Shown piece after piece: positions 1 through 64,000 of a stretch of DNA of 64,000 bases. Source of the stretch: a virus. The DNA lies in the IMG/VR virus record IMGVR_UViG_3300045988_171089; one strand, given 5' to 3'. Every line of letters begins with the position of its first letter. Positions within the stretch are counted from its first letter, which is position 1. The notes beneath the pieces were generated by a model. The model did no database searches. It was not told where the DNA came from and saw nothing but the letters and a program-made list of their open reading frames with translations. A program made the position numbers and the translations under genes.

Positions 1-891
1 ATCAATTCATCAAACTCTTCTTCAGTAAGTAGGAAGAAACCTGTAGTTGCCAAGATGCCAGATAGGAGGAATAGACCTAGTGCTGTCCAGCCAGCAATCT
101 GATTACCAAATAGGAGCCAAATTGCAACAAAAAGAAAAGCGATAGGAGTGAAGACAAGTGTACTATTGATACCAAAAACACCAACAGCATACCTAATGGT
201 GTACTTTTCACTGTCGGACGTGTCGTAGGATAGTTCCACGCCTGACTCTCCGCTGTAGCGTTTAGGTGTTTCTGTATTTGCGGCTGTCGCAGGGTCGCCT
301 ACATATGTGATGGTGTGGTAGTCCCCGTACCCTTCGAGCATGGTTAGCACGTCGTCTAGGGTGGGAATGTCATTGCGTGTAGGCTGTGCCCCTGAGTGCT
401 TGTGTGACATGTACAGTAGGGTGATAGTATTATATGCTCGAAGGAACAAGGTTCCCTTATAGGCTTCGTTAAGCGCTTCCACATAATTAGGGACACATAG
501 GTTGGCGGGTATAACGTTGCCATTAGCGGTGTGTACGTTATTCTGCTGAGCGTTTGTGATTAGCCGCTCACCCTTTGGTACATGGCGCACACTAATCTGG
601 ATACTGTACCGCACATCACGACCTTGTTGCTGTAGGTAGGTGCCATTTGAGTTGGTGCTGGTGCCCCAGAGAAGAGGGATTTCGCTTGAGAGTAGCTTGA
701 GTAGGTTTACCTCATTGAGGGGCTTAGTTATGAACCCCATATAAGGTGCGGGGCTTCCTACGTTAGGCATAAACCTGAAGCTTGTATCACCTGTCCAGCG
801 GGCGGTTGTGATGTTTGCTAGTAGTGCTTCTAGGTATACGTATTGGTTACGGGTGAGCCCATGAAGGTCTAGGGCTTCGGTATTGTTCATG
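1..891 (-). CDS. hypothetical protein, 3'-truncated by the window edge (N-terminal ~297 aa visible; hydrophobic segment near window start)
   Basis: Open minus-strand frame from ATG (cat at 889-891) running off position 1; not in ORF track because its stop lies outside the window. Confidence 0.45.
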
Positions 892-899
892 CTGTCTGC

Positions 900-1736
900 C
901 TACTCTTTATTGTTGTGGGTATTGCGCAGTTCGGTAATTTCTTGCTCTAGGGTTAGGGAGTCGAAGATGCGGTCGTTATCTTCGACCTCGCTGTTATAGA
1001 TTCCTTCGAGCATACCTGCTACGTCTACGGTGTCGCCGGTGGGTGCTTCGTTTCCGATGCCTTTGAGGTATTCTTCGATTTCCTTGTTCTGCTTGTCTAC
1101 GGAAGCGATTTCACGGGCGCAGTGTTCGGCGTGGATTCGGTCACGGGTTACCTGTACGGCATTATTGAGTTTCTGGTGAGCGAGAATCAGCTTGTCGTAT
1201 AGGTTCTTGTTGGAGGCGATGATATTCTGGCATGACTTGTATTCACGCATGACTTGCTGAAGTTCAAAGTCCGATGCAGGTGCGGTGCTCTGGCGGATTC
1301 GCTCGCTCAATAGTTCCGCTTCTTCGGTCTTGCTTTCATTGAGCTTGCGGTATTCCTGTAGGCGCAGGGCGATTTCTGCTAGTTTAGCTTCGTTAGCTTC
1401 CTGCTTCTTTGCTAGTTCCGCTAGTTCAGGCTGGGTGGTTGCGTTGATGGTAGGCATCGGGTGTCCTTTCAGGATGAGCTGTGCTTCTTCTTCTGTGGTG
1501 TTGAGCGTGTCCGCGTATGCTAGGGTGGTTGCCCTGTCAATCTTTGCGATTTGGGCTCCGGTGTAGGTTCCATCCTCACTGGGGGTGATGTTGAGGTTCA
1601 CGATTCGGGGGTGAACTTCACCATTGAGGGCGCTGGTTAGCTGTGCCACGTTTTCTAGGTTGATGATAGCTTGGTTGCTTACTTGGGCAGGTACTGGGGT
1701 GTTCCAGTTTCGGACAACATGTGTCGGGTTTGTCAT
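900..1736 (-). CDS. coiled-coil hypothetical protein (278 aa)
   Basis: ORF track; heptad-like charged/Leu-rich segments (EEAELLSERIRQ, KQNKEIEEYLK). Confidence 0.6.
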   Translation of the reverse strand: MTNPTHVVRNWNTPVPAQVSNQAIINLENVAQLTSALNGEVHPRIVNLNITPSEDGTYTGAQIAKIDRATTLAYADTLNTTEEEAQLILKGHPMPTINATTQPELAELAKKQEANEAKLAEIALRLQEYRKLNESKTEEAELLSERIRQSTAPASDFELQQVMREYKSCQNIIASNKNLYDKLILAHQKLNNAVQVTRDRIHAEHCAREIASVDKQNKEIEEYLKGIGNEAPTGDTVDVAGMLEGIYNSEVEDNDRIFDSLTLEQEITELRNTHNNKE

Positions 1737-1851
1737 GCGGGGCTTCCTTTTCGTCTTTCAGGGGGTAGGGCTTTAGCCCCGGTAGTAGTAGCTATTTTAC
1801 CATATTTCAGGTGCCGCTAATACTGTTACCGGGGTGTTTTAGGTGTTGCGC

Positions 1852-2358
1852 CTAGTTGAAGATGAGGTCAAAACCGGACGCTACATTGTTCTTCGTAAGG
1901 TATACGGTGCCACCAACGCGGGACATGCCGCGTGCTACAGAGGTGTCGTACATGCGTGCGCCCTGGGTTACCTTTGCGTATTCGAGTACGCGGGTGCTGT
2001 CGCCTACGATTGCGTTACCTGCTACTACAGCGTGTCCGGTGACCCATGCGTTGCCGGTTACTAGCGCCTGGTTGGTGATGCACGCTTCACCGCTTACGCG
2101 GGCGTTACCGTTCACTACAGCATCTTCGAGTACGCGGGCTTCACCGGATACGATGGCGCTATCTGCTACCCATGAGCCGCCGCTGTGGGACAGGTTGCGT
2201 TCGTTTTCAATCCAGCCGCCTAGTTCACCGGCACGGGCGATGGTTACGCCTTCGCTGTTGATGATGTCTTGCAGGGCTTGGATTCGGCGGACGATAGTGC
2301 CGTTCGTGCTCTTAATGGCGATGTTGAGTAGTTCGTACTTCTTAGTGAACGGGCTCAT
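1852..2358 (-). CDS. hexapeptide-repeat (left-handed beta-helix) protein, paralog 1 of 3
   Basis: Clear 6-residue periodicity AxVxGx over ~60 aa (AIVSGE ARVLED AVVNGN ARVSGE ...); N-terminal KYEL...RIQALQD motif shared with 14349..14906. Confidence 0.65.
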   Translation of the reverse strand: MSPFTKKYELLNIAIKSTNGTIVRRIQALQDIINSEGVTIARAGELGGWIENERNLSHSGGSWVADSAIVSGEARVLEDAVVNGNARVSGEACITNQALVTGNAWVTGHAVVAGNAIVGDSTRVLEYAKVTQGARMYDTSVARGMSRVGGTVYLTKNNVASGFDLIFN

Positions 2359-2411
2359 AGTATTTCCTTCTTTCGTGTGTCTTAGGGGGTGTTGAGGGTT
2401 AAGGGTTTGGG

Positions 2412-2738
2412 TTAGTGTTCGAGGGTTACACTCAGCCCGCCGGTGGAGTCATGGAAGCTGTCAGTGATTTTTACCTGGGTGTTGTGGTGCATGTTCTTAG
2501 TGAACTCTTCGAGTGCTTGGATTTCTTCCCCCTCAGCAACGCCGCCAATGATAAAGGTTCCATCTACAGGTTGGTTACTAGGTACGACCTGCCAGCTAGT
2601 GTCGCCGGTGCGTTCAAAGTCGCCGCGCGTTACGGTAATGTTCTTGAATGACACGGGGATAGTAATTTCGCTTACTTCATTACCGTTTTCGTAGGTGTCG
2701 ATAATGACTGCGTATGCGCCGAGGGTAATTCGTGCCAT
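2412..2738 (-). CDS. hypothetical protein (108 aa)
   Basis: ORF track; promoter motif immediately upstream (2797-2825). Confidence 0.55.
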   Translation of the reverse strand: MARITLGAYAVIIDTYENGNEVSEITIPVSFKNITVTRGDFERTGDTSWQVVPSNQPVDGTFIIGGVAEGEEIQALEEFTKNMHHNTQVKITDSFHDSTGGLSVTLEH

Positions 2739-2796
2739 TTGAGTACTCCTTACATGGGGTATTGCCTTATAGGGGCTAACTAATTGTTATGCAACC

Positions 2797-2825
2797 ATTA
2801 TGACACACTATAGCGGGGTGTGCAA
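2797..2825 (-). promoter_or_regulatory. sigma70-like promoter TTGCAC-N17-CATAAT (member of conserved promoter family)
   Basis: Minus strand reads TTGCAC(2820-2825)-17 nt-CATAAT(2797-2802) preceded by TGTGT; directly upstream of gene 2412..2738. Confidence 0.6.
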
Positions 2826-2915
2826 CTCAAAATCATGTGAAATAGGTAACAAGGTATAAAAAATACCCCCCTGAGTCATACGACCCAGAGGGGTAACCGA
2901 AAGGTTAGGGGCTAA

Positions 2916-4517
2916 CTAGCCCTTGTTTTCCCACGGCCAGCCAGCCGAGGTGCCACGCTCAAGAAGCGGGATAAGCTCGAAACCCTTATCAGTCAGACCA
3001 CCAAGCGACCAACGGCGCTCCTTAGCCTCCATATGTGCCGCCTCATAGCCTGCAAGGTTCCAGGTGAAGACGTTCACGTGCGCCGGTACATAGCGGTCAA
3101 GAACATCATCGACAGTGTACTCAGAACCCCACCACTTACGGGCACCGAGGCTCTGCTCATCACTAATGATAAGGATACGGTCATGACCAGCATAAGACTC
3201 ACGCAGAGCCTTAGCGGTATCAGTACCACCACGAGCCTCCGGCATGTCATTATCAACAACACGCAACAGGTCATTAGAGGTAATCTTAACCTTCTCAACC
3301 TGAGTATCGAACGCCACAACATCAACGCGACCCTTATTCTTCAGAGCAAAGGCGGCGGCGAACATGTTAGCGGCATCCTGACGCGACAGAGAGCTACGCT
3401 CAGACAGGCGGCAACCCATAGAGCCGGAACGGTCAAGAAGAAGCAGGGTACGACCCGGCAACTCCGGCACATTATCCAGCACACTATTAGCACCCGCCTG
3501 TAGTGCGGCGGCAAAATCAAGCGGCGCGTTCTTGTATGCGGCAAGGAAGTTAATCGGCATAGTCTTCGCACGGACAATAGCTTCCTCATCACGCAACTTA
3601 CGGTTAATCTTCTCGATAGTATCGTAAGACACACCCGCGTTGCTGATACGGCTCAGGTTCATACGAAGCGCCTGGTAACCCATATGGTCAATAAGATTAT
3701 CCCAAACCTCAGCCGGGATAACACCAATAGTACCCGCAATTACCTCATGGGTAAGACGCGCATCCTTGATGATACGGTCTGCGGATTCCTTATCGGAAAG
3801 AACCTTAATCTTCTCGTCCTTGGTGAGGTTCAAGAAGTCACGGCGTGCCTTCATGACGGACAGCTCTTCAAGGTTCGGCTCACGACCGTAAGCAGAATCA
3901 ATGATAGTGCCGTACAGGTTCTCGCGGTACTTATCAGACGGCTTCGGGTGGACAAGGTTCACCACGTCAGCAAGAGTGAAAGCACCCTTAGCCATACGAC
4001 CCTGCCACTTCAAAACACTGTTCTCAGTAACAGACTTATTCAGGGCATCAGCAATACCACGCTTCACAGCAGACGGCACCTTACGACCAAAACGGGTAAA
4101 CCAGTAAGCAAGGAACTCGCTAGACTCATCCAGACGACCAATAGCGGCGGCAACAAGGGCACGGTTACCACCAGTCAAACCAGCCTCCAGGCGTGCATGA
4201 ACAGCTTCAGCGGCAATCATTGCCGGTACAGCACGAAGACCTGCCTCCTGACGAAGCCAACCAATCAGACCCTCAAGCCAAACATTATCGTCTGCAACCT
4301 TCTTCACAAGACCAGCGATACGGTCAGCACGCGCGTCAGCCTTCTCATAGAACGTATCCTCATTCAGCGAGGTAACGGCGGCTAGGAACAGCTCAGCCTT
4401 CGGGGTACGCTTCCAGCCGGTACCACCCTCAAAGGTACTGATACGCTCGCCGGTAGTGTCAATCTTATTAGTCGCCTTATTAGCGGTCACATGGTTCTTA
4501 GTGTTGAATCGTCCCAT
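2916..4517 (-). CDS. rsr: Ro60/TROVE-domain protein with C-terminal vWA domain (Rsr-like, 533 aa)
   Basis: N-terminal FEGGTGW (Ro60 EGGtyy-like) TROVE region; C-terminal vWA with MIDAS DRSGSMG ... GGTDT ... ILIISDEQS; size matches Ro60 (~530 aa). Confidence 0.85.
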   Translation of the reverse strand: MGRFNTKNHVTANKATNKIDTTGERISTFEGGTGWKRTPKAELFLAAVTSLNEDTFYEKADARADRIAGLVKKVADDNVWLEGLIGWLRQEAGLRAVPAMIAAEAVHARLEAGLTGGNRALVAAAIGRLDESSEFLAYWFTRFGRKVPSAVKRGIADALNKSVTENSVLKWQGRMAKGAFTLADVVNLVHPKPSDKYRENLYGTIIDSAYGREPNLEELSVMKARRDFLNLTKDEKIKVLSDKESADRIIKDARLTHEVIAGTIGVIPAEVWDNLIDHMGYQALRMNLSRISNAGVSYDTIEKINRKLRDEEAIVRAKTMPINFLAAYKNAPLDFAAALQAGANSVLDNVPELPGRTLLLLDRSGSMGCRLSERSSLSRQDAANMFAAAFALKNKGRVDVVAFDTQVEKVKITSNDLLRVVDNDMPEARGGTDTAKALRESYAGHDRILIISDEQSLGARKWWGSEYTVDDVLDRYVPAHVNVFTWNLAGYEAAHMEAKERRWSLGGLTDKGFELIPLLERGTSAGWPWENKG

Positions 4518-4626
4518 GATAGGGGTTCCTTCCTATAGTTACTGTTTAGGGTGGCTGGTTGGTGCCCCTGTTCTGTTGTGTTTGCTTGTTTTTGGGTAAA
4601 AGAAATGGGGGTGCGGAGAACCAGCC

Positions 4627-5470
4627 TTGTCGAGGGTAGTTACTAGCCGACAAAGGCGACCAGTTTCGTTGCAAATTTACAGATTTGTTTGAAGTAACTC
4701 GACAAATTCACATCCACACCCCCAAAGGGGAGCAAATATATCACACTATATTCGCTAGTGCCCGTAGCAGGTTCGACCCTGCGTGCCAGCCTTTCGGTGC
4801 AACACCCCCTATTGGGGTGCGGGCTTTGAAGTGTTGGAATTGTAGAGAATGGAGCTTATCGAGGGTGTTTGACTAGTCTAAAGGCGACCAGTTCATGATT
4901 CTAAGCAATTCCCAAAATTGTTGAAGTAACTCGATTGAATCGCTTCTATAGGTTTAAATGGCGTATCGAATTGTTGCAAGAACAACTATCCGTTGCATTT
5001 AATTCATAACAGGCACACCTGTTATAGGCACCCTACGACACCTCTAGCCCCTCGCGAAAACGCTTAGGGTTACATGTAACCAAACCGGATTAGCTAACCA
5101 TTACTTCCAGTTTTTGTTACCCCGCAAGAATGATGCCAGTCTGCATCTCGTCAAAAATAAGGGGGTGGTTACGGAAGCTTGTAACCGGACGGTGGATGCA
5201 TTAGTTCACCTTCTTGAGGGTGCTGACAGCAACGATTTTGCCTTAGCCTTGGTTCGATTATGACTCGTTCATTAGAACCTATACTCATAGTGTACCATAA
5301 GCTGTCGATTTTAGCAACAGCTAACGACAGAAACATACAAACTTGTACAGATTTGATTAACGGTTAATCATACTCTCAAGTTATTATAGCAAACCTTGTT
5401 TAGGCCTGCAAGTGCCTGTAGCAGGTTCGACTCTGCGTGTCGCTTACCACCCACCCTTATGGTGGTACAG
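4627..5470. ncRNA. candidate Y-RNA / tRNA-like non-coding region adjacent to Ro60 gene (strand not resolved)
   Basis: 1.1-kb ORF-free gap next to rsr containing two paralogous ~80-nt hairpins (4627-4705, 4858-4935) with a covarying closing stem (TTGTCGAG/CTCGACAA vs ATCGAG/CTCGAT) and shared loop motif AAAGGCGACCAGTT; two T-arm-like hairpins GCAGG-TTCGAC(C/T)-CTGC (4767-4782, 5421-5436). Confidence 0.4.
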
Positions 5471-5621
5471 GCTCCATTGGGCTCGCGCCACCCTTTGAAA
5501 TATCCATATTGTAAAGTCTTCAGGTTTCCCTGTCGCCCCTACATATATAACTATAACGTACCTGCGCGGGGTATGCAAGTCGAAAACCAACTATTTTCGC
5601 GGGGGCTTCATCACACCCGTT

Positions 5622-5972
5622 CTACTGAGTGATATATGCTTCGATTCGACCGTTGCCACAGTGGACAATATGAGTATCCTTAGCCTTGACGCGGGTGTTA
5701 GTGGTGTTGGTGTACATGTTGGTGGTTGCCGCGAGGTTGTATCGGAGCCAGTGGGTAGCGTTGCCGCCCTTTTCCATGTTTCGGATTACGGGCTTGAGGT
5801 TGCTTGAGTTGAGGCGTTCTAGTGTTGCGCGGCGGGTGATGGTGGTGGTGGGTCGCCCCTTTTTGTCGTTGAGTCGGAGGGCGGTGATGGTGCCGGTCTT
5901 CTTGTCGTATTCGATGGTGATGCGCTGGCGGGTTCGCTTGTTGCGGCGGCTAAAGAGCTTGAAGATGTCCAT
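5622..5972 (-). CDS. hypothetical basic protein (116 aa)
   Basis: ORF track; Lys/Arg-rich N-terminus. Confidence 0.5.
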   Translation of the reverse strand: MDIFKLFSRRNKRTRQRITIEYDKKTGTITALRLNDKKGRPTTTITRRATLERLNSSNLKPVIRNMEKGGNATHWLRYNLAATTNMYTNTTNTRVKAKDTHIVHCGNGRIEAYITQ

Positions 5973-6054
5973 GAGGGTTCCTTTCGGTGTGTCGTGGTTT
6001 GGGTTACCTACCCCCTATGGGTGGTTTGTGTACCCATAGGGGGGGTCTTTGGGG

Positions 6055-6414
6055 TTAGGGCTTCTCTACTACTTCTGCGACCAGGTAGAAGATGCCGATG
6101 TTATCTTCTTCAACCTTGACATTCTGGAAGCCGTATCGCTTACCGTCACCAAGCGGGTTATCTAGAGTGACTGCGAGAAGCTGGACAATAATGTTGGTTC
6201 GTGCGATTACTACCCAGGTTTCCATGTCACTATCAGTCATATTGTCGCTGTAGTATTCGACTACGGGGTTAGGGATAGGAAGAATGAACTCGCCGTATTC
6301 CTCCCAGGTGTCAGTGTCTAGGATGGTAGCGGTTGCAATGCGCGCACCGTTGCCGTTCTTTTCGTCAAACTCGTAGGTAATGTTTGCGATAGCGTCCATG
6401 ACGGTTCCTTTCAC
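6055..6414 (-). CDS. hypothetical protein (119 aa)
   Basis: ORF track; promoter-family motif upstream (6470-6560). Confidence 0.55.
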   Translation of the reverse strand: MKGTVMDAIANITYEFDEKNGNGARIATATILDTDTWEEYGEFILPIPNPVVEYYSDNMTDSDMETWVVIARTNIIVQLLAVTLDNPLGDGKRYGFQNVKVEEDNIGIFYLVAEVVEKP

Positions 6415-6605
6415 AGGTGGTGAATCCTATAGGGGTTCCTATAGGGGGGTTTCAGGGTTTCCCCCTTTGCTTATGTAACTATTATGCCACACTCTAGCGG
6501 GGTACGCAAGTCGAAACAATGTGAACCTGGTCACATTCTATTTGTGAGTACATAAAACCCCCTAGCGGAACTATTACTAGGGGGTTTCTAGGACTACCTA
6601 TAAGG

Positions 6606-7025
6606 TTAGGCGGTTAGCTCCAGCGGCTCCGGGTCAGCGTACCGCATAACAATGTTGCCACTGTAACGCTCAAGGTGGGTAATCTTGAACTCAAGCGGGA
6701 AAGTCTGAGCATCAACCATAAGAGCCGCAATGTCACGAAGGATAGGTGAGGTGAGCGGGAACTCTGCCTCAAACTCATAACCGCCGGTGCTAATCGTCAC
6801 AAACAGGGACTTCATGGAATTACCAACGCCGTCCGGGTCTTCGTCCTGTCGAATCTGGAAGCCGGTAGCGGTCAAGTCCTGGTCGTTGATAGTGGCAATA
6901 TCTTCAGGGTCGAACTTACCGTCAAAGAAGCCGAGGATAGTGAAACCGGAAACGAAAATACTGTTTTCGTACATGATAGGGGGGGTTCTCCTTGTGATTG
7001 GAAAGTCTGACATGTACCACCCCAT
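6606..7025 (-). CDS. hypothetical protein (139 aa)
   Basis: ORF track. Confidence 0.55.
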   Translation of the reverse strand: MGWYMSDFPITRRTPPIMYENSIFVSGFTILGFFDGKFDPEDIATINDQDLTATGFQIRQDEDPDGVGNSMKSLFVTISTGGYEFEAEFPLTSPILRDIAALMVDAQTFPLEFKITHLERYSGNIVMRYADPEPLELTA

Positions 7026-7189
7026 CAGGTTATATGCCTAGGCGTTCAAGGTAGCACACACCCAGTGTATCAGTAATTCCGAATGGGTGCCAACTTGCTT
7101 GCGTGCCCCGTATCTGGTTAGTAGGTGTAGAAAGTCGCATATCTTACGGCTCGTTATGGACACTCACGAGTTAGCACAACGTGATTCAT

Positions 7190-7225
7190 GGCACTTATTT
7201 TTTATTCTTCAAAAATCCACCCCTA
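7190..7225. other. AT-rich tract (possible DNA-unwinding element) adjacent to the iteron array
   Basis: gcacttattttttattcttcaaaaatcc, unusually AT-rich for this genome. Confidence 0.35.
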
Positions 7226-7712
7226 GAGCCCTTATAGTCCCCGTCAAGGTAACCACCCATTAGCTATCAACAATCACCCCCCCTACCTAATCTCATAGTG
7301 AACCTACATGACCATCTCACGCGCGCGTAATAATCTTTATCTCTATCTATAGTCATTATGCCCCAAATACCCCGTTCTGCCCCGGTATTTCAAGGAAGAA
7401 CCACCCCCAAGTCGGGACGGAAACTCCCAAATAGTCCCCGGTAGAGCCCTTATAGTCTCCCCCTAAAAGTCCCCGCAAACTCCCAAATAACCACCCCCAA
7501 AGAGCCCTAATAGTCCCCGGTGAATCCCCTATAGTCACCCAAGAGCCCTAATAGTCACCATAGGCGCTCTACTGGTTGCCTTTAGAACCCTTATAGTCCC
7601 CGTGGTACCCCCCCCGCATTGATTGAGTGCTTCCATGCCTTACTACTAGAGCCCTTATAGTCACCCCCATATTGGTTCACATGAATCCCCTATAGTCACC
7701 CTCCCTTGAAAG
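7226..7712. repeat. iteron-like array: ~8 direct copies of a 15-18-bp motif AGAGCCCTTATAGTC(C/A)CC in a ~490-bp ORF-free region
   Basis: Copies at ~7230, 7437, 7501, 7521, 7541, 7578, 7648, 7688 with core CCYTWATAGTC; no convincing ORF. Confidence 0.6.
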
Positions 7713-7763
7713 CTTCTTTAGGTGGACTAATTGAGTCATACTCTAAACTGCCCACAACGCAGA

Positions 7764-7810
7764 AATAAACCCCACAGAGAGCCATGCATGGCTTCCTATG
7801 GGGTTTATTT
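7764..7810. terminator. bidirectional intrinsic-terminator-like hairpin (15-bp stem) with T-runs on both sides
   Basis: AAATAAACCCCACAG ... CTATGGGGTTTATTT inverted repeat enclosing palindrome GCCATGCATGGC; TTTATTT follows on both strands. Confidence 0.55.
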
Positions 7811-7880
7811 GGGTATACTAATACCCCCGCAAGATTTAATAACCTTACGGGGGTATCGTTTACAGATTGGGCGCTAGGGG

Positions 7881-8678
7881 CTAGTTGCTCTTCTTGATGT
7901 ACTTCTGGGCTTCACCCTTGGGTACATGGAACGCAATTTTTGCGCGTCCAGCATCCCAAGCGTTCACAGTACAGCCGGTGTCTCGACCTTCTACACAGAG
8001 CGGCTGACCATCAAAAACAGTTAGCCGAGTGTGATACAAGGGCGTGTACTCTACATACGCCTTACCCGGCTCTTGGTCTTCAATAATAAAGTACTTATCA
8101 GGCGTGTAGGTGACTTCCTGCTTAGCCGGTGATTCACCTTCCTGCACCCAAGCATACAGGGGCTTTGTGGGCTTATTGGCACTCTTGGCACTATCAAGTA
8201 GAGTATCGCTAGGGGTGCCGCCTGTGTTTTGGATTTCATGAGCTACCTGCTGTTGCTCATTATTACTATCCAGCTCTCGTAGCGGATACTTAATGGTTAC
8301 GGTCTGGTGCGTGCCATTTTCAACCTTCGTATCAGGCATCAGCTCCAACGCCTTAACATTAGGGCTTACCACTGCAAGGACTACCAGAACAACGCTGACA
8401 ATAATCTTTAGGATTGAGCTGACCATAATCTTGCCGTATTCCTTGTAACCGTATCCCCATAGGGCGGTTGGGTTTTCATGAACCCACCAATCATAGGTGA
8501 GACGGTCGCACCCGAACAGCATTTCAAAACCTTCAAAACCTGGGTCTTCCGGTACACCTTCGGGAATATCCTTGTTGAAGAAGAACGCCGGTATGATTCC
8601 GGAAATAATTAGCCCACCAATAACGTAAGGGACAACCTGAGTATCTAGCTTTAGAGCCACCGCAACAGCAACAAGCAT
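7881..8678 (-). CDS. membrane protein (2 predicted TM helices); start moved to internal ATG at 8678
   Basis: ORF track lists 7881..9014 but the first ~110 codons read through the tRNA/repeat element (VGSNPTGA signature of tRNA T-arm); hydrophobic stretches MLVAVAVALKL and IMVSSILKIIVSVVLVVLAVV. Confidence 0.45.
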   Translation of the reverse strand: MLVAVAVALKLDTQVVPYVIGGLIISGIIPAFFFNKDIPEGVPEDPGFEGFEMLFGCDRLTYDWWVHENPTALWGYGYKEYGKIMVSSILKIIVSVVLVVLAVVSPNVKALELMPDTKVENGTHQTVTIKYPLRELDSNNEQQQVAHEIQNTGGTPSDTLLDSAKSANKPTKPLYAWVQEGESPAKQEVTYTPDKYFIIEDQEPGKAYVEYTPLYHTRLTVFDGQPLCVEGRDTGCTVNAWDAGRAKIAFHVPKGEAQKYIKKSN

Positions 8679-8754
8679 GAAGATGACACGGAAACGGTTC
8701 AATGCTGAAGGTACTGGGTCAAAAGGTGGTAGAGGCCCCTTGAAGTTTCGTTCT

Positions 8755-8926
8755 GAGTCATCCCCGTGTGCACGGTAGATGAGCCAGGGCTTCGCCCTGA
8801 CGGTAACCCTCAAATCAGTATTAGCCGATTCTCCTGGTCTTGACATGCAACCCCGAAAGGTTGTCTGTCCGTTTATACTCTCCCGTCTCTCACAGGCGAG
8901 GGCAATACACCCAAAAAGTGTGTTAC
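8755..8926 (-). repeat. tRNA-linked structured repeat element, copy A
   Basis: Conserved core (minus strand) CTCGCCTGTGAGAGACGGGAGAGTATAAACGGACA-[variable hairpin]-GTCAAGACCAGG...CTTGAGGGTCACCGTC-[variable hairpin]-GGCTCA.CTACCGT...ACGGGG.TGACTC shared with copies at 18158, 20115, 20776, 23130. Confidence 0.7.
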
Positions 8927-9000
8927 GTGCCCCCGTGGGATTTGAACCCACGACCTGCGGATTAAAAGTCCGTAGCTCTGACCTGACTGAGCTAAAGGGG
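8927..9000 (-). tRNA. tRNA-Lys(TTT)-like, probably chimeric/pseudo (acceptor 5' strand ACCCCTT does not pair with 3' strand GGGGGCA)
   Basis: D-arm GCTC/GAGC, anticodon loop CTTTTAA, T-arm GTGGG-TTCAAAT-CCCAC; the 3' end GGGGCAC is the sequence that precedes repeat copies C and E, suggesting replacement of the native 3' end. Confidence 0.5.
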
Positions 9001-9013
9001 TCTACAAGGAACA

Positions 9014-9042
9014 AGTATACAGTACTCGTTTCTGTTTTGCAA
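9014..9042 (-). promoter_or_regulatory. promoter TTGCAA-N17-TATACT driving tRNA-Lys copy at 8927
   Basis: Minus strand TTGCAA(9037-9042), 17-nt spacer, TATACT(9014-9019), ~12 nt before tRNA 5' end; near-identical copy at 23015-23043. Confidence 0.6.
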
Positions 9043-9224
9043 ATTCATTATTTCTAGGGGGTCTATATGTGGGGCAATATCTCATTACGCCTATAACCAT
9101 TAGGGCACACCCCTAATCCTAATGCAAGCCGAAATAGCATGAAATAGGTCATATAAAGAATTGGGCAAAGTGAAACCCCCTAGAGGAAATACCACTAGGG
9201 GGTTTTATTCAGTAGTTCAAACTA

Positions 9225-10010
9225 CTACTTCTTATTGTTCGCCTTCAGCTTTTCCAGCTCATCATCCAGAGCGGAATCAACAGCCAGAGAGTCCAGCTCA
9301 TCGAAGCCGTCCTTTACCGGGTCAGCCATAATCTCCTGACGACCCTGAAGACGTGCCTCCTCACGGGCGATACGCTCTTCCCACTCATTCATAGGCGAGC
9401 TCAGGTTAGTACCATTAACATTGATGCTCTCAGTAGCGTCAAGGATACGACCCATAGCCTCATTAGTCTTATGACGTGCCAGAAGCTCATCACGCTGGTG
9501 GTGAGCCGCCGCCAGCTTCTCACGTGCATCATTTAGCTGACCCTTCAGAGATTCAACACGCGGGGTAGCAACCTTAATCTGCTCCTCAAGCTTCTCAGTG
9601 GTCTTCTCAGCGTTAGTACGGTTCTTCAGGGCGATACGTGCCAGACCGTCAAACTTATCAGCCTTAGCCTCTGCTTCAGCCTTAGCCTTAGCCTGCTCCG
9701 GGTCTTCCGCGTCAAGCTTCTCAGCCTGCGCACGGAACTCATCAGCCTTATTAGAAGCCGCCTGAGCCTTAACCTGCCACTCCTGAATCTTAGCCTGTTC
9801 CTTCTTATGGTCGGACTCCATGATGCGCAGGTTGCCGATAACCTCAGCAACATTACCCTCCGCTACTCGAATTTCTTCCTTGTAGTCACGGATAAGCTGG
9901 TTCAGCATCTCCTGCGGGTCTTCCGCCTTGTCAATTGCGGTGTTAATCTTTGCGCGAATGAGGTTGTTGAAGCGTGCAAAAATGCTGTTCTTGTTCTGGT
10001 TCTTACCCAT
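9225..10010 (-). CDS. pspA: PspA/IM30/Vipp1-family protein (phage shock protein A-like, ~261 aa from ATG at 10010)
   Basis: N-terminal SIFARFNNLIRAKINTAIDKAEDPQEMLNQLIRDYKEEI matches PspA signature (S-IF-RF-DI-NINALLDKAEDPEKM-Q-IRDM); long coiled-coil; SD AAAGG upstream of 10010. Confidence 0.8.
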   Translation of the reverse strand: MGKNQNKNSIFARFNNLIRAKINTAIDKAEDPQEMLNQLIRDYKEEIRVAEGNVAEVIGNLRIMESDHKKEQAKIQEWQVKAQAASNKADEFRAQAEKLDAEDPEQAKAKAEAEAKADKFDGLARIALKNRTNAEKTTEKLEEQIKVATPRVESLKGQLNDAREKLAAAHHQRDELLARHKTNEAMGRILDATESINVNGTNLSSPMNEWEERIAREEARLQGRQEIMADPVKDGFDELDSLAVDSALDDELEKLKANNKK

Positions 10011-10183
10011 TGTGGGTTTACCTAACCTTTCGTTGGTTAATGTTGTGGAACATGATTCACGGTTGCCCATCCTGTAGGGCTTCCTGTCCTTTGCGTGACC
10101 TTTAATGGTCACACTCAGAATATCATGCTCCGGGGTTTAAATCTAGTGGGTTAGCGTTTTGTGGCTAACTGTTTACCTGCTAT

Positions 10184-10690
10184 TCACAGGCGGCGGGTTT
10201 CGATAACTGCTTCCGCCGGTTCGCCTTTGATAACGTTCAGGGTGTCGATAATAAGCTTAGCATATGCGGCAACATTGTCAATGTTGCGGGGACACGGGAC
10301 AAGTCGCCCTGTAACCTTACCTTGAGGGGCGGGGTCATCTACTAGGCGCGTTCGTGTTTCGCCGTCATTGGTGTACACCTCAGCTAGGAACATGAGGCGT
10401 TCCAGCTTCTCAGGGTACTCGGTCGCCCGGTCAGCAATCTGTTCAGGTCGCTGGTCGGTGAACCATGTGTAGTGGAAACATGGAAAGCCGGGGTGTTCCA
10501 GTACGCTTCGCTTCACCTCGAACGGGGGAATATAGATACCTTCGCCACCTGCGTCGGTTTCTGAGTATTTCCAGGCTACCCATTCTAGGTCTTCGATAAT
10601 CTGTTCGATAGTTCCTACGAGGGGGCGGATATTACCTGCCGGGTCGGTCAGTTGGTATAGCTCTTGGCTTGTGGGGGAATATTCTTTCAC
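10184..10690 (-). CDS. hypothetical protein (168 aa)
   Basis: ORF track. Confidence 0.55.
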   Translation of the reverse strand: MKEYSPTSQELYQLTDPAGNIRPLVGTIEQIIEDLEWVAWKYSETDAGGEGIYIPPFEVKRSVLEHPGFPCFHYTWFTDQRPEQIADRATEYPEKLERLMFLAEVYTNDGETRTRLVDDPAPQGKVTGRLVPCPRNIDNVAAYAKLIIDTLNVIKGEPAEAVIETRRL

Positions 10691-10803
10691 TTATACCCTT
10701 ATTGACAGTGGGTTCATGCGGGTGCTTGCACCTTTGTGTTGTACCGATTATAGCATATTTTCTGTCCGGTAGCACTTATTGGCGTTCTTACCTTTTTTCG
10801 GGT

Positions 10804-11154
10804 TTATGCACTGGGTGCCTTGGCGTATCGACCTGTGAGGCAGACGTGAAGCATCAAGTTCAGTAGGTGTGAAACCATGAGTACGGTACTGTCTGTAATG
10901 TTAGCACCTGCAAGAGCTTTGGACACAGCAAAGACGGATACGATAACACATGCCACCTCGAAGGCGATAGTGAAAACAAAAATTATTACCGCAGGGACAC
11001 GGTGATGCTTAAAAAGGTACGTCCGCCAAAGCTGGACAGAAAAGGTGTACCCTAAAGCACTACCGATAGACCTACAAGCGGTAGGGATGAAGATTGCCGA
11101 GGTTAGCACTAGGAGCCAGTGCATAATCTGCTCGGGGTGGCTCCACATTTCCAT
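10804..11154 (-). CDS. small membrane protein (116 aa, ~3 TM)
   Basis: Hydrophobic segments WLLVLTSAIFIP, AVIIFVFTIAFEVACVIVSVFAV. Confidence 0.5.
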   Translation of the reverse strand: MEMWSHPEQIMHWLLVLTSAIFIPTACRSIGSALGYTFSVQLWRTYLFKHHRVPAVIIFVFTIAFEVACVIVSVFAVSKALAGANITDSTVLMVSHLLNLMLHVCLTGRYAKAPSA

Positions 11155-11239
11155 ATATGCGTACTCCTGTCTAGTAGATAGGGGGTGGTAGCTTGGTTTA
11201 TGCCACCACCCCCCCTGTGCTGTTGGGCTGGTTGCCTGT

Positions 11240-11791
11240 TTAGTTGTTTACGTCTCGAACGTTCACCTTGAACTCACCCTTTACGTTTACGCCGTCCTTG
11301 GGTGCAACGATGGTGATTTCACCGTTCCGGTACTGTTCCTTGGTGCCGAGGGCGTAGGCGTAATCAATATCTTCAACAATGATACGCACCTTGGAGCGGG
11401 GTACGGTGTTGCTGTACAGTTCGCCTTCCTGGGTTCGCAGGGTGTAGTTTAGGTACACTTCGTAGCTGGTGTTCAGGGTAGCGTCCTGTGCTGAGGCTTG
11501 ATAGTCGGCTGTAAGCTTTCCCTTCAATTCGTGGTATCGCGTGTCGGTATCACTATTGACGTGGGGGTGCTCTTCACCCGTAATGTGCTGACGGGTCGTA
11601 AGGTTAGCGTTGATTACTACGGCTTCCTTAGCCTTCTCAGTAGGTTCAGGGCTAGGGGTAGTAGTACTAGTAGGGGTGCTAGTAGCGGTGGTAGTGGTTT
11701 CTTCTACCTTGTTTGCAGTATTTGTGCTGGAACAGCCGGTGAACGCGATAGCACCAATGAGGGCGGCGGCGGTCAGCTTGGAGAATTTCAT
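11240..11791 (-). CDS. lipoprotein (signal peptide + lipobox AFTGC, Thr/Ser/Pro-rich linker)
   Basis: MKFSKLTAAALIGAIAFTGCSS... followed by TTTTATSTPTSTTTPSPEP. Confidence 0.6.
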   Translation of the reverse strand: MKFSKLTAAALIGAIAFTGCSSTNTANKVEETTTTATSTPTSTTTPSPEPTEKAKEAVVINANLTTRQHITGEEHPHVNSDTDTRYHELKGKLTADYQASAQDATLNTSYEVYLNYTLRTQEGELYSNTVPRSKVRIIVEDIDYAYALGTKEQYRNGEITIVAPKDGVNVKGEFKVNVRDVNN

Positions 11792-11826
11792 TATTTAGGT
11801 TCCTTCCAAAGGGTTACGTTAGGGGG

Positions 11827-12078
11827 TTATCGGGTCTGAATGGAAATGCAGGGGGAATCTACGAAAGCTTCCAGGGCGCGCTTAGGGCTTCCCGCGTCAG
11901 CGGTACGGTCAAGGTAGATAGGATATTCCTTCACGCCGCGTGCATGGTATGCGAAAGTGCCAGGGCGCAACTTCCAGTCCTTATTATAGGTAATGATGCC
12001 TACTCGCTCATGGTTACCGTTCATGATTCGGTAAGTATCGTTTTGTACCTTCACTAAGTGAAGACCCTTGTATGCCAT
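11827..12078 (-). CDS. hypothetical protein (83 aa)
   Basis: ORF track. Confidence 0.5.
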   Translation of the reverse strand: MAYKGLHLVKVQNDTYRIMNGNHERVGIITYNKDWKLRPGTFAYHARGVKEYPIYLDRTADAGSPKRALEAFVDSPCISIQTR

Positions 12079-12177
12079 TATAACGCCTTCTTTCCGTTCT
12101 AATTAGTGGTTAGTGGTATTTGCCCCGCTAGGCGCTTAGGTGGTCACCTAGCGGGGTTTCATTGGGTGTTGCGGGGC

Positions 12178-12429
12178 TTAGTAGTCCTCTTCGTCTTCCT
12201 CGTCATCGAGTCCGAAACCACCATTGACACAGTAGGAGCACAGGGTTGCGAGCAGGTGGTCATAGTCGCCACTCATTGCTTCATTGATTACCTTATCAAT
12301 ATCCGCCTTATCCCAACCATCACGTCGCGCCTGCTGTGCAAAGCCACCCATAAGGTTAAAGGCGTTACCATCCTGGCCAACCATTACATAATTGACCTTG
12401 CAGACGGGAGTGAAGTTTTCAATAGCCAT
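12178..12429 (-). CDS. hypothetical acidic protein; start moved to ATG at 12429 (MAIENFTPV...) with SD GAAAGGAAG
   Basis: ORF track 12178..12534; internal ATG preceded by strong SD. Confidence 0.5.
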   Translation of the reverse strand: MAIENFTPVCKVNYVMVGQDGNAFNLMGGFAQQARRDGWDKADIDKVINEAMSGDYDHLLATLCSYCVNGGFGLDDEEDEEDY

Positions 12430-12663
12430 TTGGTGTACTTCCTTTCTAGAAGTGGTAGTGGATGCGGTGCCTAGTCTTGTCCGGCTAGTACCTTTGAGGT
12501 TCCCCCTCTTGCTTATGTAACCATTATGACACACCCCTAACCCTTATGCAAGTCAGATTCACGTGAATTAGGTCACATAGGGGATTACGGGGTGTAAAAA
12601 TAGAGTGTGCGAGAGGTTGCCAATTCATCTCCCGCACACCCTGGCTTATCACATGTTCGATTA

Positions 12664-13731
12664 CTAGCGGCGCTTACCGCGAGTCAAGAAGGCATTAGAA
12701 ACAACCTTGAAATGTGCGCGGTTAGCGAGTTCACGGCGCGGCTTACCATCTTTAAAGTACCATACGATACCTTCGGCGGTCTGACCGGGCGCTACCTGAG
12801 ACTCTACAGAGTCAGCCTGCTCAAGGGCGGCAAAGCCGTTACCCACCCATTCAATATCGAGGATAGGTACCCAGAGGTTCGCTTCCTTGAACAGGGATTC
12901 CACTTCGGCGTTAGATGCGTGGAAGGCACGGAAATCGGGCTGGTCGCCGGTGCTGAACTTGAAGTTACCCCCGATGCGGTTACAGAACAGTTCGCCCTGC
13001 ACCCATTCGCCTGGCTTGAGCTGGTCAAACACATAGGCGTGACGGCGGTAACCGTCAAGGTACTGCTTCCAGTTCTTACTATCCATTGCGTCTACCTTGA
13101 TGGAGCGGTCACGGTTAGCAATACGAATCTCTTCGGTGTCAATATCACGCCAAACGGTCATAGAGGTGCCGTCAATCTTCTCAGTAGCGTACACATCATT
13201 TGCAGTGACACTGCTCAGGAAGTCGATAGGGATATTCTGGACGCGCTCAGCGTCGGTCTTGGTAATGAAGTTGGGGAAAGCTTCTAGACCGTAGTCACCA
13301 CCGGTGAGAATCTTCTCCTCGACATGCTTAGTGACAATGCCATCGAAGTAAGTATCCACTTCTTCCTGAGTAGCATCTTCACTCAAACCTTCAAACTCAG
13401 AGACGGGCAAGATAAGACCCTGCGACAGGGTTTCACGCAGGTACATGGTGCGCAGTACTACGCCTTCAATATAGTGTCCATTGACAACGCGGGTTGCCTT
13501 CTTGCCACGGATAGGCTCAAACGCCGGGTGCTTGGTGTTGAGGATTGAGTCAATCTCAAAGTAAACACCCTTATCGCCTTCGGTCATGGTCTTGGGTGCT
13601 ACAACCCACCACAGGGTGCCTGCGGGTCGGACGGCGTGAATCTTATCTGCCGGGTTATTACATTCCTTCACTTCTTCAATGGTGGTAATGTGTGCGAGGT
13701 GTCGGATACCGTCTACAGCGGTAGAAGTCAT
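12664..13731 (-). CDS. ATP-dependent RNA ligase-like nucleotidyltransferase (355 aa)
   Basis: Covalent nucleotidyltransferase motifs in order: motif I KIDGTS (ATEKIDGTSMTVW), motif IV EGIVWYF, motif V FKVVS; KxDG(T/S) spacing typical of Rnl-type RNA ligases. Confidence 0.7.
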   Translation of the reverse strand: MTSTAVDGIRHLAHITTIEEVKECNNPADKIHAVRPAGTLWWVVAPKTMTEGDKGVYFEIDSILNTKHPAFEPIRGKKATRVVNGHYIEGVVLRTMYLRETLSQGLILPVSEFEGLSEDATQEEVDTYFDGIVTKHVEEKILTGGDYGLEAFPNFITKTDAERVQNIPIDFLSSVTANDVYATEKIDGTSMTVWRDIDTEEIRIANRDRSIKVDAMDSKNWKQYLDGYRRHAYVFDQLKPGEWVQGELFCNRIGGNFKFSTGDQPDFRAFHASNAEVESLFKEANLWVPILDIEWVGNGFAALEQADSVESQVAPGQTAEGIVWYFKDGKPRRELANRAHFKVVSNAFLTRGKRR

Positions 13732-13814
13732 AGTAGTGTTTTCCTTTTTGTTGGAGTTTGTATGGGTTTACCCCCCGGTGGTGTGGAACATCGGGGGGGG
13801 GTAAGAATTTTGGG

Positions 13815-14141
13815 TTAGTTCATTTCAATCCTATTGTCCTTGAGGGTCAGGATACCGTCTTCAAAGTCTACCTCGCCAATGTCATCGGCGTTTACGCGAA
13901 TAATCTTCAGGAGAGCAAAGAAGTCGGGGTCATAAGTCGTAAGGTCGATAGTAAATCGGGATTCCTCTACAGCCGCCACAATGTGCGCACCGAGGGTACC
14001 ATCTTCTTCCACGTGGGTATCAATGGCGATTGCCTCGGGGACAAAGCCTTCAAACATGAGGTCGGAAAGCTCATCGGGGGTTTCAAAAGAGAACGAGATA
14101 CCTTCCCAGGCGATAGTGGGGGTCTGAAGTTCAATAGTCAT
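13815..14141 (-). CDS. hypothetical acidic protein (108 aa)
   Basis: ORF track. Confidence 0.5.
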   Translation of the reverse strand: MTIELQTPTIAWEGISFSFETPDELSDLMFEGFVPEAIAIDTHVEEDGTLGAHIVAAVEESRFTIDLTTYDPDFFALLKIIRVNADDIGEVDFEDGILTLKDNRIEMN

Positions 14142-14348
14142 TGGGTGCTTCCTTTCGGTAGGTCTATTGTAGCGGGTTTAGCGCCTTACTGGAAGTCATC
14201 TATCACTTCCTCGCTACATTTCTATTATGACACACTCTAAGTAGGTGTGCAACCTGAAATCATGTGAAATAGGTCACACGCATAATAAAGGTACAGGAAA
14301 GCCCCTAGCGCACACAATCACACTAGGGGCTTCTTAGTTACATATGGT

Positions 14349-14906
14349 CTACCAGTTAGAAGCAAACGCAGGCAACTCACGGGCAACACTCTCAAAATCC
14401 GTACCAACGAAAGAGCCAGCACCATTCATCTTAGTATCGCCTTCCACCTTCTTATTCATAAGGCGAACAGAGCCATACACCCACGCCGTATCACACACAG
14501 TACAGGAACCATCTAGGCGGGATTCACCGAACACCTGCGCCTTATCGTAGACCCATGACGTGCCACTAACCCAGGTGCGCCCGTGTATCTTAGCTTCACC
14601 ATAGATGAGAGGTGAACCGTACACGAAAGCGTTACCGGAAACTTCCGCCTGCTGTGCCACCTGTGCATCATCTTTAACTACAGCTGAACCGTACACAGTA
14701 GCATCATCATGAACCCATGCACCGCCGTCCTGTGACAGGTTGCCGGTTCCTTGAACCCAGCCGCCTAACGCACCCTTCGGGGCGATAAGCTTACCGTCGC
14801 TAGTGTACACATCTTCCAACGCGCGGATACGGTAGACAGTCACCCCGTTATCGAGTTGCTTGCTAATATCCGTCAGCTCATATTTCCTACTTGTTTCATT
14901 AGTCAT
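14349..14906 (-). CDS. hexapeptide-repeat (left-handed beta-helix) protein, paralog 2 of 3
   Basis: N-terminal KYELTDISKQLDNGVTVYRIRALEDV and GALGGWVQG...GGAWVHDDATVYGSAVVKDDAQVAQQAEVSGNAFVYG hexapeptide periodicity; paralog of 1852..2358. Confidence 0.65.
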   Translation of the reverse strand: MTNETSRKYELTDISKQLDNGVTVYRIRALEDVYTSDGKLIAPKGALGGWVQGTGNLSQDGGAWVHDDATVYGSAVVKDDAQVAQQAEVSGNAFVYGSPLIYGEAKIHGRTWVSGTSWVYDKAQVFGESRLDGSCTVCDTAWVYGSVRLMNKKVEGDTKMNGAGSFVGTDFESVARELPAFASNW

Positions 14907-15179
14907 AGTAATTACTGTATTCCTTTCGTACCCCCCATGTGCTGAGCTTTCCTAGAGCCAGGTTCAACCTCGCGGTTTCGTGGTCTATCACTGAATCTGG
15001 GTGCAATGCAAACATGGTGACAGTAGCACGCCTTATCTCTGTGGGGCTGGCAATAGGGGTATAGTAGTGAATATTAAGAAAATCTGTAAAGTAGTACCAA
15101 TTTTGGATAATCCCCTGGGGTTTTACCTTACATTGGTACTACTTTTACCGTATTTCACCTTTAGTGGTCTAAAGTGGTA

Positions 15180-16469
15180 TTAGCCGCCGGAGGTGCCGCC
15201 GCCGGACCTGGAACCGCCACCAAAGCCACCCTTAGAGCCACCGCTAGAGGAACCACCAGACTTGGAACCACCACCACCCGATGAGCCAGAACCACTGTTG
15301 CTACCGCCACTCTTAGAGCCAGAGTTAGAGTTACCACCATTATTGGAGGAGCCACTGTTGCTACCGGACTTGCTATCACTCTTGGAGTTATTAGAAGAGC
15401 CGTTACTGTTGCCGTTGGAGCCGCCACCGTTATTGTTCTTGTTAGCGTTATTGTTGTCGTTGTTCGGCTTGTTGTTATTGGTATCCTTACCGGCGTTGTT
15501 GTTATTGCCGGTATTGCTGTTGTTGCCGGACTTGTTGGCGGCTACAGCACCTGCCGCCGCTCCAGCCGCCGCACCTGCACCCGCCGCCGCCGCCGCGTTA
15601 CCACCATTATTGTTAGTGGTGCCACTATTACCGCTAGAAGAGCTGTTGCTACCGTTAGAGGTACCGGAATTAGACTTAGTGCCGTTACTAGTGGTCGGCT
15701 TATAGTTGTAACGCTCAATGGTTGCAACCTTACCGTCCTTCATGCCAGCCTTAGCTTTAGCGGCGCGGTAAGAATCAGCGAAAGAACCACCACTAGAAGG
15801 CAAGCCCTGGTAGACAGTACCCTTATTAGGGGTACTAGTACTACCACCATGCAGGGGTGCACCTACGGCGGGCACATTACCATTATTACCATTATTGATG
15901 TAGGTGGTGCCACCGGAGCCGTTCTGACCCATCATGTACCCGATGTAGTACCAGATAAACATGCTGGTGCCACTATTACTACCGTGGGTATCACCACCGC
16001 CGCCGCCACTATTGCCACCATTGTTAATATTGATATTCGTGCCACCATTATTGGAGGGGCTACTAGTAGGCGAAGCCGAAGGGGTAGCACTAGAAGACGC
16101 GGACGGGGAAGCGCTCGCGGTTGCAGACTCAGACACGGAAGGCGACGGGGAAGGCGAAGCCGATTCGGTAGCTTCACAGCTAGTATCCTCAGCGCGGGTA
16201 CCATCTTCAACCTTCTGGCACACACGGACATACTCAATGCCCTGCGTACTGAACGGAGTCTCACTAGGGGTAGGCTGAGTATTAGTCTCAGGGACACTAC
16301 AGCCCGAAAGGATTAGAGCACCAGCACCAGCGGTAGCAATAGCCTTTAGAAGCCTATTAGGGCGCGGACTCTTACCAATAGTGGGTGCGTCTTCATTCCA
16401 GGCGTGCAGGGCGCTCTGTGCGACTTCCTGAACATCTGGAATATCATTACGGCATGAAGAGGTATTCAT
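15180..16469 (-). CDS. lipoprotein with long Gly/Ser/Asn-rich low-complexity C-terminal region; start moved to ATG 16469 (strong SD AAGGAG)
   Basis: Signal peptide with lipobox ALILSGCS; ~300 aa of G/S/N/T low complexity; ORF track 15180..16523. Confidence 0.55.
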   Translation of the reverse strand: MNTSSCRNDIPDVQEVAQSALHAWNEDAPTIGKSPRPNRLLKAIATAGAGALILSGCSVPETNTQPTPSETPFSTQGIEYVRVCQKVEDGTRAEDTSCEATESASPSPSPSVSESATASASPSASSSATPSASPTSSPSNNGGTNININNGGNSGGGGGDTHGSNSGTSMFIWYYIGYMMGQNGSGGTTYINNGNNGNVPAVGAPLHGGSTSTPNKGTVYQGLPSSGGSFADSYRAAKAKAGMKDGKVATIERYNYKPTTSNGTKSNSGTSNGSNSSSSGNSGTTNNNGGNAAAAAGAGAAAGAAAGAVAANKSGNNSNTGNNNNAGKDTNNNKPNNDNNNANKNNNGGGSNGNSNGSSNNSKSDSKSGSNSGSSNNGGNSNSGSKSGGSNSGSGSSGGGGSKSGGSSSGGSKGGFGGGSRSGGGTSGG

Positions 16470-16659
16470 ATGTATATGGCTCCTTAGATAGAAGATAGGG
16501 GGTGTCTTGGTTGTATAACACAACCACTTTGCAAAACATTATAACACACCCCCCTTACCTGCCGCTAATCACGACAAATAAGGGGGGTGTACCAGAACTT
16601 CCATTCCTCAGTATATCACTACTACAGGTGAAATGCATAATTGCCTACACGGTAGCACT

Positions 16660-17463
16660 TCACACTGATTCGCTACCCGCTTCATGGTCAAGCTGTTTAG
16701 CAGGCAACGAGTTTAGATACCTGAATGTCTCAATAATGGCTTCAAGTTCCCTGAAATTCTCAGCTGTAATAGGTGCCTTACCAGCGTGCAGACCAGCACC
16801 CATATACACATAGAAGTCACCACGCCTAATCTTATAACAACTCACAGTGAACCTTGTTCCAGACGCACCCGTGAAGCTAATGAGCGTGTCATCCCATCCC
16901 CAATAGCCGTTTTCGTCATCAATGAAAACATCATGAAAAAGACCGGGGTTAGTAGCTTCGAGTGCTTCAGTAAACTCTGCCTTCTCGAAACGGTTAGCCG
17001 GGTCACAGTGAACCCAAACCGAAACAGTATCTTCCGCACCCTTATCGCCTCGATGGTTAAGGTCATACACTAGGTGGTCACCCTTAGCCCAACGTGATTT
17101 GAGGTAAGTATCAATATCTTCCCGCGTGATAGGGATACCCGACAGCTTAGCCGACTCCTCATGAAGGCGCGCCTTTTCCAGCTTCTCAGCCTCAATCTTT
17201 GCGCGTTCCTCAGCGGTAATAGGCGGCAATTTCATGCACGCCTCCTGCGGTAGGGTTTTACCCCTGCCGGTAGGCATCATCAAAGCCATAAGTCCCTTGA
17301 ATTTCTGTGGGGGTTGCGGCGCTTGAGGCTTATGCGTATAAACGACCTCAACTAGCCCATCATGCTCCCCAAGAACCGTGATACTCACTATATCACCATT
17401 ATGGCAATGTTCCTCGTTTGCGTCGTTTGCGTCTTCGCTATTTTCCCAAAACGGTAGCTTCAT
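16660..17463 (-). CDS. hypothetical protein, paralog pair member (267 aa)
   Basis: Shares NPG(L/M)FHDV and VSCYKI(R/H)RG motifs with 17482..18030. Confidence 0.55.
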   Translation of the reverse strand: MKLPFWENSEDANDANEEHCHNGDIVSITVLGEHDGLVEVVYTHKPQAPQPPQKFKGLMALMMPTGRGKTLPQEACMKLPPITAEERAKIEAEKLEKARLHEESAKLSGIPITREDIDTYLKSRWAKGDHLVYDLNHRGDKGAEDTVSVWVHCDPANRFEKAEFTEALEATNPGLFHDVFIDDENGYWGWDDTLISFTGASGTRFTVSCYKIRRGDFYVYMGAGLHAGKAPITAENFRELEAIIETFRYLNSLPAKQLDHEAGSESV

Positions 17464-17481
17464 CAGTATTACCTTCCTTAA

Positions 17482-18030
17482 TTAGCTATCCGAAACGCCC
17501 TGTGTGGGGGTCAAAGAATCAACGTACATAAACGCATCAAAGACAGCTTCCAACTCCTTGAGGCTCTGCTCCGTAACAAACAATGCACCACCATGCTTGC
17601 CGGTGGACATGCGTATATCAAACCCACGGTGAATCTTATAACAGGACACATGGAAACCGGCACCAGACTCGCCCCTGAAATCAACCCACGTTTCTTCCCA
17701 GTAGTCATACTGCTCCAAGCCCCAACCGCCAAGAGTTACATCATGGAACATTCCAGGGTTGCGGTCAATGAGCGCCCTCATGAAACCTCGCGGGTTAGGG
17801 TGGTTCTCCAAATTGCGGCAATGAACCATAACAGTAACAATGTCACCCTTATCCTCATGCTCATCATACTCAAAATCTCGCACAGTACCATCAGGGTAAC
17901 GTTCAGTCAGATACGCCTCAACCTGCTCCCCTGTAAAACGAACAGGCGACACAGCAACCGGCGCATCCTCATACACCTTCTTACTCTTAGAGGTTAGCGA
18001 CTCCAAAGCACGCTTGATTAGGCTCTTCAC
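17482..18030 (-). CDS. hypothetical protein, paralog pair member (182 aa)
   Basis: Paralog of C-terminal half of 16660..17463. Confidence 0.55.
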   Translation of the reverse strand: MKSLIKRALESLTSKSKKVYEDAPVAVSPVRFTGEQVEAYLTERYPDGTVRDFEYDEHEDKGDIVTVMVHCRNLENHPNPRGFMRALIDRNPGMFHDVTLGGWGLEQYDYWEETWVDFRGESGAGFHVSCYKIHRGFDIRMSTGKHGGALFVTEQSLKELEAVFDAFMYVDSLTPTQGVSDS

Positions 18031-18157
18031 TTGACTAATTTCCTATCAGTAAATGTAAATGAAACGTAAACACTCAATGTCTAGCACACCTGCAAAAGGT
18101 ACAGCTACACACCACTAGTATACAAGAAAAGCCCTCCCCAAGTCCAGCAAGGCAATA

Positions 18158-18356
18158 GAGTCACCCCACATGTACGGGGAGTACTTTGGCACTTTCAAGC
18201 ACGCAGGAGACGATATGTGAGCCAAACCCCCATATGGGGTGGGTCTGACATTTTATCAGACGGTGACCCTCAAGCAAGTTCTAACTATCCTGGTCTTGAC
18301 ATGTAACCCCGAAAGGTCACCTGTCCGTTTATACTCTCCCATCTCTCATAGGCGAG
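18158..18356 (-). repeat. structured repeat element copy B, abutting the 3' end of tnpB (candidate IS right end / omega-RNA scaffold)
   Basis: Same conserved core as copies A, C, D, E, but instead of a tRNA the 5' side joins tnpB stop codon within ~25 nt. Confidence 0.65.
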
Positions 18357-18380
18357 TTTCCCCTTATTGCTAAGGTGGTT

Positions 18381-19946
18381 TTATGCTTCCGCGTGTAGGC
18401 GTTCTGCTTCACACTGGATGTTGATTGCCGCGTTGAGGTCGCGGTCAATCACAGCGTGGCAGTGCCCACACTTATATACACGGTCGCTTAGAGTAAGCTT
18501 AGTGTCAGGTCGCTTACCACAGTTGCTACATGTCTGCGAGGACGGGTAATAGCGGTCGATAACCTGAATAACTGAACCATACCAGGCGGCTTTGTATTCA
18601 AGCTGAGTTCGGAATATACCGAAGGATACGTCGAGTACAGCTCGGTTGAGCCTGGCTTTCTGTGCAACGTTCTTACCAGGCTTTTTGATAGTACCTGATG
18701 CGGATGCGGTCATTCCAGTAACGTTAAGGTCTTCAATACCGATAAGTGTGTATCGGGTGGTTAGGTTTTTAGTGAGCTGATGCAGTCCAGTTTCACGGCG
18801 TAGCGCTGTGAGGTGGTGGGTTTTTGCCAGCTTACGGGCGGTCACCTTGCGGCGATTGGAACCCTTAACCTGTCGTGCAATTTTCTGCTGAAGCTTAGCG
18901 ATACGCTTCTCAGTGTGCTTGAGCCAGCGGGGGTTTTCGACGGTAGGGTTGGTTCCGTTGGTGAAGTTCACGCCACTATCGGGGTTGAAACGCTTAGGTG
19001 CCTTCGTGTCAGAGAGTGCCGCCATATACTTAACACCAAGGTCTACACCTACCGCACCCGCGTTCTTCTGCTTACGAGTAGGCTTAGGGGCGGGTACAGT
19101 TACTTCGACAAGGAAGGATACATACCAGCGGTCAGCTACCTGGGACACGGTGAAAGACTTGATTACACCACCCTTGCGGATAATACTCATCATGTGGCAG
19201 GTATTGCCGTGAATACGGAAAGTTCCAAGGTGCGCGAGGCGGACGTGACGGTAATCACTGATAGTAGGGGTGCTCTTGTCGCCGCGACGCTTCATGTTTT
19301 CTTTGACGCGCTTATATGCCGGTTCACCACGCAGGTACGCGGTTCCGTAACCACCCATAACTTCGGGTGCGTAAATAGTGAAAGAGTCACTATTAGATGC
19401 GCGACTTTTAAACTTAGGGGTACCCATCTTACCACCCGCACGCTTACCAGTACGCGAATCAAAAAAGTTCTTGAGTGCCTTATCAGCAGACTGTAGACCA
19501 GACATGAGGACACGACGCTTCGCAGTATGAAGCCACGGCTCCCTAGAACGCTCCTCGTCGCCCCACACTTCCTCCACAGGTGCACCTTCTTCGATAGCCT
19601 TAGCACAGGCGCGATGACGGGCAACCTCAGCAGTCAGCATCTTACTACTAAACGCCATATAACCCAGTGTCTTGAACTTAGGGTCTTCCTTGGTGAGAGT
19701 CTTAAGCTCAGCCTTAATCTCGTCATCAGACGCGCCCTCTTCGCGGCGCTTAGCCCAATACTTGTTGCGGGTGTGCATAACCTCAGTGTTATAACCAACA
19801 AGCATATTATAGGCATAACGAGAAGCACCACCATCACGCGCCAAAGCAACCAACTGCTCCTGAGTAGGGTCAAGGCAAAACTTAAACGCAACATGACGCT
19901 CAACGGTATCCGGCGACGTGCCGGTAGATTCAACAGTAGTGGGCAT
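18381..19946 (-). CDS. tnpB: TnpB (IS200/IS605-family OrfB, RuvC-like RNA-guided nuclease), ~521 aa from ATG 19946
   Basis: N-terminal AFKFCLDPTQEQ...ASRYAYN (OrfB_IS605 HTH); RuvC-I GVDLGV, RuvC-II IGIEDLNV, C-terminal zinc finger CSNCG...CGHC and RuvC-III RDLNAAINI; ORF track start 20045 includes a 33-codon upstream artefact. Confidence 0.85.
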   Translation of the reverse strand: MPTTVESTGTSPDTVERHVAFKFCLDPTQEQLVALARDGGASRYAYNMLVGYNTEVMHTRNKYWAKRREEGASDDEIKAELKTLTKEDPKFKTLGYMAFSSKMLTAEVARHRACAKAIEEGAPVEEVWGDEERSREPWLHTAKRRVLMSGLQSADKALKNFFDSRTGKRAGGKMGTPKFKSRASNSDSFTIYAPEVMGGYGTAYLRGEPAYKRVKENMKRRGDKSTPTISDYRHVRLAHLGTFRIHGNTCHMMSIIRKGGVIKSFTVSQVADRWYVSFLVEVTVPAPKPTRKQKNAGAVGVDLGVKYMAALSDTKAPKRFNPDSGVNFTNGTNPTVENPRWLKHTEKRIAKLQQKIARQVKGSNRRKVTARKLAKTHHLTALRRETGLHQLTKNLTTRYTLIGIEDLNVTGMTASASGTIKKPGKNVAQKARLNRAVLDVSFGIFRTQLEYKAAWYGSVIQVIDRYYPSSQTCSNCGKRPDTKLTLSDRVYKCGHCHAVIDRDLNAAINIQCEAERLHAEA

Positions 19947-20067
19947 AATAAAAAACTTCCTAAAATGGATGTGGACAATAAAAGCCCACCCCAAACCTAA
20001 CACTGGAAAACCAGCACCAGACCCAGGGAGGGCTTCAAAAAACAATAGTCACAATAAGGTGTAAAAG

Positions 20068-20114
20068 TAACCCCGGCGGGAATCAAACCCGCACAATCTG
20101 TGTAGGAGACAGAC
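20068..20114 (-). pseudogene. 3' fragment of a tRNA-Arg(CCT)-like gene (anticodon arm + T-arm + acceptor 3' strand; no D-arm/5' acceptor)
   Basis: TCTGT-CTCCTAC-ACAGA, GCGGG-TTTGATT-CCCGC then CGGGGTTA; closely resembles the 3' half of intact tRNA-Arg(CCT) at 20302-20373. Confidence 0.55.
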
Positions 20115-20301
20115 GCTCTAGAGTCACCCCCGCGTGCAAGTCATACAAGCCTTACAGTTTTGCGGATAGGCGAGCCAAAGCTTTACTTTGACGGTGACCC
20201 TCAAGCCGGTTACCCAGCTATCCTGGCCTTAACACGTTAATGTCCGTTTAACCTCTCCCGTCTCTCACAGGCGAGGGTGACACACCCTAGAGTGTGCTAC
20301 G
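20115..20301 (-). repeat. tRNA-linked structured repeat element, copy C
   Basis: Full-length copy between intact tRNA-Arg(CCT) and its displaced 3' fragment. Confidence 0.7.
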
Positions 20302-20373
20302 TGCCCCTGGCGGGAATCGAACCCGCACGACTTGTGTAGGAGACAAGTGCTCTATCCGTTAAGCTACAGGGGT
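20302..20373 (-). tRNA. tRNA-Arg(CCT)
   Basis: Acceptor ACCCCTG/CAGGGGC (A1-C72 mismatch), D-arm GCTT/GAGC, anticodon stem CTTGT/ACAAG loop CTCCTAC, T-arm GCGGG-TTCGATT-CCCGC. Confidence 0.7.
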
Positions 20374-20548
20374 GAAAGACGGGTGAAGGTATCAACACAC
20401 CAAAAGGTGCCGTCTGCATCAACCTCCACCCAACCGAGGTATAAAAACTAGCCGTATCACCGCTAGTGCTCAAACCCGAAAGAATGGACACAAACAGCCC
20501 TACTGACCTGTCAAATAAAGTTGAACCACCACTTTAGCAGTCCAACCG

Positions 20549-20623
20549 CACCCCCAACGGGATTTGAACCCGCGACCTCCGCCGTGAGAAGACGGTATCC
20601 TAGACCAACTAGACCATAGGGGC
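20549..20623 (-). tRNA. tRNA-Glu(CTC)
   Basis: Acceptor GCCCCTA/TGGGGGT, anticodon stem CCGTC/GGCGG loop TTCTCAC, T-arm GCGGG-TTCAAAT-CCCGT. Confidence 0.7.
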
Positions 20624-20662
20624 AAAACATAGGCAATAACCCATAATAGGTTATTACCCCAG

Positions 20663-20737
20663 TACCCCTCGCAGGATTTGAACCTGCAACCTGGCGGTTC
20701 GTAGCCGCCTGCTCTATCCACGTTGAGCTAGAGGGGT
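20663..20737 (-). tRNA. tRNA-Arg(ACG)
   Basis: Acceptor ACCCCTC/GAGGGGT, D-arm GCTC/GAGC, anticodon stem GGCGG/CCGCC loop CTACGAA, T-arm GCAGG-TTCAAAT-CCTGC. Confidence 0.75.
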
Positions 20738-20741
20738 TTAT

Positions 20742-20775
20742 GAAGCTCTCCAGGAAGGAGTCGAACCTGGAACCA
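20742..20775 (-). pseudogene. 3' fragment of a tRNA-Asn-like gene
   Basis: gaagctctccaggaaggagtcgaacctgg closely matches the 3' end of tRNA-Asn (gaagctctcccggaaggactcgaacc) at 20950. Confidence 0.5.
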
Positions 20776-20911
20776 GAGCCTACCTCATGAGTATGAGGAG
20801 GGCCTAACATTTTGTTAGACGGTGACCCTCAAGCCGGTAACCCAGCTATCCTGGTCTTGACACCACCCGAAAGCAATGTCCGTTTATACTCTCCCGTCTC
20901 TCACAGGCGAG
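20776..20911 (-). repeat. tRNA-linked structured repeat element, copy D
   Basis: Conserved core between tRNA-Asn(GTT) and the displaced tRNA-Asn 3' fragment. Confidence 0.65.
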
Positions 20912-20949
20912 ATATATAACACGCCACCAAAAAATGGTGAAGAGTGAAG

Positions 20950-21021
20950 CTCTCCCGGAAGGACTCGAACCTTCAACCAATCGCTTAACAGGCGACCGCT
21001 CTGCCATTGAGCTACGAGAGA
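20950..21021 (-). tRNA. tRNA-Asn(GTT)
   Basis: Acceptor TCTCTCG/CGGGAGA, D-arm GCTC/GAGC, anticodon stem GTCGC/GCGAT loop CTGTTAA, T-arm GAAGG-TTCGAGT-CCTTC. Confidence 0.75.
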
Positions 21022-21112
21022 ATATAGAGAAACAACCACTAGTCAGGTACACGCACACGGAAAGAAAGATTAAGAAACGTGGAGTGTAACCAAAACAAGG
21101 GGTATATTTCCC

Positions 21113-21150
21113 TTAGAAGCCTGGGGCGGAATCGAACCACCCTCTCCCGG
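21113..21150 (-). pseudogene. isolated tRNA 3' fragment (T-arm GGTGG-TTCGATT-CCGCC + CCAGGCT) with no matching 5' acceptor strand
   Basis: No complementary AGCCTGG found within 150 nt upstream on the minus strand. Confidence 0.4.
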
Positions 21151-21359
21151 CGACGAAGTAACAAGTACTGTAACACCAACTTTGGAAAGGTAACCAGTCA
21201 TGTATACTAAGTCGTTCAGGCGCATCACCAGATGCTACCAAGCCAAACGTGGAAACGTGCAGGTACCGAGCCTGCACCCACCGCAAAGGGTCGCTCTTCC
21301 TTGGAGACGTAACGCTTCCACTTATAAACACTAGAACAAAATCAACTAGTATTATCCGT

Positions 21360-21432
21360 TCTAGTGAAGAGCCTCCTACCGGACTTGAACCGGTAACCTC
21401 CTGTTTACAAGACAGGTGCTCTACCAATTGAG
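21360..21432 (-). tRNA. tRNA-Thr(TGT)
   Basis: Acceptor GCCTTCT/AGGAGGC, D-arm GCTC/GAGC, anticodon stem CCTGT/ACAGG loop CTTGTAA, T-arm ACCGG-TTCAAGT-CCGGT. Confidence 0.8.
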
Positions 21433-21434
21433 CT

Positions 21435-21506
21435 AAGAAGGCGGGGTGTGTGACGGGACTCGAACCCGCTACTACTTGCGCCACAAGCAAGCGCCTCGCT
21501 ATTCGG
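21435..21506 (-). tRNA. tRNA-His(GTG)
   Basis: Acceptor GTGTGTG/CACACAC, discriminator C, anticodon stem CTTGC/GCAAG loop TTGTGGC, T-arm GCGGG-TTCGAGT-CCCGT; no encoded G-1 (base -1 is T). Confidence 0.7.
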
Positions 21507-21508
21507 CT

Positions 21509-21582
21509 TCACACACAGTGCCCCCTACTGGACTCGAACCAGTGACCCACGCCGTGTAAAGGCGGCACTCTAACCAACTGAG
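21509..21582 (-). tRNA. tRNA-Val(TAC)
   Basis: Acceptor GCCCCTT/AGGGGGC, D-arm GCTC/GAGT, anticodon loop TTTACAC, T-arm ACTGG-TTCGAGT-CCAGT; only 2 nt from tRNA-His. Confidence 0.7.
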
Positions 21583-21682
21583 CTAAAGGGGCGAAACGCA
21601 TACTATGTCCACTATCTTCCATCAACCAGTGAAGGAAACCGCGCCCATTACCCGTATGCGAGAGGCAAAGAACCCGGTACAG

Positions 21683-21756
21683 TAGTCCCTGCTGGACTTG
21701 AACCAGCGACACCCACCGTATCAGAGTGGTGCTCTAACCTGCTGAGCTAACAGACC
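21683..21756 (-). tRNA. tRNA-Ile(GAT)
   Basis: Acceptor GGTCTGT/AGGGACT (one G.G mismatch), D-arm GCTC/GAGC, anticodon stem CCACT/GGTGG loop CTGATAC, T-arm GCTGG-TTCAAGT-CCAGC. Confidence 0.65.
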
Positions 21757-21849
21757 AGGGTACGCCACTATGAGTGGCATATATACTATCCACTTAGGAT
21801 AGTAGCTCACGTTCGAGGGTGGTACACCCTAGAAGAACGTGTTACGCAC

Positions 21850-21912
21850 AGCCCGCCGGATTTGAACCGACACCTCCGTCACCCAGCGCACTACCCGATT
21901 ATACTAAGGCTG
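21850..21912 (-). ncRNA. non-canonical tRNA-like element (good 7-bp acceptor ACAGCCT/GGGCTGT and T-arm GTCGG-TTCAAAT-CCGGC, but only 35 nt between them and no recognisable D/anticodon arms)
   Basis: Acceptor/T-arm complementarity unlikely by chance; middle region cannot be folded into a standard cloverleaf. Confidence 0.35.
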
Positions 21913-22038
21913 TTGCCGCACCCCTACAAGCCGTTCACGTGATTAACTCGTATGATGCCCCTCAAGGCTCATGACAACCTCAAGGCACGACATGCTTTAA
22001 AGAAAAATGTACAGCCAACATGCCAAAACTGCACATAG

Positions 22039-22113
22039 TGCACCCTGTGGGGCTCGAACCCACGACCCGGCGGTTAAGAGCCGCCTGCTCTACCTGCTGA
22101 GCTAAAGGTGCGC
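22039..22113 (-). tRNA. tRNA-Lys(CTT)
   Basis: Acceptor GCACCTT/AGGGTGC, D-arm GCTC/GAGC, anticodon stem GGCGG/CCGCC loop CTCTTAA, T-arm GTGGG-TTCGAGC-CCCAC. Confidence 0.8.
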
Positions 22114-22227
22114 GGCGTACTGGCTGAAAGGGCTCGAAAGCACCAGTACGCCTTAATCAGTATTATTCGACTTTTGTCTTTAGTAAGCTTCCTGAAAGGA
22201 GTTAAGTAAAAAAGGAAGCTTACCGAG

Positions 22228-22297
22228 CATCTTACAGGGCTCGAACCTGTGACCTCCACACCAAAGTGCGGCGCTCTACCAACTGAGCTCAAGATGC
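22228..22297 (-). tRNA. tRNA, anticodon uncertain (possibly TTG/Gln); anticodon stem poorly paired
   Basis: Perfect acceptor GCATCTT/AAGATGC, D-arm GCTC-AGTTGGTA-GAGC, T-arm ACAGG-TTCGAGC-CCTGT; candidate loop CTTTGGT. Confidence 0.45.
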
Positions 22298-22439
22298 CGT
22301 CACAGCACAAATCAACTATGTGCACAGGTTTCACTGTACTATGACACCCCAGAGAGGATTCGCGAGTTCCACTCAAGAGGTCAGGGACTTTCGCGTTTAC
22401 ACCCCTGAATAATTGTAACGCACCATATAGCGCGTTCAG

Positions 22440-22517
22440 TACGCCCTACGGGACTCGAACCCGTGCCACTTGTCCCAGTCGGTGACTCCAGGGCTCTACC
22501 ATCTGAGCTAAGGACGT
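22440..22517 (-). tRNA. tRNA, anticodon undetermined (78 nt; extra nucleotides between D-arm and T-arm)
   Basis: Acceptor ACGTCCT/AGGGCGT, D-arm GCTC-AGATGGTA-GAGC, T-arm ACGGG-TTCGAGT-CCCGT; middle region CCTGGAGTCACCGACTGGGACAAGTGGC does not give a standard 17-nt anticodon arm. Confidence 0.4.
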
Positions 22518-22679
22518 TACCGCACCCTAAGTAACCACCAAAGGGTACACCTAAAGGCTCGCGACTTCCTCTAGGTTACTCAAAGAAGGTGAATAGGTAA
22601 AAGCCCTCCTTTGAGAAGTATTGACACATACGTTACAGCAATGTTTAAAAGTGTAGTTGATGTGTCTAAACTACACTAG

Positions 22680-22761
22680 TACGCCCGGAGGGACTTGAAC
22701 CCTCACGTCCGAAGACACAGGAACCTAAATCCTGCGTGTCTGCCAATTTCACCACGGGCGC
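22680..22761 (-). tRNA. tRNA-Leu(TAG) (type II, long variable arm)
   Basis: Acceptor GCGCCCG/CGGGCGT, 3-bp D-stem, anticodon stem CAGGA/TCCTG loop TTTAGGT, variable arm GTC-TTCG-GAC, T-arm GAGGG-TTCAAGT-CCCTC. Confidence 0.8.
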
Positions 22762-22790
22762 TTATACAAGATAGTGATTATCTTGCAGAG

Positions 22791-22863
22791 TGGACCGTAT
22801 GGGAATCGAACCCATGACCTCCTGCTTGCAAAGCAGGCGCTCTACCAATTGAGCTAACAGCCC
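22791..22863 (-). tRNA. tRNA-Ala(TGC)
   Basis: Acceptor GGGCTGT/ACGGTCC (G3.T70 wobble, Ala identity-like), D-arm GCTC/GAGC, anticodon stem CCTGC/GCAGG loop TTTGCAA, T-arm ATGGG-TTCGATT-CCCAT. Confidence 0.8.
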
Positions 22864-22929
22864 TCACCCTTCAGTGTTATATATGACTGAAGGGGTGTTT
22901 GTTAAGAAGTGTTTTAGGCTTCTTGTTTG

Positions 22930-23002
22930 TGCGCCCTACGGGGCTCGAACCCGTGACCCGAAGATTAAAAGTCTACTGCTCTACCAACTGAGCTAAAGGC
23001 GC
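22930..23002 (-). tRNA. tRNA-Lys(TTT)
   Basis: Acceptor GCGCCTT/AGGGCGC, D-arm GCTC/GAGC, anticodon loop CTTTTAA, T-arm ACGGG-TTCGAGC-CCCGT; preceded by promoter 23015-23043. Confidence 0.8.
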
Positions 23003-23014
23003 TTACAAGGAACA

Positions 23015-23043
23015 AGTATATCATGTTCCTTTGTGTTTTGCAA
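23015..23043 (-). promoter_or_regulatory. promoter TTGCAA-N17-TATACT immediately upstream of tRNA-Lys(TTT)
   Basis: Near-identical to the element at 9014-9042. Confidence 0.6.
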
Positions 23044-23113
23044 AATTCACTATTTAGTGTTGTCAATTATCTAGTGTCTAAGTAAACAGTGTTTTGCTGT
23101 CTTCTTGACTTGC

Positions 23114-23131
23114 GTACTCCCAACGGGATGA
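23114..23131 (-). pseudogene. short tRNA-Glu-like 3' fragment (ATCCCGTTGGGAGTAC) flanking repeat copy E
   Basis: Resembles T-stem 3' half + acceptor 3' strand of tRNA-Glu. Confidence 0.35.
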
Positions 23132-23297
23132 GTCACCCCCGTATATACGGTAGGTGAGCCAAAGCTTTACTTCGACGGTGACCCTCAAGCCAGCCTAAGC
23201 TGACCCTGGTCTTGACACGTGAATGTCCGTTTAGATTAGCCACCTCTCCCAGTCTCTCACAGGCGAGGTGAGTGAACACACCCTAGAGTATGTTACG
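23130..23297 (-). repeat. tRNA-linked structured repeat element, copy E
   Basis: Full-length copy directly 3' of tRNA-Glu(TTC). Confidence 0.7.
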
Positions 23298-23370
23298 TGC
23301 CCCTAACGGGATTTGAACCCGTGTTACCGCCGTGAAAGGGCAGTGTCCTTGGCCGCTAGACGATAGGGGC
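23298..23370 (-). tRNA. tRNA-Glu(TTC)
   Basis: Perfect acceptor GCCCCTA/TAGGGGC, 3-bp D-stem, anticodon stem CTGCC/GGCGG loop CTTTCAC, T-arm ACGGG-TTCAAAT-CCCGT. Confidence 0.8.
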
Positions 23371-23409
23371 TTGTGTTGCATACCAGCTTCTCAGCTGAGT
23401 ACATGTTTT

Positions 23410-23438
23410 ATTATAGCACTCCCTCTCGGGGTATGCAA
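23410..23438 (-). promoter_or_regulatory. promoter TTGCAT-N17-TATAAT at head of tRNA array
   Basis: Minus strand consensus hexamers with 17-nt spacer. Confidence 0.55.
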
Positions 23439-23537
23439 CTCGACTTTCTGTGTTTCGTGCCACATTTAGTCGTTTGCTAATATTCCTCATTATATAAGCT
23501 GTCGGGGCTCTCGATAACCCCGGCGGCTTATATAACT

Positions 23538-23566
23538 ATTATGGCACAGTATTTTCTGTGTTGCAA
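23538..23566 (-). promoter_or_regulatory. promoter TTGCAA-N17-CATAAT (conserved family) at head of tRNA array
   Basis: Includes family flanks TATATAACTATTATGGCACA. Confidence 0.6.
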
Positions 23567-23655
23567 GTCGATTTCATGTGATGTGCATCACTTTTTGGCA
23601 TACATGCATGATAGGCTATTGCCCCAATGAGTATCGCTCAAGGGAATAGTGTCAC

Positions 23656-23943
23656 CTACCATGCGTATACAGCCCAGCAAGAGTCACAGCCTTTGTACCT
23701 ACAGCCTTCGGGGTGGGGTCGGTAGTGGCGGCGTGTTGCGCGGTCTTCGTAGTTCTCATCAACTTCACCCGTGGCATTGTATGCCTGGGCGATAATTGCA
23801 AGGTCTTCACCATTACGCCAGGGATAGTATACCCTCCGCTTCTCTGCCTCTTCTAGGACGAGGCGCTTACCACCTTTCCAGTGCCAATGGCTGTAGCGCC
23901 CATCGCGTGCCTTATGCTTTTTGGTTACTGACTTGCGCTTCAA
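23656..23943 (-). CDS. hypothetical basic protein (95 aa)
   Basis: ORF track. Confidence 0.45.
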   Translation of the reverse strand: MKRKSVTKKHKARDGRYSHWHWKGGKRLVLEEAEKRRVYYPWRNGEDLAIIAQAYNATGEVDENYEDRATRRHYRPHPEGCRYKGCDSCWAVYAW

Positions 23944-24091
23944 GGTAGTTGAACCTTTCTATCTAATAGGTTAGTGGCATACTGTCTTCGTATGCTGTTG
24001 CTACAGGTGACGACCTGTGTATCTCAATTATATCAAATATACCCCCGGTTAGGTGCTGTTTGACCTGCGCGGGGGTATATTTCCTGTTGTG

Positions 24092-24670
24092 TTACGAGGT
24101 GGTTAGCTTTCCGGTGATGAAGTCTACAGTCAGGTTGCCGGTGTGCACCTGGGTTGTTCCGTCTTCGTTGCGGGTGTCGTAGGTGCACAGCGCATGGTAT
24201 ACACCATCTTCTACGTATTCCTTGTATGCTTTGAGGTTGCTACAGGGCTTGCCGATAACCTTGGTGGCTTCTTTGAGTACACGTTCTTCTACGGCGTGCA
24301 CGTTGAAGTGGATGGGTACCTGCGGGTTATCAATCTCGAAGAACTTTCCCTTGAAGTTGAAAGCGACTGCGGGGGTTTTGCGCTCCGGGTGGTTCCAGAG
24401 TTCGCCGGGGTTGTTCTTTACGCCGGTGCTGTGGAACGGTAGCGCATAGAGGAAGTCGAAATTCTTTTCTACATAGTGGATAGCGTCGCCACATGCGAGG
24501 GCAACACCAATGTCGCACGCGCCTTCACTATTGAGGTATCCGAGGCGGGTGATGCGGAAGCCGCTACGGTAGAGCATACTGATGGGCTTACCTGCTTCGG
24601 CTTCCTTAATGAAATCGGGGTTATTCTCGATGGGGAAAGCAATGTATTCGACTACGGTTTTAAACAGCAT
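24092..24670 (-). CDS. hypothetical protein (192 aa)
   Basis: ORF track. Confidence 0.55.
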   Translation of the reverse strand: MLFKTVVEYIAFPIENNPDFIKEAEAGKPISMLYRSGFRITRLGYLNSEGACDIGVALACGDAIHYVEKNFDFLYALPFHSTGVKNNPGELWNHPERKTPAVAFNFKGKFFEIDNPQVPIHFNVHAVEERVLKEATKVIGKPCSNLKAYKEYVEDGVYHALCTYDTRNEDGTTQVHTGNLTVDFITGKLTTS

Positions 24671-24846
24671 GTATGGACTCCTTTACGGCGTATTAGTACC
24701 CGTTATAGGGTTACCAGGAAAGTGGATACTTCAATTATGGCACACTCTAGTATGGATTGCAAACCAAGACACTATGGAATAGGTCACACGATACGGATAT
24801 ACCCCCTAACCGTAAGTAAAGCACCTACAGATAGGGGGTATACACC

Positions 24847-25248
24847 TTAGAGAGTTGCCGTCAAAGAAGCCAGAATAGCGCATACGATAATAGATGCACC
24901 CAAACCGGCAAACATTAGCGTTGCCGTCTTACCGACAGCAACCGGCGGTTCGCAGTGCCTCGACAAGAAGCTCAGGGTAAACATCATAATAACCAAAGAT
25001 GTAGCACCCATAAAAAGCCCCTTAGTGAAACTAGGCTGAGTACCCAGAATGATAACAGCAACACCAATAGCAATACTAGGGGCGACATTATAGATAATGC
25101 CCAGCTTATCAATCGTCTTGCCCCTCTTCACGAGCCATATGATACCCGTATAGGCGGCAAGCACCAAGAACAAGGCACCAAAAAATATCAGTATCACTAG
25201 AATCGTCATAGGGTCTTTCGTATCCGCATTAGCGGCGGCAAGAACCAT
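24847..25248 (-). CDS. membrane protein (133 aa, ~4 TM)
   Basis: Hydrophobic helices throughout. Confidence 0.5.
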   Translation of the reverse strand: MVLAAANADTKDPMTILVILIFFGALFLVLAAYTGIIWLVKRGKTIDKLGIIYNVAPSIAIGVAVIILGTQPSFTKGLFMGATSLVIMMFTLSFLSRHCEPPVAVGKTATLMFAGLGASIIVCAILASLTATL

Positions 25249-25317
25249 AACGTATCACCTTTCGTTAGCGGATTTCTTTACTGTAGCGTATTCACCTTCT
25301 AGAGCACATATCACACT

Positions 25318-26073
25318 TTATCGCGTGAAGAAGAGTAGGAATAGTAGAGCCATGACGAGTGCAATCACTACCCATGTTATCGCAACGCTTTTCGGGTCAA
25401 TACGCTCCTGTGTTCCCCATTCAGGTTTCCCCGAGGTGCTGATTAGTTTCTTGGAGCCCCTTGGGGGTTTTAGTGCCTTTACATCTTTCTGGTAGTCGCT
25501 AAAGCGTGCACATTCAATAAGATGCTGGTCAGTGAACTTCCAGTCGCTCGCGGGTAGCACGCCAGCATCAAACATTGCGCTTAGCACAATTTTTTGGGCT
25601 TGCTTGCGGGTAATATTTCCACCCTTGGTGGTCGCGACATATTCGGTGATTCGCTTGAGTACCCTATCGCCGTCGTCTTCTACACAGAAGTACTTGGGGC
25701 GCTCTGACTTCTGTTTACTGTAGAACTTACTCAGAGCGTCGCTGATGGTTTCCGGCATAGGGTCGTACATCATTCCGCGAATATTGTATGATGCTAGGTG
25801 CCTCAAGTAGTCACGGGGCTCGGCGGGTTTGAGGGGTAGGTTGATTTCCTTGTAGATACCATCTTGTGAAGAACTGACGGTAATATCGCATTTGTATTCA
25901 TCCATACTGAGCCGCATTTTTTCGCCGCCCTCATCTACGAACTGAGGGTAAATATCCTTGAAGGTTCGCCGGAACTCTGGAACCTGGTTTGCGATTCCAG
26001 TCATGAGCATTAGCGCCTGGGTGTAGTATGCGTAAAACTCAATCTTAGAGTCGTTCAGGGTTGCCCTACGCAT
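25318..26073 (-). CDS. hypothetical protein with C-terminal TM anchor (251 aa)
   Basis: ORF track; C-terminal WVVIALVMALLFLLFF. Confidence 0.55.
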   Translation of the reverse strand: MRRATLNDSKIEFYAYYTQALMLMTGIANQVPEFRRTFKDIYPQFVDEGGEKMRLSMDEYKCDITVSSSQDGIYKEINLPLKPAEPRDYLRHLASYNIRGMMYDPMPETISDALSKFYSKQKSERPKYFCVEDDGDRVLKRITEYVATTKGGNITRKQAQKIVLSAMFDAGVLPASDWKFTDQHLIECARFSDYQKDVKALKPPRGSKKLISTSGKPEWGTQERIDPKSVAITWVVIALVMALLFLLFFTR

Positions 26074-26932
26074 TGTGTGCCGCCTTAATTTTCTTAACCT
26101 TTTCCACTAGCATAAGGTTAGTTAGCGCCTTCTCATCAAGCGTTTCCCCGGCAAGCTCAGCGGCGGCTTCTAGCCGCGCCTGGAGGGTCTTAATGTTTCG
26201 GCTAACATCACCATTATCAAGGTTGCTTGAAATACTTGACACGATAGCGGCACTATTAGCGATTCCGCCCAGGGCTTCTAGCTGATTGAGGTTAATCTCG
26301 ATGGTGTTGATGTTCGCATCAAGTGACTGTACGTGCTTTTGAATCTCAAGGATGGAGCTTTCCGCGTGCTTGATGTCGTCTTCTACACGGGTGAGGCGTG
26401 CCGCAAGCTCTAGAACTTCCGCATCTTCAGGGCTACCTGAATATTTGTGGATTTGGTAGTTCAGGTTGTTCTTTTCGGCGTTGTAGTTTGCCAGTAGAGC
26501 ACGTAGGTTATTGAGTGGTTCTGCTACTTCTCCTAGTTCCTGTCGTGCTTTGGCGTGCTGGTGCTTTAGGTGCTTGGTGTCCGGGTGGGTTTCTCGCATG
26601 TCGTATACGTGCTTTCCTTTGAAAAATTTGTACTGGTCGATGATGTCTAGGCTTCGGGCTGTTCGTCCCCTATATGCTTGAAATGCGGGGCGGAGTAGCT
26701 TCTCTAGGTCTTCCTCTGTGATTCCCTGTGCATTGGTCTTGAGCTTCGCGTAGTAGTCCCGCATGGACTTTTTGAGGACTGCTCGCTGGTTTGGGTCTGT
26801 GGTGTGTAGCAAGGTGCGTTCTGTGTCACCTTGTGCGAAGCGCCTTACTTGAATGTTTACACTCATTATATTTTTCCTGTCTTCTAGGGGGTATTGTCGT
26901 ATTGTGGATACCCTGCTTTTGGGGGCAACCAA
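26066..26932 (-). CDS. coiled-coil hypothetical protein (288 aa)
   Basis: ORF track. Confidence 0.55.
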   Translation of the reverse strand: MVAPKSRVSTIRQYPLEDRKNIMSVNIQVRRFAQGDTERTLLHTTDPNQRAVLKKSMRDYYAKLKTNAQGITEEDLEKLLRPAFQAYRGRTARSLDIIDQYKFFKGKHVYDMRETHPDTKHLKHQHAKARQELGEVAEPLNNLRALLANYNAEKNNLNYQIHKYSGSPEDAEVLELAARLTRVEDDIKHAESSILEIQKHVQSLDANINTIEINLNQLEALGGIANSAAIVSSISSNLDNGDVSRNIKTLQARLEAAAELAGETLDEKALTNLMLVEKVKKIKAAHNA

Positions 26933-27093
26933 TTGTTAGTTGCTATTATACCACACTCAAGCCTGGTTTTATGACATGAGGATAGCCCCTAATAGTATTT
27001 CATTAGGGGCTATCCATATTATACAGTTTTCCACCCGCACCCTTGGGGGGTGGCTATCGGCTCTTACTATCCGGGCTCCACACTGTAAACGAA

Positions 27094-28371
27094 TTACTTA
27101 CCAGAGACACCATGAAACTCATACACGGGCTTATTTCCCTTATCGTCTAGTTTGCCCTCTAGCGAGTCGTACAGTTCGTACCCGCCGGTAGAGTTTACGG
27201 TCATTGAACCGGTTAGGCTAATGTTGTTGGCGATAGTCAGGTCACCGTTAATTTCAATGTCGCCGCTAATGGTTGCTTGTGCAATGCATTTAACATTGTC
27301 ATCAATGGTTACCTTACCGTCTACTGTCGCATAGTAGAGTGTCAGCTCTTCACTGCTTAGGGTGGGCTTGGTGCCGATAGTGACTTCACCCGTGATATTG
27401 GAGCCTGCAACCTTTGTTTTCCTATTGATTCGCACGTCACCTGAGATGATGGAGCGGGCTAGGACGGTAGTGTATTCGCCAATATAGGCGTTACCTGCTA
27501 CTAGTGAACCATCACTGACTTTACCTTTTACGTGTGCGGTGCCTGCTACCCAGCTGTAAGGTTCGAGGTTGTCGTATTCTTTGACGTATCCGCCTTGTTC
27601 ACCGGCGCGAACTTTCCAATCGTCTTTACCGTATGGTTGCGTGAAGTCGTGGATAGCTTCTACGGGGTAGTATTTTTCCCCTTCGTAGGTTTCCGGCTTG
27701 TCCCACACAACCCTGTGTGTCCTTGCGGAGGTGCGAGGGTATGCTAGTAGGTGCTTGTGCGCTTCGCGGTATTTACGTCCGAACCGTAGTGTCTTGCCTG
27801 TGTAGCGGCTAAACACGGTTCCGGGTAGAACTTGGTAGCTTTTACTGATTCCTGGGTCTAGGTCGTAGCGGGGCGGCTTCTTGTAGTCGTAGTATTTTTT
27901 GATGACTACCCCGGCAACTTCCAGGTATCGGCATGATTCGTTGATGCGGGCGTACTCTGCTAGGGATACCCACCCGAGGTCGGGGCGGGGCATCATTATT
28001 TCCGTATAGTCGAGGTCACGGAATGTCTCGTGCGCATATTTTTCCAAGGCTTCAACTATTGGCTCAAGAGGTGGAAGGCACCTTACCCGTGCTTGCATAG
28101 GTAGGTAGCCGTCTATGAAGTTAGGGTGGTTCTTGATTCGGTTCCAGCGTTTAGCTAGAACGTCTTCGGGTACTTCTAGGATTTCAGCTAGTGCCCTTGT
28201 TCCACCTTCGACCCATAGGTTCATGAGGCGCTGTTCTTGCCCGATGAGAGCTACCACTGTTTTTGGGTCTGGAACGTTTTTAGCTGTTACACTGCCTTGA
28301 GGCTCGGGGGTAAGGCGCACGGGGACTAGCGGCTTCTTGCTGGAGCCGGTGGTGGTTTTATGTTTGGTCAT
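27094..28371 (-). CDS. hypothetical protein with C-terminal hexapeptide/beta-helix repeat domain, paralog 3 of 3
   Basis: C-terminal ~150 aa (WVAGTAHVKGKVSDGSLVAGNAYIGEYTTV...) homologous to 1852..2358 and 14349..14906. Confidence 0.6.
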   Translation of the reverse strand: MTKHKTTTGSSKKPLVPVRLTPEPQGSVTAKNVPDPKTVVALIGQEQRLMNLWVEGGTRALAEILEVPEDVLAKRWNRIKNHPNFIDGYLPMQARVRCLPPLEPIVEALEKYAHETFRDLDYTEIMMPRPDLGWVSLAEYARINESCRYLEVAGVVIKKYYDYKKPPRYDLDPGISKSYQVLPGTVFSRYTGKTLRFGRKYREAHKHLLAYPRTSARTHRVVWDKPETYEGEKYYPVEAIHDFTQPYGKDDWKVRAGEQGGYVKEYDNLEPYSWVAGTAHVKGKVSDGSLVAGNAYIGEYTTVLARSIISGDVRINRKTKVAGSNITGEVTIGTKPTLSSEELTLYYATVDGKVTIDDNVKCIAQATISGDIEINGDLTIANNISLTGSMTVNSTGGYELYDSLEGKLDDKGNKPVYEFHGVSGK

Positions 28372-28412
28372 GGTTATAGGGGTTCACCTTTCTGTGGGCT
28401 TACGGCTGGCTT

Positions 28413-28775
28413 TTAGTTGTATCGTTCCTTGTACTTTGTAACAGCCCAGGGTACTAGGTTGGAAATTAGCATCATTGCGCCCCAGCCGAAGGTGCCGGAA
28501 ATGATTAGGGGGTTCCCTTCAATGACTCCATGTGCAGTGAACGCGGGTGTAACAACGATACCCCAATAGACAGTGGCGACAGCCTGGATTACCCCAATAA
28601 TGATTGAGGTGCCGCCCTTGAATGTGGCTTCCCACACGGGACACCCTAGCCGCCACCACACTAGAGCCACAGGCACGGCTGTGATAACCCCTGGTATCAC
28701 GAAGGCTAACCATAGGGGTGCGGTACTAAAGAACCCAGTCGGGTCTGAGAACATGTTTACAAAATCAACGAACAT
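28413..28775 (-). CDS. membrane protein (120 aa)
   Basis: Hydrophobic helices. Confidence 0.5.
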   Translation of the reverse strand: MFVDFVNMFSDPTGFFSTAPLWLAFVIPGVITAVPVALVWWRLGCPVWEATFKGGTSIIIGVIQAVATVYWGIVVTPAFTAHGVIEGNPLIISGTFGWGAMMLISNLVPWAVTKYKERYN

Positions 28776-28953
28776 GGCGGGCTACTTCTTTCGTTTGTAT
28801 AGTATTCATTCTTTTATTCTACCAGTGGTGCTATTGCTGGGTCTAGTAAGCTGGGTTACTGCATCTTGCGGGTTCCCCTATGTGCATACTGAAGCGCCGT
28901 AAGAGCACTCTTTAGTGGTTATGCTCTTACGGCGCTTCGATATTCCTATATGG

Positions 28954-29658
28954 TTATTGCTGTTCGTTGTGTAGTTCTGCCTGTCGTAGGCTTCCAGTAT
29001 CCACAGGAACGGTAATACCGGACGAGGTGATGGGCGGCGGCTCTGTGGTACGCATACGTTGCCATACGCTTAGTGCTACACCGACGAGGACTAGCATGTT
29101 ACCGATGATGTTGGTGTAGCTACCTACTAGGAGGTAGTAGCTGACCCAGCACGCTACGTTGAGGACTGTTACGGTTTTGAGTGCTACAAAGTTTTCTAGT
29201 AGCGCCATAATGAGTCCTGTTAGTCCACCTAGTAGTGCTAGGGTGCCGGGTGACCATAAGCCCCAGCCTAGTACGCCGTACTGTGTGACGGCGGCGGTAC
29301 CGACTGCTACACTCATTGATGCGGCACGGTAGATGGGTGATTGAACGAACGTTAGCCGGTTCTCGAATAGTAGCATGATGTAGTATGCGAGGTTTACTAG
29401 GTTCATGGCTAGAACGCCTGTTTGTCCTAGTAGGAATGATTGGGCGGCGGTTAGTGCGCACATTCCGAGACTAATGTTTCTGACCCAGGTGCGGTTTGCG
29501 TACCCGATAAAGAACAGTCCGGCGCTCACGCCTAGACCAAGTATCTGCACAGTGATGTTTGCTGGTGCTGTTAGCATCTTCGCCTGTGTCCTTTCTGTTT
29601 GTTTGGTGGGTGCGTTTTCCGTGTTGTGGGCAAAAATGCACCCTCCCCCGGCGAACAA
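28954..29658 (-). CDS. polytopic membrane protein (~7 TM; possibly PnuC-like transporter, low confidence)
   Basis: 234 aa, multiple TM helices; functional call is by size/topology only. Confidence 0.45.
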   Translation of the reverse strand: MFAGGGCIFAHNTENAPTKQTERTQAKMLTAPANITVQILGLGVSAGLFFIGYANRTWVRNISLGMCALTAAQSFLLGQTGVLAMNLVNLAYYIMLLFENRLTFVQSPIYRAASMSVAVGTAAVTQYGVLGWGLWSPGTLALLGGLTGLIMALLENFVALKTVTVLNVACWVSYYLLVGSYTNIIGNMLVLVGVALSVWQRMRTTEPPPITSSGITVPVDTGSLRQAELHNEQQ

Positions 29659-29712
29659 AACATTACTGTTTATTGCCCGCTAATGGAGGGGTGCTTTAGT
29701 TGGTTGTTTTAG

Positions 29713-30501
29713 TTACTTGAGAGTAATCTTAGCCTTCTTGGAGCGGCGCTCATCAACCTCTACCGATTCAATAATGAAGGTGTGCCCTGCAAGACCTGAA
29801 GCGATAGACTCAGGTGCAGTGAGGATAATTAGCGGCTCGCGCCTGTTGTACTTGCTGGGGATACAAACGGCAATGTTGTCACTAATGAAGACGACTTCAC
29901 GCTCTGTGATGTGCTTATTGGCAAGGTACTCTGCGGGGTTCTTATCCTTGAAGCTGTAGAGCGGGGAATAGTCGTAGAGGAACTCTTCAAATTCCCAGTT
30001 GTCACCCTTGCTGAAGTTTACGGTCACCTCAATGGGGTGTTCCGGGGTGAAGCTGGTTGCCAGATGTCGCTTCTCCTTGGCGTACCACGTGATAGCTTGC
30101 TTAGCTTCTTCGCTCTTGTCGTGGTTTCGTGGCTTGTGAGGGCGGCTGGAGCCATCGAGTACGACCGCCTCACCTTTCTTTGTCCAGCCGTAGAGGGTGC
30201 TGTGGTCCCAGTAACCCATGAGGCTGTTCTCCCGCTTCTTCACGTCATAGTCGCGGTTCAGCAAGATAGTAAGTGAAGCCGCGCCATAGGTTTCAGGGAA
30301 GTGGATACCTACGGGGTCTTCTATGTAGAGGTAACAGTCATCAAGGAAGGAGGGGTTCTCATCCTTCAGATAGGGGTGCTTCTTGAGGTCGGCGGGGGTC
30401 ATGCGTCGAACCTGTCCCGTGTCAATAGTGTTCTGTACTAGGTGCTTGTTGTAGTTCCAGACGATTTCCCAGATGAGGTGTCCTGCGTCGGTGATGCTCA
30501 T
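29713..30501 (-). CDS. hypothetical protein (262 aa)
   Basis: ORF track. Confidence 0.55.
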   Translation of the reverse strand: MSITDAGHLIWEIVWNYNKHLVQNTIDTGQVRRMTPADLKKHPYLKDENPSFLDDCYLYIEDPVGIHFPETYGAASLTILLNRDYDVKKRENSLMGYWDHSTLYGWTKKGEAVVLDGSSRPHKPRNHDKSEEAKQAITWYAKEKRHLATSFTPEHPIEVTVNFSKGDNWEFEEFLYDYSPLYSFKDKNPAEYLANKHITEREVVFISDNIAVCIPSKYNRREPLIILTAPESIASGLAGHTFIIESVEVDERRSKKAKITLK

Positions 30502-30523
30502 GATGTGTCCTTTCTTAGGGGGG

Positions 30524-30991
30524 TTAGTTTACGGCTTTGGTTGCTTCTTTGAGCTTGTTGCGTCCGTAGTTGTATAGGGTGATTGAGCGGTCGAGGAAGT
30601 TTTTAGCTTCCTGGAGTCGTTTCATTTGAATATCGTAGGTGGTTAGCTCTTCGATTCCTTCGTAGGGGATTGCTGTGAAGTCTTCGTTGAGGGTTTGGGC
30701 TACGTCGTTTGTGAAGGCGAACCTGTGGGTGTCGATGTCGTTTGAGAGCTTAACCAGGTCAGCGTATAGTGACTGATTGGTTTTGGCTAGGGTGCCGTCA
30801 TTGATTTTCTCTTCAATGTTGATGGTGTTGAAGTTCGTGTATGCCTCTGTTACGGCTTCTACACGCTTCGTGTCAAGCTCTTCTTGCTTGAGGGCGACTA
30901 GGGTACGGTCTGCTTCAAGCTGTAGCTCATATAGGGCTTCAAGCTTTACACCAATGTTCGCTAGTACTTCGTCCATTTCAGGGGTATTCAT
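30524..30991 (-). CDS. coiled-coil hypothetical protein; start moved to ATG 30991 (SD GGAAAGGAAAAGG)
   Basis: ORF track 30524..31147; internal ATG with strong SD. Confidence 0.5.
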   Translation of the reverse strand: MNTPEMDEVLANIGVKLEALYELQLEADRTLVALKQEELDTKRVEAVTEAYTNFNTINIEEKINDGTLAKTNQSLYADLVKLSNDIDTHRFAFTNDVAQTLNEDFTAIPYEGIEELTTYDIQMKRLQEAKNFLDRSITLYNYGRNKLKEATKAVN

Positions 30992-31196
30992 TGTGCGCCT
31001 TTTCCTTTCCTGTAGTGGCTTGGGTGTCTTGTAATAACTTCTATAACTATTATGCCACACCCTATAGGTGTGTGCAAGCCTGAAACCGTGATTTATGCCA
31101 CACCCTAAATTTGACATAAAGGAAACCCCTAACCTAAGAGAGTTCATGCTCTATAGGTTAGGGGCTTATGTGTGCCGTGCTCTACGCCATTACATG

Positions 31197-32732
31197 CTAG
31201 AGGTAGTTTTCCTCAGCATCTAGAGGCTCTAGGGTAGGCTCAGCTTCCTTCTTAGTATCCTTAGCGGCGTTATTGATTCCGCTACCAATAGCTCGACCGG
31301 TTACGGTTGCCTGAATCAGGTCACGAACGTCAAGTCCTAGACCGGCGGTTACCTTGTCCATGCTGGTCATGATGTCTCCAACCATCTGCCCGGCATTACC
31401 TTCACCGTACATGGTGATGCTATCAACATTGTTCAGTGGCTCAGATACGGCGCGTGCAACTTCAGGTAGGACATTGACAAGCATCTCGATAACAGCGGCA
31501 TCCTTCATCTTGAGCATTGCCTCTGCCTTCTTGTCTAGACCGTCTGCTTCTGCTTCAAGCTTGAGGCGCACTGCTTCTGCTTCAGCTTCACCACGTAGGC
31601 GGATTGCGTCTGCTTCTGCTTCTGCCGTCATCTTGAGAGCTTCCGCTTCCTGCTGGCGGCGGTAAGCCTCAGCTTCAGCGGTCATCTTCAGCACTTCTGC
31701 TTCCTGCTGGCGGCGGTACGCTTCAGCTTCGGACTTCTTCATGCTCTCGAACAGTTCAGCCTGTGCGCGCTGTTCACGTGCTCGACGTTCAGTGTTCGCG
31801 GTTTCTTCAACCTCAGCGACTAGGGTCTGCTTTCGGACTTCGACTTCCTTAGCCTTGACCTGTGCTTCCTTTTCCTGCCGGACAATGTTAGCGTTAGCGC
31901 GGGCGGCTTCGGTTCGGCTTCGCTGGTTCTCGTACTCAGTCTCGAACGCGGCTTCAGCGATTGCTCGTTCCTTCTCAGCTTCAGCCTTGAGCTGACTCTT
32001 AGAAATTTCGAGCTCGTTCTGCCTCTTAGCGATTTCCTTATCAGCGGCGACACGTGCGTCGTTTGCCAGCTTTTCAGAGCTTGCCTGCTGTTCCTCAATC
32101 TTCTGGGTTGCGATAGCCTTAGCGGTTGCCGCTTCCTGTCGAATCTTCTCGGTATTGTCAGCACCAAGGTTGTCGATAACACCCTTATCGTCACGGACGG
32201 TCTGGATGTTGAACGCTACGATTTCTAGACCCATTTCCTCTAGGTCGTTCGTTGCGTTTTCCTGAACCTTGTTAGCGAGCTGTTGCCTATCTTGGACGAT
32301 AGCCTTCAGCTCCATTTCACCAATGATGGAACGCAGGTGACCTTCAAGGGTTTCACGTACCGAGTCAGCGATTTCAATATCAGTCCTGCCGAGGAAGTTT
32401 CGGGCGGCAACCTCGAACAGTTCCTTACGGTCTAGACCAATACGTACCTTCACTTCAGCTTCAGCCTGCACATTGATAAAGTCGTTAGTAGGGGTGCTAC
32501 CGTTCGTCTTCACATCAATAGATACCATGCTTGCGGTCATGGAGTCTACACGCTCAATGAACGGGACACGCCAACCAGTCTTACCCTGTAGTACACGGAT
32601 ACCACGGCGACCTGAGATGACCTTCACCTCACCGGGGCTTGCCGATACGATACCTGCCATGAAGATTGCCACACCGATACCAATGATGATGAGTGCGGCT
32701 ACGGCGATAATTAGTAGGTTCGCTACTTGCAT
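31197..32732 (-). CDS. SPFH/band-7 (flotillin-like) membrane protein with long coiled-coil tail
   Basis: N-terminal TM (LLIIAVAALIIIGIGVAIFMAGIV) then SPFH-like core (EVKVISGRRGIRVLQGKTGWRVPFIE...) and EA-repeat coiled coil; start moved to ATG 32732 (SD GGAAAG). Confidence 0.75.
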   Translation of the reverse strand: MQVANLLIIAVAALIIIGIGVAIFMAGIVSASPGEVKVISGRRGIRVLQGKTGWRVPFIERVDSMTASMVSIDVKTNGSTPTNDFINVQAEAEVKVRIGLDRKELFEVAARNFLGRTDIEIADSVRETLEGHLRSIIGEMELKAIVQDRQQLANKVQENATNDLEEMGLEIVAFNIQTVRDDKGVIDNLGADNTEKIRQEAATAKAIATQKIEEQQASSEKLANDARVAADKEIAKRQNELEISKSQLKAEAEKERAIAEAAFETEYENQRSRTEAARANANIVRQEKEAQVKAKEVEVRKQTLVAEVEETANTERRAREQRAQAELFESMKKSEAEAYRRQQEAEVLKMTAEAEAYRRQQEAEALKMTAEAEADAIRLRGEAEAEAVRLKLEAEADGLDKKAEAMLKMKDAAVIEMLVNVLPEVARAVSEPLNNVDSITMYGEGNAGQMVGDIMTSMDKVTAGLGLDVRDLIQATVTGRAIGSGINNAAKDTKKEAEPTLEPLDAEENYL

Positions 32733-32982
32733 TATGTAGTTATTCTTTCCGTCGTGGGACATTGCAGATTCACAGACCACTACCCCCGGCGGGTTCGTGT
32801 CTTAAACCTTTAGGGGCGTGTTCATGGTGCCCTGTGAATCTTTGATGTTTCCCAGTGTACACGTGAAGCCGTAGGTTTATCAACTCAGCGGGCGTGTTTC
32901 ATGACTTGATAATAAAAAGAAAGGGGCACCTACCTGCTACTGTTAGCGAGTAGGTGCCCCTCACGCGGGTGCATATGTGCAG

Positions 32983-33429
32983 TTAGATGAAGAAATATTC
33001 TTCCACAACATGCTTGGTGATTTTACCGTTCACACCTGCGTGCTGTTCGCGGCTATCACATACCTGCTGGTCATAATGAGTGAACCTGTGGTACGGGTGG
33101 CTGTTATTCTTACCCGTGGGCTTACCCTCATGCTTAGCCCACGCCTGTGTACCTTCGTAACGCCATTCAAAGCTTTCGGCACGGTGGGTAGGCATCATCT
33201 TCATGCACGGCTTATAGGTGCCGTCTTCAGTACAGAACGTATGCTGTAGCGTTTCGCTGTTAAATTCTTCTACATAGTTTTGCACCTGAATAGGGGTGTC
33301 GTCATTATGCTCATTGACACGGCATGTATGCGGTGTAATGTAATCCACCCCGGCAATGATTCCAATGAGGGCGGCTAGAAAGCCGGTGGTCAGGAAGAAG
33401 AGCTTAGCGCGCCGGATTAGATTTTCCAT
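32983..33429 (-). CDS. exported Cys-containing protein, family member 1 of 3
   Basis: N-terminal TM/signal; conserved W..Y...G.(T/A)..W...G and CD(G/S)RE..(D/N)G..(K/A)H(N/V)V motifs shared with 39168..39641 and 46031..46462. Confidence 0.55.
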   Translation of the reverse strand: MENLIRRAKLFFLTTGFLAALIGIIAGVDYITPHTCRVNEHNDDTPIQVQNYVEEFNSETLQHTFCTEDGTYKPCMKMMPTHRAESFEWRYEGTQAWAKHEGKPTGKNNSHPYHRFTHYDQQVCDSREQHAGVNGKITKHVVEEYFFI

Positions 33430-33447
33430 TTCAGCTTATTCTTACGT

Positions 33448-33954
33448 CTAGTAGGAGCCGCGGGATGCCATGTACCCCATTGCGCCCGGAAGCTCCTTAG
33501 AGCGCTTCGCCTCACGTTCAGCTTCCTTAGCTTCACGTTGTGCGCGGTGTTCGGGCATTTCTGCATCTAGCCAGAAACCGGAACCGTAGTAGTCCTCGTA
33601 CTCTTCGTATGCGTCCGTGCCTTCAATGTTGATAACTTCATTCTTCATGTAGACAAAGATTCGGAAACCGGTATGGTGACGCTCGTCGTAGTCCTCAATC
33701 TCCTCATATTTGACGTTCATAACGGCGGCATCTAGCGGCTTATCGACGTAATCCGCTTCGATTTCGGCGCTACCGTTACCACAGTCGCAACCCCAGTTGG
33801 GGCGAATCTTAACGGTGTACCCGTTATCAAGCTCAATGTAGGTAGAGCTGAACTTAATGATGCGGCGACCAATGAGGGCACTCTTGAGGAACCTATAGAA
33901 CTCGCCTGAATCAAAATTATCTCCCCCGAGTAGAGGGTACTTCTCGTCTGACAT
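33448..33954 (-). CDS. hypothetical acidic protein (168 aa)
   Basis: ORF track. Confidence 0.5.
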   Translation of the reverse strand: MSDEKYPLLGGDNFDSGEFYRFLKSALIGRRIIKFSSTYIELDNGYTVKIRPNWGCDCGNGSAEIEADYVDKPLDAAVMNVKYEEIEDYDERHHTGFRIFVYMKNEVINIEGTDAYEEYEDYYGSGFWLDAEMPEHRAQREAKEAEREAKRSKELPGAMGYMASRGSY

Positions 33955-34071
33955 GTGGTTTAGTGTCCTTTCTTTACCTAATGACTGTTGGTTATGTCAG
34001 TTAGGGGGTATTTGTAGCCCACAGCCCCTAACCTTACCTACATAGGGGTTAGGGGTTTGGTGGGGTGTGTT

Positions 34072-34485
34072 TTAGAATCGGTGGATATTGCGGTCGATAA
34101 CAGAGTTGATAGTGACCCACACCCAGCCGTCTTCCTCTACGGTGAACTCAAGGTCAGTACCTAGATATTCACCTTCCTTGAGTGCTTCGTGACCTTCTCG
34201 CTGTCGTGCGTCAATGTCGTTAATGTAGGCGGTAACGTCCTGGGTGAGCTCTAGTGGGTCTTCGGGGTCGATAACACCTACGGAGTAGCCGTCTTCGTCG
34301 CAGAAGTCCACCATAGGAAGACCGTCGTCTTCGCCGTCTTCTTTCACGGCATCAATGTAAATCACATCCTTGTCCATTGCACGCTCTGCAAGTTCTTCAT
34401 AGGGAATGTTACGGACGTGCTTAAAGCTGAGCGAGAAGGTGATAGGTTCGATAGCACGCTTTTCAATCGGGGGCAGTTCAGTCAT
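34072..34485 (-). CDS. hypothetical protein (137 aa)
   Basis: ORF track. Confidence 0.5.
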   Translation of the reverse strand: MTELPPIEKRAIEPITFSLSFKHVRNIPYEELAERAMDKDVIYIDAVKEDGEDDGLPMVDFCDEDGYSVGVIDPEDPLELTQDVTAYINDIDARQREGHEALKEGEYLGTDLEFTVEEDGWVWVTINSVIDRNIHRF

Positions 34486-34566
34486 GGGTGATTCCTTTCA
34501 GTTGATGGGCGGCAACCCCCGCCCACCTCATTTGGGTGCGGGGGGGTGCACGGGTGGGTTAGAAGT

Positions 34567-34773
34567 TTAGTTCCGGGGTGATAAAGTCAATGCGGGTATC
34601 TTGGGTGGTGAAGGTAGAGTCAGTATGCACATAGTAGCGGTCATCTCATAATTGGTTTCCAGGGAGGCGTTATGGACATCCCTATTGGTACTACCTTCGG
34701 GACGCATCTTACCGGTGGTGTACTTACGGGTGTGCAGGCGGGCGTATAGCAGGTCATAAACAGTGTTGCTCAT
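34567..34773 (-). CDS. small hypothetical protein (68 aa)
   Basis: ORF track; promoter motif upstream at 34850-34930. Confidence 0.35.
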   Translation of the reverse strand: MSNTVYDLLYARLHTRKYTTGKMRPEGSTNRDVHNASLETNYEMTATMCILTLPSPPKIPALTLSPRN

Positions 34774-35006
34774 TGGTGGCTACTTATCCTTTCGGTCTTT
34801 GTGATAAGGGCTAGATAGTGAACTTGTTGCTAGGGGCTAACCCCTCGGTACACTTCTATTATGACACACCTATAACCCCTATGCAAGCTGAAAATGTGTG
34901 AAATAGCTCACATAGGGGTTTAGTGTCATGCTGGGCTGTCCATCTAATCAGATAACCCCCTGGTGTAATACACCCCCTAACTACTAGCAGTGGGGCGTAT
35001 TGCGCT

Positions 35007-35465
35007 TTACAGGTAGTGCTCCCGCCAAGCTTGACGAGACATAATATAGGCTTCAACGCCCGACCCGTAACCAGCCTTAAATGCCCGGAGCGGCTTCTTG
35101 AGGTTGCGAACGTCCCAGCTGTAATCGTCTAGCTGTCTACCTTCATACCCTTCAACTATTACAAAGTCGTCATGGTCTTCGGTTTCCATGATGTCGCGTT
35201 GAGCTCGGTCGCGTGCCCGCTCAACACGGGGAATAAGATTGCTAATATCGCGGGCAATAAACTGTGCTGTCTGAATGGGCGTAAGGCTCTGGTTAGCATC
35301 ACCGCACTCAATGGCGACGTATCCCTTATAATCCCCCTGAAGGTCGCGTTCTAGCTTGTGTGCCCTGTTGAGCATCTTGTTTAGCTTGGTGATGCGCTTG
35401 TTGTAACGCCCGGTAATCTTTTCAACAGCCTGGAGCTTGAGGGTTTCAAGGTCGGTGTTTTCCAT
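35007..35465 (-). CDS. hypothetical protein (152 aa)
   Basis: ORF track. Confidence 0.5.
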   Translation of the reverse strand: MENTDLETLKLQAVEKITGRYNKRITKLNKMLNRAHKLERDLQGDYKGYVAIECGDANQSLTPIQTAQFIARDISNLIPRVERARDRAQRDIMETEDHDDFVIVEGYEGRQLDDYSWDVRNLKKPLRAFKAGYGSGVEAYIMSRQAWREHYL

Positions 35466-35554
35466 AGTTATCTTCCTTTTTTATTGGGTGTATATTGGCT
35501 AGGTGAAGCCCCACACCCTGCATGTTTAGCAAGGCGCGGGGTAGTATTGAGGGG

Positions 35555-35884
35555 TTAGCGGTAATTCTCAAACTTCTTGAGAAGTGCCCTGTTCAGGTCG
35601 CTAAAGTCCATCTCCGTGGCATAGTGCACGTTACCTTCTTCGTCAATTACGCCTTCACTCGAAACTTCGAGCGTGCGGTGGCTGTAGGGGAACCCGCCGC
35701 TAAGCCTGATACCAAGAATCTGCTTACGCCTGAATCGGGAAACCTGAATATAGTCACCATACATGACCGTTTCCTTACCAATACAGAGCTTCTTCTTGTT
35801 CGCGGTCAGGAACCCCATTACGTCTTGAATCTTGAGAGCGTCAGAAACGGTCATCTCGACAACATAATCTTCCACCAGGTACAT
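35555..35884 (-). CDS. hypothetical protein, tandem paralog 1 of 3
   Basis: Shares MTVSDAL...EDFSDL(T/N)(D/N/R)ALL(E/K)(K/E)FE with next two genes. Confidence 0.55.
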   Translation of the reverse strand: MYLVEDYVVEMTVSDALKIQDVMGFLTANKKKLCIGKETVMYGDYIQVSRFRRKQILGIRLSGGFPYSHRTLEVSSEGVIDEEGNVHYATEMDFSDLNRALLKKFENYR

Positions 35885-35932
35885 GATTAAATCCTTTCGA
35901 GTAGGTAGGTGTAGTGGGGTGGCTTGAAGGGG

Positions 35933-36298
35933 TTATGGGGTAATCTCAAACTTTTCGAGAAGAGCGTTGGTTAGGTCGCTAAAGTCTTCGCTAGGGATGT
36001 AGTACTCGTTGTACTCTTCATCAATCATTGCCAAACTTGCAATTTCGAGTACCTTACCACCCCATGAGTAGCGGTCATGGAACCTAATATTAAGTCCCTG
36101 TTCACCCTTGAGTCGGTGAACGTCGATAGACTCGTTGCCGGACGTGTACATGTATAAGCCACTATCAATGTTGTACTTACCGTTTGCGGGGAAAATATTA
36201 AGCTTCTCCCTATTCGCGGCAAGGAAGTCCTTTACTTCCTGAAGGGTAAGAGACTCGGGAACGGTCATGTATGCGTCAAATTCATCAATTCGGTGCAT
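35933..36298 (-). CDS. hypothetical protein, tandem paralog 2 of 3
   Basis: Paralog of 35555..35884 and 36344..36697. Confidence 0.55.
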   Translation of the reverse strand: MHRIDEFDAYMTVPESLTLQEVKDFLAANREKLNIFPANGKYNIDSGLYMYTSGNESIDVHRLKGEQGLNIRFHDRYSWGGKVLEIASLAMIDEEYNEYYIPSEDFSDLTNALLEKFEITP

Positions 36299-36343
36299 GG
36301 TTACAGTCCTTCCAATAAGGGGTGGTAGAGTGTTGCTTGAGGG

Positions 36344-36697
36344 CTAGTGAATGTCAGTCTCAAACTCTTCAAGAAGAGCGTCGGTCAGGTCGCTAAAGTC
36401 TTCGCAGGGAATAAGATACCCATAACCGTCTTCGTTGTACATGTCTTCACTCGAAAGTTCGAGCACCTTGTACTTTCCGCTGGGTGCGTTATTGGGTGCG
36501 AGGTATCGCGCTTTAAAGGTGATACCAAGCATCTGCTCACCATTGAAGCGGGGAACCTGGAGGTAGTTATCCGACAGGTGCAACTCGTCATCAATACCGA
36601 GCTCATCCTTGTTTTCGGTAAGAAACTCGATTACGTCCTGAAACTCAAGAGCATCGGAGACAGTCATACGGGCATCATAGTTATCAATCAGGTACAT
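36344..36697 (-). CDS. hypothetical protein, tandem paralog 3 of 3
   Basis: Paralog of 35555..35884 and 35933..36298. Confidence 0.55.
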   Translation of the reverse strand: MYLIDNYDARMTVSDALEFQDVIEFLTENKDELGIDDELHLSDNYLQVPRFNGEQMLGITFKARYLAPNNAPSGKYKVLELSSEDMYNEDGYGYLIPCEDFSDLTDALLEEFETDIH

Positions 36698-36774
36698 AAT
36701 TAAAACCTTTCGAGTAGGTAGGTATAGGGTGTAGGTAGTACCCCTTAGCGGGATACCCCCTTGCTTACATTTCT

Positions 36775-36803
36775 ATTATGGCACACCCATAACCCCTATG
36801 CAA
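36775..36803 (-). promoter_or_regulatory. representative of the conserved promoter family (TTGCAT-N17-CATAAT) with flanking dyad AACCCCTATG / CATAGGGGTT
   Basis: Dyad arms at 36791-36800 and 36828-36837 bracket the -35; downstream transcribed motif TATATAAGCAAGGGG. Confidence 0.55.
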
Positions 36804-36860
36804 GCCAGAATCACGTGAAATAGCTCACATAGGGGTTACGGGTTCTACTTATAATCTGGT

Positions 36861-37217
36861 TTAGTAATCGTCGTCGTCATGCTCTGTAAACATGACCAAA
36901 CTAAAGTTGTCATCATCATCGTAAGAGCCTCGCCGCCCAAATTCGGTCACACTATAGGAACCATCATCAGCGTCATATTCTTCGTGATAATATTCCCCAG
37001 CGGGGTCATATTCCTCATAATCATCATCGTGATACCCGTCATGTGGTTCACGGCTCCATGATTTATCCTCGTGATACTCTTCGCCGTAATCATCATGCCC
37101 CTCAGAATCAGGGGCGGGCTTTTCACCCTTATTACCAAGGGCGCTACCCCAGAGGGGAATACTATTCTTGATGCTGTCGATAATCTTGGTAATTGTGTCG
37201 ATTCCAAAAAGTGCCAT
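36861..37217 (-). CDS. hypothetical highly acidic protein (118 aa)
   Basis: ORF track; D/E/Y-rich. Confidence 0.45.
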   Translation of the reverse strand: MALFGIDTITKIIDSIKNSIPLWGSALGNKGEKPAPDSEGHDDYGEEYHEDKSWSREPHDGYHDDDYEEYDPAGEYYHEEYDADDGSYSVTEFGRRGSYDDDDNFSLVMFTEHDDDDY

Positions 37218-37248
37218 AGGTAAGTAACCTTTCGTTAGTGGGTGCTTT

Positions 37249-37641
37249 TTATCCTTCGTGGATAGCTAGGAACACGTCTCCAAGCCGGGTTACTCGAACA
37301 GCCGCGATTTTTCCTACACGCGCCCCGTCCTTACTTGTAATAGTCTTATTGACAAGGTACCGCTGGTTCATCATTGACTGCTCATTGATTGAAGCAATAA
37401 GCTCTGCATCACTATACAAGAACACCTTACCATTGACAGGTGCCCCGAATTGTGCGCGTCCAAATACGTAACCCGCTGTTGTTAGCAGGTGTTCTTTATC
37501 CATATTTTCAAGAACTTCTAGAATATCCTCTAGGGCGTACTTATCTCCAGTGACAGGTTTGCATGTTGCCTCAAGTACCCGTGCGACTTTCTTGCTCTTA
37601 ATCTTACTTACTGAAATTCCATGACAAGTGAAATATGCCAT
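37249..37641 (-). CDS. hypothetical protein, cassette gene A (130 aa)
   Basis: Paralog of 38209..38601 (same length). Confidence 0.55.
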   Translation of the reverse strand: MAYFTCHGISVSKIKSKKVARVLEATCKPVTGDKYALEDILEVLENMDKEHLLTTAGYVFGRAQFGAPVNGKVFLYSDAELIASINEQSMMNQRYLVNKTITSKDGARVGKIAAVRVTRLGDVFLAIHEG

Positions 37642-37666
37642 TAGCTTATCTTCCTATCTTCTAGCT

Positions 37667-38104
37667 TTAGGCACCACTAGCATCATACATAACGTACATG
37701 CTTCCAGTGTCCGATACGTAAACGTCACCAATCCTGAAAGTTGGGTTACGTGGCTCACCCCAATTGAACCGCTTGCCCACTAGTAAGCGAGGGTTCTTCA
37801 CGACTTCCAACGGTACATCAAGAATCTTCTCACCAAGCATGATGAGCGGCGCGGTCATCTTGATAGGGTCTACCACACCAAAGCTTACGTGAGCAAAAAT
37901 ATCGGCGTCAATGAAAGGTTCTACCCCATAACGACGATAGGCGCTTGATTCTTCCAGTAGGGCAAGACCCTTCATGATATTTTGTGGTGTGGCATACGGC
38001 TTATTGTCGTGATAGATAACATCTTTACCGATACAGCCCTTCAGCTCTTGGTTGCTCTTACTGTCAAGGGTGACCTTCGTGATGGGGATTTGGTTAAAGC
38101 CCAT
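37667..38104 (-). CDS. hypothetical protein, cassette gene B (145 aa)
   Basis: Paralog of 38617..39042. Confidence 0.55.
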   Translation of the reverse strand: MGFNQIPITKVTLDSKSNQELKGCIGKDVIYHDNKPYATPQNIMKGLALLEESSAYRRYGVEPFIDADIFAHVSFGVVDPIKMTAPLIMLGEKILDVPLEVVKNPRLLVGKRFNWGEPRNPTFRIGDVYVSDTGSMYVMYDASGA

Positions 38105-38208
38105 GATTTTCTACTTCTCTTTCTCTCAGTATATAGGTGTGTTGGTTACCTTCAAATGGAGACCGTGCGGTGTGCCCTGTCAAGCACCCCGCTACATGGC
38201 GTAACCTG

Positions 38209-38601
38209 TTATTCTTCGCGGATAGCTAAGAGTAGCCCTCCGTACTGGGTGACACGAATACTTTCAATGGTTCCTTTTCCACCGGCTTTTAGGGTCACCT
38301 CTTCGCCTAGTAGCTTGTTGGGGTCAAGCATTGCTCCTGCATCAAAAGTGCCTAAAACGTGCAAGTCGTCATTTAGGGTCACCTTTCCGCGATTCACTAC
38401 ACCGAATAGTGCGCCCTTGAAGGTGTAGCGGTACTTACTACCTCCATCATTGGAGGAGAACGCTTGAGTTTTCTCAAGTTTTTCAATGGCTGATAGGACA
38501 TCTTCTAGAGTGTACCCGCCATTGACCGGCTTGTACATTACTTGCAGTAGCTCTCCAACCTCAGTGGAGATGGTGAACGCTTTTGAGGGAATGGTTTCCA
38601 A
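38209..38601 (-). CDS. hypothetical protein, cassette gene A' (130 aa)
   Basis: Paralog of 37249..37641. Confidence 0.55.
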   Translation of the reverse strand: METIPSKAFTISTEVGELLQVMYKPVNGGYTLEDVLSAIEKLEKTQAFSSNDGGSKYRYTFKGALFGVVNRGKVTLNDDLHVLGTFDAGAMLDPNKLLGEEVTLKAGGKGTIESIRVTQYGGLLLAIREE

Positions 38602-38616
38602 GGTGTTTCCTTTCTA

Positions 38617-39042
38617 TCATCTAGCTATTCCGTATGCAATATATAGGGCACTCTGCCCTGTTGTATATACGCTGGTAATCTCGCATGTGTAGGTGGCACC
38701 TTCATACTTGAATTTCTTACCGACTAGGAGGGTGGGTTCTTTCAGAGCTTCTAGGGGTGCGTTTAGTAGCTTACGCCCGTCCGCAATAAGCGGCACGGTT
38801 TTCGATTCAGTATTTACTACACCAAATCCTGCAACCCTGAATGAGGGTACTGATGGTTCGTTCCAGTAATCGACGTATGCGTTATCTTCTCCAATGGCGG
38901 CGAGTCCGCGTAGAATGTCCTTCACAGCGCAGTATTCTCTGCCGTCCTTACGGATAATATTGTCGCTCAGGTATGCCTTGAGTACCCTGTTCGACTTCGT
39001 AGCTAAATGTACCTTCATGATGGGAATGAGGGGTGCACTCAT
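38617..39042 (-). CDS. hypothetical protein, cassette gene B' (141 aa)
   Basis: Paralog of 37667..38104. Confidence 0.55.
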   Translation of the reverse strand: MSAPLIPIMKVHLATKSNRVLKAYLSDNIIRKDGREYCAVKDILRGLAAIGEDNAYVDYWNEPSVPSFRVAGFGVVNTESKTVPLIADGRKLLNAPLEALKEPTLLVGKKFKYEGATYTCEITSVYTTGQSALYIAYGIAR

Positions 39043-39167
39043 GGTTTACGTTCCTTTACTCTTATAGGGGCGGGTAGGGGGTTGTTCCGTAACGGCACCC
39101 CTGGGGTGTTGGTGGCGTACCCCTAGTGCCTTTCTGGTTAGCTCTAGGGGTATGCCTGCGGGGTGGG

Positions 39168-39641
39168 TTATGCCATATAGAACGTGTCACTCACGTTGTG
39201 CTTGATGACCTGTCCGTCTTTGTCCTTGAACTCTTCACGCCCATCACAGACTGCTGTGTCGCTTTCTTTGTGGAGGAAGTACGAATATCCGGTGCTGGAC
39301 TTTTCAGGGTCACCGCTCCAGTTCGTCCAACCTTCCTCGGGGTCTGTGTACTTGTCAGCGTATCGCCACTGGTAGCTACCGCTGTGCCATTCTGAGCCGT
39401 CATAGGGGCATGAGCCCATAGAGCCGTCAGCGTTTAGGCACGGGCGCATTTCGTGGACGCTTTCATAATATCCGGGGCTGTAGTTTCGGATTTCTACACG
39501 GACTTCCTGGCTGGTTTCGTTCCTAATGCACGTATTAGGTTTTTCGGTGGCACTCATAACCCCGACTACGCCTAGACTAACCACCATTGCGGTTACCGCT
39601 TTACCGATTATACTACCAATGGTTTCTTCTTCGTCACTCAT
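39168..39641 (-). CDS. exported Cys-containing protein, family member 2 of 3
   Basis: See 32983..33429. Confidence 0.55.
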   Translation of the reverse strand: MSDEEETIGSIIGKAVTAMVVSLGVVGVMSATEKPNTCIRNETSQEVRVEIRNYSPGYYESVHEMRPCLNADGSMGSCPYDGSEWHSGSYQWRYADKYTDPEEGWTNWSGDPEKSSTGYSYFLHKESDTAVCDGREEFKDKDGQVIKHNVSDTFYMA

Positions 39642-39677
39642 TAGCTTTTCTTTTCGTAGTAGGTGTATTGGCGACGA

Positions 39678-40043
39678 CTACCGTTCTAGTTCCTTGAGGC
39701 AATTAACTACCGACTCGAAGGTGTCTACGCTTGCATCTGACCATTCAAAGTAATCTTCATGAATGGCTTCACCGTCTACCACGAGGGAGTTCTTAGAGTC
39801 CACACCCTCATAGATATACACTTCCATCTGCTGTTCTTGGTCGCCAAACTCAAGGTTGATGATACCAATCTGCTTACCCATAGGCTTACCAATCCAGCCG
39901 CCGGTGTACTCTCGAACGTTTTCGTTCTTCATGCTCTTCATAGTGTGCTCAATATGTGCGAAAATATCCTCGACGGTGTAAGTATTGGGGATGAAGATAT
40001 GGCGCTCGCGGCTAAACTCTTCGTTCATGAAGTCCCAGGACAT
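39678..40043 (-). CDS. hypothetical protein, paralog pair (121 aa)
   Basis: FSRERHI(F/Y)(I/L)P(N/D)TYTVEDIF(A/N)HIE shared with 40241..40561. Confidence 0.5.
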   Translation of the reverse strand: MSWDFMNEEFSRERHIFIPNTYTVEDIFAHIEHTMKSMKNENVREYTGGWIGKPMGKQIGIINLEFGDQEQQMEVYIYEGVDSKNSLVVDGEAIHEDYFEWSDASVDTFESVVNCLKELER

Positions 40044-40240
40044 GGTATCTATTCCTTTCAGGGGATAGTGGATAGTGGGTAGGTATCGGGGCGTTTCCCC
40101 GCTTACTTAATATACTTCCATTATGGCACACTCTAGTATGAGGTGCAACCTAAAACACTGTGATTTAAGCAACACTGCAATAAGAAACAGTAAACCCCTA
40201 GGCGCTCATTCACCTAGAGGTTTAATGTTACGTGCAACGC

Positions 40241-40561
40241 CTAGTCATTGAGTTTACCAAGGCACTCGATTACACTTTCAAAGGCGTTCACGCTTGCAGA
40301 CGACCAGTCTTCATAATCTTCACCGACGGTTTCACCGTCTACTACGAGGTGGTTGGATTCATAGATGCACACCTCAATTTCCTGTTCATTGTCGCCAAAC
40401 ACGAAGTGGATAATTCCAATCTGTTCACCGGCGGGTTCACCAAGGTTGCAGGAGGTGTATTCTATGGTGTCTTCGCTGGCTTCGATGTGGTTGAAAATAT
40501 CTTCAACGGTGTAGGTGTCAGGGAGGTAGATGTGGCGCTCGCGGCTAAAGAACTCGGTCAT
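40241..40561 (-). CDS. hypothetical protein, paralog pair (106 aa)
   Basis: Paralog of 39678..40043. Confidence 0.5.
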   Translation of the reverse strand: MTEFFSRERHIYLPDTYTVEDIFNHIEASEDTIEYTSCNLGEPAGEQIGIIHFVFGDNEQEIEVCIYESNHLVVDGETVGEDYEDWSSASVNAFESVIECLGKLND

Positions 40562-40886
40562 GATGTCATTCCTTTACAGTAGTGGGTAATAATGTTCGCG
40601 TGCGGGGTATATTCCCGCCCTATTGGTATATAACTATTATGGCACACTATATAGTTACTTGTAAGCTAAAGTCATGTGATTTACGGCACTTTTAGCAATA
40701 TGAAACCCTTAGAAGCATAAAAGCCACAGAAACCCCTGTGTTGCCCATTATTTTTACAGGGGTATAATTATGCCGCCTATACCCCCGAGTGCTTCTAGAG
40801 CCCCCTAGAGGGCTTCCAGGGGGTGTTTAGAGGCAATAGTGAAGCCCCTTAGCTTTATCTGTAGCTAAGGGGCTTCAATATTAGCC

Positions 40887-41345
40887 TTAGTGCTCTTCGT
40901 ATTCGCCTTCAATGTCCATGATTTCGTAGGAAGAGGAGGGGGACTCTTCAAGCTCAATGTCACCGAACAGGTATTCAGTCCATGCGGCTACCATGTCTTC
41001 AATCTTTGCGTCTACTTCATCCTGCACTTCCTTGAGATTGGCACCGGCGGGAATTTCCTGGGTGTGCTCAAAGTAGAGCTTTCCGTCCTTAATGGCTTCA
41101 CTGAACGCTTCAAGCTCTTCACCTGCAAGGTAGTAGATAGCCTCATCAAAACCGATAATGATACCGTCTTCGAGCTCCCACTCAACAGTTACGTAGTTGC
41201 TGATGTTAGTGAAGTCCTTGCTGTATGCGCCACATTCAAGCTCGGTACGGTTCAGGGTTTCAAAGCGTGCTACGAGCGGGGTTGCATGACCCTCGTCCTG
41301 AAGGGTTGCAAAAGCATTGCGGAGGTTAGCAATAGATACGGTCAT
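40887..41345 (-). CDS. hypothetical acidic protein; start moved to ATG 41345
   Basis: ORF track 40887..41474; conserved leader CTATCTACCGAAAGGG precedes 41345. Confidence 0.5.
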   Translation of the reverse strand: MTVSIANLRNAFATLQDEGHATPLVARFETLNRTELECGAYSKDFTNISNYVTVEWELEDGIIIGFDEAIYYLAGEELEAFSEAIKDGKLYFEHTQEIPAGANLKEVQDEVDAKIEDMVAAWTEYLFGDIELEESPSSSYEIMDIEGEYEEH

Positions 41346-41485
41346 GATGGTTACCCTTTCGGTAGATAGATAGATAGTGGAACTGGCATCAGGGGTAGCA
41401 CCCCTTTGCTTTATATAACTATTATAACACACTCTAGTAGAGTATGCAAGCTGAAACCATGTGAAATGAGCCATGTGACTAACGG

Positions 41486-41884
41486 CTAGTAGTCACAAAT
41501 ACCGCAATCGTTAGCATATTTAACAATCAGCTCACGGATAGCTGTACCGTCTTCATCAAATGCACAGCCGTAGCGGTGGAAGTCGTTCTCGCACATACAC
41601 TTATCTACTGGATGGTCTTTTGCGTCTTCGGGGTTCACGTATTCCAGTTCGTCGCAAATCTGCTCGTCGTCAAATCCAAAAAAGACAAACTTACCGTTTG
41701 TGTTAGGTGTATATTCTAGGCAGAACCAATGACCATTATTGAGCTCAAACTCAATGCGTTCACCATTGCGCTCTATAGTAGCTTGCTTGATAGAGTGGGT
41801 ACCCATGCCCTTGATATACTCAAAGATGCTACTGAACTTCACGTCGCCGTGTAGCTGATACTCCCAAACGGGATTGATAAACAT
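41486..41884 (-). CDS. hypothetical Cys-rich protein; start moved to ATG 41884 (SD AGAAGGGG)
   Basis: ORF track 41486..41959. Confidence 0.5.
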   Translation of the reverse strand: MFINPVWEYQLHGDVKFSSIFEYIKGMGTHSIKQATIERNGERIEFELNNGHWFCLEYTPNTNGKFVFFGFDDEQICDELEYVNPEDAKDHPVDKCMCENDFHRYGCAFDEDGTAIRELIVKYANDCGICDY

Positions 41885-42072
41885 TGGATTCCCCTTCTTG
41901 CTAGGTAGATACTGAATACTTGAGGGAATACCCCTCGGCGTATTCCTATTATGACACACCTACACCCCCCATGCAAGCTGAAACTATGTGAATTAGCTTA
42001 CATAGGGGGTGTTTTGGGGATATTCTCAGTATTGCCACCTAATCCGGGTCGCTCAAACATTTCATTCCATGT

Positions 42073-42459
42073 TTACTTATCCGCATTACCCCGCTCTTTG
42101 CTTTTAGCGATTTCCTGAATAAGTTTCTCGACACTAGCTTCCCCTTCTTGAATCATGCGGTTAGCTTCACCAAGGGTTACCTGACCATCACACACAATTA
42201 CTTCTAAGGACTTAACGCCCGTCTTTCCGGTCGGTGACTGTAGGGCATGTTCGAGTTCGTCGGTCATACCCCTAAGTGTGAGTCCTAGATTTTCGAGCTT
42301 ATAGGTAATGGTATCCATTTCACTAAAGATGGGATTATCTTTAGGTAGTTCGTCGGTAAGGTTGCATATGCGGACGTTACGCCTCATTTCCCGAATGGTC
42401 GCCCAAACCTTATCGCCGGTTTCACGCAACATTTCGGGGGTTACATTGACTTCTTCCAT
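42073..42459 (-). CDS. hypothetical protein (128 aa)
   Basis: ORF track. Confidence 0.5.
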   Translation of the reverse strand: MEEVNVTPEMLRETGDKVWATIREMRRNVRICNLTDELPKDNPIFSEMDTITYKLENLGLTLRGMTDELEHALQSPTGKTGVKSLEVIVCDGQVTLGEANRMIQEGEASVEKLIQEIAKSKERGNADK

Positions 42460-42673
42460 TATCTAGTCTTTCTGTGTGATTGGTTATAGGGTTACATTCA
42501 CAGCCTACCATACGCCTAGTGGCGCGGGGCATGACATGGCGATGATTACTAGGAGCATGTTCTACTGTTCCTGTTGATTTAAGGTGTAAGGGGTGTGTCT
42601 ATTCCCCGCCTGATAAGCTAGACAAGCGGGGAATAGGTGGGTTTACAAAGCTCAGCCGCTACATGTTCCCGCA

Positions 42674-43057
42674 CTAGCTCTTGGAGCTTAGGTGCGCTTG
42701 GATAAACCCGTGGGCGGCAAATACGGTGCGGGCAATAATGGCTACTACAAGAATGTTTGAAATTACGCCAACAATGACCGCTAGAACTAGCGGATAACCT
42801 TCATTAACCCCGGCGTGTTTAAATACTTCCGTGAGAGTTGCCAGCTCCCAAATCCCGCCAAACACGACTAGTACAGCACTCACAGCCATAGTGAATCCTA
42901 TCCTCGCCTCTTTATCACGAATAATTAGTGCAATTACAGCAGTAGAAAGCCCGAGGCATATAACGAACATAATACCATGTGCAATGAAAGAAACCCATAG
43001 TGGGGAGTCAATCAAAAACTGGGTGGGGTTGAAAGAGTTGAAAATATTTACAAGCAT
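42674..43057 (-). CDS. membrane protein (127 aa, 4 TM)
   Basis: Hydrophobic helices. Confidence 0.5.
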   Translation of the reverse strand: MLVNIFNSFNPTQFLIDSPLWVSFIAHGIMFVICLGLSTAVIALIIRDKEARIGFTMAVSAVLVVFGGIWELATLTEVFKHAGVNEGYPLVLAVIVGVISNILVVAIIARTVFAAHGFIQAHLSSKS

Positions 43058-43111
43058 TTCGAGGGTTTCCTTTCATTGAAAGTGCCTGTTTGATTGTTGC
43101 GCATGTGACTG

Positions 43112-43504
43112 TTATACGATTTCGCGAAACGTCAAGTATCCAGAATCACTGGTTCCGTCAGCTTCGATGGTGTATTTCTTGATGGTTCGTTTCATCATGC
43201 CTGCGCCTGCCAACAAGTAGCTCAAGCCTTCGTTATATTCAGTGTTGATGCGGGTGATAATTTTGGTGCCGTCTTCATAGGTGAAGGTGCCTCCAGGGGT
43301 GGTTTCGATAACCTTTTCAGCCGTCTGGATTTCCTCAAAGCCGTCGTAGTCGTAATACTCTTCTTCTTCGATTTCAACCTTGCCCCACAAGTGGATAGTT
43401 CCCTTGTTCTGGGCGATGTATTTGACCGCTTCCTTATTGGTCATTTTGGCGTTGTTGTAGATGACCGTGAAAGCTACGGTTACATCTTCGTTAGAGGTAA
43501 ACAT
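43112..43504 (-). CDS. hypothetical protein (130 aa)
   Basis: ORF track. Confidence 0.5.
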   Translation of the reverse strand: MFTSNEDVTVAFTVIYNNAKMTNKEAVKYIAQNKGTIHLWGKVEIEEEEYYDYDGFEEIQTAEKVIETTPGGTFTYEDGTKIITRINTEYNEGLSYLLAGAGMMKRTIKKYTIEADGTSDSGYLTFREIV

Positions 43505-43664
43505 GTGGGTTATAGACCTTTCATAGAGGGGTATAGGGTAGTTGTTTAATGGGGTGCCCCTAGTGCAGGTCGGCTACTAGGGGCATGTTTGGGTGTTTTA
43601 GGCGGTTACGGTCAGGTGACATGTCGCCCAGTATACACTCTGGAGAGCGTGGGTGCCAGGTGGC

Positions 43665-44030
43665 TTAGTAGATGAACTTATGGAACGTTACGGTTGCCGT
43701 ATTGTCATCCTTGACCTTGATTTCAAACTCTTCAATGCGCGCTTCATTGTACCCAGCACTCAAAAGAAAGTATTCAACACTCATAGGGGTATCTACATCT
43801 AGACGCGGGCGAAAAACAGTATTGCCTTCATGGTCTTCAAAGTACATAGTAATATCAACCGTTGCACCGTAATGACCGTAAGACGATTCGGCATAGATGC
43901 AACCATCAAGGCTAATAATGAGATTATCATCCTTGATTCGTTTCACTACTTCTTCACAGGGCAAACCGAAGCCAATATCAAAAGAAATAGGCTCAGAAAA
44001 AGTGCAAGTAGAGTTAGACATTTGGGGCAA
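43665..44030 (-). CDS. hypothetical protein (121 aa)
   Basis: ORF track. Confidence 0.5.
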   Translation of the reverse strand: MPQMSNSTCTFSEPISFDIGFGLPCEEVVKRIKDDNLIISLDGCIYAESSYGHYGATVDITMYFEDHEGNTVFRPRLDVDTPMSVEYFLLSAGYNEARIEEFEIKVKDDNTATVTFHKFIY

Positions 44031-44105
44031 CCTTTCGGTAGGTAGGTGTTAGTGTAGTTCTAGGCACCCCCAATGGGAGGGGTGCTGATAGGGGTTAGAG
44101 TAGGG

Positions 44106-44531
44106 CTATTCGGCTACTTCTTCGAGGATGAGGGTCATGCCGTCGCAGTAGTATGCACCTTCATCGCCGCCGGTACGCACCCATTCCTCGTCTTCGGACT
44201 TGATGACCTTGTAGTGACCAGGCTTAGGGGTTTCGTATCCACGGTTAGACCAGGACTCAGCGACTTGGTTGCGGGTGCTAGGGTCGTATTCCCACTCATC
44301 ACCCGACTTCATGAGGCGGGTAACAGGGTACTCGATTAGTACGGCATCTTCGCCGTAGCGCTGATTTGCCTTCTTGACCGTGATAATGCTACCGGGGCGG
44401 GTTGCAAGGAAGAAAGAGTTTGCCATCTTCATAATGGCTTCATTATGTTCTTCCTGGGTTTCCCATTCGCTCTTTGCAATGCTCTTAGACATAAAGAGCG
44501 GGGAAACCTTGTAGGTCTTCTTTGCGGTCAT
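44106..44531 (-). CDS. hypothetical protein (141 aa)
   Basis: ORF track. Confidence 0.5.
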   Translation of the reverse strand: MTAKKTYKVSPLFMSKSIAKSEWETQEEHNEAIMKMANSFFLATRPGSIITVKKANQRYGEDAVLIEYPVTRLMKSGDEWEYDPSTRNQVAESWSNRGYETPKPGHYKVIKSEDEEWVRTGGDEGAYYCDGMTLILEEVAE

Positions 44532-44675
44532 AGTGTCCAGCCTTTCGGTAGGTAGTTAGTGGATTACGTGTTAGGGGTGATTCCCTAACGGCTTATATAA
44601 CTATTATGGCACACCCCTAACCCTTACGCAAGCTAAAATCATATGAAATAGCTCACATAAGGGTTATTTAAGGGG

Positions 44676-45905
44676 CTACTTATTAAATTCGGCAATGACT
44701 TGCAGGTTACCCCACAGCTCTAGTCGATTCGCCCCGGCTTCCTTCATATGGTATTCACGTTCGCGTTTCACCAGCTTGTGTACGTATTCCTTGAGGTTCT
44801 GAATACGGAAGATGTTTCCGTCTTCATACGATAGCTTACGGACTTCAGCGCCAATGCTAGACGTAAGCGCATGGAGCCAACCTGTATCCTTACTAGGGTC
44901 ACGGAAGTTTAGAAGCTCTTCAAACATCGTTTCACGCTGTCCCATAATGAGCTTATGGTAATCATCAACTAGTGCAGTGTCAGAGCTAGGCAAGATAGCA
45001 TAATCAAACACAGGAATAACGGTACCATCTTCCCAGATGAGCTGTAGAGACACGTTATAGTGGAACTCATGGTCACAGCCTGGCTGACAGTACGTGCCAT
45101 ACTCATCGTCATGCACAGAGACGACGGCTAGAGTGCTCGTTTCGCCGGTACTGAGGTCATTTAGTGTTACCTTTTGGCTAGTGCCGCCGGTGACCTGCAT
45201 GTATTGGGTTGCTACCCTTAGAATGTCACCAACCATAACACCAAGGTCTTGGGTTCCTACGATTCCGTCCTGTAGGTAGATGAACTCATTGCTCGGTTCA
45301 ACCTTGCTTGCTCGCACCTTATCCATGTAGGCGTTTACTCGCTTCTCGTCCTGCTGGGTGATGCGGTTAATAATGTGGGTTACTTCTTGGGTTGCCTTGT
45401 CATACTCAGCGGCAAGGTTACTAGTTTCTTCACTGAGGCAACGCATAATGTCATCTATAGTGTGTTCACTGTTCACTACATGCGGGTTGTTGTGGTACTG
45501 ATTCAAGGGTGCGGCGGGGTTACTGTGCTTAATCATTCGTCCACCGTCGGTCAGAATGTCATGCGCCTCATGTAGTGCGGCGTAGTACTTGTGGATATTA
45601 CGCTTAGTGGCTTCTTCCTTGCTGAAGTGCCCAATAATGTTTACCGGAGTGGACTTTGACGGCTTCGGGTCACGCTTCATCCACTTAGGGGAACTGTGAA
45701 TGATGTGCGTATAGTCGAAACCTTCAGCAGTAGTTCCGGGCTTGTATTCGATTGCGGTGCGGGTATCCCAGTAGGGGCTATCCTTCGTAGTGGAAATATT
45801 GCCGCTAGTGCCCGTGATAGTGTGCATACTGTAGGTGCCCCTCTTAGCATCACTAGCAATGATGGTATCACCAGGCTTCAGGGTGGGGTTATTGAGGTTG
45901 GTCAT
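44676..45905 (-). CDS. hypothetical protein (409 aa)
   Basis: ORF track; largest gene of the small-gene block. Confidence 0.55.
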   Translation of the reverse strand: MTNLNNPTLKPGDTIIASDAKRGTYSMHTITGTSGNISTTKDSPYWDTRTAIEYKPGTTAEGFDYTHIIHSSPKWMKRDPKPSKSTPVNIIGHFSKEEATKRNIHKYYAALHEAHDILTDGGRMIKHSNPAAPLNQYHNNPHVVNSEHTIDDIMRCLSEETSNLAAEYDKATQEVTHIINRITQQDEKRVNAYMDKVRASKVEPSNEFIYLQDGIVGTQDLGVMVGDILRVATQYMQVTGGTSQKVTLNDLSTGETSTLAVVSVHDDEYGTYCQPGCDHEFHYNVSLQLIWEDGTVIPVFDYAILPSSDTALVDDYHKLIMGQRETMFEELLNFRDPSKDTGWLHALTSSIGAEVRKLSYEDGNIFRIQNLKEYVHKLVKREREYHMKEAGANRLELWGNLQVIAEFNK

Positions 45906-46030
45906 AGTAGTTTAGGTTCCTTATCTTAGTGGGTGGGGCAGGGGTGTGGTACCCCTCTAAAGGTAGAAGCTTTCAGTGGTTGTGTAATCTTCATTCCCTT
46001 AGAGGGGTTACTGTGTGGCGCTGGTGACTG

Positions 46031-46462
46031 TTAGTTACGTACATAGAACTTGGAGTACGTGTTGTGGGCTACGATTTCGCCGTCGCGCGCCTTATGGTTC
46101 TCGCGACCGTCACAAATCATGTCGTCACTCTCAACGTCCAGCTTATATGCTTGGTCTAGGTTATCTACCCGTTTAGCGTCGCCTACCCAGTGAGTCCACC
46201 CCTCGTCGGGGTTGTCGTACTTACCGGCTTCACGCCAATCTAGACCGCCGTCCTCCCAGTGTGGGTCTTGACGACTACATACGCCTTTACCGTCGGGGCA
46301 GGTGTAGTACTCGGTACTGTACCATGTGTAGCTAGATGAGACGTTACGAACCTCAACATTGACTCGCGTCTCGTTGATGTTCACTTCACACAGGTTAGGG
46401 GTATCACACCCGGTCAGTAGTACTATGGGTAGTGCTACTAAGGTGGCTAGTTTCTTACGCAT
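46031..46462 (-). CDS. exported Cys-containing lipoprotein, family member 3 of 3
   Basis: Signal peptide with lipobox LLTGC; see 32983..33429. Confidence 0.55.
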   Translation of the reverse strand: MRKKLATLVALPIVLLTGCDTPNLCEVNINETRVNVEVRNVSSSYTWYSTEYYTCPDGKGVCSRQDPHWEDGGLDWREAGKYDNPDEGWTHWVGDAKRVDNLDQAYKLDVESDDMICDGRENHKARDGEIVAHNTYSKFYVRN

Positions 46463-46503
46463 ATAGTGTTACTCCATGCTCTTCTATGGGGTCTGGGTTA
46501 TAG

Positions 46504-47028
46504 TTACGATTGCTCTAGGGTTTTAAGGTGTGCGAGTGATACTAGGGCATTAACGCTTTCTGCAAGAATAACCCATGCTAGACCAATAAGGTTTAGGAGC
46601 AAGGAGATACCCCAAAAACCCAAGGTTCCGCCATTTGCGGAAGATATTACACCAAAGGCTCCAGTTACAATAACATTCATAATAAACCCTAGTCCTACAA
46701 CTGCCCACATACCATCTTCGTTTTTAAATACGCAGATAGTAGACTTATTGTTTCGGCAACCTATAAAGTTCACAACACCCCAATCAAGAAGCACCCAAAC
46801 AAAAATCATTAGCGGGGCAAAGATAAGCAATAAGGCGGACGTTATAGCCTGAAACACTGGGAGGTCTTCTCTATTCATATACTCTCCGTAGTCCACAATA
46901 TAACCTGGACGCTCAAACCCAGCCTTACCTTCATTCCACAGTAGGGCTGTGTACTGGTTTACGGGCTGGTCTTTATTCTGTTGAATAATGATGTTTTCTA
47001 GGTGCTCTTGTGGGGTAAGTTTCCGCAT
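46504..47028 (-). CDS. membrane protein (174 aa)
   Basis: Several TM helices. Confidence 0.5.
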   Translation of the reverse strand: MRKLTPQEHLENIIIQQNKDQPVNQYTALLWNEGKAGFERPGYIVDYGEYMNREDLPVFQAITSALLLIFAPLMIFVWVLLDWGVVNFIGCRNNKSTICVFKNEDGMWAVVGLGFIMNVIVTGAFGVISSANGGTLGFWGISLLLNLIGLAWVILAESVNALVSLAHLKTLEQS

Positions 47029-47054
47029 TGTGGGGTTCCTTTTTAGGTGAGTGG

Positions 47055-47618
47055 TTACCGTGCTAGTAGTTCCTTGATGTATGCTTCGTCGTCTAGCTTG
47101 TCTAGTTCTTTGTATTCGCCCTGAATTTCATTGTATGCCTTGAGGGTTTCGTGGCTGAGGTTCAGGTCGGTGTCGTCTACATTGGGTAGCGCGTTGATGC
47201 GTTGTACGTTGCTAATTAGGGATTTGGTGGCGGCGGTGAGGCGCTTGTTGCGTAGGGCTTCGTTGAGTTTGGTTGCGGCTTCTTGTCCGGCGCGTACCAT
47301 TTCGGTTGGCTGTTCAACGGTTTTTTCCTGTGCGGGGATGATTTGCTTGTCTAGTACCTTTGCGGTGCGGATTAGGTCGCTCTTGTAGGGATTGGTGCTT
47401 TCGTTGCCGCCTATGGCGCGCAGGGCTTCGATAATTTCTTCGAGGTCTTGACGGGTTGCCGTTAGGGTTGCTTTCGCCTGATACTGTAGGGCAATGTTGA
47501 TACCGTTTGCTTTGTTGATTTTTTTGAGCTCACGGTTTATCTTGCGGTCGCTGAGCATGAGGCGGATTCCTTTACGGGCGGGCTTTGAGGTGTTGAACAT
47601 TGGGCGTGTTCCTTCCAT
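47055..47618 (-). CDS. hypothetical protein (187 aa)
   Basis: ORF track. Confidence 0.5.
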   Translation of the reverse strand: MEGTRPMFNTSKPARKGIRLMLSDRKINRELKKINKANGINIALQYQAKATLTATRQDLEEIIEALRAIGGNESTNPYKSDLIRTAKVLDKQIIPAQEKTVEQPTEMVRAGQEAATKLNEALRNKRLTAATKSLISNVQRINALPNVDDTDLNLSHETLKAYNEIQGEYKELDKLDDEAYIKELLAR

Positions 47619-47634
47619 TAGGGGGGTCTGTTGT

Positions 47635-47985
47635 TTAGGGAATGTAGATAGTGTAGGTGTCGCTTTTTCCTAGATTTTCGAGGCGTAGGGCATGTTTGGC
47701 TAGTGCCTTGTAGTAGGCTGTTCGTCCGCGCTTATTCCAGCGGCGGGCGGCTCGACCTTCCTGTGTGATGGTTTTGATAGCGCCCAGCATAATATTTTGT
47801 GCATTTTGGCGTACCTGTGGGTATTCGGTGGTCATGATTACGGTTGAGGCACGCTTTTCCATGCAGGACAGTAGCCAGCCTACCTCTGGGGTAATGAGGC
47901 GGTTTAGGTTGTGTCCGCTTAGGGCGGGCTTACCGTAGTCTTTACTGTTGATTTTGGCGATAAGTTCTTGAATGTCCTTGTTCAT
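47635..47985 (-). CDS. hypothetical protein (116 aa)
   Basis: ORF track. Confidence 0.5.
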   Translation of the reverse strand: MNKDIQELIAKINSKDYGKPALSGHNLNRLITPEVGWLLSCMEKRASTVIMTTEYPQVRQNAQNIMLGAIKTITQEGRAARRWNKRGRTAYYKALAKHALRLENLGKSDTYTIYIP

Positions 47986-48341
47986 TGCTAGGTCTTTCCT
48001 TTCCTGTTGTGTGGCACTCTTCTTCTATATGGGTGCGTACTGATTATACCACCTTCGGGTGGTTTTACCCGCCTATTTGGGGTGATGTTATATGGGTGTG
48101 GGTTTGCCCCGCGTGTACCTTACGGATTGCACGCGGGGCGGGTGACTAATTGGGGCTAGTCTTCCTTGTATGCGCCGTCAATGAAGATAATGCCTTCGTC
48201 AATGCTTTCAATAGCCCAAAGCTACAGGTTGCCCCTATTGCGCCCAGGGTTCTAGGCACTCAACCACCCGAAATTAGCACCACCCAAAGCCCCTAGCGGC
48301 TAATTCCTTTAGCTACTAGGGGCTTTTTAGATAAATGCTTA

Positions 48342-48797
48342 CTAAGAGCCGTGCGCCTCATGTGCCTTATGGTATTCTTCAATGTCAGCAATGACTCCAA
48401 GACCTGAAACCATTGCCAGGATTCGCCCCAGCACCTGTGTAACAGTCTGGTCAATCACAATAGCACCATCAGAAGTAGACTCAGTGTTCTTAGGGCTAAC
48501 AAGGCACGCAATAGCACCCTCGGAATGATAACCCCATGAGGTGTCCTCGTCGTAGGTGTCGTACCCGTCGGTATCCCAAGTAATTTCTATAGGAGTGTCT
48601 TCAACCTCAAAGCAGATGCGGTTAATCTTATCAAGGCGCGGTAGGGTTACCTTGGTCTTGCTACTGTCTAGCTCAGATGCCCTGTGGAGTAGAATGATTT
48701 CATTAATGATGATGCCTGCGGGTCGCGGACTCGACAGATAGGTAACGAAACCTACCTTCTTGTTTCCGTATTCCATGATTCCCAGAGTCATGACCAT
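48342..48797 (-). CDS. hypothetical protein; start moved to ATG 48797
   Basis: ORF track 48342..48911; SD AAGAAAGGGG before 48797. Confidence 0.45.
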   Translation of the reverse strand: MVMTLGIMEYGNKKVGFVTYLSSPRPAGIIINEIILLHRASELDSSKTKVTLPRLDKINRICFEVEDTPIEITWDTDGYDTYDEDTSWGYHSEGAIACLVSPKNTESTSDGAIVIDQTVTQVLGRILAMVSGLGVIADIEEYHKAHEAHGS

Positions 48798-48841
48798 ACC
48801 CCTTTCTTGTGGGTGCTTGATGTTGTGGTTACTATGTAACG

Positions 48842-49306
48842 CTAGATGGATTCGCCAGAGATAGGCGTTAGGTGCTCTAGAAGGTTCGACCATTCCATAT
48901 TGCCCGCCCATTCCATAATGTGCCTGCGGGTATCCTCAAGGGTCTTACCGCGCCCCTGAAGCCTCTTAGCCAGGTAGGTGTCGTAAATGATGCACCACCA
49001 ATCCCACGACCCCTCTACGGGCGATTCCGTAAGTGCTTCTGCAAGTTCACCCGTAGTACAGTCGGTAAGCGCCTTATGAATCAAGGCGAACTGTGCCTCT
49101 CGAACATCCTTAGCGGTAGAGTCGCTAGGTAGTTCAGTGTCGATAAGTTGCCACGCCCCATGTAGGTTGCGGTCAGCCGTTATGCCGCGCGGCGTGATAG
49201 CCATTAGCTTATAGGTATCGCCCTTGGTTTCTACGGGTGCTAGGGCGTTCAGGAATACATCTAGGGCTTCCTGACTAGGTGCCCCGTTGCTAGTGAAGAT
49301 GGGCAT
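48842..49306 (-). CDS. hypothetical protein; start moved to ATG 49306
   Basis: ORF track 48842..49387; SD AAGAGGAAACC before 49306. Confidence 0.45.
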   Translation of the reverse strand: MPIFTSNGAPSQEALDVFLNALAPVETKGDTYKLMAITPRGITADRNLHGAWQLIDTELPSDSTAKDVREAQFALIHKALTDCTTGELAEALTESPVEGSWDWWCIIYDTYLAKRLQGRGKTLEDTRRHIMEWAGNMEWSNLLEHLTPISGESI

Positions 49307-49414
49307 AATGGTTTCCTCTTTCTGTGTTGCTAGAGTTGAAAATGGGTGCCCATATAGGGGGTGGTGCATAGTGAAAGTATGTACCATCCCCTATATGCTT
49401 GCATAGTTTAGGTA

Positions 49415-49798
49415 CTAGTGTGCTCGCCAATCCATGCGCTCACGTGTCGCCTTATCAACATTCTTTACAAGCTTATCAATCTTCTTGCCCCAGATGGTAG
49501 TTATCATGCCGCGCTTGTTCGGGTGAAGAGCCATATGACGGATAGGGTTAGGGTCAGTGAGAGCCTTGTTTAGCTCGATAATAAGGTTAGTCGCTTTCTT
49601 AATGAGGTTAAGGTGCTTATTGGCAATCTTATTTGCTTCACGCTCACCCTCCACGGTCAGCGTGTCATCACCCTTAGCGTCATTAATGTAAACAGCCAGG
49701 AGGAAGTTACCTTCCTTGAGGACGTTGAGGGCGCTCATAACGCGGTCAATATCTGAGAGAAGCAGGTCAGCAAGCTTATTCTTAGTAATAACGGACAT
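49415..49798 (-). CDS. hypothetical protein (127 aa)
   Basis: ORF track. Confidence 0.5.
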   Translation of the reverse strand: MSVITKNKLADLLLSDIDRVMSALNVLKEGNFLLAVYINDAKGDDTLTVEGEREANKIANKHLNLIKKATNLIIELNKALTDPNPIRHMALHPNKRGMITTIWGKKIDKLVKNVDKATRERMDWRAH

Positions 49799-49901
49799 GA
49801 TATAGTTTTCCTTTTCTTGTTTAGTAGTTGTTTGGTCTGTTAGCCCCGCCCCTGTGGTTAGGGGCGGGGTGCTAAGGGGGGCGGACTAGTTGAGCGGCTT
49901 A

Positions 49902-50219
49902 CTACTCTTCATCTTCATCTTCATCATCCCAGTATTCGTCTTCGTCTTCCTCAATTTCAGCGGTCAGATAACCTTCTTCCCAGTTGATTTCAAGGTCGTA
50001 ATAACCGTTCTTAATGAGGGCGCGCTCTTCGTCATAGGAACCGTTCACCTCAACCTCGACCGACTCAACGGATTCACCGTCTTCACTCCAGCGTGCGAGG
50101 ATATTGAGCCAATGGTTGCTGTTTTCGTAAATCTGGCTGGTACGGATTTCGTAACCCGCTTCGATTGCCTCGATAACTTCCTCGTGGTTCTTGAGTTCAA
50201 AGTATGCCATGATGGTCAC
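49902..50219 (-). CDS. hypothetical acidic protein (105 aa)
   Basis: ORF track. Confidence 0.5.
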   Translation of the reverse strand: MTIMAYFELKNHEEVIEAIEAGYEIRTSQIYENSNHWLNILARWSEDGESVESVEVEVNGSYDEERALIKNGYYDLEINWEEGYLTAEIEEDEDEYWDDEDEDEE

Positions 50220-50396
50220 CCTTCCGGTAGATAGGTAGTGGACTAGCTCTAGGGTGGTTTCCCCGTCGCCTTATATAACTATCATACCACACCCTAGCGG
50301 GTATGCAAGTCAGAATCATGTGAACCTAGTCACATTAGACCCTCTATAGGGAAAGACCCCCTATAAGCATTTCCTTATAGAGGGTCTTTCTTGCTC

Positions 50397-50684
50397 TTAG
50401 CTTTCCGCTTCTTCTGATAGCGAGTTTACAGCCCGCCCCTTCTCCCTAAGCTCATCATAGTACCGCATGGCATAACCAACGTAGGCGACGAATACAAAGA
50501 AGTAAACCTTGGTTACATAGATGATAACATTATTGACCACCGATAGGGCAGGGTCAGTTACCCAAGTTATAAAGATTGAGCTGATAACCATCAATGCAAG
50601 TAGTGTCGTGAATGTGTGGAGCATCTTACCGACCGGCGCGTTCTTACTGAATTTCCAACGCACACCACAACGGTGCGCGAACAA
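50397..50684 (-). CDS. small membrane protein (95 aa)
   Basis: ORF track; TM helices. Confidence 0.45.
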   Translation of the reverse strand: MFAHRCGVRWKFSKNAPVGKMLHTFTTLLALMVISSIFITWVTDPALSVVNNVIIYVTKVYFFVFVAYVGYAMRYYDELREKGRAVNSLSEEAES

Positions 50685-50756
50685 GAATACACCTACGGTA
50701 ATTAGTGCAAGGATAGCTACGCTAATAATGTTCGGAATGTCTATTTGGTGTGATTC

Positions 50757-51128
50757 CTACTCTTCCTCTGCTAGTTCTGCGAGATGCTTATCTAGCTCTT
50801 TCTCCATCTCTTCCGTAGTGTACTTTATACCAGAGGCATACCCGAGCATAAAACCAATAACCACGCCATAGGCAAGCATGGCAAGCAAGTTAATAGCTTC
50901 ACCTACGCCACCAAGCCCGTTAGCCTCGAGCCAATGGCGGAAAATAATCCTGGCGATAAGAATAAGGTTGATAAAGGGTACGACATAGAGGCATTTATCT
51001 AGTGTTGAGTTTTCACTGAACTTTAGGGAAACATTATTCTTAACGCATCCCACAAGCGATACTATAAGCCCTAGTGCAACAAAGGTAATGCTGAATACAT
51101 CACCTGATGTTAGGTGTAGTTCATTCAT
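50757..51128 (-). CDS. membrane protein (123 aa)
   Basis: ORF track; TM helices. Confidence 0.5.
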   Translation of the reverse strand: MNELHLTSGDVFSITFVALGLIVSLVGCVKNNVSLKFSENSTLDKCLYVVPFINLILIARIIFRHWLEANGLGGVGEAINLLAMLAYGVVIGFMLGYASGIKYTTEEMEKELDKHLAELAEEE

Positions 51129-51151
51129 GGTTCAGGTTTCCTTACTGTTTC

Positions 51152-51418
51152 TTAGCGGTCTTCGTCTAGACACCAACACTCATTATTGATGCAGTCTTCT
51201 TCGTCTTCTTCGAGCTTGCAGGTGTTGCCGGTGACAGTGGCGTAGAACGTGCGGTGGTATTCGTATTCCCCGAGGGTGTTTTCGTAGGTGACGAAGACCT
51301 TAATGGGGCTTCCTTCACCGTCGATAGGCTTACCGATTTCAATTTCGATAATGCGGTTATCCTTGTTTGAGTATTCGCTCTTGATTGCTTCTTCAATAAG
51401 GGTTGTAGTGGTGCTCAT
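51152..51418 (-). CDS. hypothetical protein (88 aa)
   Basis: ORF track. Confidence 0.45.
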   Translation of the reverse strand: MSTTTTLIEEAIKSEYSNKDNRIIEIEIGKPIDGEGSPIKVFVTYENTLGEYEYHRTFYATVTGNTCKLEEDEEDCINNECWCLDEDR

Positions 51419-51518
51419 TGGGCTCAGGTTCCTCTCTAAGGGACTTTCTATGGATTAACTAGTACTTGTTCCCCCTATACGGTTATTGCGCCTTATAGGG
51501 GGTACTAGGGGCTTTGGG

Positions 51519-51845
51519 TTAGATTTCCCATTCGCCGCTACTAATAGATACGGTGCCGGTCACCCAGTCGATTGACTCGAAGGCGGCGTTATAGTCACCA
51601 CCGAAACCGCTAAGGATATTATATGCATCGAAGCTGTCGCCGCGTAGTTTAATCTTGAACTTTTCGCCGCCTGCAAGAACGGTCATGCGCGCCTTGGAGG
51701 TCTTAGCGTCGGGCTTGAAGCTGGGGAGGTGTAGCTTAACCTTGAGCTTGCTAACTAGCGGCTTATTACCTTGTGCAATGAGCTGGGTGAGTCGCTTAGG
51801 GGTGTTGAAATAGAACTCTAGCCCGTAAAATTCCATGATGCCCAT
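51519..51845 (-). CDS. hypothetical protein (108 aa)
   Basis: ORF track. Confidence 0.5.
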   Translation of the reverse strand: MGIMEFYGLEFYFNTPKRLTQLIAQGNKPLVSKLKVKLHLPSFKPDAKTSKARMTVLAGGEKFKIKLRGDSFDAYNILSGFGGDYNAAFESIDWVTGTVSISSGEWEI

Positions 51846-51941
51846 GATGGTTACATTCCTTTCAATGTGTGTTGTAAAAAGGGGTTCCGGTTTCCCCTGT
51901 AGTGCTTGTTTACTACAGGAGAAACCGCTTAGGGGTTTGGT

Positions 51942-52337
51942 TTAGAACCAGCCGGTATCCTGCGGGAAATTCTCGATATTGATGTACAGGTAGAATCCGG
52001 CGGTGTCAAACTCTGCATTGTAGCCAACAAGGTTATGAACGTCCATTAGGTCGTAGATTGCGGCTTCACCACGGTCGGGGTACTGCAAGTAAGCGGATAC
52101 CTCATACGACTCACCCTTATACTCGATTTCCAACGGTACACCATTGCCGTCGTGGAAGGTGAAGCGCCGCTTCTTATCGTCCGGCGTGTAGGTGGTGGTT
52201 ACATGCTTTGCGTTCTCAACAATGAAGTCACGCACATCCTTTTCAGCCATGCCGGGCACAATATCAACGAGGGCGTGGAACTCAACGCCGCCGGGAAAGT
52301 TGATTACGGATTCGCGGATGGTGTTCATGATTAGCAC
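51942..52337 (-). CDS. hypothetical protein (131 aa)
   Basis: ORF track; conserved leader and promoter upstream. Confidence 0.5.
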   Translation of the reverse strand: MLIMNTIRESVINFPGGVEFHALVDIVPGMAEKDVRDFIVENAKHVTTTYTPDDKKRRFTFHDGNGVPLEIEYKGESYEVSAYLQYPDRGEAAIYDLMDVHNLVGYNAEFDTAGFYLYINIENFPQDTGWF

Positions 52338-52506
52338 CTTTCAGTAGATAGATAGTGAAAGTAGTAGTAGAGGTTTCCCTCTTGCTTATATAACTATTAT
52401 GACACAACCGTTAGGGGTATGCAAGTTAGAATAATGTGAATTACCTCACATAGGGGCTAGGGGTGAGACAGGGTTAGGGGGATTACTCGCCCTATTTGCA
52501 AAATAC

Positions 52507-52968
52507 CTAAATGAATGTAATGCTCATGCGTTCCTTATCGAACTTAACGGGTTGCTCAGTCTGATTTTCCATCATCTCACGGAAACGTTCTGCCTGTTCG
52601 CCTTCCTTGACATGGATAAGTGCTGAAATATCATAATTATATGCATAGTAATAATCATGAACCTCGGCGGCAATGAAGCAATGGTCATCAGGGTTGTTCG
52701 GGTTGCTACTATCAAGTAGTGCAATTTCAAATACCTCAAAACCCTCGGGGATTTCATGGCTTTCCGTAAGGCTGTGGAAGCCAAGGTATTTATAGACATT
52801 CTGGTTGCCAAATTCTTCCATAACGCCAATATGGGTGATATTGTCTGCAATGAGGTCTGCGAGGTATTCAGTGGGAAGCGAGTCATACAGGGGGTCGCCC
52901 CATTCGCGCATAGGATTGTAAAAGAGTGAGCAAGTTCCGTGATAGCCCTGCATCTTATAGGTTTCCAT
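52507..52968 (-). CDS. hypothetical protein (153 aa)
   Basis: ORF track. Confidence 0.5.
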   Translation of the reverse strand: METYKMQGYHGTCSLFYNPMREWGDPLYDSLPTEYLADLIADNITHIGVMEEFGNQNVYKYLGFHSLTESHEIPEGFEVFEIALLDSSNPNNPDDHCFIAAEVHDYYYAYNYDISALIHVKEGEQAERFREMMENQTEQPVKFDKERMSITFI

Positions 52969-53062
52969 GAATGTCTTTCCTTTCTGAAAGTAACGGGGTT
53001 AGGGGATTCCCTAACCCCTATCTTCCATTCAGATAAACGTTAGGGGTGTTATGGGTTGCTGT

Positions 53063-53467
53063 TTAGCGGTATTCTACGCGCTCATTTTCCCAATATAGGG
53101 CGACGGTACAGAAGATAATACTCTGTGCTTCCTCGTCAATGTCTCGCACCAGAACGGTTCCTCCTGATACGTTACGGGTTGCCATGTACTCAATAAGCTT
53201 CGGGTCTTCACTAAGTACCGCAATTTCGCCGGTAATCCGCTCATATGTTTCATCATTGCTTACAGACAGGCGGAAGTCGTCTTCGTTGAGTAGGATTCCG
53301 TCGTAGCGTTCCTTCTCTTCGTTCCAGCGGACAATGAAACAGGCAATATAGGTGCCCTTGAATACCTGGGCGACTTCCTCGAAAGTGAACCCGTCGATTG
53401 AGTCTGGAGTGAACCGGAAGAAAATGCCGTTTGTTTCGTACTTTTCGGTGTAGTTAATATTGTTCAT
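53063..53467 (-). CDS. hypothetical protein (134 aa)
   Basis: ORF track. Confidence 0.5.
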   Translation of the reverse strand: MNNINYTEKYETNGIFFRFTPDSIDGFTFEEVAQVFKGTYIACFIVRWNEEKERYDGILLNEDDFRLSVSNDETYERITGEIAVLSEDPKLIEYMATRNVSGGTVLVRDIDEEAQSIIFCTVALYWENERVEYR

Positions 53468-53548
53468 TGTTGGTGTCCTTTGTTGCGTATAGGGTTACCC
53501 CCCTATGGTGGGTAGAAACCATAGGGGGGGTGGTACTGGGGGTTTGGG

Positions 53549-54067
53549 TTACTCAGTACCCAGCACTTCGTTGCCCTGTCGCTTGGTGTCTTCGTAGCGG
53601 TGCATGAGGGTGACGAACTCACGCTCGAAGATGCGTGCCTTCTTCTTGTGTGCGTTCAGGGCGGCGGTGAGGCGTGCTACCTTCATTTCTTCGAGGTTGG
53701 TCATACCCTTCTCTTCGTAAGGTTCGGTAGCGAAGTCGCCGCTACGGATTTCCTTAATGTCGTCGGTTGCAACCACGCGGTAGAGGTTTACACGGTTTGC
53801 GAACTTGTGGAGGTCGGTTACAAGCTGGCTGGATTCGATAGAGTGCCCCAGCTTGTCATCACTGAAAATGTCGCCGTCGATAGTGTCTGCAAAGCCCTTG
53901 CCGTAAGAGCGAATCATCACGTCCAACTGCATACGGTTAGGCTGGCGCTGGAATACGTTAGCGTGTGCGCGGCTCATGATTTCCCAGTCAGCCATACGCT
54001 TCAGGGCTTCAGCACCAATACGGTCGGTGAGGGTGTTGATGGTGTCGTTCAGGTTTGCGGTGGTCAT
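53549..54067 (-). CDS. hypothetical protein (172 aa)
   Basis: ORF track. Confidence 0.5.
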   Translation of the reverse strand: MTTANLNDTINTLTDRIGAEALKRMADWEIMSRAHANVFQRQPNRMQLDVMIRSYGKGFADTIDGDIFSDDKLGHSIESSQLVTDLHKFANRVNLYRVVATDDIKEIRSGDFATEPYEEKGMTNLEEMKVARLTAALNAHKKKARIFEREFVTLMHRYEDTKRQGNEVLGTE

Positions 54068-54217
54068 GATGTCCAGCCTTCCAGTTGGTAGATAGTGAAC
54101 TGTGCTCTAGGGGTTATCCCCTTGCTTATGTAATTATTATGACACACCCCTAACCCCTACGCAAGCTGAAACTGTGTGAAATAGCTCACATGGGGGTTAG
54201 GGTGGTGAGTCATAGGG

Positions 54218-54655
54218 CTAAAGCAATTCCCTGGCGGCAGGCACAAACTTAGCCGTGAACGCTAGAATCAAACTGTAACCGATAGCAAAGTTTGTAACAT
54301 AAGAAGCAATTACAAGAGGAGGTGCAATGAGTATATTACCCAGCCCAACGCAACCCAGCGCCCCAAGAGTTATCGGGGTAAGGGTAACAAATGAAAGAAT
54401 GGCAACCAAAAAAGCTAGGAATAGTGAAGTAAACCCAAGAAGTTTAAACTTACCCCCCCCCGCCTTATCATCAACCAAAAAAGCTAGGCACCCAAATAGG
54501 GCGACGACTAGACCGGGAATTACAAAAACAAGCCATGCAAGAAAATTCATGGGGAAACTTGCAGGGTGTACAGTAGTTACAGCATCTATCAATATGTTCA
54601 TACGGTATATGATGCCCGAAAAGCACTTATGGGCGCTAGGTATAGTACCTAACAC
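54218..54655 (-). CDS. membrane protein (145 aa)
   Basis: ORF track; TM helices. Confidence 0.5.
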   Translation of the reverse strand: MLGTIPSAHKCFSGIIYRMNILIDAVTTVHPASFPMNFLAWLVFVIPGLVVALFGCLAFLVDDKAGGGKFKLLGFTSLFLAFLVAILSFVTLTPITLGALGCVGLGNILIAPPLVIASYVTNFAIGYSLILAFTAKFVPAARELL

Positions 54656-54679
54656 CCATAAGGGGGGGATGGGGGGGTA

Positions 54680-54979
54680 TTAGCCCTGAAGCTTTTCCAG
54701 GTGCTTAATGAACGCCCGCGCTACTCCATTCGCCTGCATGTCGATAAGTTCGCCACCCTTACCCCAGCCGTATGCGGCGAGCTTGCAGTTTTCGTTATCG
54801 CCCTTGATTACCTCTACTTCCAGGGTAATATCTGCAAAATCGGTGCGGACATGGCACTCGCCAATGGACTCTGCGGGGTTGAACTTTGATACGTGCTCTT
54901 CCAGCTTGTCAATGCCACGGATTGCGCGGTTAGGAACCATGATAATAACTTCGTGGTTTGCGTTGGTCATGATTAGCAC
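54680..54979 (-). CDS. hypothetical protein (99 aa)
   Basis: ORF track. Confidence 0.5.
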   Translation of the reverse strand: MLIMTNANHEVIIMVPNRAIRGIDKLEEHVSKFNPAESIGECHVRTDFADITLEVEVIKGDNENCKLAAYGWGKGGELIDMQANGVARAFIKHLEKLQG

Positions 54980-55152
54980 CTTTCGGTAGATAGTGGACTG
55001 TTTGAGGGGCTAAGCCCTCGGTACACTTCTATTATGGCACACCTATAACCCTTGTGCAAATCTAAATCACGTGAAATAGGTCACATAGGGGTTAGTCGTA
55101 GGGGGTTACCCATAATAAGGGTGAAACACAGCGGAATATATATGTTTAGCGC

Positions 55153-55890
55153 CTAAAAGAACAGGTCATCATCATAATCACCCTCAAAGGCACCCAGCAA
55201 CACCTGATACACACGAAGCGTTTCCTTACATGCTTCCAGGTGCTCATCACTCAAGGCGGCGTAGGATACCGGGCTAACATACCCCAGAATCATTTGGGGT
55301 ATGAACACATCACCGTAGAAACTTTCTTCTTCTGAGTAATATTCTACAGCTTCTTGAATGTACTTACCTTTACGTTCGTTGAGTGTCCCGTCTGGGTTGA
55401 ATTGCTCTGAGTAGAAACGCGGCGGTTCGTCGCTGTCAAAATCTTCCTCCGCCGGGTCTGTAATGAACCGCGAATAGCACGAGTCCGCTTGACGTATTAG
55501 CTCATCTTCCGGGATTCCAGTATTTCGGGAAACCTCACCAACCGTAAGCAAAGTACCGCTAAAGAACGCAGGGATATTACCCGATAGGTGGTCCACACGC
55601 CCAGCCTGCATCTCATGCTTACAGTAGTTGATGCGTGCTTCAAGAATCTCACGGCTAGGTAGCGCCTTCAGCAACTCCAGGGCATCATATGGTGCCTTAC
55701 GATAGTCGGGGTATGTTCCCCAGTCTAGGGCTTCCTCGATAGCCTTCAATCGCGGGTCTTTAGTGGGTTCATATGCCCTCATAGTGTTATACACAAGGTT
55801 AGCCACTCGCAATAGGTCTGCGGGCGGGGTGACCGTTTCAGGTGTGACTTCTACCCAGGTAGGCTCTTCTTTGTCGCTCTTCTTGGGCAT
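55153..55890 (-). CDS. hypothetical protein (245 aa)
   Basis: ORF track. Confidence 0.55.
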   Translation of the reverse strand: MPKKSDKEEPTWVEVTPETVTPPADLLRVANLVYNTMRAYEPTKDPRLKAIEEALDWGTYPDYRKAPYDALELLKALPSREILEARINYCKHEMQAGRVDHLSGNIPAFFSGTLLTVGEVSRNTGIPEDELIRQADSCYSRFITDPAEEDFDSDEPPRFYSEQFNPDGTLNERKGKYIQEAVEYYSEEESFYGDVFIPQMILGYVSPVSYAALSDEHLEACKETLRVYQVLLGAFEGDYDDDLFF

Positions 55891-56115
55891 AGTGTTATTT
55901 CCTTCCAGGTGGGAAATGGTGGATTATGTGGCTAGATGGGTTTTCTAGCGCCTATGTAAGCCATTATGTCAGGCTTAACCGGGGGCGTGCAACTCTCAAA
56001 GCCAAACACGCCTAATTATACAGGTGCCCCGGTCTATAGGGGTACAGTAGCACCCCGCCCTGCATGTCTCACGCTAGGGCGGGGTGTTTGTCATAGGGTT
56101 ACCCCTATGGGGTGG

Positions 56116-56451
56116 TTACATGAAGGTCACACAGGGGACTTCGTTCACACCCAGGGTTACAGCCTGTGAATCAAAAGCAGGACTTGCAGGCTCTTCGATA
56201 AGAACATCAAGCCCAATGTACTTGGTGCACGCCTTATCGGTGAAAAGCTCAAGGGTTACACTGCTTACGCCATACTTATTAATCTTGTAGTAAAGAACCG
56301 TGTCGGGGGTAATACCCAGACCCATCATAACACGCTTGAAGATGTAGCTAAAGTTTTCGCGTCCATCGTAGTTTACATCTTCGAGTGCGTTCAGCATGTA
56401 AGACTTAGCGTTGCTCTCGGTGAAGATGTCCTGAATTGCGTAGGTGCTCAT
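56116..56451 (-). CDS. hypothetical protein (111 aa)
   Basis: ORF track. Confidence 0.5.
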   Translation of the reverse strand: MSTYAIQDIFTESNAKSYMLNALEDVNYDGRENFSYIFKRVMMGLGITPDTVLYYKINKYGVSSVTLELFTDKACTKYIGLDVLIEEPASPAFDSQAVTLGVNEVPCVTFM

Positions 56452-56675
56452 GGTCGGTAACCTTTCGGTAGATAGATAGTGGATTCATTGCTAGGGGCTT
56501 TCCCCCTTGCTATACTTCTATTATGACACACCCATAACCCCTATGCAAGTTAAAAACGTGTGAATTAGGTCACATAGGGGTTATGGGGCGTGTTCTACTA
56601 TCTTCTACCTACAGGCCTTAGTGTCTCTAGGGGTCTATCAATCTATCGAGCGGTTCGCAGTCTAGGTAAGACTCC

Positions 56676-57092
56676 CTAGTAGACGGCAACCTCAATCTTC
56701 CTGATAATCATTTGCGCTGACTCTTCAGATTCACCGCCCTGCACTTGGTAGGAAGTAATATAGGCATCTGCAACCCCAAAGCCAGCCAATAGGTACATTA
56801 CCCGCCAATTTTCCACCTCCAAGGTTCCACGGATGAGGGTGCCATCTTCACGCCTGAAGTAAACTTCAAGGCTCGGGGTAAGCTCACATTCCATATCCGA
56901 GTCATACGCTTGCACTAAGGCGATAGGGTAGACACTCTTCCTTACTTCTTCTACCGTGATGTATCCGTCTAGGCTGGCGGGTGGCTGTTCCAAGGAAAGA
57001 TACTCTACGACTTCCTTACGCTTATCGGGGGCGACACTAAGGGTTAGGTGCGCCTTAATTTCTTCATCTAATTCAATGATGGTGGCTGACAT
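56676..57092 (-). CDS. hypothetical protein (138 aa); last gene before the compositional island
   Basis: ORF track. Confidence 0.5.
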   Translation of the reverse strand: MSATIIELDEEIKAHLTLSVAPDKRKEVVEYLSLEQPPASLDGYITVEEVRKSVYPIALVQAYDSDMECELTPSLEVYFRREDGTLIRGTLEVENWRVMYLLAGFGVADAYITSYQVQGGESEESAQMIIRKIEVAVY

Positions 57093-57121
57093 GTTGATTC
57101 TTTCTAGGGGTCATGTATTGC

Positions 57122-57141
57122 GGGGGGGGCACTCCCCCCCC
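57122..57141. other. G8-CACT-C8 perfect hairpin / homopolymer pair
   Basis: gggggggg cact cccccccc directly upstream of gene 56676..57092. Confidence 0.5.
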
Positions 57142-57299
57142 TGTTCGCTCCAAAGAGGTGGGGGCCTTATGGGTCTTACGGTGCGACTGAGATGGTATAG
57201 TTCTGGTACATTGCCGCAAGGCGCTCGCAAACCACCCAAAAACAACCCCTACAGGTTGATTATAGACCCCAAAAATGAAGAAAATGCACCCCAGTGCAT

Positions 57300-58440
57300 A
57301 ACGCACTGACAAGGGAAAAGGCTACTTTCCACACAGGGCCAGATACCCAAAAAACCACCCAAAACCATTATACCAAAAAACAACCCCAAAAACAGGCAAA
57401 AACCACCCCCAAAAACCCAAAAAAAACACCCAAAACAGACCACACCCCACCAACAACACCCCCAAAACACCCACCACAAAAACACAAAACCCCCCGACAA
57501 GGCAAAAGACACAAAAACATACACACAGACACAACACCAAAAAACAAAAAAGAACAACAGAACACCAGGGCACCTAACCACCCGGCACCCACCACACTAC
57601 CCCGCCCTACCTTACCCTACCGCCCTCCTTTAACCTCCTCTACCCCTCCACCCTTTCTAGCCCTTACCCCTACCTTACCCTTTATTACCCTGCCCCCTGT
57701 CTAGCCTTCCTTTACCCTTGTTCCCTTACTGTGTGTGTCTGTGTGTTCTCTCTATGTATGTGTTCTGTCTAGCTGTTCTTTTGTTCTGTATGTGTGTTCT
57801 CTTTCTGTCTAGCTTTTGTGTTGTTCTGTCTAGCCTGTTGTTCCCCCCTGTGTGTGTTCGTCTGTTATGTATCTGTGTCTATTGGGTCTGTGTTCTGTGT
57901 CTGCTGTGTGTCTGCTTATTGTGCCCCCTTGTGTGTTCTCTTATGTGTGTCTACTGTATGTGTCTTATATATGTGTGGCGTGTATCTGTTATTGGTCTGT
58001 GTGTCTGTGCTTGTGTCTTGCTTACTGTGTCTGTGTGTACTGTGTACTGTGTACTGTGTATCTGTGTCTCTTATATGTATGTGTGTGTTATTCCTGTGTG
58101 TACTGTGTCTGTGTTCTATGTGTGTTATGTATCCTCTCTATTCTGTATGTGTATCTGTGTGTCTGTGTTCCTTATTTCTTGTGTATGTTCTCTGTTCTTG
58201 TTCTGTGTTTGTGTTGTTGGTTACCCTGTTGGTGTGGCGTTTATCATGGTGGTGTGATGGGCGCTTGTTTTTTGGGTTTGGTGGTTTTGGTTTTTTGGGG
58301 GGTGTGGCGTGTGTGGAATTTTTTTATTTTTTTATTCACGGTTCCTGGTGGGTGGTCGTCTTTTGCTAGGTTTTTGTTATCGCACATTTTTTTGCGGGCT
58401 CCCCTGGGGTTTGTGTCGCGCCCGAAATTTTTTTAAAGAT
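57300..58440. repeat. extreme low-complexity, strand-asymmetric non-coding island: top strand A/C-only (57300-57590), C/T-only (57590-57720), then G/T-only with TG/TCTG microrepeats (57720-58440)
   Basis: Near-total absence of G/T then of A/C on the top strand; all six frames open (no stop codons possible), so ORF-track entries here are compositional artefacts. Confidence 0.7.
58395..58435 (+). terminator. plus-strand intrinsic terminator candidate (hairpin CGGGC...GCCCG + TTTTTTT)
   Basis: gcgggctcccctggggtttgtgtcgcgcccg followed by aaattttttt. Confidence 0.4.
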
Positions 58441-58846
58441 ATAACACACTCATACTGTGGTTATGTGATACTTGTGATGAGCTTATATATGCCTCTGTTG
58501 GCGTACTTATACCACACCCTGCATTGTTCTGATATTGCACCCGTTTATACTTGTGCCCGTGTCTGCCTTTGCCTGTGTTCGTATCTGCTTGCGTCTATGT
58601 CACCCCCGTGTTTCATTCCATGTTGCCCCGGTATTGTGTCTACTCTTATACCTTGTCTTGTGTCTACTTGTGCTTGTAGTATGTTTTAGTATGCCGTGGG
58701 TTACACCCTGTGTTGTGTGCCTACCTCTAGTGTTTAGTGGGTGTGCCGTATAGGGTGTGTTACTTGTTGTGGTGTGTTTCACTTGCTGGTTTTATACCCC
58801 TTTTTTCTTATGTCTGTTTGTTCTTTTGGAAGGATTGTGTTTACTG

Positions 58847-60430
58847 ATGTCTACCCGCCTTATTGATGCTGATACCCCTAGTGTTGGTGGTTCTGTTATT
58901 GAGTCTACTGGTGTTGGTGCTGATGCTACTTTTGTTAATGCTTGGTGCCCTGGTAGTGTTGCTTCTGCCCCTGATGGTGTTCTTTCTGGCGGTGGTGTTC
59001 TTTACACCCCTTCTACCCCTGCTGGGTCTGGTGATGGTGTTTCTGGGGGTGTTCTTTCTGTGCCTGGTTTTGTTCAGGTGGGGTGGGGTTCTTCTGGGTG
59101 GGGTGTGTCTTCTAGTGGTAGTATTTTGTCTCATGTGGAGGAGGCTTGGGGGTATGGTTACTCGTTTGTACCCCCTGTAGACCCTGTAGAGTCTTCTGTG
59201 GGGTCTTTTATGTCTGGGGTGGGTGATTGTGCCTCTGGTGTGTTTGAGCGCCACCGTGAGCCGTCTGTGGGTTCTGGGTCTGTTTTGGGTGTTGAGGTGC
59301 CTGTTTCTAGTGTTTGGGATGGGTTTTTGGTGTCTGTTGGTGGTGTGTCTTCGGGTGGTGGTGTTGTGTCTACTAGTGGTGGTGTGCCTTTGTCTTTTGT
59401 GGAGGGGGCTTCGGGTGTTTTGGGTTGTGTTTCTGGTGGTGGTTTGTCTGTTGTTGGTGGTGTTGGTGTGCCTTTGTGGGAGGGTTTTGTTGCTGATTTT
59501 TCGGGTTTGAGTGTTACGTCTGCTGGGTTTGGTGCGTTGCCTTTTGGTGGTGGTTCCACTTCTGGTGGGTCTGCTAGTGGTGATGCTTTGGTGGGTTGTT
59601 TTCCTTTGAGTGTTGATGTGTGCCCTAGTGTTGGGGCTGGTGTTGTTGGTGTTTCTGGTGGTTCTGTGGGTGTGTCTTTGGCGGGTGTTCCTGTGGTGTA
59701 TGGTGTGTCTGGTTTTGGTGGTTTTTCTGTGTCGTGGGGTTTGTCTTCGGCTTCTTTGGGTGTTTTGTCTGTTGGTGGTGGGGGTTCTGGTTGGCGTGGT
59801 GTTTTGGGTGTTTCGGGTTTGGGTGCTGGTGGTTTTGTGCCTGGTGTTGTTGGTGTTTCTGGTGGTGTTGGGGTTGGTTCTGAGGTTGTTGTTGATGGTG
59901 TGACTCATAGGGGTTTGGTGTTTGGTTCGCGTTTGGCTCCTGGGGGTTTTGTTGATGTGGCGGGTTCTGTTGGGGTTGGTGCGTCCGGGTCTGTTGATGG
60001 TGTTGCATTGGTTGATGTGTCTGATGTTGAGTTTGGTTCTGTTGGTGGTTTGGGTGGTGTTTCGCCTGTTGGTGGTAGGGTTGCTGGTTTGGGCCGTTTC
60101 GCCGGTTGGTGGCTTGTTCGTAATTGGGTTGGGTCTGTTGTTGGTGGTGTGGGTCGTGCCGCTTGGGGTGATGTTGTAGGGTCTGTTGGTGTGGGTTCTG
60201 TGCCTGGTTCTACTGGTTTGGGTTTGGGGTTTGTTGCTGGTAGTGAGGGTTATGGTTCGCCGGTTGGTGTTGTGAATGGTGGTGGTGGTTCTGCTGGCTT
60301 GTTTGGTGGGTCTGTTGGGGTTGGTGCCGGGTTTGTTGGTGGTGTTGTTGATGTTCCGGTTGGTTCGCCAGTGGTGGGTTTGGGTGTTGATTTGGTGGAT
60401 GTTGCCGGGTTTGTGTCTGACCTATTGTAG
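58847..60430 (+). CDS. Gly/Val/Ser-rich low-complexity protein (528 aa) on the opposite strand to all other genes; codons almost exclusively NNT/NNG
   Basis: ATG 58847 preceded by SD GGAAGGA; strong 3-nt periodicity with T at third positions (ggt gtt tct gct gat ...); terminator hairpin 60486-60530 directly downstream; ORF track extends upstream to a GTG at 58757. Confidence 0.5.
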   Translation: MSTRLIDADTPSVGGSVIESTGVGADATFVNAWCPGSVASAPDGVLSGGGVLYTPSTPAGSGDGVSGGVLSVPGFVQVGWGSSGWGVSSSGSILSHVEEAWGYGYSFVPPVDPVESSVGSFMSGVGDCASGVFERHREPSVGSGSVLGVEVPVSSVWDGFLVSVGGVSSGGGVVSTSGGVPLSFVEGASGVLGCVSGGGLSVVGGVGVPLWEGFVADFSGLSVTSAGFGALPFGGGSTSGGSASGDALVGCFPLSVDVCPSVGAGVVGVSGGSVGVSLAGVPVVYGVSGFGGFSVSWGLSSASLGVLSVGGGGSGWRGVLGVSGLGAGGFVPGVVGVSGGVGVGSEVVVDGVTHRGLVFGSRLAPGGFVDVAGSVGVGASGSVDGVALVDVSDVEFGSVGGLGGVSPVGGRVAGLGRFAGWWLVRNWVGSVVGGVGRAAWGDVVGSVGVGSVPGSTGLGLGFVAGSEGYGSPVGVVNGGGGSAGLFGGSVGVGAGFVGGVVDVPVGSPVVGLGVDLVDVAGFVSDLL

Positions 60431-60485
60431 GGTTCGTGTCCGGTTTTGGGTTGGTGTTTTATTTGGTGTTTTGGGTGTTAGTAAA

Positions 60486-60530
60486 CCCCCGGTGCCTGTG
60501 TTGTTCAGGTTGCCGGGGGTTACTTTGTAC
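60486..60530. terminator. hairpin (CCCCCGGTGCC...GGTTGCCGGGGG) + T-rich tail; terminator for plus-strand gene and probably for minus-strand gene 60559..61152
   Basis: 36-nt core identical to the hairpin at 61269-61301. Confidence 0.5.
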
Positions 60531-60558
60531 CTAGAGGGGGTAATGGTTAGTGTATTGC

Positions 60559-61152
60559 CTAGTGTAAGGCGGTGCTGATGTCTAGGTATAGTAGTAGGTT
60601 GTTGATTTCTTCGTCTAGTTTTTCGGGGTATTCGTTGAGGTATTCCATGATGCTGTACCCGCCATGTTGTAGGCTTTGGCGTGTGAGGCGTATTGCTACT
60701 TCCCAGGGGTAGCAGTAGATTTTTCCGGGGCTGGGGTAGTCTAGGTGGGTTTTGATGATTTTCTGGATTGCGTGGTCGATAGTTCCGTCTTTGAACTGGA
60801 AGGCGGGGTAACCTTTGGGTTTATTGTGGTCGTCAAGTTTGAGGATGAGGTGGTCATTTACTAGCTGATTCAGCTCTTCTTTGGTGATGTTGAGGTATTT
60901 ACAGGTAGTGGTTGTATTGTAGAGTTTGCCTACGGTGTTGAGGATTTGTTCTTTAGGGGTTTGTTGGGGTTGGTGCTGGTATTCGAGGACGTATTTTGCA
61001 ACGGTGGCTTTTAGTTTGAAGGCTAGGTCGTTGCAGTTTTCTGTGGTGATATTGAGGTTGCCGTGGGTGGTTAGGCAGTCGATGTATTCGGTGATTTCTT
61101 TCTTTACGATTTCGGTGGGTGCGGGGTTGTTGTTTGCTTCCGCGTGGGTCAT
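60559..61152 (-). CDS. hypothetical protein (197 aa)
   Basis: ORF track. Confidence 0.5.
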   Translation of the reverse strand: MTHAEANNNPAPTEIVKKEITEYIDCLTTHGNLNITTENCNDLAFKLKATVAKYVLEYQHQPQQTPKEQILNTVGKLYNTTTTCKYLNITKEELNQLVNDHLILKLDDHNKPKGYPAFQFKDGTIDHAIQKIIKTHLDYPSPGKIYCYPWEVAIRLTRQSLQHGGYSIMEYLNEYPEKLDEEINNLLLYLDISTALH

Positions 61153-61268
61153 TAGGGTTCCTTTCAGGTAAGTTTAGGGGTGTCGGTGTGACACTTATAG
61201 GTGTAGATTACCACACTGGATAGGTGTGTACAACTTTCTTGTTCTTGGTGTGGCTGGGTGCCGTGAAT

Positions 61269-61311
61269 CCCCGGTGCCTGTGTTGTTCAGGTTGCCGGGG
61301 GTTTCTTTTTG
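61269..61311 (+). terminator. hairpin + TTTCTTTTT (plus-strand intrinsic terminator form); second copy of the repeated hairpin
   Basis: ccccggtgcctgtgttgttcaggttgccgggggtttcttttt. Confidence 0.45.
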
Positions 61312-61341
61312 CGTATGTGGCGTGGTGTTGATTGCGCCTGC

Positions 61342-61566
61342 TTATTTGCTGTTTTCGAGTGCCACAGAGACACTTTCGTATGGTGTGTTGGGGTGGTTTT
61401 CGTACTCGTATTCTGGGGGTTCTGACATTGCGATGTTGTTTACCCAAGCCCTCCAGTCGTATTCCTCTTCGTTGGTTTGCCAGCCTGGTTCCCCTGGGTA
61501 TTGTTCTGGTTCGTTGCCTATGGTATCGGTGGGCTCGTAGCTACAGTTGATGTGGTAGAAGCTCAT
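61342..61566 (-). CDS. small hypothetical acidic protein (74 aa)
   Basis: ORF track. Confidence 0.4.
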   Translation of the reverse strand: MSFYHINCSYEPTDTIGNEPEQYPGEPGWQTNEEEYDWRAWVNNIAMSEPPEYEYENHPNTPYESVSVALENSK

Positions 61567-61627
61567 GGTGGGTGTTCCTTTTCTGGGTGTGGGATACGTG
61601 GTTTCTGTGTTGAAAAGGTAGTATGAA

Positions 61628-61675
61628 GCCCCGGTAACCTGTGTTTTGTTTGGGTTGCCGGGGCTTATTGTATTT
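61628..61675. terminator. third copy of hairpin family (11-bp stem CCCCGGTAACC/GGTTGCCGGGG) with T-rich tail
   Basis: Variant of the 60486 and 61269 hairpins. Confidence 0.4.
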
Positions 61676-61678
61676 GGG

Positions 61679-62239
61679 TTACTTTCCCTGTTTGGGGTCG
61701 ATGAGGATTTCGATTCGGTTGCCCCAGTCAGTCCAGATGAGGTTTCCTACGGGGTAGGTCTTACTGTCTAGGTTAAGCCATTCTTTCATGGTTAGCCCTC
61801 CCCATCCACCCTCTAGGTAGGTTGTCATTGACGCACCTACAGGGTTTTTGCCTTCGGGGTCGTTGGTGAAGATTGCGTCAATTCCGATTTCACCAATGCC
61901 GTTTTCGATTTCGTCTTCATCACCGGAGTTTACCCATACGTTGAGGTGGGCGTACATCTTGTAGGGGGTGTTGTTCACCTTTTGGTGTTTGCTTGCATGG
62001 AACGCCATGAGGAGTGCTAGGTGCCTGGCGGCCTCGGAGTATGGTTCGGCTTTGACGAATTTTCGTTGGGGTTCGTCTAGGTTAAAGTGTCCGGGTAGAT
62101 TGACCCAGCCTGCTTTGTGGAGCTCGATGTCTCGCTTGATGATGTTGTTGAAGCTGGGGTTGTCGGTGGCATTTTCGTTGCCTCCCCAGAAAATGTAGCT
62201 GGCGAGGGTGTCTTCGTAGGTGATGGGTTTCTGTGCCAT
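61679..62239 (-). CDS. hypothetical protein, paralog of 63329..63892 (186 aa from ATG 62239)
   Basis: Both end ...I(E/T)ILIDPKQGK and share PYKMYAHL(N/D)VW; ORF track start 62722 adds a 160-aa His/Arg/Pro/Gln low-complexity artefact from the C/A-rich strand. Confidence 0.55.
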   Translation of the reverse strand: MAQKPITYEDTLASYIFWGGNENATDNPSFNNIIKRDIELHKAGWVNLPGHFNLDEPQRKFVKAEPYSEAARHLALLMAFHASKHQKVNNTPYKMYAHLNVWVNSGDEDEIENGIGEIGIDAIFTNDPEGKNPVGASMTTYLEGGWGGLTMKEWLNLDSKTYPVGNLIWTDWGNRIEILIDPKQGK

Positions 62240-62322
62240 TTTGTCTTTCTTTGTTGGGTGTTTTGGGGTACCGGTGTGGCACCTGTAGGTATAGGTTACC
62301 ACACCGGCTAGGGGTATGCAAA

Positions 62323-63219
62323 CTATTCGGTGTAGGGTATGGTGTAGTCTTCGGGGTCGGGTTCGTACCATTCGGATTGTTCGAGTTTTTTGATGACGTT
62401 GTTTAGCATTGTGGTGAGTTGTTTTTGTTGTTTGGGTGTTAGGTTTTTGCTGTTTGGGGTTTGGGGGTCGGTGCTGTTGGTGAGGTGTTTTAGCTCTTCT
62501 GCGTAGTCGATGGTGTAGTCGATGATGAGGTCGTAGGAGACTCCCCATGCGTAGCCGTCGCTGTAGTCGGTGCTGATTTGTTCCCAGTATGTGTCGGTTA
62601 GGTAGTCGGTGGTTAGGGTGGTTTCCCAGTCTTCGCCTTTGACGGCTTTTTGTTTTAGGGTGTTCCAGTGGGGGTGGTTGATGATGGTTTTTAGGGCTTT
62701 TGCCGCGTCGTGGGGTACACATTCTGTGTTGTTGTTGTTTAGGTAGAATGTGTGGATGGGGGTTAGGCTGTTGGTGTTCGTGTTGATTTCTTTTTGTAGT
62801 TGGGGTGTTAGGTGTACTCGTTTTTGGGTGGGGCTGGTTTGTGATTGTACTAGGGTTACGTCTGGGTTGATGGTTTCTATGGTCTTCCAGATGTTGATGT
62901 CTTCGTCGTTGTTTTTGGTGATGATGGTGTATTCGGGTTTGTTGGTGGTGGCTTTTATGGTGTTGTTGTTGTGGGAGTTGAGGTCGATGATTTGGGGTGT
63001 TCGGGTGTTGTGTACTGGTGTGGTGGTGGTTAGGGTTCCGTTGTGTAGGGTTGCGGTGATGGTTTGGGGTGCGGTTGCGCTGTTGGTGGTGTGCTTGCGT
63101 TCGGCGGTGATGGTGTCACCGTCAATGTGGGTTACTTTGTATAGACTTTTTTCGTTGTTGTTTTGCAGGATGAACGCTTCGCTTACGGTTAGGGTGTGGG
63201 GTGCTAGGGGGATTCGCAT
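62323..63219 (-). CDS. Thr/Asn-rich hypothetical protein (298 aa)
   Basis: ORF track; composition mirrors the local G/T enrichment of the top strand. Confidence 0.5.
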   Translation of the reverse strand: MRIPLAPHTLTVSEAFILQNNNEKSLYKVTHIDGDTITAERKHTTNSATAPQTITATLHNGTLTTTTPVHNTRTPQIIDLNSHNNNTIKATTNKPEYTIITKNNDEDINIWKTIETINPDVTLVQSQTSPTQKRVHLTPQLQKEINTNTNSLTPIHTFYLNNNNTECVPHDAAKALKTIINHPHWNTLKQKAVKGEDWETTLTTDYLTDTYWEQISTDYSDGYAWGVSYDLIIDYTIDYAEELKHLTNSTDPQTPNSKNLTPKQQKQLTTMLNNVIKKLEQSEWYEPDPEDYTIPYTE

Positions 63220-63328
63220 AGTGTTTTACTCTCCTTGGGTTTGGTGTTGGTGGTTTAGTGGTGGGTACTGTTTAGGGCACCCCCTACTTGTTAGTTTAAG
63301 GGGGTGCCCTTTGTTGGTTTACAGGGGG

Positions 63329-63892
63329 TTACTTGCCCTGTTTGGGGTCAATAAGAATTGTGATTTCCTTACCCCAGTCAGTCCAGATAGGGGTTCCGAT
63401 GGGGAAGGTTTTACCGTCCAACTTGACCCATTCTTCGGCGGTGAGTCCGGCGTAAGTGTCGTCCCATTCAAAGCCCAGGTAGGTAAACATTGCTACACCA
63501 ATCTTGCGCTTACCTTCAGGGTCACTAGTGAAGGTAACATCAACCCCAAGTTCACCAATACCATCCTCATCTTCGGAGTTCGCCCATACGTCAAGGTGGG
63601 CGTACATCTTGTAAGGGGTGCCAGTTTCCTTCTGATGCTTACTCGCAAGGAACTTGATAAGGTGTGCAAGGTGCTTACCGGTTTCGGTGCCCTGTTCAGC
63701 CTTCACGATTTCTCGTTGGGGTGCATCTAGTTCAAAGGTGCCAGGGATTGATACCCAACCTTCCTCGCGGAGCTCGTTCTCGCGCTCAGCAATGTTCTTG
63801 CCGGTCTGGTCTTCCTTATTAGGGTTGTCGGGTGAGGTGTAGAAGACGTAGTACTTGCTAATGTTTTCGTAGGACAGATGGTTCTTTGCCAT
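63329..63892 (-). CDS. hypothetical protein, paralog of 61679..62239 (187 aa)
   Basis: See 61679..62239. Confidence 0.55.
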   Translation of the reverse strand: MAKNHLSYENISKYYVFYTSPDNPNKEDQTGKNIAERENELREEGWVSIPGTFELDAPQREIVKAEQGTETGKHLAHLIKFLASKHQKETGTPYKMYAHLDVWANSEDEDGIGELGVDVTFTSDPEGKRKIGVAMFTYLGFEWDDTYAGLTAEEWVKLDGKTFPIGTPIWTDWGKEITILIDPKQGK

Positions 63893-64000
63893 GTTTTACT
63901 CCTTGATAGTGGATTTTTGCAGTCCCGTTCTTGGAACCTCTACACATAGAGTAACATACAAGGTATCCCGCGTGCAACAGCAAAGGGTACCCCCTACTAG

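What the first reader, a model, noticed from the sequence alone, without database searches (positions are those of the whole stretch)
2916..5640. Ro60/TROVE-vWA protein next to a 1.1-kb ORF-free region with paired hairpins and tRNA T-arm-like modules: candidate phage Y RNA locus
Ro60 (Rsr) orthologues in bacteria and some phages are encoded next to Y RNAs. These have a Ro-binding stem plus a tRNA-like module.

The gap between rsr and the next gene has no plausible ORF. It contains:
- two paralogous hairpins of about 80 nt (4627-4705 and 4858-4935). Their closing stems covary (TTGTCGAG/CTCGACAA versus ATCGAG/CTCGAT) and their loops share a motif (AAAGGCGACCAGTT);
- two near-identical T-arm-like hairpins, AGTGCCYGTAGCAGG-TTCGACY-CTGCGTG (4767-4782 and 5421-5436), plus a GGTTCGATT motif at about 5247;
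- a perfect 14-bp palindrome GGTTACATGTAACC (5067-5080) and a GGTTAC-ggaagctt-GTAACC hairpin (5166-5185).

A family-type promoter at about 5550-5585 points leftwards through this region towards rsr. The RNAs could therefore be co-transcribed with rsr on the minus strand. The T-loop-like sequence, however, reads correctly only on the plus strand.
Basis: partly seen in the sequence, partly recalled or inferred. Interest (0 to 1): 0.7.

Follow-up and report, generated by a model that had tools for sequence, protein, structure and literature searches.

The report
Phage Y-RNA gene array beside Ro60

Summary
The main interpretation, a Y RNA locus beside rsr, holds. The anatomy does not.

Everything functional reads on the minus strand, the strand of rsr.
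- **Hairpins.** The two "paralogous hairpins" are the cores of two Y-RNA-like genes: A at about 4598-4724 and B at about 4841-4950. Both carry a conserved frame: terminal stem ending AGA/UCU, a WGYG loop, a 7-bp second stem, UUACUU, and a UUCUC 3' loop.
- **Family.** A covariance model of this frame finds 168 sites in 163 related phage loci, all on the rsr strand. It finds only these two sites in the 64-kb window. The frame has the same layout as the Ro60-binding module of Rfam YrlA. Some relatives nest a true tRNA-like T/acceptor/D domain inside it. The window RNAs carry other hairpins there, so they resemble YrlB.
- **"T-arms".** These are the third arm of two 59-65-nt mini-cloverleaves (4760-4824 and 5414-5472, minus strand). 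They show compensatory changes and are restricted to this lineage.
- **Promoters.** Sigma-70-like promoters separate the units.
- **Palindromes.** These lie in an unrelated, roughly 430-nt dispersed repeat that replaced the third unit.

No expression or binding data exist. I classify it as a new variant of a known kind.

The parts
2916..4517 (-). rsr: Ro60/TROVE + vWA protein, 533 aa
   Evidence: Pfam TROVE and VWA. NCBIfam Rsr, weak match. 417 homologues with E<=1e-20, mostly on 100-400-kb metagenomic or viral contigs. MIDAS DxSxS invariant.
2864..2895 (-). Intrinsic-terminator-like hairpin (14-bp stem plus U run) just after the rsr stop codon
4598..4724 (-). Y-RNA-like gene A, about 127 nt. 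S1 pairs 4713-4724 with 4606-4617. The 5' loop is UGUGAAU. S2 pairs 4698-4705 with 4627-4634. UUACUUC follows S2. An apical hairpin lies at 4642-4664. The 3' loop is AGGCUGGUUC. The RNA ends in a U-rich tail at 4605-4598.
   Evidence: CM R1: 49.8 bits, E=8e-10. MFE forms exactly this fold: -44.6 kcal/mol, z=-4.6, 0 of 200 shuffles as stable. Orthologous copy in every close relative.
4735..4743 (-). Possible extended -10 promoter (TGATATATT) for RNA A. This is inferred only, and no -35 box is present.
   Evidence: Read from the sequence. It resembles the family motif GTGTGnCATAAT.
4760..4824 (-). Mini-cloverleaf 1 (tRNA-like four-way junction). It has a 7-position acceptor-like stem, arm 1 CCCC/GGGG, arm 2 with a GAAA loop, a 4-nt linker, and arm 3 GCAGG-GUCGAA-CCUGC.
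   Evidence: CM R2: 85 bits. MFE is a four-way junction, z=-2.5. Covariation.
4841..4950 (-). Y-RNA-like gene B. The frame is intact, but the outer stem is cut to about 4-5 bp and its own promoter is lost, because the upstream repeat replaced them.
   Evidence: CM R1: 45.4 bits, E=9e-9. Relatives have a 13-bp S1. The window copy's MFE does not form the frame, whereas the L001 copy does.
4948..5373 (-). Dispersed non-coding repeat of about 430 nt. It replaces Y RNA C, cloverleaf 2 and the promoter of B. It contains the palindrome, the GGTTAC hairpin and GGTTCGATT.
   Evidence: Alignment with relatives. 74% identical to L001 131-592, which sits upstream of a different gene. At least five exact matches to one of its 18-mers in one 319-kb IMG/VR contig; blastn confirms homology at four of them.
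5383..5411 (-). Promoter P2: TTGCAG-N17-TATAAT. In relatives it starts Y RNA C exactly at the first base of its terminal stem.
   Evidence: Perfect pattern match. Hexamers are invariant and the spacer varies among 10 relatives. Spacing to S1 read from L001.
5414..5472 (-). Mini-cloverleaf 3: acceptor-like stem GCCUGUA/UACAGGC, arm 1 CCACC/GGUGG, short arm 2, arm 3 GCAG-AGUCGAAC-CUGC
   Evidence: CM R2: 61.7 bits. MFE is a four-way junction, z=-3.1, 0 of 200 shuffles. Compensatory variants in relatives.
5550..5578 (-). Promoter P1: TTGCAT-N17-TATAGT, the family-type promoter at the head of the array

Best explanation
The 1.1-kb gap is a minus-strand array of small non-coding RNA genes that lies upstream of rsr on the same strand and probably forms an operon with it.

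**The Y RNAs.** Two genes, A and B, encode Y RNAs. Relatives have a third, C. In each, the 5' and 3' ends pair into a terminal stem (S1, ending AGA/UCU). An asymmetric internal loop follows, with WGYG-NNN on the 5' side and ...UUCUC on the 3' side. Then comes a 7-bp second stem (S2) followed by UUACUU. This frame corresponds to the Ro60/Rsr-binding module of bacterial YrlA RNAs.

Inside the frame sits a swappable effector module. Some related phages have a permuted tRNA mimic there, in the order T arm, acceptor-like hairpin, D arm. The window RNAs have two small hairpins ending in a pyrimidine-rich loop, so they resemble YrlB.

**Inferred function.** The RNAs bind the phage Rsr ring. As in Deinococcus and Salmonella, they would gate it or tether it to a nuclease or repair enzyme. 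This would bias the turnover or repair of structured RNA during infection. The phage also carries 16 tRNAs and an Rnl-type RNA ligase.

**Transcription.** Each unit has its own sigma-70-like promoter. RNA A ends in an intrinsic-terminator-like stem plus U run, and rsr is probably expressed by read-through.

**The cloverleaves.** Small tRNA-like cloverleaves lie between the units. They have a 7-position acceptor-like stem contiguous with a third arm, but no D-loop or T-loop signatures. I infer that they are processing or 3'-end-protecting signals of the tRNA-punctuation kind (RNase P and 3' trimming). They would do the job that a genuine tRNA gene does immediately 5' of the Y RNA in other phage groups.

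**Shown:** sequence conservation, covariation, strand, and linkage to rsr.

**Inferred:** expression, Rsr binding, processing, and biological role.
For: **The frame is a conserved structure.**
- Regex plus stem parsing found 79 distinct instances, and all but one lie on the rsr strand.
- On 42 distinct trimmed sequences, 96.4% of cells pair, against 28-54% when the partners are slid. 11 of 13 pairs change on both sides. The covariation score is 0.761 against 0.185 shuffled, with 0 of 500 shuffles reaching it.

**The covariance model is specific.**
- R1 hits only 4718-4612 (-) and 4950-4841 (-) in the whole window at E<=10.
- It gives 168 hits at E<=0.01 in 163 related loci (1.04 Mb, both strands). 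All are on the rsr strand, and most lie within about 700 nt upstream of rsr.

**The frame matches YrlA.**
- The Rfam YrlA consensus reads acggCgaAUGCuuggGgaaCUAc. That is a 6-bp stem ending CGA, a 5-nt loop, a 7-bp stem, then CUA, which is the same layout.
- The frame encloses YrlA-like T/acceptor/D domains in L004, L030 and L017 (the first two are also sub-threshold Rfam YrlA hits). Both models also hit L084 and L086, at separate places.
- Chen et al. 2014 (PMC4201824) report that Y RNAs lie within 4 kb of rsr on the same strand. Each species has at least two. [quoted passage not shown] They are processed from polycistronic precursors, sometimes together with a tRNA.

**Folding.** RNA A folds into the frame with z=-4.6.

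**Cloverleaf.** RNAalifold finds the acceptor-like stem and arm 3 independently. Compensatory sets include GCAG/CUGC, ACAG/CUGU and GUAG/CUAC, and GCCUGUA/UACAGGC against GUUCAUA/UAUGAAC. The G.U variants are valid only on the minus strand.

**Promoters.** 21 sites against 1.09 expected, all on the minus strand. The hexamers are invariant while the spacers vary.

**Real tRNA in the same position.** In the groups whose Rsr is 53% and 47% identical, a tRNA-Ser gene ends 2 nt before the Y RNA.

**Literature parallel.** In Listeria phage CKA15, three highly transcribed unannotated regions lie within 2 kb upstream of an Rsr-like gene on the same strand (PMC12282133).
Against: - There are no expression, processing or binding data for any member. 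All relatives are metagenomic.
- Rfam YrlA and Y_RNA give no hit in the window, even at E<=10.
- The published 5' motif GNCGAAN0-1G is not matched literally. The window has AGAAGCG and GGAUGUG, so only GA-(A/U)-G is kept.
- The frame instances behind one search were selected partly by a pairing criterion. The strand and locus specificity of the model hits is the less biased evidence.
- The roughly 93-nt hairpin cores alone are not more stable than shuffles, with z between -0.7 and -1.3.
- Window copy B has lost most of its outer stem and its promoter, and its MFE fold is not the frame. It may be decaying.
- The cloverleaf occurs only in the group whose Rsr is 94-98% identical, plus one weak hit in L027. 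Much of its covariation is between paralogous copies. Its role is conjecture.
Confidence: 0.75

Rival explanations
1. Plus-strand reading, the option the first reader left open. On this view the repeated GCAGGTTCGACYCTGC hairpins are T-arms of tRNA-like modules, and the RNAs are transcribed antisense to rsr.
For: UUCGACC fits the T-loop consensus letters on the plus strand. The plus-strand versions of the cloverleaves fold about as stably as the minus-strand ones.
Against: - With the conserved stem, the loop is 6 or 8 nt, not 7, on either strand.
- The loop varies to GUUUGAC and ACUUGAC in relatives, which loses the T-loop C56 or T54.
- G.U pairs in the acceptor-like stem and arm 3 become A.C mismatches on the plus strand. 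Examples are UACGGGC, UAUGGAC, UACGGGU, UCUGC and CUUGC.
- All 21 family promoters and all genes and tRNAs are on the minus strand.
- All 168 frame hits lie on the rsr strand.
- Neither ARAGORN nor Rfam finds a tRNA hit here.
Confidence: 0.03
2. A purely cis-acting leader. The hairpins would be attenuators, terminators or Rsr autoregulatory sites in a long 5' UTR of rsr, not stable trans-acting RNAs.
For: - RNA A ends in a terminator-like stem plus U run about 80 nt before the rsr start codon.
- No separate rsr promoter is visible between them.
- The unit nearest rsr is the most widely conserved one.
Against: - Units occur in two to four copies per locus, each with its own promoter.
- In L084, L131 and L086, frame-bearing RNAs lie downstream of rsr.
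- The same frame carries a YrlA-type tRNA mimic in relatives, which is the architecture of a free RNP RNA.
- A cis role and a trans role do not exclude each other.
Confidence: 0.12
3. The cloverleaves are not processing signals but the effector (tRNA-mimic) half of composite Y RNAs. Each transcript would be a hairpin with the Rsr-binding frame, then a 9-12-nt linker, then a cloverleaf. The two modules would sit in tandem instead of nested as in YrlA.
For: - Hairpins C and B have no terminator and are followed 9-12 nt later by a cloverleaf.
- The next promoter's -35 box starts 1-2 nt after the cloverleaf's 3' end.
- In the L004-type relatives a YrlA-type RNA lies directly upstream of the rsr-proximal hairpin, where the window has cloverleaf 1.
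Against: - Cloverleaf 3 follows only a leader, with no hairpin before it.
- RNA A has no cloverleaf after it.
- The cloverleaf lacks the nearly invariant T and D arms that define the YrlA effector module.
- It is restricted to one lineage.
Confidence: 0.3
4. Non-functional remains: decayed tRNA genes and duplicated promoter spacers with no selected RNA structure.
For: - Window copy B is damaged, and a repeat has overwritten a whole unit, so the array tolerates loss.
- The cloverleaf is restricted to one lineage.
Against: - Compensatory double changes maintain every stem of the frame across phage groups whose Rsr proteins are only 39-62% identical to the window's.
- Unpaired motifs such as GA, UACU and U.CUC are invariant.
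- The cloverleaf stems keep pairing through double changes between copies.
Confidence: 0.05

Closest known systems
YrlA (Y RNA-like A; Rfam RF02553; Salmonella, M. smegmatis, mycobacteriophages; Chen et al. 2014, PMC4201824)
   Same: - Encoded next to rsr on the same strand.
- A terminal stem whose 5' strand ends in (C/A)GA, followed by a loop rich in (A/U)G.
- A 7-bp second stem followed by YUAY (UUAC here).
- An asymmetric 3' loop.
- Modular design, with a Ro60-binding module and an effector module.
- Relatives of this phage (L004, L017, L030) nest a T arm, acceptor-like hairpin and D arm in the same frame.
   Different: - Window RNAs A and B have no T or D arm. Their insert is two small hairpins.
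- The motif reads AGA(A/U)G(C/U)G instead of GNCGAAN0-1G.
- The 3' loop is often GGCUGGUUC.
- The Rfam model gives no hit in the window and only 31-38 bits on the YrlA-type relatives.
YrlB / Yrn2-type Y RNAs (S. Typhimurium YrlB, M. smegmatis YrlB, D. radiodurans Yrn2)
   Same: - A long hairpin formed from the RNA ends.
- A small pyrimidine-rich apical loop (CCUUUGU, GCCUUUA).
- More than one Y RNA per rsr locus.
- Encoded upstream of rsr, and in M. smegmatis cut from a common precursor.
   Different: - No sequence homology could be tested, because YrlB has no public model.
- The window RNAs form a tandem array of paralogues, each with its own promoter.
D. radiodurans Yrn2 - tRNA-Asp - Yrn1 polycistron (Chen et al. 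2014)
   Same: Y RNAs are interleaved with a tRNA-shaped element on one strand upstream of rsr. tRNA processing is expected to release the Y RNAs. Related phage groups have a genuine tRNA-Ser ending 2 nt before the Y RNA.
   Different: In the window lineage the tRNA is replaced by a 59-65-nt cloverleaf. It has no anticodon, D-loop or T-loop features, and promoters sit between the units.
tRNA-like 3'-end processing elements such as MALAT1 mascRNA, and mitochondrial tRNA punctuation (recalled from my own knowledge, not tested here)
   Same: A cloverleaf placed at the 3' side of a non-coding RNA could recruit RNase P to define RNA ends.
   Different: Those systems are eukaryotic or organellar. 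Cleavage has not been shown here.
Listeria phage CKA15/P100: three highly transcribed unannotated regions upstream of an Rsr-like gene (PMC12282133)
   Same: A phage with an Rsr-like gene and a tRNA cluster, and abundant non-coding transcripts within 2 kb upstream on the same strand. The authors proposed that these are Y RNAs.
   Different: The frame model R1 finds nothing significant in the P100 locus. One unannotated region upstream of the P100 rsr-like gene matches ROOL RNA instead.

Membership tests
Bacterial/phage Y RNA, YrlA family (RF02553) | Encoded within about 4 kb of rsr on the same strand | tested here: met
   RNA A ends 80 nt and RNA B 323 nt upstream of the rsr start, both on the minus strand. 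All 168 hits in relatives are on the rsr strand.
Bacterial/phage Y RNA, YrlA family (RF02553) | 5' and 3' ends pair into a stem interrupted by an internal loop (the Ro60-binding module) | tested here: met
   S1 and S2 are 96.4% paired, with 11 of 13 pairs changed on both sides. The layout matches the Rfam consensus structure.
Bacterial/phage Y RNA, YrlA family (RF02553) | GNCGAAN0-1G motif in the 5' strand | tested here: inconclusive
   The window has UAGAAGCG (B) and UGGAUGUG (A). G-A and the following G are invariant across 42 sequences, but the C is replaced. The position relative to S2 and YUAY matches.
Bacterial/phage Y RNA, YrlA family (RF02553) | Conserved YUAY after the second stem | tested here: met
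   UACU of UUACUU is invariant in 42 of 42 sequences.
Bacterial/phage Y RNA, YrlA family (RF02553) | Nested tRNA-like domain with nearly invariant T and D arms and an acceptor-like hairpin | tested here: not met
   The inserts of window A and B contain no T or D arm. The domain is present in relatives L004, L030 and L017. L084 and L086 have YrlA hits too.
Bacterial/phage Y RNA, YrlA family (RF02553) | Score at or above the Rfam gathering threshold (69 bits) | tested here: not met
   No hit in the window at gathering or at E<=10.
Bacterial/phage Y RNA, YrlA family (RF02553) | Bound by Rsr, and dependent on Rsr for accumulation | not testable with these tools
   Needs RIP, EMSA or genetics.
YrlB/Yrn2-type Y RNA | [quoted passage not shown] | tested here: met
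   The MFE of A has S1, S2 and an apical 8-bp hairpin with loop CCUUUGU. B has loop GCCUUUA. The description comes from PMC4201824.
YrlB/Yrn2-type Y RNA | Co-immunoprecipitates with Rsr | not testable with these tools
   No data.
tRNA (for the cloverleaves) | Cloverleaf with a 7-bp acceptor stem contiguous with the 3'-proximal arm | tested here: met
   MFE four-way junctions. A 7-position closing stem directly abuts arm 3, fully paired in cloverleaf 3 and with one C.A mismatch in cloverleaf 1.
tRNA (for the cloverleaves) | 7-nt T loop (TPsiCRA), D loop with GG, 7-nt anticodon loop | tested here: not met
   Arm 3 has a loop of 6 or 8 nt (GUCRAR). Arm 2 is a 4-5-nt GNRA-type loop. Arm 1 has a 4-5-nt loop.
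tRNA (for the cloverleaves) | Recognised by ARAGORN or the Rfam tRNA model | tested here: not met

The most novel reading that the evidence does not exclude
In this lineage of uncultivated, apparently human-associated jumbo phages, the Y RNA system may have been rebuilt. The tRNA-mimic module would have been uncoupled from the Ro60-binding frame and turned into stand-alone mini-tRNA-like elements that punctuate an array of promoter - Y RNA - cloverleaf cassettes. The freed effector position would carry a new arm. Its helix CUGGUC/GACUAG, with a G.U wobble, resembles the metazoan Ro60-binding helix as I recall it. That arm might recruit a second Rsr ring or a different partner. If so, this would be a modular, rapidly evolving phage toolkit of Ro60 adaptors rather than a single conserved Y RNA.
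Probability: 0.2. Interest if true: 0.75.

Novelty: new variant of a known kind. Interest (0 to 1): 0.55.

Why it matters
Ro60-Y RNA particles are conserved from bacteria to humans, yet what they do in phages is unknown. According to the 2014 survey, Y RNAs had been detected experimentally in only two bacterial species before that study examined a third.

This locus, together with more than 100 related metagenomic loci, defines a phage Y RNA subfamily that the public model misses. It shows one Ro60-binding frame carrying interchangeable effector modules: a tRNA mimic in some phages and novel hairpins in others. It also shows tRNAs or tRNA-like cloverleaves used as neighbours that probably set RNA ends.

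This gives a sequence-defined set of RNAs for testing three questions:
- how Rsr recognises Y RNA;
- what the effector module recruits;
- why large phages with tRNA sets and RNA ligases carry this machinery.

One plausible answer to the last question is that it counters host attacks on tRNA or rRNA.

Tried and rejected
1. **Rfam searches.** Gathering threshold on the whole window, and E<=10 on 4450-5700. There was no Y RNA, YrlA or tRNA hit in the gap. I judged this uninformative once clear YrlA-type relatives also fell far below threshold.
2. **Megablast against phage genomes.** Neither the locus nor 20 kb of the window found a match.
3. **Thermodynamic stability of the ~93-nt hairpin cores.** Neither strand was significant. 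Only full-length RNA A and the cloverleaves stand out.
4. **Cloverleaf arm-3 loop GUCGAA as the Rsr motif GNCGAA.** Rejected, because the G of CGA varies to A in relatives, giving GUCAAA and GUCAAG.
5. **Apical CUGGUC/GACUAG helix as the conserved Rsr site.** It is not conserved outside this lineage. I kept it only as an unexplained resemblance.
6. **Cloverleaf model R2 on 82 more distant loci.** Only one weak hit, in L027. A weak window hit at 23376-23438 is a family promoter.
7. **Frame model R1 on the rsr-like locus of Listeria phage P100.** Nothing significant.
8. **The 430-nt segment as a Y RNA or a known RNA.** No R1 or Rfam hit. It proved to be a dispersed repeat.
9. **MAFFT/RNAalifold on full-length A, B and C together.** This recovered S1 but misaligned S2.
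10. **Review PMC10870794.** Not held in the library.

Full report
**1. Observation**

The ORF at 2916-4517 (-) encodes a 533-aa TROVE + vWA protein.
- Its best annotated phage relatives are actinophage 'Ro-like RNA binding proteins', at up to 39% identity.
- 417 homologues with E<=1e-20 occur in metagenomes, many on 100-400-kb contigs.
- The MIDAS motif DxSxS is invariant among 37 of them.

The gap 4518-5621 contains only short ORFs. Gene callers found nothing in the equivalent gap of a 95% relative.

- the two hairpins with shared 14-mers (D7 and D8);
- the 32-nt, 91%-identical 'T-arm-like' repeat (D2);
- the palindrome at 5068-5081 and the GGTTAC hairpin at 5167-5186;
- a leftward promoter at 5578-5550.

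**2. Strand**

All ORFs, all 16 tRNAs and all 21 copies of the promoter family TTGCA-N18-TATAAT are on the minus strand. Only 1.09 promoter matches are expected by chance.

On the minus strand, the apical parts of both hairpins form an 8-bp and a 7-bp helix, ACUGGUCG/CGGCUAGU and ACUGGUC/GACUAGU. Their G.U pairs would be A.C mismatches on the plus strand.

**3. Relatives**

I collected 166 loci encoding Rsr homologues 35-98% identical to the window's.

The twelve close relatives (94-98%) carry three tandem units of about 240 nt upstream of rsr. Each unit is a cloverleaf, then a promoter, then a long hairpin.

The window keeps units A and B and the first cloverleaf. Hairpin C, cloverleaf 2 and the promoter of B are replaced by about 430 nt of unrelated sequence.

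**4. The frame**

Across nearly all phage groups, the RNAs next to rsr share one frame:

5'-[S1 ...AGA]-(A/U)G(C/U)G-NNN-[S2, 7 nt]-(U/A)UACUU-[insert]-[S2']-N-...UUCUC-[S1']

The copy nearest rsr usually ends in a U run.

- **Covariation.** On 42 distinct trimmed instances, 96.4% of cells pair, against 28-54% for slid partners. 11 of 13 pairs change on both sides. The covariation score is 0.761 against 0.185 for shuffles, with 0 of 500 shuffles reaching it. These instances were chosen partly by pairing, so I also built a covariance model, R1.
- **Window scan.** R1 finds only 4718-4612 (-) at 49.8 bits and 4950-4841 (-) at 45.4 bits in the whole window at E<=10.
- **Locus scan.** R1 finds 168 sites in 1.04 Mb of related loci. 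Every one is on the rsr strand, and most lie within about 700 nt upstream of rsr.

**5. Relation to known Y RNAs**

Chen et al. 2014 (PMC4201824) describe bacterial Y RNAs as follows:
- they are encoded within 4 kb of rsr on its strand;
- they have a Ro60-binding module whose 5' strand carries GNCGAAN0-1G, and a YUAY after the next stem;
- in YrlA, a nested tRNA mimic follows in the order V, T, acceptor-like, D;
- the RNAs are cut from polycistronic precursors, in Deinococcus together with tRNA-Asp.

The Rfam YrlA consensus is a 6-bp stem ending CGA, the loop AUGCu, a 7-bp stem, then CUA. This is the same layout as the frame, which has AGA, WGYGNNN, 7 bp and UUAC.

In L004, L030 and L017 the frame encloses canonical T arms, acceptor-like hairpins and D arms. 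L004 and L030 give sub-threshold YrlA hits there, and L084 and L086 give such hits at other sites; the scores are 31-38 bits with E from 4e-5 to 2e-3. These clear cases miss the 69-bit cut-off, so the negative Rfam result in the window carries little weight.

The window's RNAs have the frame but no T or D arm. Their inserts are two small hairpins ending in the loops CCUUUGU and GCCUUUA. They are therefore not YrlA members. They fit the description of YrlB/Yrn2.

RNA A (4598-4726) folds into exactly this structure, at -44.6 kcal/mol with z=-4.6.

Window copy B has lost the outer 7-8 bp of S1 and its promoter, and its MFE fold is a different structure. The intact L001 copy does fold into the frame, with z=-4.0.

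**6. The 'T-arms'**

Read on the minus strand, each repeat is the third arm of a 59-65-nt four-way junction:
- a closing stem of 7 positions, fully paired in cloverleaf 3 and with one C.A mismatch in cloverleaf 1;
- arm 1;
- a short arm 2, often closed by a GNRA loop;
- a 4-nt linker;
- arm 3, GCAG(G)-GUCRAR-(C)CUGC, running straight into the 3' strand of the closing stem.

RNAalifold finds the closing stem and arm 3 without guidance. The compensatory sets are GCCUGUA/UACAGGC, GUUCAUA/UAUGAAC and GCCCGCA/UACGGGC for the closing stem, and GCAG/CUGC, ACAG/CUGU and GUAG/CUAC for arm 3. For the full structure, 90.8% of cells pair, against 36-49% when slid. Several variants are G.U only on the minus strand.

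The loop is 6 or 8 nt on either strand and varies at T-loop-critical positions. Neither ARAGORN nor Rfam calls a tRNA here.

Model R2 scores 85 and 61.7 bits in the window. Outside the close group it gives only one weak hit, in L027. The cloverleaf is therefore specific to this lineage.

In the groups whose Rsr is 53% and 47% identical, a genuine tRNA-Ser(GCU) gene ends 2 nt before the Y RNA.

**7. Transcription signals**

- P1 (5578-5550) and P2 (5411-5383) belong to the promoter family.
- Among relatives their hexamers are invariant while the spacers vary.
- In L001, the -10 box of the promoter corresponding to P2 lies 6 nt before the first base of hairpin C's terminal stem.
- RNA A is preceded by an extended -10-like TGATATATT. 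It ends in a GC-rich stem plus UUUCUUUU.
- No promoter is seen between RNA A and rsr, so rsr is probably expressed by read-through.
- A strong terminator follows rsr.

**8. The 430-nt segment (about 4948-5373)**

This segment is 74% identical to an intergenic element that lies upstream of a different gene in L001. The window's orthologue of that gene lacks the element. An 18-nt probe taken from it matches at least five places in one 319-kb IMG/VR contig, and blastn confirms homology to the segment at four of them.

The palindrome and the GGTTAC hairpin are not conserved in the L001 copy. GGTTCGATT lies in this same repeat and forms no T-arm stem there. None of these is part of the Y RNA system.

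**9. Mechanism**

*Shown:* a conserved, covarying, strand-specific, rsr-linked RNA architecture that shares the layout of the YrlA Ro60-binding module.

*Inferred from the Deinococcus and Salmonella work cited above:*
- the RNAs bind the phage Rsr ring through the frame;
- they use the variable arm to gate it or tether it to a partner;
- this affects the degradation or repair of structured RNA during infection.

The window also encodes an Rnl-type RNA ligase, a TnpB and 16 tRNAs.

I infer that the cloverleaves are tRNA-like punctuation or 3'-end caps. A tandem 'hairpin + cloverleaf' composite RNA is the main alternative.

**10. Literature**

Phage Y RNAs have been predicted only in mycobacteriophages. 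TROVE proteins 'with a tRNA-like partner' are mentioned for jumbo phages (PMC7824862). Three abundant unannotated transcripts upstream of an Rsr-like gene were seen in Listeria phage CKA15 (PMC12282133).

My frame model does not hit the P100 locus. One unannotated region upstream of its rsr-like gene matches ROOL RNA. I found no paper in the library describing this subfamily.

**11. Verdict**

This is a real feature, and a new variant of a known kind. The strand and the T-arm reading are wrong.

Noticed in passing
window 4948-5373 (-); L001 131-592; L168, L172, L173, L174: A non-coding element of about 430-460 nt recurs in these jumbo phage genomes. An 18-mer from it matches at least five places in one 319-kb contig, and blastn confirms homology at four of them. 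It starts at a promoter -10 box. In L001 it ends at the ribosome-binding site of a 122-aa gene. In the window it has instead overwritten one Y RNA unit. It could be a mobile leader cassette or an unknown RNA. Rfam finds nothing.
   Followed up: partly
window, 21 sites, e.g. 2797-2825, 12523-12551, 41421-41449 (all minus strand): A phage promoter family, TTGCAyA...(A/G)GTGTG(T/C)CATAAT. All 21 sites are on the minus strand, against about 1 expected by chance.
   Followed up: partly
L177 (Listeria phage P100, DQ004855) 34073-34624 (-): There is a ROOL RNA match at 86 bits, E=7e-17, below the gathering score of 99.1. It lies between tRNA genes about 1 kb upstream of the 506-aa gp165, which appears to be the counterpart of the Rsr-like CKA15_055. 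It may be one of the 'highly transcribed unannotated regions' reported for phage CKA15.
   Followed up: no
window 12664-13731 (-), 18381-20045 (-), 20068-23370 (-): An Rnl-type RNA ligase (PF09414, TIGR02306-like), a TnpB/IS605 OrfB gene and a cluster of 15 tRNA genes lie 8-19 kb from rsr. One tRNA at 22225-22297 has an irregular anticodon loop. A borderline 58-nt tRNA hit at 20068-20125 lies next to tnpB.
   Followed up: no
L004 1183-2730 (+) and 7213-8760 (-); L002 1810-3171: In a relative whose Rsr is 60% identical, two 515-aa TnpB-like genes flank the rsr/Y RNA locus. In L002, a PolyA_pol/CCA-adding-family gene and many tRNA genes surround rsr.
   Followed up: no
L068 about 2285-2385 (also L073, L079): In some loci of the group whose Rsr is 47% identical, the tRNA-Ser gene before the Y RNA is replaced. 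The replacement keeps the acceptor ends and a T arm but has a longer, unrelated interior. It may be an interrupted or degenerate tRNA.
   Followed up: no
L017 4173-4246 (+): A match to bacterial small SRP RNA at 36.9 bits, against a gathering score of 40. It lies downstream of rsr among tRNA genes in a relative whose Rsr is 62% identical.
   Followed up: no
window 4642-4664 and 4870-4892 (-): The apical helices of RNAs A and B read CUGGUC(G)/(C)GrCUAG with a G.U wobble. As I recall it, this matches the lower-stem Ro60-binding helix of human Y RNAs (GGCUGGUCCGA.../...UUGACUAGUC). The 3' loop of RNA A also reads GGCUGGUUC. These sequences are not conserved outside this lineage, and their significance is unknown.
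   Followed up: partly

What the first reader, a model, noticed from the sequence alone, without database searches (positions are those of the whole stretch)
2916..23370. RNA repair and maintenance gene set: Rsr, Rnl-type RNA ligase, a large tRNA repertoire and a PspA/SPFH pair
Four things occur together in one early-region block:
- a Ro60 homologue, which handles misfolded-RNA quality control and pairs with Y RNA;
- an ATP-dependent RNA ligase (12664-13731; KIDGTS, EGIVW and FKVVS motifs);
- about 17 tRNA genes;
- a stress-type membrane-remodelling pair, PspA (9225-10010) and flotillin (31197-32732).

This suggests the phage invests in keeping its translation machinery intact. One possible reason is to counter host anticodon nucleases of the PrrC, RloC or colicin type, where an RNA ligase repairs cleaved tRNAs.
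Basis: inference. Interest (0 to 1): 0.5.

Follow-up and report, generated by a model that had tools for sequence, protein, structure and literature searches.

The report
Phage Ro60 gene with Y RNAs
This stretch of an uncultivated giant phage carries a Ro60-type RNA quality-control protein together with its previously unnoticed partner RNAs, many tRNA genes and a separate RNA ligase, which is a known kind of phage toolkit and shows no sign of being a linked tRNA-repair pathway.

Summary
- Rsr/Ro60 (2916-4517).
- An ATP-dependent RNA ligase (12664-13731) with all three quoted motifs.
- 16 tRNA genes plus two weak or truncated ones.
- PspA (9225-10010).
- A FloT-like flotillin (31197-32780).

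All lie on the minus strand among about 30 proteins with no recognisable family.

The 1.1-kb gap upstream of rsr holds two Y-RNA-like hairpins (X2 4610-4713, X1 4839-4947). They alternate with two tRNA-like cloverleaves (4754-4824, 5408-5472). The hairpin family recurs upstream of rsr in seven metagenomic relatives from large contigs (up to about 340 kb) and in actinophages. Its stem covaries, and it shares the 5' motif of YrlA, but Rfam's YrlA model does not detect it.

The ligase belongs to the Rnl5 family (NgrRnl/DraRnl), which seals nicks in duplexes. No end-healing kinase or phosphoesterase was found in the window. Its homologues in relatives lie far from rsr and tRNAs. PspA and flotillin are 21 kb apart, so they are not a pair. 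The tRNAs mostly match the phage's own preferred codons.

Verdict: a new member of a known kind of phage RNA toolkit. The anticodon-nuclease repair reading is unsupported but not excluded.

The parts
2916..4517 (-). rsr: Ro60/Rsr orthologue (TROVE ring + vWA/MIDAS), 533 aa
   Evidence: Pfam TROVE and VWA. PDB 9kop E 1.3e-25 and 1yvp E 1e-3. NCBIfam Rsr E 2.6e-9, below the cut-off. DRSGS/GGTD/SDE motifs. More than 400 metagenomic homologues, the closest 95% identical.
2864..2895 (-). Intrinsic-terminator-like hairpin (14-bp stem plus T run) just after the rsr stop codon
   Evidence: Terminator scan.
4610..4713 (-). X2: Y-RNA-like hairpin next to rsr. Layout: basal stem, internal loop, covarying upper stem, GUUACUUC, apical hairpin, ACCC, 3' strand of the stem, CUGGUUCUC. 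A U-rich tail follows.
   Evidence: Covariance model R2 scores 53.1 bits, E 9e-10 with filters off. The minimum-energy fold reproduces the family structure, z -4.15. The 5' strand GUCGAG-UUACUUC resembles the YrlA 5' motif as aligned in phage Quantum.
4754..4824 (-). T2: tRNA-like mini-cloverleaf. It has a 7-bp acceptor-like stem stacked on a T-arm-like hairpin (GCAGG-GUCGAA-CCUGC) and two short extra arms, followed by ACU.
   Evidence: Model R1 scores 93.5 bits. Fold. Acceptor stem covaries among the five paralogues.
4839..4947 (-). X1: second Y-RNA-like hairpin (weaker copy)
   Evidence: R2 scores 43.8 bits, E about 1e-7. Shares exact 14-mers with X2. Its minimum-energy fold does not adopt the family stem.
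4948..5373 (-). Non-coding segment of about 430 nt between T1 and X1. In the 95% relative it sits elsewhere and a third X-T unit takes its place.
   Evidence: blastn of the gap against L005. L005 sequence. No convincing ORF.
5408..5472 (-). T1: tRNA-like mini-cloverleaf (acceptor GCCUGUA/UACAGGC). Its 3' trailer overlaps a promoter-like TTGCAG-17 nt-TGcTATAAT (5411-5383).
   Evidence: R1 scores 78.1 bits. Fold z -2.76. Promoter-like hexamers were read directly from the sequence. They fail the scan tool's -35 criterion, so this is an inference.
8927..9002 (-). Isolated tRNA-Lys(UUU)
   Evidence: ARAGORN and Rfam.
9225..10010 (-). PspA/IM30 homologue. A neighbour, not shown to be part of any RNA module.
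   Evidence: PF04012, E 3.4e-28. TIGR02977, E 2.5e-17. Conserved in the 95% relative L005.
12664..13731 (-). Rnl5-family (DraRnl/NgrRnl-type) ATP-dependent RNA ligase. Stand-alone gene.
   Evidence: PF21189 + PF09414. 5cot E 1.3e-20 over residues 8-353. TIGR02306 E 4.7e-19. Motifs K185, GE, EGIVW320 and FKVVS341.
18381..20045 (-). TnpB (IS200/IS605/IS607-type RNA-guided nuclease) inserted beside the tRNA array
   Evidence: Pfam. NCBIfam guided_TnpB 216.8 bits, above the cut-off. Flanking direct repeats.
20068..20125 (-). 5'-truncated paralogue of tRNA-Arg(CCT), immediately upstream of TnpB
   Evidence: Rfam tRNA 29.6 bits. About 82-84% identity over 50 nt to 20301-20373.
20301..23370 (-). tRNA array of 15 ARAGORN tRNAs: Arg-CCT, Glu-CTC, Arg-ACG, Asn, Thr-TGT, His, Val-TAC, Ile-GAT, Lys-CTT, one with a 6-nt anticodon loop, Val-CAC, Leu-TAG, Ala-TGC, Lys-TTT, Glu-TTC. 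There is also a weak tRNA at 21847-21913. None encodes CCA.
31197..32780 (-). FloT-like flotillin (SPFH). It lies outside the finding's range and 21 kb from PspA.
   Evidence: Band_7 + Flot. NF058507, E 4.8e-64.

Best explanation
The window is an accessory, almost single-strand region of an uncultivated phage. Its genome is probably about 295 kb, judged from the contig of a 95% relative.

The one real functional module in it is a Ro60/Rsr ribonucleoprotein locus. It consists of the rsr gene and, directly upstream on the same strand, two Y-RNA-like hairpins (X1, X2) that alternate with two tRNA-like mini-cloverleaves (T1, T2).

Proposed working:
1. The non-coding array is transcribed from its own promoter or promoters. 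This step is inferred.
2. The tRNA-like T modules are cut by the tRNA-processing enzymes RNase P and a 3' endonuclease, as genuine tRNAs are at the same positions in relatives. This releases the X RNAs. This step is inferred.
3. The X RNAs bind the outer surface of the Rsr ring through the conserved GUUACUU-containing helix. This is inferred from the resemblance to the YrlA 5' motif.
4. As in bacteria, the RNP then gates or tethers Rsr to an exoribonuclease such as host PNPase. It handles structured or misfolded RNAs, plausibly the phage's own abundant tRNA and ncRNA precursors. This follows from established knowledge of D. radiodurans and Salmonella Rsr and is not tested here.

The other items:
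- The tRNA array supplies decoding for codons the phage itself prefers.
- The Rnl5-type ligase is an independent gene. It would seal 3'-OH/5'-PO4 nicks in duplex RNA (or RNA-ended DNA).
- PspA, flotillin and TnpB are unrelated neighbours.
For: Shown here:
- Protein identities.
- X and T modules occur only in the rsr-upstream gap of the window. The motif counts are 2 observed against 0.05-0.4 expected. With filters off, R2 has no hit with E below 1 other than X1 and X2 in 64 kb.
- The same hairpin family lies within 300 nt upstream of rsr in L005, L006, L008, L010, L011, L012 and L014, whose Rsr is 54-95% identical. It also occurs in actinophages Atuin and BRock. All 24 hits are on the rsr strand.
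- The upper stem is 93.7% paired. Five of its six pairs show changes on both sides, with many G-U pairs. There are 65 double-change cells against 25 +/- 5 in shuffles and 13-28 in slid controls. The hand alignment gives 85.7% paired.
- Specificity: no hits in 57 kb of phage loci that lack rsr. No hits at E 0.01 or below in 731 kb of IMG/VR loci pre-selected for the two conserved motifs.
- Link to YrlA: sub-threshold YrlA hits lie next to rsr in actinophages. An R2 hit in L001 (5984-6117) encloses a YrlA hit (6019-6077). The shared 5' strand reads stem-UUACUUC.
- T modules: the acceptor stem has compensatory changes at 4 of 7 pairs among paralogues. A further diverged copy occurs in L011.
- In L012 and L014 the order is tRNA, Y, tRNA, Y, rsr, with spacers of about 15 nt or less. 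This parallels T, X, T, X, rsr in the window.
- rsr is embedded in tRNA arrays in L006, L012, L014, Atuin and BRock.

Published precedent: phage and bacterial Rsr have Y RNAs encoded within 4 kb on the same strand. There are usually two or more, processed from one precursor. M. smegmatis YrlA is cut by RNase P (PMC4201824).
Against: - Rfam's YrlA model does not score X1 or X2 at all.
- X1 and X2 lack the nested tRNA-like domain that defines YrlA.
- X1 does not adopt the family stem in its minimum-energy fold.
- The basal helix is only about 55% paired across the family.
- The A5 alignment was fitted to the model, so its pair counts lean towards the structure.
- There are no expression or binding data. 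Promoters were read by eye and fail the scan's -35 criterion.
- T modules are found only in the window, L005 and weakly in L011, so their role rests on analogy.
- The rest of the genome was not available, so repair enzymes could lie outside the window.
Confidence: 0.6

Rival explanations
1. Rsr, the ligase and the tRNAs form one integrated counter-defence against host anticodon nucleases (PrrC, RloC or colicin type). Cleaved tRNAs are resealed by the ligase and replaced by phage tRNAs.
For: - Phage tRNAs that escape or replace tRNAs targeted by host nucleases are documented (PMC10264068 and PMC11555353).
- Comparative genomics lists tRNAs, ligases and TROVE proteins together as jumbo-phage RNA-repair equipment (PMC7824862).
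- The set includes tRNA-Lys(UUU) twice, plus Arg, Asn, His and Glu, which are classic nuclease targets (target identities come from established knowledge).
- Relatives carry a PolyA_pol-family (possibly CCA-adding) enzyme, Thg1 and an ATP_bind_3 (possibly TilS-like) gene near rsr.
Against: - The ligase is Rnl5-type, not Rnl1 or RtcB. Rnl5 enzymes need 3'-OH/5'-PO4 nicks in a duplex.
- No kinase, phosphatase, 2H or RtcB-like enzyme was found in 64 kb.
- Ligase homologues in relatives are not linked to rsr, tRNAs or any conserved partner.
- Atuin has rsr and tRNAs but no ligase in the 15 kb just downstream of its rsr-tRNA locus.
- Codon usage explains most of the tRNA set.
Confidence: 0.15
2. 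The X and T elements are not trans-acting Y RNAs. They are cis-acting leader or attenuator structures of the rsr mRNA, or decayed tRNA and IS remnants with no function.
For: - X2 ends in a stem followed by a U-rich tract about 80 nt before the rsr start codon, which resembles an attenuator.
- T modules are not recognised as tRNAs by ARAGORN or Rfam.
- The copy number differs between 95% relatives: two units in the window, three in L005.
- A TnpB-associated repeat also occurs upstream of rsr in L011.
Against: - Family members also occur away from rsr inside tRNA arrays: L006 6836-6906, L012 14275-14341 and L014 17551-17685.
- Multiple tandem copies, compensatory changes maintained across Rsr divergence of 54-95%, and the shared YrlA-type 5' motif all argue for selected, independent RNA genes.
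Confidence: 0.15
3. Nothing here is functionally connected. This is a mosaic accessory region in which rsr, ligase, tRNAs, PspA and flotillin were acquired independently, and the tRNAs exist only for codon supply.
For: - About 30 intervening ORFs have no family match.
- Synteny beyond rsr is lost in relatives at around 60% identity.
- The ligase has far fewer close relatives than Rsr: 8 against more than 120.
- Anticodons match the phage's preferred codons.
Against: The association of rsr with Y-like RNAs, and of rsr with tRNAs or tRNA-like modules, is conserved across many relatives. At least that sub-module is therefore not accidental.
Confidence: 0.1

Closest known systems
Rsr/Ro60 with YrlA/YrlB Y RNAs in bacteria and mycobacteriophages (Chen et al. 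2014, PMC4201824; Rfam RF02553)
   Same: - A TROVE + vWA protein.
- Two or more small structured RNAs encoded within 1 kb upstream on the same strand.
- A long stem formed by the 5' and 3' ends, with a conserved 5' motif (stem-UUACUUC, against the consensus GNCGAA-UGCUU).
- tRNA-like structure in the locus, including a 7-bp acceptor-like stem of the kind that makes M. smegmatis YrlA an RNase P substrate.
   Different: - X1 and X2 are not detected by RF02553.
- The tRNA-like part is not nested inside the Ro-binding stem. It is a separate module of normal tRNA topology, with shrunken D and anticodon arms, that alternates with the hairpins.
- The 3' strand carries a conserved CUGGUUCUC that is absent from the YrlA model.
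- Rsr is only 31-39% identical to the best-matching (actinophage) Ro-like proteins in the phage collection.
Jumbo-phage RNA-repair and tRNA toolkits (Iyer et al. 2021, PMC7824862)
   Same: A large phage that carries many tRNAs, an ATP-dependent RNA ligase and a ROT/TROVE protein.
   Different: - The polynucleotide kinase, HAD/2H/cRec phosphoesterases and RlaP nucleotidyltransferase that usually accompany the ligases were not found in this window.
- The ligase is Rnl5-type rather than Rnl1, Rnl2 or RtcB.
Rnl5 RNA ligases DraRnl and NgrRnl (PDB 5cot; PMC4408790, PMC5397189)
   Same: - An N-terminal OB-like domain plus a C-terminal nucleotidyltransferase domain, with no C-terminal appendage.
- Motifs I (K185-IDG), III (GE), IV (EGIVW) and V (FKVVS).
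- A full-length alignment with E 1.3e-20.
   Different: - About 30% identity or less.
- Scores below NCBIfam's equivalog cut-off (68 against 151 bits).
- Activity is untested, and the physiological substrate of the family is unknown even for the characterised members.
T4 Pnkp + Rnl1 tRNA healing-and-sealing against PrrC
   Same: A phage-encoded ATP-dependent RNA ligase in a phage that also encodes tRNA-Lys.
   Different: - No Pnkp.
- The ligase belongs to a different family with a preference for duplex nicks.
- No genetic linkage to any healing enzyme.
Salmonella rsr-yrlBA-rtcBA RNA repair operon
   Same: Rsr and Y RNAs encoded near an RNA ligase.
   Different: - Here the ligase is ATP-dependent Rnl5, not RtcB, and there is no RtcA or RtcR.
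- The ligase is 8 kb away, separated by ten ORFs and one tRNA gene.
- The proximity is not conserved in relatives.

Membership tests
Ro60/Rsr (TROVE) proteins | TROVE (HEAT-repeat ring) domain | tested here: met
   PF05731, E 1.5e-11, 44.6 bits against a cut-off of 23. PDB TROVE proteins 9kop/9l5y, E 1.3e-25, and Ro60 1yvp, E 1e-3.
Ro60/Rsr (TROVE) proteins | C-terminal vWA domain with MIDAS residues | tested here: met
   PF13519, 27 bits, exactly at the cut-off. PF25045 vWA_Ro60, E 7e-5. DRSGS362, GGTD430 and SDE452 are present.
Ro60/Rsr (TROVE) proteins | Passes the curated Rsr equivalog model | tested here: not met
   NF041674, 36 bits against a cut-off of 900. The protein is a divergent phage clade, not a close orthologue of bacterial Rsr.
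Ro60/Rsr (TROVE) proteins | Binds Y RNA and single-stranded RNA ends; partners with PNPase | not testable with these tools
   Needs immunoprecipitation or biochemistry.
YrlA Y RNA (Rfam RF02553) | Scores with the family covariance model | tested here: not met
   No YrlA hit in 4500-5650 at E up to 10, nor in the scan of 1-9200 (E up to 5) or of the whole window (E up to 0.5). The one hit, at 21391-21497, spans two tandem tRNAs, an artefact the authors warn about.
YrlA Y RNA (Rfam RF02553) | Encoded within 4 kb of rsr on the same strand | tested here: met
   X2 ends 93 nt and X1 322 nt upstream of the rsr start codon, on the same strand.
YrlA Y RNA (Rfam RF02553) | Long stem formed by the 5' and 3' ends, carrying a conserved 5' motif (the putative Rsr site) | tested here: met
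   Upper stem 93.7% paired, with compensatory changes in 5 of 6 pairs over 24 sequences. The 5' strand stem-GUUACUU aligns with the YrlA consensus cggCgaAUGCuu as seen in phage Quantum.
YrlA Y RNA (Rfam RF02553) | tRNA-like domain (T arm, acceptor hairpin, D arm) nested in the stem | tested here: not met
   The apical parts of X1 and X2 are a short hairpin. The tRNA-like structures T1 and T2 are separate and upstream. In this respect X1 and X2 resemble YrlB-type hairpin Y RNAs.
Rnl5 RNA ligases (DraRnl/NgrRnl) | N-terminal signature domain plus C-terminal nucleotidyltransferase domain, with no C-terminal appendage | tested here: met
   PF21189 at residues 12-110 and PF09414 at 179-344 of 355 aa. 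Aligns to NgrRnl residues 3-338 of 340.
Rnl5 RNA ligases (DraRnl/NgrRnl) | Motif I lysine nucleophile (KxDG) and motifs III, IV and V | tested here: met
   K185-IDG aligns with NgrRnl K170-LDG, and GE aligns with GE. EGIVW320 and FKVVS341 are present.
Rnl5 RNA ligases (DraRnl/NgrRnl) | Passes the TIGR02306 equivalog cut-off | tested here: not met
   68.4 bits against 151 (E 4.7e-19). It is a family member by architecture, but divergent.
Rnl5 RNA ligases (DraRnl/NgrRnl) | Seals 3'-OH/5'-PO4 nicks that have an RNA 3'-OH strand | not testable with these tools
   Needs an enzyme assay.
T4-type tRNA healing-and-sealing pathway | Polynucleotide 5'-kinase (P-loop) and 3'-phosphatase or cyclic phosphodiesterase | tested here: not met
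   No Walker-A motif in any ORF of 80 aa or more. No Pfam or PHROGs hits among 44 ORFs scanned. One ORF with two HxT motifs (29713-30501) gave an unusable model, pLDDT 40. This covers the window only; the rest of the genome was not seen.
T4-type tRNA healing-and-sealing pathway | Rnl1-type (or RtcB) ligase dedicated to broken tRNA loops | tested here: not met
   The only PDB hits with significant E-values are NgrRnl entries. No Rnl1 or RtcB domain was found.
PspA/IM30 and SPFH/flotillin 'pair' | Both proteins present and genetically linked | tested here: not met
   Both proteins are present. They are 21 kb apart, with the ligase, TnpB, the tRNA array and many ORFs between them.

The most novel reading that the evidence does not exclude
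In this phage clade the tRNA-like part of a Y RNA has been split off. Stand-alone mini-cloverleaves that lack an anticodon (T modules) occupy the positions that genuine tRNAs hold in relatives. They act as RNase P / 3'-processing handles that punctuate an alternating tRNA(-like)-Y RNA operon. Y RNA biogenesis would thus be hard-wired to the tRNA-processing machinery. The X hairpins would define a Y RNA family, not captured by Rfam, that is widespread in large uncultivated phages and actinophages.
Probability: 0.35. Interest if true: 0.55.

Novelty: new member of a known kind. Interest (0 to 1): 0.4.

Why it matters
Phage Ro60 proteins have been known since 2003 and phage Y RNAs since 2014, yet no function in infection has been shown.

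This locus and its relatives give a compact, testable system. It has one Rsr gene, two or three short partner RNAs with a clearly covarying stem, and tRNA or tRNA-like elements interleaved with them. The phages involved also carry 40-45 tRNAs, tmRNA and GOLLD RNA.

The covariance model built here finds Y-like RNAs that Rfam's YrlA model misses, which would improve annotation of large phage genomes.

The check also prevents an over-reading. Finding an RNA ligase and tRNAs near Ro60 does not amount to a T4-style anti-anticodon-nuclease repair pathway, because the ligase family, the missing healing enzymes and the lack of conserved linkage all point away from it.

Tried and rejected
1. Rfam YrlA and all other Rfam families were searched on the rsr-upstream gap and on the whole window, and gave nothing. 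The only YrlA hit, 21391-21497, spans tandem tRNA-His and tRNA-Thr and is the known dimeric-tRNA artefact.

2. A GTTACTTC motif followed by a T-arm-like hairpin near 21162 in the tRNA array looked like a YrlA-type RNA. The covariance model does not support it, even with filters off.

3. IMG/VR was searched two ways.
   - Rsr peptide patterns found no relatives.
   - A degenerate DNA pattern for the hairpin gave 120 matches; none of the 80 loci returned and tested scored with the model, so those are chance. This was useful only as a specificity control.

4. A megablast of the whole block against 50,697 phage records gave only tRNA-sized matches.

5. Pfam and PHROGs scans of 44 ORFs (the ten, five with no family, plus 34 further ORFs), looking for kinase, phosphatase, 2H, RtcB, CCA-adding or Thg1 functions, found none. 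A Walker-A regex also found none.

6. ORF 29713-30501 has two HxT motifs 97 residues apart and was considered as a 2H phosphoesterase. The single-sequence AlphaFold model had pLDDT 40, so no fold search was run and the result is inconclusive.

7. Conserved partners of the ligase were sought.
   - An exact-protein look-up found nothing on record.
   - Two relatives (68% and 56% identity) share no neighbour in a conserved position, and have no tRNA and no Y-like RNA nearby.
   - Atuin has no ligase in the 15 kb downstream of its rsr-tRNA locus.

8. GOLLD, manA, RNase P-like and tmRNA hits seen in relatives were looked for in the window and are absent.

9. T modules were compared with the window's tRNAs and show no significant similarity (best local scores 27-28). 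A recent origin from a specific tRNA could therefore not be shown.

Full report
**1. What is in the sequence**

Almost all genes from about 900 to 57,300 lie on the minus strand. GC content is about 0.50.

- ORF 2916-4517 encodes a 533-aa TROVE + vWA protein. It matches solved TROVE proteins (9kop/9l5y, E 1.3e-25) and Xenopus Ro60 (1yvp, E 1e-3). It keeps the MIDAS-type residues DRSGS362, GGTD430 and SDE452.
- ORF 12664-13731 encodes a 355-aa protein with PF21189 (OB-fold domain) at the N-terminus and PF09414 (RNA_ligase) at the C-terminus. KIDGTS is at residue 185, EGIVW at 320 and FKVVS at 341.
- ARAGORN finds 16 tRNAs: one at 8927-9002 and 15 between 20301 and 23370.
- Rfam adds a weak tRNA at 21847-21913 and a 58-nt fragment at 20068-20125.
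- PspA is at 9225-10010, and a FloT-like flotillin is at 31197-32780.

I scanned 44 ORFs in total. The ten included the five recognised genes and five with no family. Among the 34 further ORFs, the only matches were weak and sub-threshold (beta-solenoid, coiled-coil, bactofilin and YgjV-like), plus one PHROGs family of unknown function.

**2. Where it comes from**

No phage record matches the DNA beyond tRNA-sized pieces. The best isolate relatives are large actinophages. Rsr is 39% identical to Arthrobacter phage Atuin, and the ligase is 34% identical to phage Racecar.

The large protein collection holds a 95%-identical Rsr on contigs of about 294 kb. It also holds more than 100 Rsr proteins at 44-62% identity, many on contigs of 120-340 kb. 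One of these is a 337-kb contig from a human oral metagenome. The window is therefore most likely part of an uncultivated jumbo phage. No structural gene lies in the window, so this is an inference from the relatives.

**3.

The 1.1 kb upstream of rsr (4518-5621) has no convincing ORF and contains repeated modules.

*X modules.* Two X modules share exact 14-mers (TCGAGTTACTTCAA and AACTGGTCGCCTTT). The second 14-mer matches 3 times at up to 2 mismatches, against 0.4 expected.

*T modules.* Two T modules share GCAGRGTCGAACCTGCTAC, found twice against 0.05 expected. Each T module folds as a small cloverleaf:
- a 7-bp acceptor-like stem;
- a T-arm-like hairpin stacked directly on it;
- two short arms in the D and anticodon positions.

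The 95% relative L005 carries three T-X units. Among the five T copies the acceptor stem shows compensatory changes at four of seven pairs: GCCUGUA/UACAGGC, GCCCGCA/UACGGGC and GUUCAUA/UAUGAAU. A diverged copy with a different but still largely complementary acceptor lies upstream of rsr in L011.

**4. The X modules belong to a conserved RNA family**

Listing every GTTACTT in the fetched loci revealed a common architecture directly upstream of rsr in all seven jumbo-type relatives, and in actinophages. Read 5' to 3', it is:
- RUGCG;
- a variable stem strand;
- GUUACUU(C/A);
- a variable apical part;
- (A)CAC;
- the complementary stem strand;
- CUGGUUCUCUGC.

I built a covariance model from 14 such sequences (R2). 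It finds 24 matches in 247 kb, all on the rsr/tRNA strand. Ten of them were not used in training.

The upper stem holds up well.
- It is 93.7% paired, and five of six pairs show changes on both sides.
- It has many G-U pairs, which would be mismatches on the other strand.
- It has 65 double-change cells, against 25 +/- 5 in shuffles and 13-28 when the partner column is slid.
- The hand-made alignment gives 85.7% paired for the same helix.

The basal helix is weaker, about 55% paired.

Specificity controls were clean.
- With filters off, the window gives X1 and X2 plus one negligible match (10 bits, E 6.6).
- There are no hits in 57 kb of phage loci without rsr.
- There are no hits at E 0.01 or below in 731 kb of IMG/VR loci chosen because they contain both conserved motifs.

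**5. Relation to known Y RNAs**

Rfam's YrlA model gives sub-threshold but significant hits next to rsr in actinophages: VanLee 47 bits, Quantum 43 bits, plus BRock and Atuin. In the Quantum alignment, the YrlA 5' consensus cggCgaAUGCuu corresponds to UCGUCGGUUACUU. That is the same stem-UUACUU element as in X1 and X2. One R2 match in Atuin (5984-6117) encloses a YrlA match (6019-6077).

Chen et al. 2014 (PMC4201824) reported the following:
- Likely Y RNAs lie within 4 kb of rsr, on the same strand, in 254 bacterial species and 22 phages.
- The M. smegmatis pair is processed from one precursor.
- M. smegmatis YrlA, which has a 7-bp acceptor stem, is cut by RNase P and receives CCA.

X1 and X2 therefore fit the Y RNA concept. 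They are not members of RF02553, because there is no hit at E up to 10. They also lack the nested tRNA-like domain.

**6. Link to tRNAs**

In L006, L012, L014, Atuin and BRock, rsr sits inside arrays of up to 45 tRNAs. In L012 and L014 the order is tRNA, Y-like RNA, tRNA, Y-like RNA, rsr, with spacers of about 15 nt or less. This is the same alternation as T, X, T, X, rsr in the window.

In the window and in L005, rsr has become separated from the main array. L005 has no tRNA within 10 kb. The tRNA-like T modules remain.

All 16 tRNAs lack an encoded CCA but have a C after the discriminator. Seven have A-C-U, as do T1 and T2.

I infer that the T modules serve as tRNA-type processing signals that release the X RNAs. 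This is not shown.

X2 ends in a strong stem followed by AUUUCUUUU, about 80 nt before the rsr start codon. A terminator-like hairpin follows rsr.

**7. The ligase**

It aligns over its full length with Naegleria NgrRnl (5cot, E 1.3e-20). K185 falls on the catalytic Lys170. It matches TIGR02306, the DRB0094 family (E 4.7e-19, below the equivalog cut-off).

Rnl5 enzymes seal 3'-OH/5'-PO4 nicks in duplexes whose 3'-OH strand is RNA. Phage homologues were already noted in the literature, and the physiological substrates are unknown (PMC4408790 and PMC5397189).

Anticodon-nuclease products carry 2',3'-cyclic phosphate and 5'-OH ends, so they would need healing first (from established knowledge of T4 Pnkp/Rnl1).
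- No Walker-A motif occurs in any ORF of 80 aa or more in the window.
- No phosphoesterase family was detected.
- One long-shot 2H candidate gave an unusable structure model.

The ligase has only eight relatives above 48% identity, against more than 120 for Rsr. In two of those relatives it has no rsr, tRNA, Y-like RNA or conserved neighbour within 10 kb. The proximity of ligase and rsr in the window (8 kb, ten ORFs and one tRNA gene apart) is therefore not a conserved linkage.

**8. tRNAs and codon usage**

Codon usage was computed over 54 window ORFs. Ten of the 15 readable anticodons read the most-used codon or codons for their amino acid:
- Leu-UAG: CTA 30%.
- Val-UAC: GTA 34%.
- Ala-UGC: GCA 32%.
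- Glu-UUC: GAA 64%.
- Lys-CUU: AAG 79%.
- Arg-ACG: CGC + CGT 62%.
- Ile-GAU: ATC + ATT 95%.
- Asn-GUU and His-GUG also read the most-used codons (AAC 67%, CAC 63%).

Thr-UGU is an exception, since ACA is only 12%. Arg-CCU reads AGG, which is also only 12%. This pattern is what the codon-supply explanation predicts. It does not exclude a role in replacing tRNAs attacked by host nucleases, which is documented for other phages (PMC10264068 and PMC11555353). Without the host genome the two explanations cannot be separated.

**9. PspA and flotillin**

Both are real homologues. They lie 21 kb apart, on either side of the ligase, TnpB and the tRNA array. PspA is syntenic with rsr in L005 only. I found no evidence linking them to each other or to RNA.

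**10. Comparison with what is known, and novelty**

Three things are already published:
- the concept of a jumbo-phage kit of tRNAs, RNA ligases and a ROT/TROVE protein;
- phage Ro60 with adjacent Y RNAs;
- Rnl5 homologues in phages.

The gene set is thus a new member of a known kind.

What is new here:
- a Y-RNA-like family that Rfam does not capture;
- its interleaving with tRNAs or with stand-alone tRNA-like modules;
- a model (R2) that finds it.

**11. Verdict**

Interest is 0.4.

Noticed in passing
window 18120-20300: TnpB (18381-20045, minus strand) is flanked by direct repeats. One copy lies about 20190-20275 upstream and one about 18259-18356 downstream, 85-91% identical in three blocks. 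This looks like a duplicated right-end/omega-RNA region. The upstream copy abuts a 5'-truncated paralogue of tRNA-Arg(CCT) (20068-20125, about 82-84% identical over 50 nt to 20301-20373), which suggests insertion into or next to a duplicated tRNA gene. A similar repeat sequence occurs upstream of rsr in L011 (about 9190-9300) without a TnpB gene nearby.
   Followed up: partly
window 22225-22297: A tRNA-like gene has a normal acceptor stem, D arm and T arm but a 6-nt anticodon loop (CUUUGG). ARAGORN reports a two-base anticodon. It could be a decayed tRNA-Lys or an unusual decoder.
   Followed up: partly
L014 13058-13480; L012 12639-13025; L006 2371-2765: Relatives of this phage carry GOLLD RNA (233, 220 and 148 bits) inside the tRNA arrays around rsr. 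The window itself has none.
   Followed up: partly
L014 16700-16965: There is a sub-threshold match to bacterial RNase P RNA class A (58 bits, E 3.5e-15, gathering score 100) inside a phage tRNA array. It may be a phage-encoded RNase P-like RNA. manA-RNA-like hits were also seen (L014 8015-8202, L002 5079-5242), and a tmRNA in L006 (17600-17978).
   Followed up: no
L006 7810-9171; L014 5083-6036 and 6432-7874; L008 1574-2329: Relatives encode a PolyA_pol-family enzyme (possibly CCA-adding), an ATP_bind_3-family (possibly TilS-like) protein and Thg1 close to rsr. None of these was found in the window.
   Followed up: no
window 4948-5373: A non-coding segment of about 430 nt lies between T1 and X1. 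It is 86-94% identical to pieces of L005 6131-6592, that is, relocated between two 95%-related phages. It is structured (z -4.6 for 4830-5120, which overlaps it) and its function is unknown.
   Followed up: partly
window 7026-7880: An 855-nt stretch has no convincing ORF. It includes a double hairpin at 7764-7856 that weakly resembles Bacillus sRNA ncr1175 (32 bits, E 0.012), probably tandem terminators.
   Followed up: no
window 16660-17463 and 17482-18030: Two adjacent ORFs share a C-terminal domain (NPG-L/M-FHDV ... SCYKI-R/H-RG), seen by eye, with no family match. ORF 15180-16523 is a lipoprotein-like protein with long Ser/Gly/Asn low-complexity tracts. Its homologue lies next to the ligase in L016, but on the other side.
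   Followed up: no
window 57300-64000: Gene orientation switches at about 57.3 kb. From 58 kb on, GC skew jumps to +0.3 to +0.38 and AT skew falls to -0.4 to -0.7, which is very strong strand asymmetry. The ORFs there have no family match.
   Followed up: no
window 20301-23370 and 8927-9002: None of the 16 tRNAs encodes CCA, yet every one has a C immediately after the discriminator. Three (8927-9002, 20301-20373 and 23297-23370) share the trailer ACGTA-A/G-CA.
   Followed up: partly
phage collection, hit H45: One record in the phage database is listed with a masked accession and name ('xxxxxxxx.1 Microbacterium phage xxxxxxxxxxxx', 191,968 bp). It is 31% identical to the ligase, so it is not the source of the window.
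   Followed up: no

Follow-up and report, generated by a model that had tools for sequence, protein, structure and literature searches.

A repeat array of a large oral metagenomic element as a probable rep-distal copy of an iteron origin region

Initiator-binding repeats at a second site are known from P1 (incA), F (incC), RK2 (auxiliary clusters), P4 (ori/crr) and R6K (alpha/beta/gamma), where Rep-mediated pairing or looping allows them to control or assist initiation. These second sites lie 0.1–5 kb from the origin or rep and do not have the non-iteron blocks of an origin; in P1, F and RK2, the control iteron clusters are located within a few kb of rep. The locus described here, designated A, lies within a stretch of 64,000 nucleotides (IMG/VR record IMGVR_UViG_3300045988_171089, referred to below as the window) and likewise appears to carry initiator-binding repeats at a second site. 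As in incA, its iterons are identical to those of the rep-proximal locus, designated B, but the non-iteron blocks are retained and rep is ~140 kb away; moreover, this copy differs from those of P1, F, RK2, P4 and R6K in being complete, nearly antipodal and inverted.

Among RepA_C initiators, iteron origins have been demonstrated by experiment for RepB of pMP7017 (PMC8313286) and Rep of SGI1 (PMC7433901). The Bifidobacterium breve conjugative megaplasmid pMP7017 resembles the present elements in its actinobacterial host (probable here), the size of the replicon, the presence of conjugation genes and a RepA_C-related initiator, as well as in its many repeats of ~20 bp, of which a highly conserved essential subset adjoins an AT-rich region; the other repeats and the spacers vary between relatives, and a few iterons are located outside the basic replicon (PMC8313286). 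The DnaA box is absent in some pMP7017 relatives, and therefore is not a universal feature (PMC8313286). In contrast with pMP7017, the present elements have what appears to be a complete second origin copy, inverted and 126–146 kb from rep, and their initiator has 775 aa and falls below the Pfam threshold for RepA_C.

The closest detectable initiators are the RepA proteins (PF04796) of two Rothia plasmids, NZ_CP056082.1 and NZ_CP023509.1. These plasmids carry 6–7 iterons of 22 bp upstream of each repA, and in our own comparison the Rothia iteron type TCCCCCTAAATGTCCCA was identical to positions 7457–7473 of the window (TCCCCCTAAAAGTCCCC) at 15 of 17 positions. They differ from the present elements in their size (~40 kb), in their single array of strict 22-bp tandem iterons and in a perfect DnaA box (TGTGGATAA), which is absent here, and their RepA shares only ~22% identity with the 775-aa protein. 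From the results presented below, we propose, with a probability of about 0.55, that the array in the window consists of Rep-binding iterons and that locus A is a duplicated copy of the origin, likely a secondary Rep-dependent origin.

Repeat array and gene-free gap of locus A

An earlier note on this DNA had described an iteron-like array of about eight copies. The array was confirmed and found to include eleven copies of an 18-bp unit, all on the plus strand between 7225 and 7700, with none elsewhere in the 64 kb; on the minus strand, which carries all the flanking genes, the unit reads CGGKGACTATWWGGGCTCTA. Six units (7225, 7443, 7501, 7542, 7584, 7648) match AGAGCCCTTATAGTCNCC with at most one mismatch, against 0.07 matches expected by chance, and none of 100 shuffles reached six; two units (7522 and 7683) are TGAATCCCCTATAGTCACC variants, and three (7422, 7457, 7478) are degenerate. 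The 11-bp core, which had been noticed as the conserved part of closely spaced direct repeats, was likewise supported by the mismatch counts, since at no more than one mismatch the window contains 17 matches against 3.8 expected, 11 of them inside 7229–7697; the six outside the array interval, each with one mismatch, are approximately the number expected by chance. The start-to-start spacings in the cluster are 21, 14, 21, 23, 21, 20, 42, 64 and 35 bp; most of them correspond to two helical turns or a multiple thereof, so that the array has the arrangement of an iteron origin (at least three direct repeats of 17–22 bp in the same orientation, spaced by about two turns). The features of the region are the following, with positions in the window.

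6606–6974, minus strand: downstream gene of a 122-aa protein, acidic (pI 4.05) and confined to these elements
7064–7093, minus strand: sigma-70-like promoter (TTGGCA-18-TACACT, with TG) of the 122-aa gene, conserved and outside the duplicated element
7190–7224, no strand assigned: short tract rich in A+T (minus strand GGATTTTTGAAGAATAAAAAATAAGTGCC), at which the duplicated element has its edge and A–B homology stops
7225–7242, minus strand: isolated iteron beside the T-rich tract, found in the majority of A copies; the B copies and some A copies have a degenerate version
7316–7369, no strand assigned: conserved block in which an AT-rich stretch comes after a (CG)n run (minus strand GTGACTATAGATAGAGATAAAGATTATTACGCGCGCG), with the lowest duplex stability in the region; candidate unwinding element
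7380–7395, no strand assigned: conserved non-iteron block (minus strand CCTTGAAATACCGGGG), common to A and B copies
7422–7518, minus strand: core cluster of five iterons (7422, 7443, 7457, 7478, 7501), near-invariant among A copies and between A and B; minus-strand readings CGGGGACTATTAGGGCTCTT, GGGTGGTTATTTGGGAGTTT, CGGGGACTTTTAGGGGGAGA, GGGAGACTATAAGGGCTCTA and CGGGGACTATTTGGGAGTTT
7522–7700, minus strand: distal iterons (7522, 7542, 7584, 7648, 7683) with variable spacers, differing in copy number among relatives
7763–7810, no strand assigned: bidirectional intrinsic-terminator hairpin downstream of the 321-aa gene, its stem preserved by paired changes in relatives
7821–7856, minus strand: second hairpin (−27 kcal/mol, z about −6), directly following the 321-aa gene's stop codon
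7881–8846, minus strand: gene of a protein of ~321–326 aa, upstream of the array, containing two or three hydrophobic segments and matching no family

With the start of the downstream gene set at the RBS-preceded ATG at 6974, which is the start called in relatives, the gene-free gap extends over ~906 bp (6975–7880); the 840-bp gene desert of the earlier note is thus real and slightly longer than stated. The folding energies also agree with its description of strong hairpins that include a bidirectional terminator: in addition to the hairpin at 7821–7856, that at 7763–7810 has −29.8 kcal/mol on the minus strand and −28.2 kcal/mol on the plus strand, with z about −6. The AT-rich tract that had been pointed out at 7190–7225 does exist (~77% A+T over 30 bp), and its TTTTTGAAGA motif is kept in A, in B and in L105; however, it is short, and the least stable 40-mer of the interval 6.0–9.5 kb, within the top 0.08% of the whole window for instability, is instead 7330–7369. 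In all, there are two stretches of ~30 bp with 77–80% A+T, both short and without evident 13-mer repeats. The best candidate for unwinding is the AT-rich/(CG)n block at 7316–7369, not the tract at 7190–7225; this block holds one half-iteron (GTGACTATAG) and is kept in both A and B, while distant lineages have it in a diverged form.

Pairwise identity by segment was determined for 16 distinct versions of locus A. It reached 0.95 in the iteron columns and 0.92 in the non-repeat block 7321–7420, as compared with 0.77 in the spacers and 0.59–0.65 in the flanking intergenic DNA. The iteron columns of the core cluster are 96% identical; those of the distal iterons are 94% identical versus 74% for their spacers. 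A search of IMG/VR with the exact repeat AGAGCCCTTATAGTC gave 17 single matches, of which 16 correspond to chance and one (L011) to locus B, and a degenerate two-unit pattern run against GTDB genomes and IMG/VR retrieved mostly unrelated simple tandem repeats, the exception again being L011.

Many contigs from human oral metagenomes, up to 291 kb in length, encode exactly the same 122-aa protein. The array occupies the same place in eight close relatives (L018–L024 and L028), with 9–12 units each, a number that varies by indels of 20 or 42 bp; among the shorter loci, L025–L027 start inside the element and show the proximal iteron or iterons, and L029 starts past them. In one sub-lineage (L032–L034), in which the 122-aa protein is 89% identical, neither the array nor the 321-aa gene is present, and homology to the window picks up again at 7123. 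The earlier note had held that absence of the repeats from closely related phages would speak against its proposal; they are absent at A in this sub-lineage, but present in all the other relatives examined. The loss in L032–L034 suggests that A is dispensable. Two contigs (including L020) have a 355-aa gene inserted just past the T-rich tract, and the breakpoints of the L020 insertion and of the L032 deletion are both just beyond the tract at 7190–7224. On a 306-kb contig (L097; ERZ1674288.1, 202–210 kb), there is a tandem duplication, of period 2962 bp, that takes in the 321-aa gene and the entire array. Given that the 321-aa gene is gained, lost and duplicated along with the array, the two seem to form one accessory module. 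The flanking genes, the 355-aa insert of L020 and the genes that replace the module in L032 and L033 had no match in PHROGs, Pfam or NCBIfam.

Locus B and its rep gene

A search with a 22-mer from the conserved core revealed, on four contigs of 216–306 kb from oral metagenomes, two loci per genome, A and B, in opposite orientation and 126–146 kb apart. On the two longest contigs, the separation is 126 of 261 kb and 144–147 of 306 kb, that is, 0.47–0.49 of the contig. Locus A has the context seen in the window, and locus B was first seen as the IMG/VR locus L011. Homology between A and B is restricted to an element of ~500 bp comprising the iteron cluster, the AT-rich/(CG)n block and the T-rich tract. 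The 115-bp core with five iterons is nearly identical in A, in B and in all lineages, and two 45-bp blocks of the core cluster are identical to L011; A and B also share the stretches CCTTGWAATACC, GTGACTATAGATRGRGATAAAGATTATTACGCGCG, TTGAYGGGG and GGGGTGGRTTTTTGAAGA. Locus B, the primary copy, has the make-up of a classical iteron origin: it contains 8–9 iterons, mostly 21 bp apart (with one 23-bp and one 14-bp step), and its T-rich end is ~190 bp upstream of the start of the 775-aa gene. Hence, a cognate initiator gene adjoins the paralogous copy B only, and no rep-like gene was detected within 10 kb of the window copy, A.

The 775-aa protein was related by tblastn to the 'replication protein RepA' of the two Rothia plasmids (E = 1e-7 and 4e-5), and hhalign against Rothia RepA gave a probability of 98.7% (E = 3e-16) over 324 columns. 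Motifs common to the 775-aa protein and Rothia RepA include PLAYVHGGLP/PIAFISCCLP and GNKKGFKGFV/GNRKGFRGLV. The Rothia RepA proteins exceed the Pfam cut-off for PF04796 (RepA_C); the 775-aa protein itself is below that threshold, and it had no match in Pfam, NCBIfam, PDB sequences or a phage tblastn. Its AlphaFold model is poor (pLDDT 49.6), and the top Foldseek hits, RepE–iteron complexes, are non-significant (E 0.4–1). On the other side of B, there are genes for a glutaredoxin, a DnaG primase, a TraG/TrwB-type coupling protein and a TcpC protein, and past rep, genes for an Rpf/LysM transglycosylase, a Ser/Thr kinase and a PP2C phosphatase. The latter three point to an actinobacterial host, possibly Rothia.

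More distant elements provided a further comparison. Rep homologues with 44–49% identity are encoded with the same synteny on contigs of 236–361 kb, and upstream of four of the five rep genes examined there are repeat triads that keep the 14/30-bp spacing and have a lineage-specific sequence (GTGAYTATTTGGTAG, AGTGACTTTTTGGTAG and GGTGGTTTTTCGGTAG); some of these lineages also have a diverged AT-rich block and T tract. The iteron sequence, therefore, co-varies with the lineage of the initiator. In IMG/VR, the exact iterons of two distant lineages occur at one locus only per contig of 307–361 kb, suggesting that the second locus, A, and the growth to 8–12 units are specific to the lineage of the window.

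In most genomes, the spacers of A and B remain of two different types, and this speaks against a wholesale homogenisation through gene conversion. Two loci depart from this pattern. In L102, a B copy has an A-type middle segment, and in L092 (ERZ773072 NODE_2276, 9 kb, 2.8x coverage), at ~3875–8939, the left flank of A is joined to the right flank of B, with the 116-aa and 122-aa genes, the T tract and the core iterons followed by the B terminator, the glutaredoxin and the primase. L092 could be either an assembly chimera or an inversion isomer. Taken together, the L092 hybrid and the A-type segment in L102 suggest that the copies exchange sequence.

Possible roles of locus A

The idea that the repeats are iterons bound by the Rep of the element is well supported, although indirectly, by these comparisons. 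One of the readings offered in the earlier note was an iteron-type replication origin; this holds in that the same element is located directly upstream of a RepA_C-related gene at B and in that the repeats are conserved above their spacers, but the window copy has no adjoining rep, the nearest being at locus B, 126–146 kb off. Judged from sequence comparison, A is best described as a duplicate, remote from rep, of the region that forms the true origin of a RepA_C-type replicon, and probably as an accessory copy derived within this lineage rather than an essential origin.

According to our model, Rep made at locus B would bind the iterons at A in trans and would most likely open the DNA there, so that A could act as a secondary, Rep-dependent origin; by pairing with B, A might also contribute to copy-number control. 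The step of DNA opening is suggested by the fact that non-iteron blocks, among them the region's least stable duplex, are maintained at A by selection, these blocks being 92% identical while the flanks are ~60% identical. Other observations point against an origin at A. In addition to the distance from rep, there is no DnaA box (TTATCCACA or TTGTCCACA, at most one mismatch) in 6900–7900, and neither a gene-strand switch nor a clear inflection of the GC skew is seen at A, the skew of the window being uninformative. Also, A is missing together with the 321-aa gene from one sub-lineage, and its AT-rich stretches have only ~30 bp. Finally, the A-type segment in the B copy of L102 indicates that the non-iteron blocks could stay alike through gene conversion, with no need for selection on origin function.

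The main rival of a secondary origin is a copy-control locus similar to incA of P1, in which the iterons of A would bind Rep without firing, titrate it and handcuff B. We regard this as possible, though somewhat unlikely. It would explain why the iterons of A are the same as those of the rep-proximal origin, why there are more of them at A (9–12) than at B (8–9), and why one sub-lineage can do without A while another has it in duplicate, which would fit a modulator; besides, extra iteron clusters with roles in control or stability are established in large low-copy iteron plasmids (PMC8313286). However, the non-iteron blocks that A conserves so much better than its flanks would be needless for pure titration, and the known clusters are within a few kb of rep, as opposed to ~140 kb here.

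A more doubtful proposal is that the two inverted, nearly antipodal origin copies work as a functional pair. They could give rise to a Rep-driven circle of ~290 kb with two origins, or they could be a recombination substrate that flips half the genome and might redirect forks, in the style of 2-micron amplification. In the yeast 2-micron plasmid, as here, two inverted repeats of ~0.5 kb split the circle into roughly equal halves, and recombination between them would invert one half. The present elements differ from it in that no site-specific recombinase was identified and in that the repeats are origin sequences; the sole hint of such an inversion here is the hybrid contig L092, with 9 kb and 2.8x coverage. 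If this proposal were true, the elements would replicate in a way that is unusual for a huge phage or a bacterial extrachromosomal element.

A role of A in segregation or tethering, either as a centromere bound by a partition adaptor or as a site bound by Rep in the way EBNA1 binds the EBV repeats, seems improbable. Type Ib and type II centromeres typically consist of arrays of direct repeats, as does EBV FR. In addition, the non-essential repeats of pMP7017 aid stability rather than copy control (PMC8313286). Nevertheless, no gene with a Pfam family of ParA, ParM, TubZ or an adaptor was found within ~10 kb of A or within 3–10 kb on each side of B, and the same sequence forms an array upstream of rep. 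The narrower suggestion of the earlier note, a parS site, found no support, since no partition gene was seen within ~10 kb and the units are asymmetric direct repeats on one strand, unlike the palindromic 16-bp parS of the ParB type.

That the array represents operators of a regulator, or promoters for an element-encoded RNA polymerase, is less probable still. The minus-strand motif GACTATAGGG resembles promoter cores of the T7/SP6 type, it contains TATAGT/TATAAG hexamers and, in our own comparison, is similar to ACTATAGGG, and the array is upstream of a gene at both loci. Against this, the motif is present at no other gene in the 64-kb window and, in the related loci of this lineage that were covered, was seen only at A and B; the units are merely 14–23 bp apart, the genes downstream of A and B are unrelated, and the 122-aa gene has a conserved promoter of its own outside the duplicated element. 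The cluster of phage-regulator operators that the earlier note had offered as a further option found no backing either: no DNA-binding or ParA/ParB-type gene was seen within ~10 kb of A, where the nearest neighbours are acidic or membrane proteins, and the 122-aa protein is unlikely to be a DNA binder. Lastly, a non-coding sponge RNA with repeated protein-binding motifs, for which the 900-bp gene-free region ending at a terminator and the abundance of RNA-related genes nearby (Ro60/TROVE, RNA ligase, tRNAs) might speak, was rejected as scarcely credible, because neither strand folds unusually well (z = −1.8 and −1.2), the array has no Rfam match even in a permissive search, the spacings of 20, 21, 42 and 64 bp come close to whole multiples of the helical repeat of DNA, and the array is linked to rep at locus B.

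Nature of the elements and genes around the array

The related contigs are listed in IMG/VR as viral genomes, without annotated relatives, and we found no description of these elements in the literature. None of the ~70 ORFs scanned, which include a bulk scan of 61 ORFs of the window, matched a phage structural family; in the bulk scan, only an SPFH/flotillin protein and a few unnamed PHROGs were matched. A blastn search of the region against INPHARED phages returned only a tRNA, and against PLSDB plasmids it returned no match. Genes of plasmid type, for replication and conjugation, flank locus B: the TraG/TrwB-type coupling protein and the TcpC-like protein adjoin the primase and rep (L011, 5800–9619; L105, 258–2981), and the contigs with these two genes, of up to 361 kb, are classified as viral in IMG/VR. 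The 'phage' label of these elements rests only on the IMG/VR classification of related contigs, and the plasmid-type genes at B contradict it in spirit.

These results suggest that the 'huge phages' in question replicate like iteron plasmids, and the combination of iteron replication with conjugation-type genes bears on whether they are phages, phage-plasmids or megaplasmids. For uncultivated elements of 260–360 kb from the human mouth, a RepA_C-related initiator with defined iterons represents a testable replication module, and the A and B fragments are candidate vector parts for oral Actinomycetota. What appears to be a complete origin copy ~140 kb from rep is an unusual layout of a known kind of site, and it could give insight into the way in which very large replicons of low copy number control or distribute initiation.

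The neighbourhood of the array contains genes for a tRNA-Lys, PspA, a Ro60/TROVE protein, an RNA ligase and TnpB, and a cluster of 15 tRNAs. The Ro60/TROVE+vWA protein and the Rnl-type RNA ligase are encoded near a gene-free stretch of 1.1 kb (the positions concerned are 2916–4517, minus strand; 4518–5621; and 12664–13731, minus strand). This stretch is a place to seek Y-RNA-like partners of Ro60; no Rfam match was obtained in 4400–9300, permissive thresholds included. Segments of ~4626–4950 recur in relatives as diverged paralogous copies with ~70% identity.

The isolated tRNA-Lys(UUU) gene (8927–9002, minus strand) is 1.2 kb from the array, and in some relatives, such as L018, its position is occupied by genes for proteins of 115 and 363 aa. 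The tRNA cluster (20068–23370, minus strand) includes 15 genes, one with an irregular anticodon loop, plus one borderline match. TnpB/IS605-OrfB genes were identified in the window (18381–20045, minus strand) and in L018 (3695–4921), L021 (12166–13740), L023 (6377–7954), L028 (6527–8092) and L107 (5409–6959), and one is located directly after rep; the different positions among relatives suggest that they are active or recently active passengers of the IS200/IS605 type. The region 57700–60430 shows an extreme strand composition, with a GC skew of about +0.37 and an AT skew of −0.5 to −0.7 on the plus strand, and its translation is of low complexity in all frames, with no credible ORF. A PspA/IM30-family gene (9225–10112, minus strand) lies two genes upstream of the array; its product, together with the SPFH/flotillin protein also encoded in the window, constitutes an unusual membrane-stress cargo.
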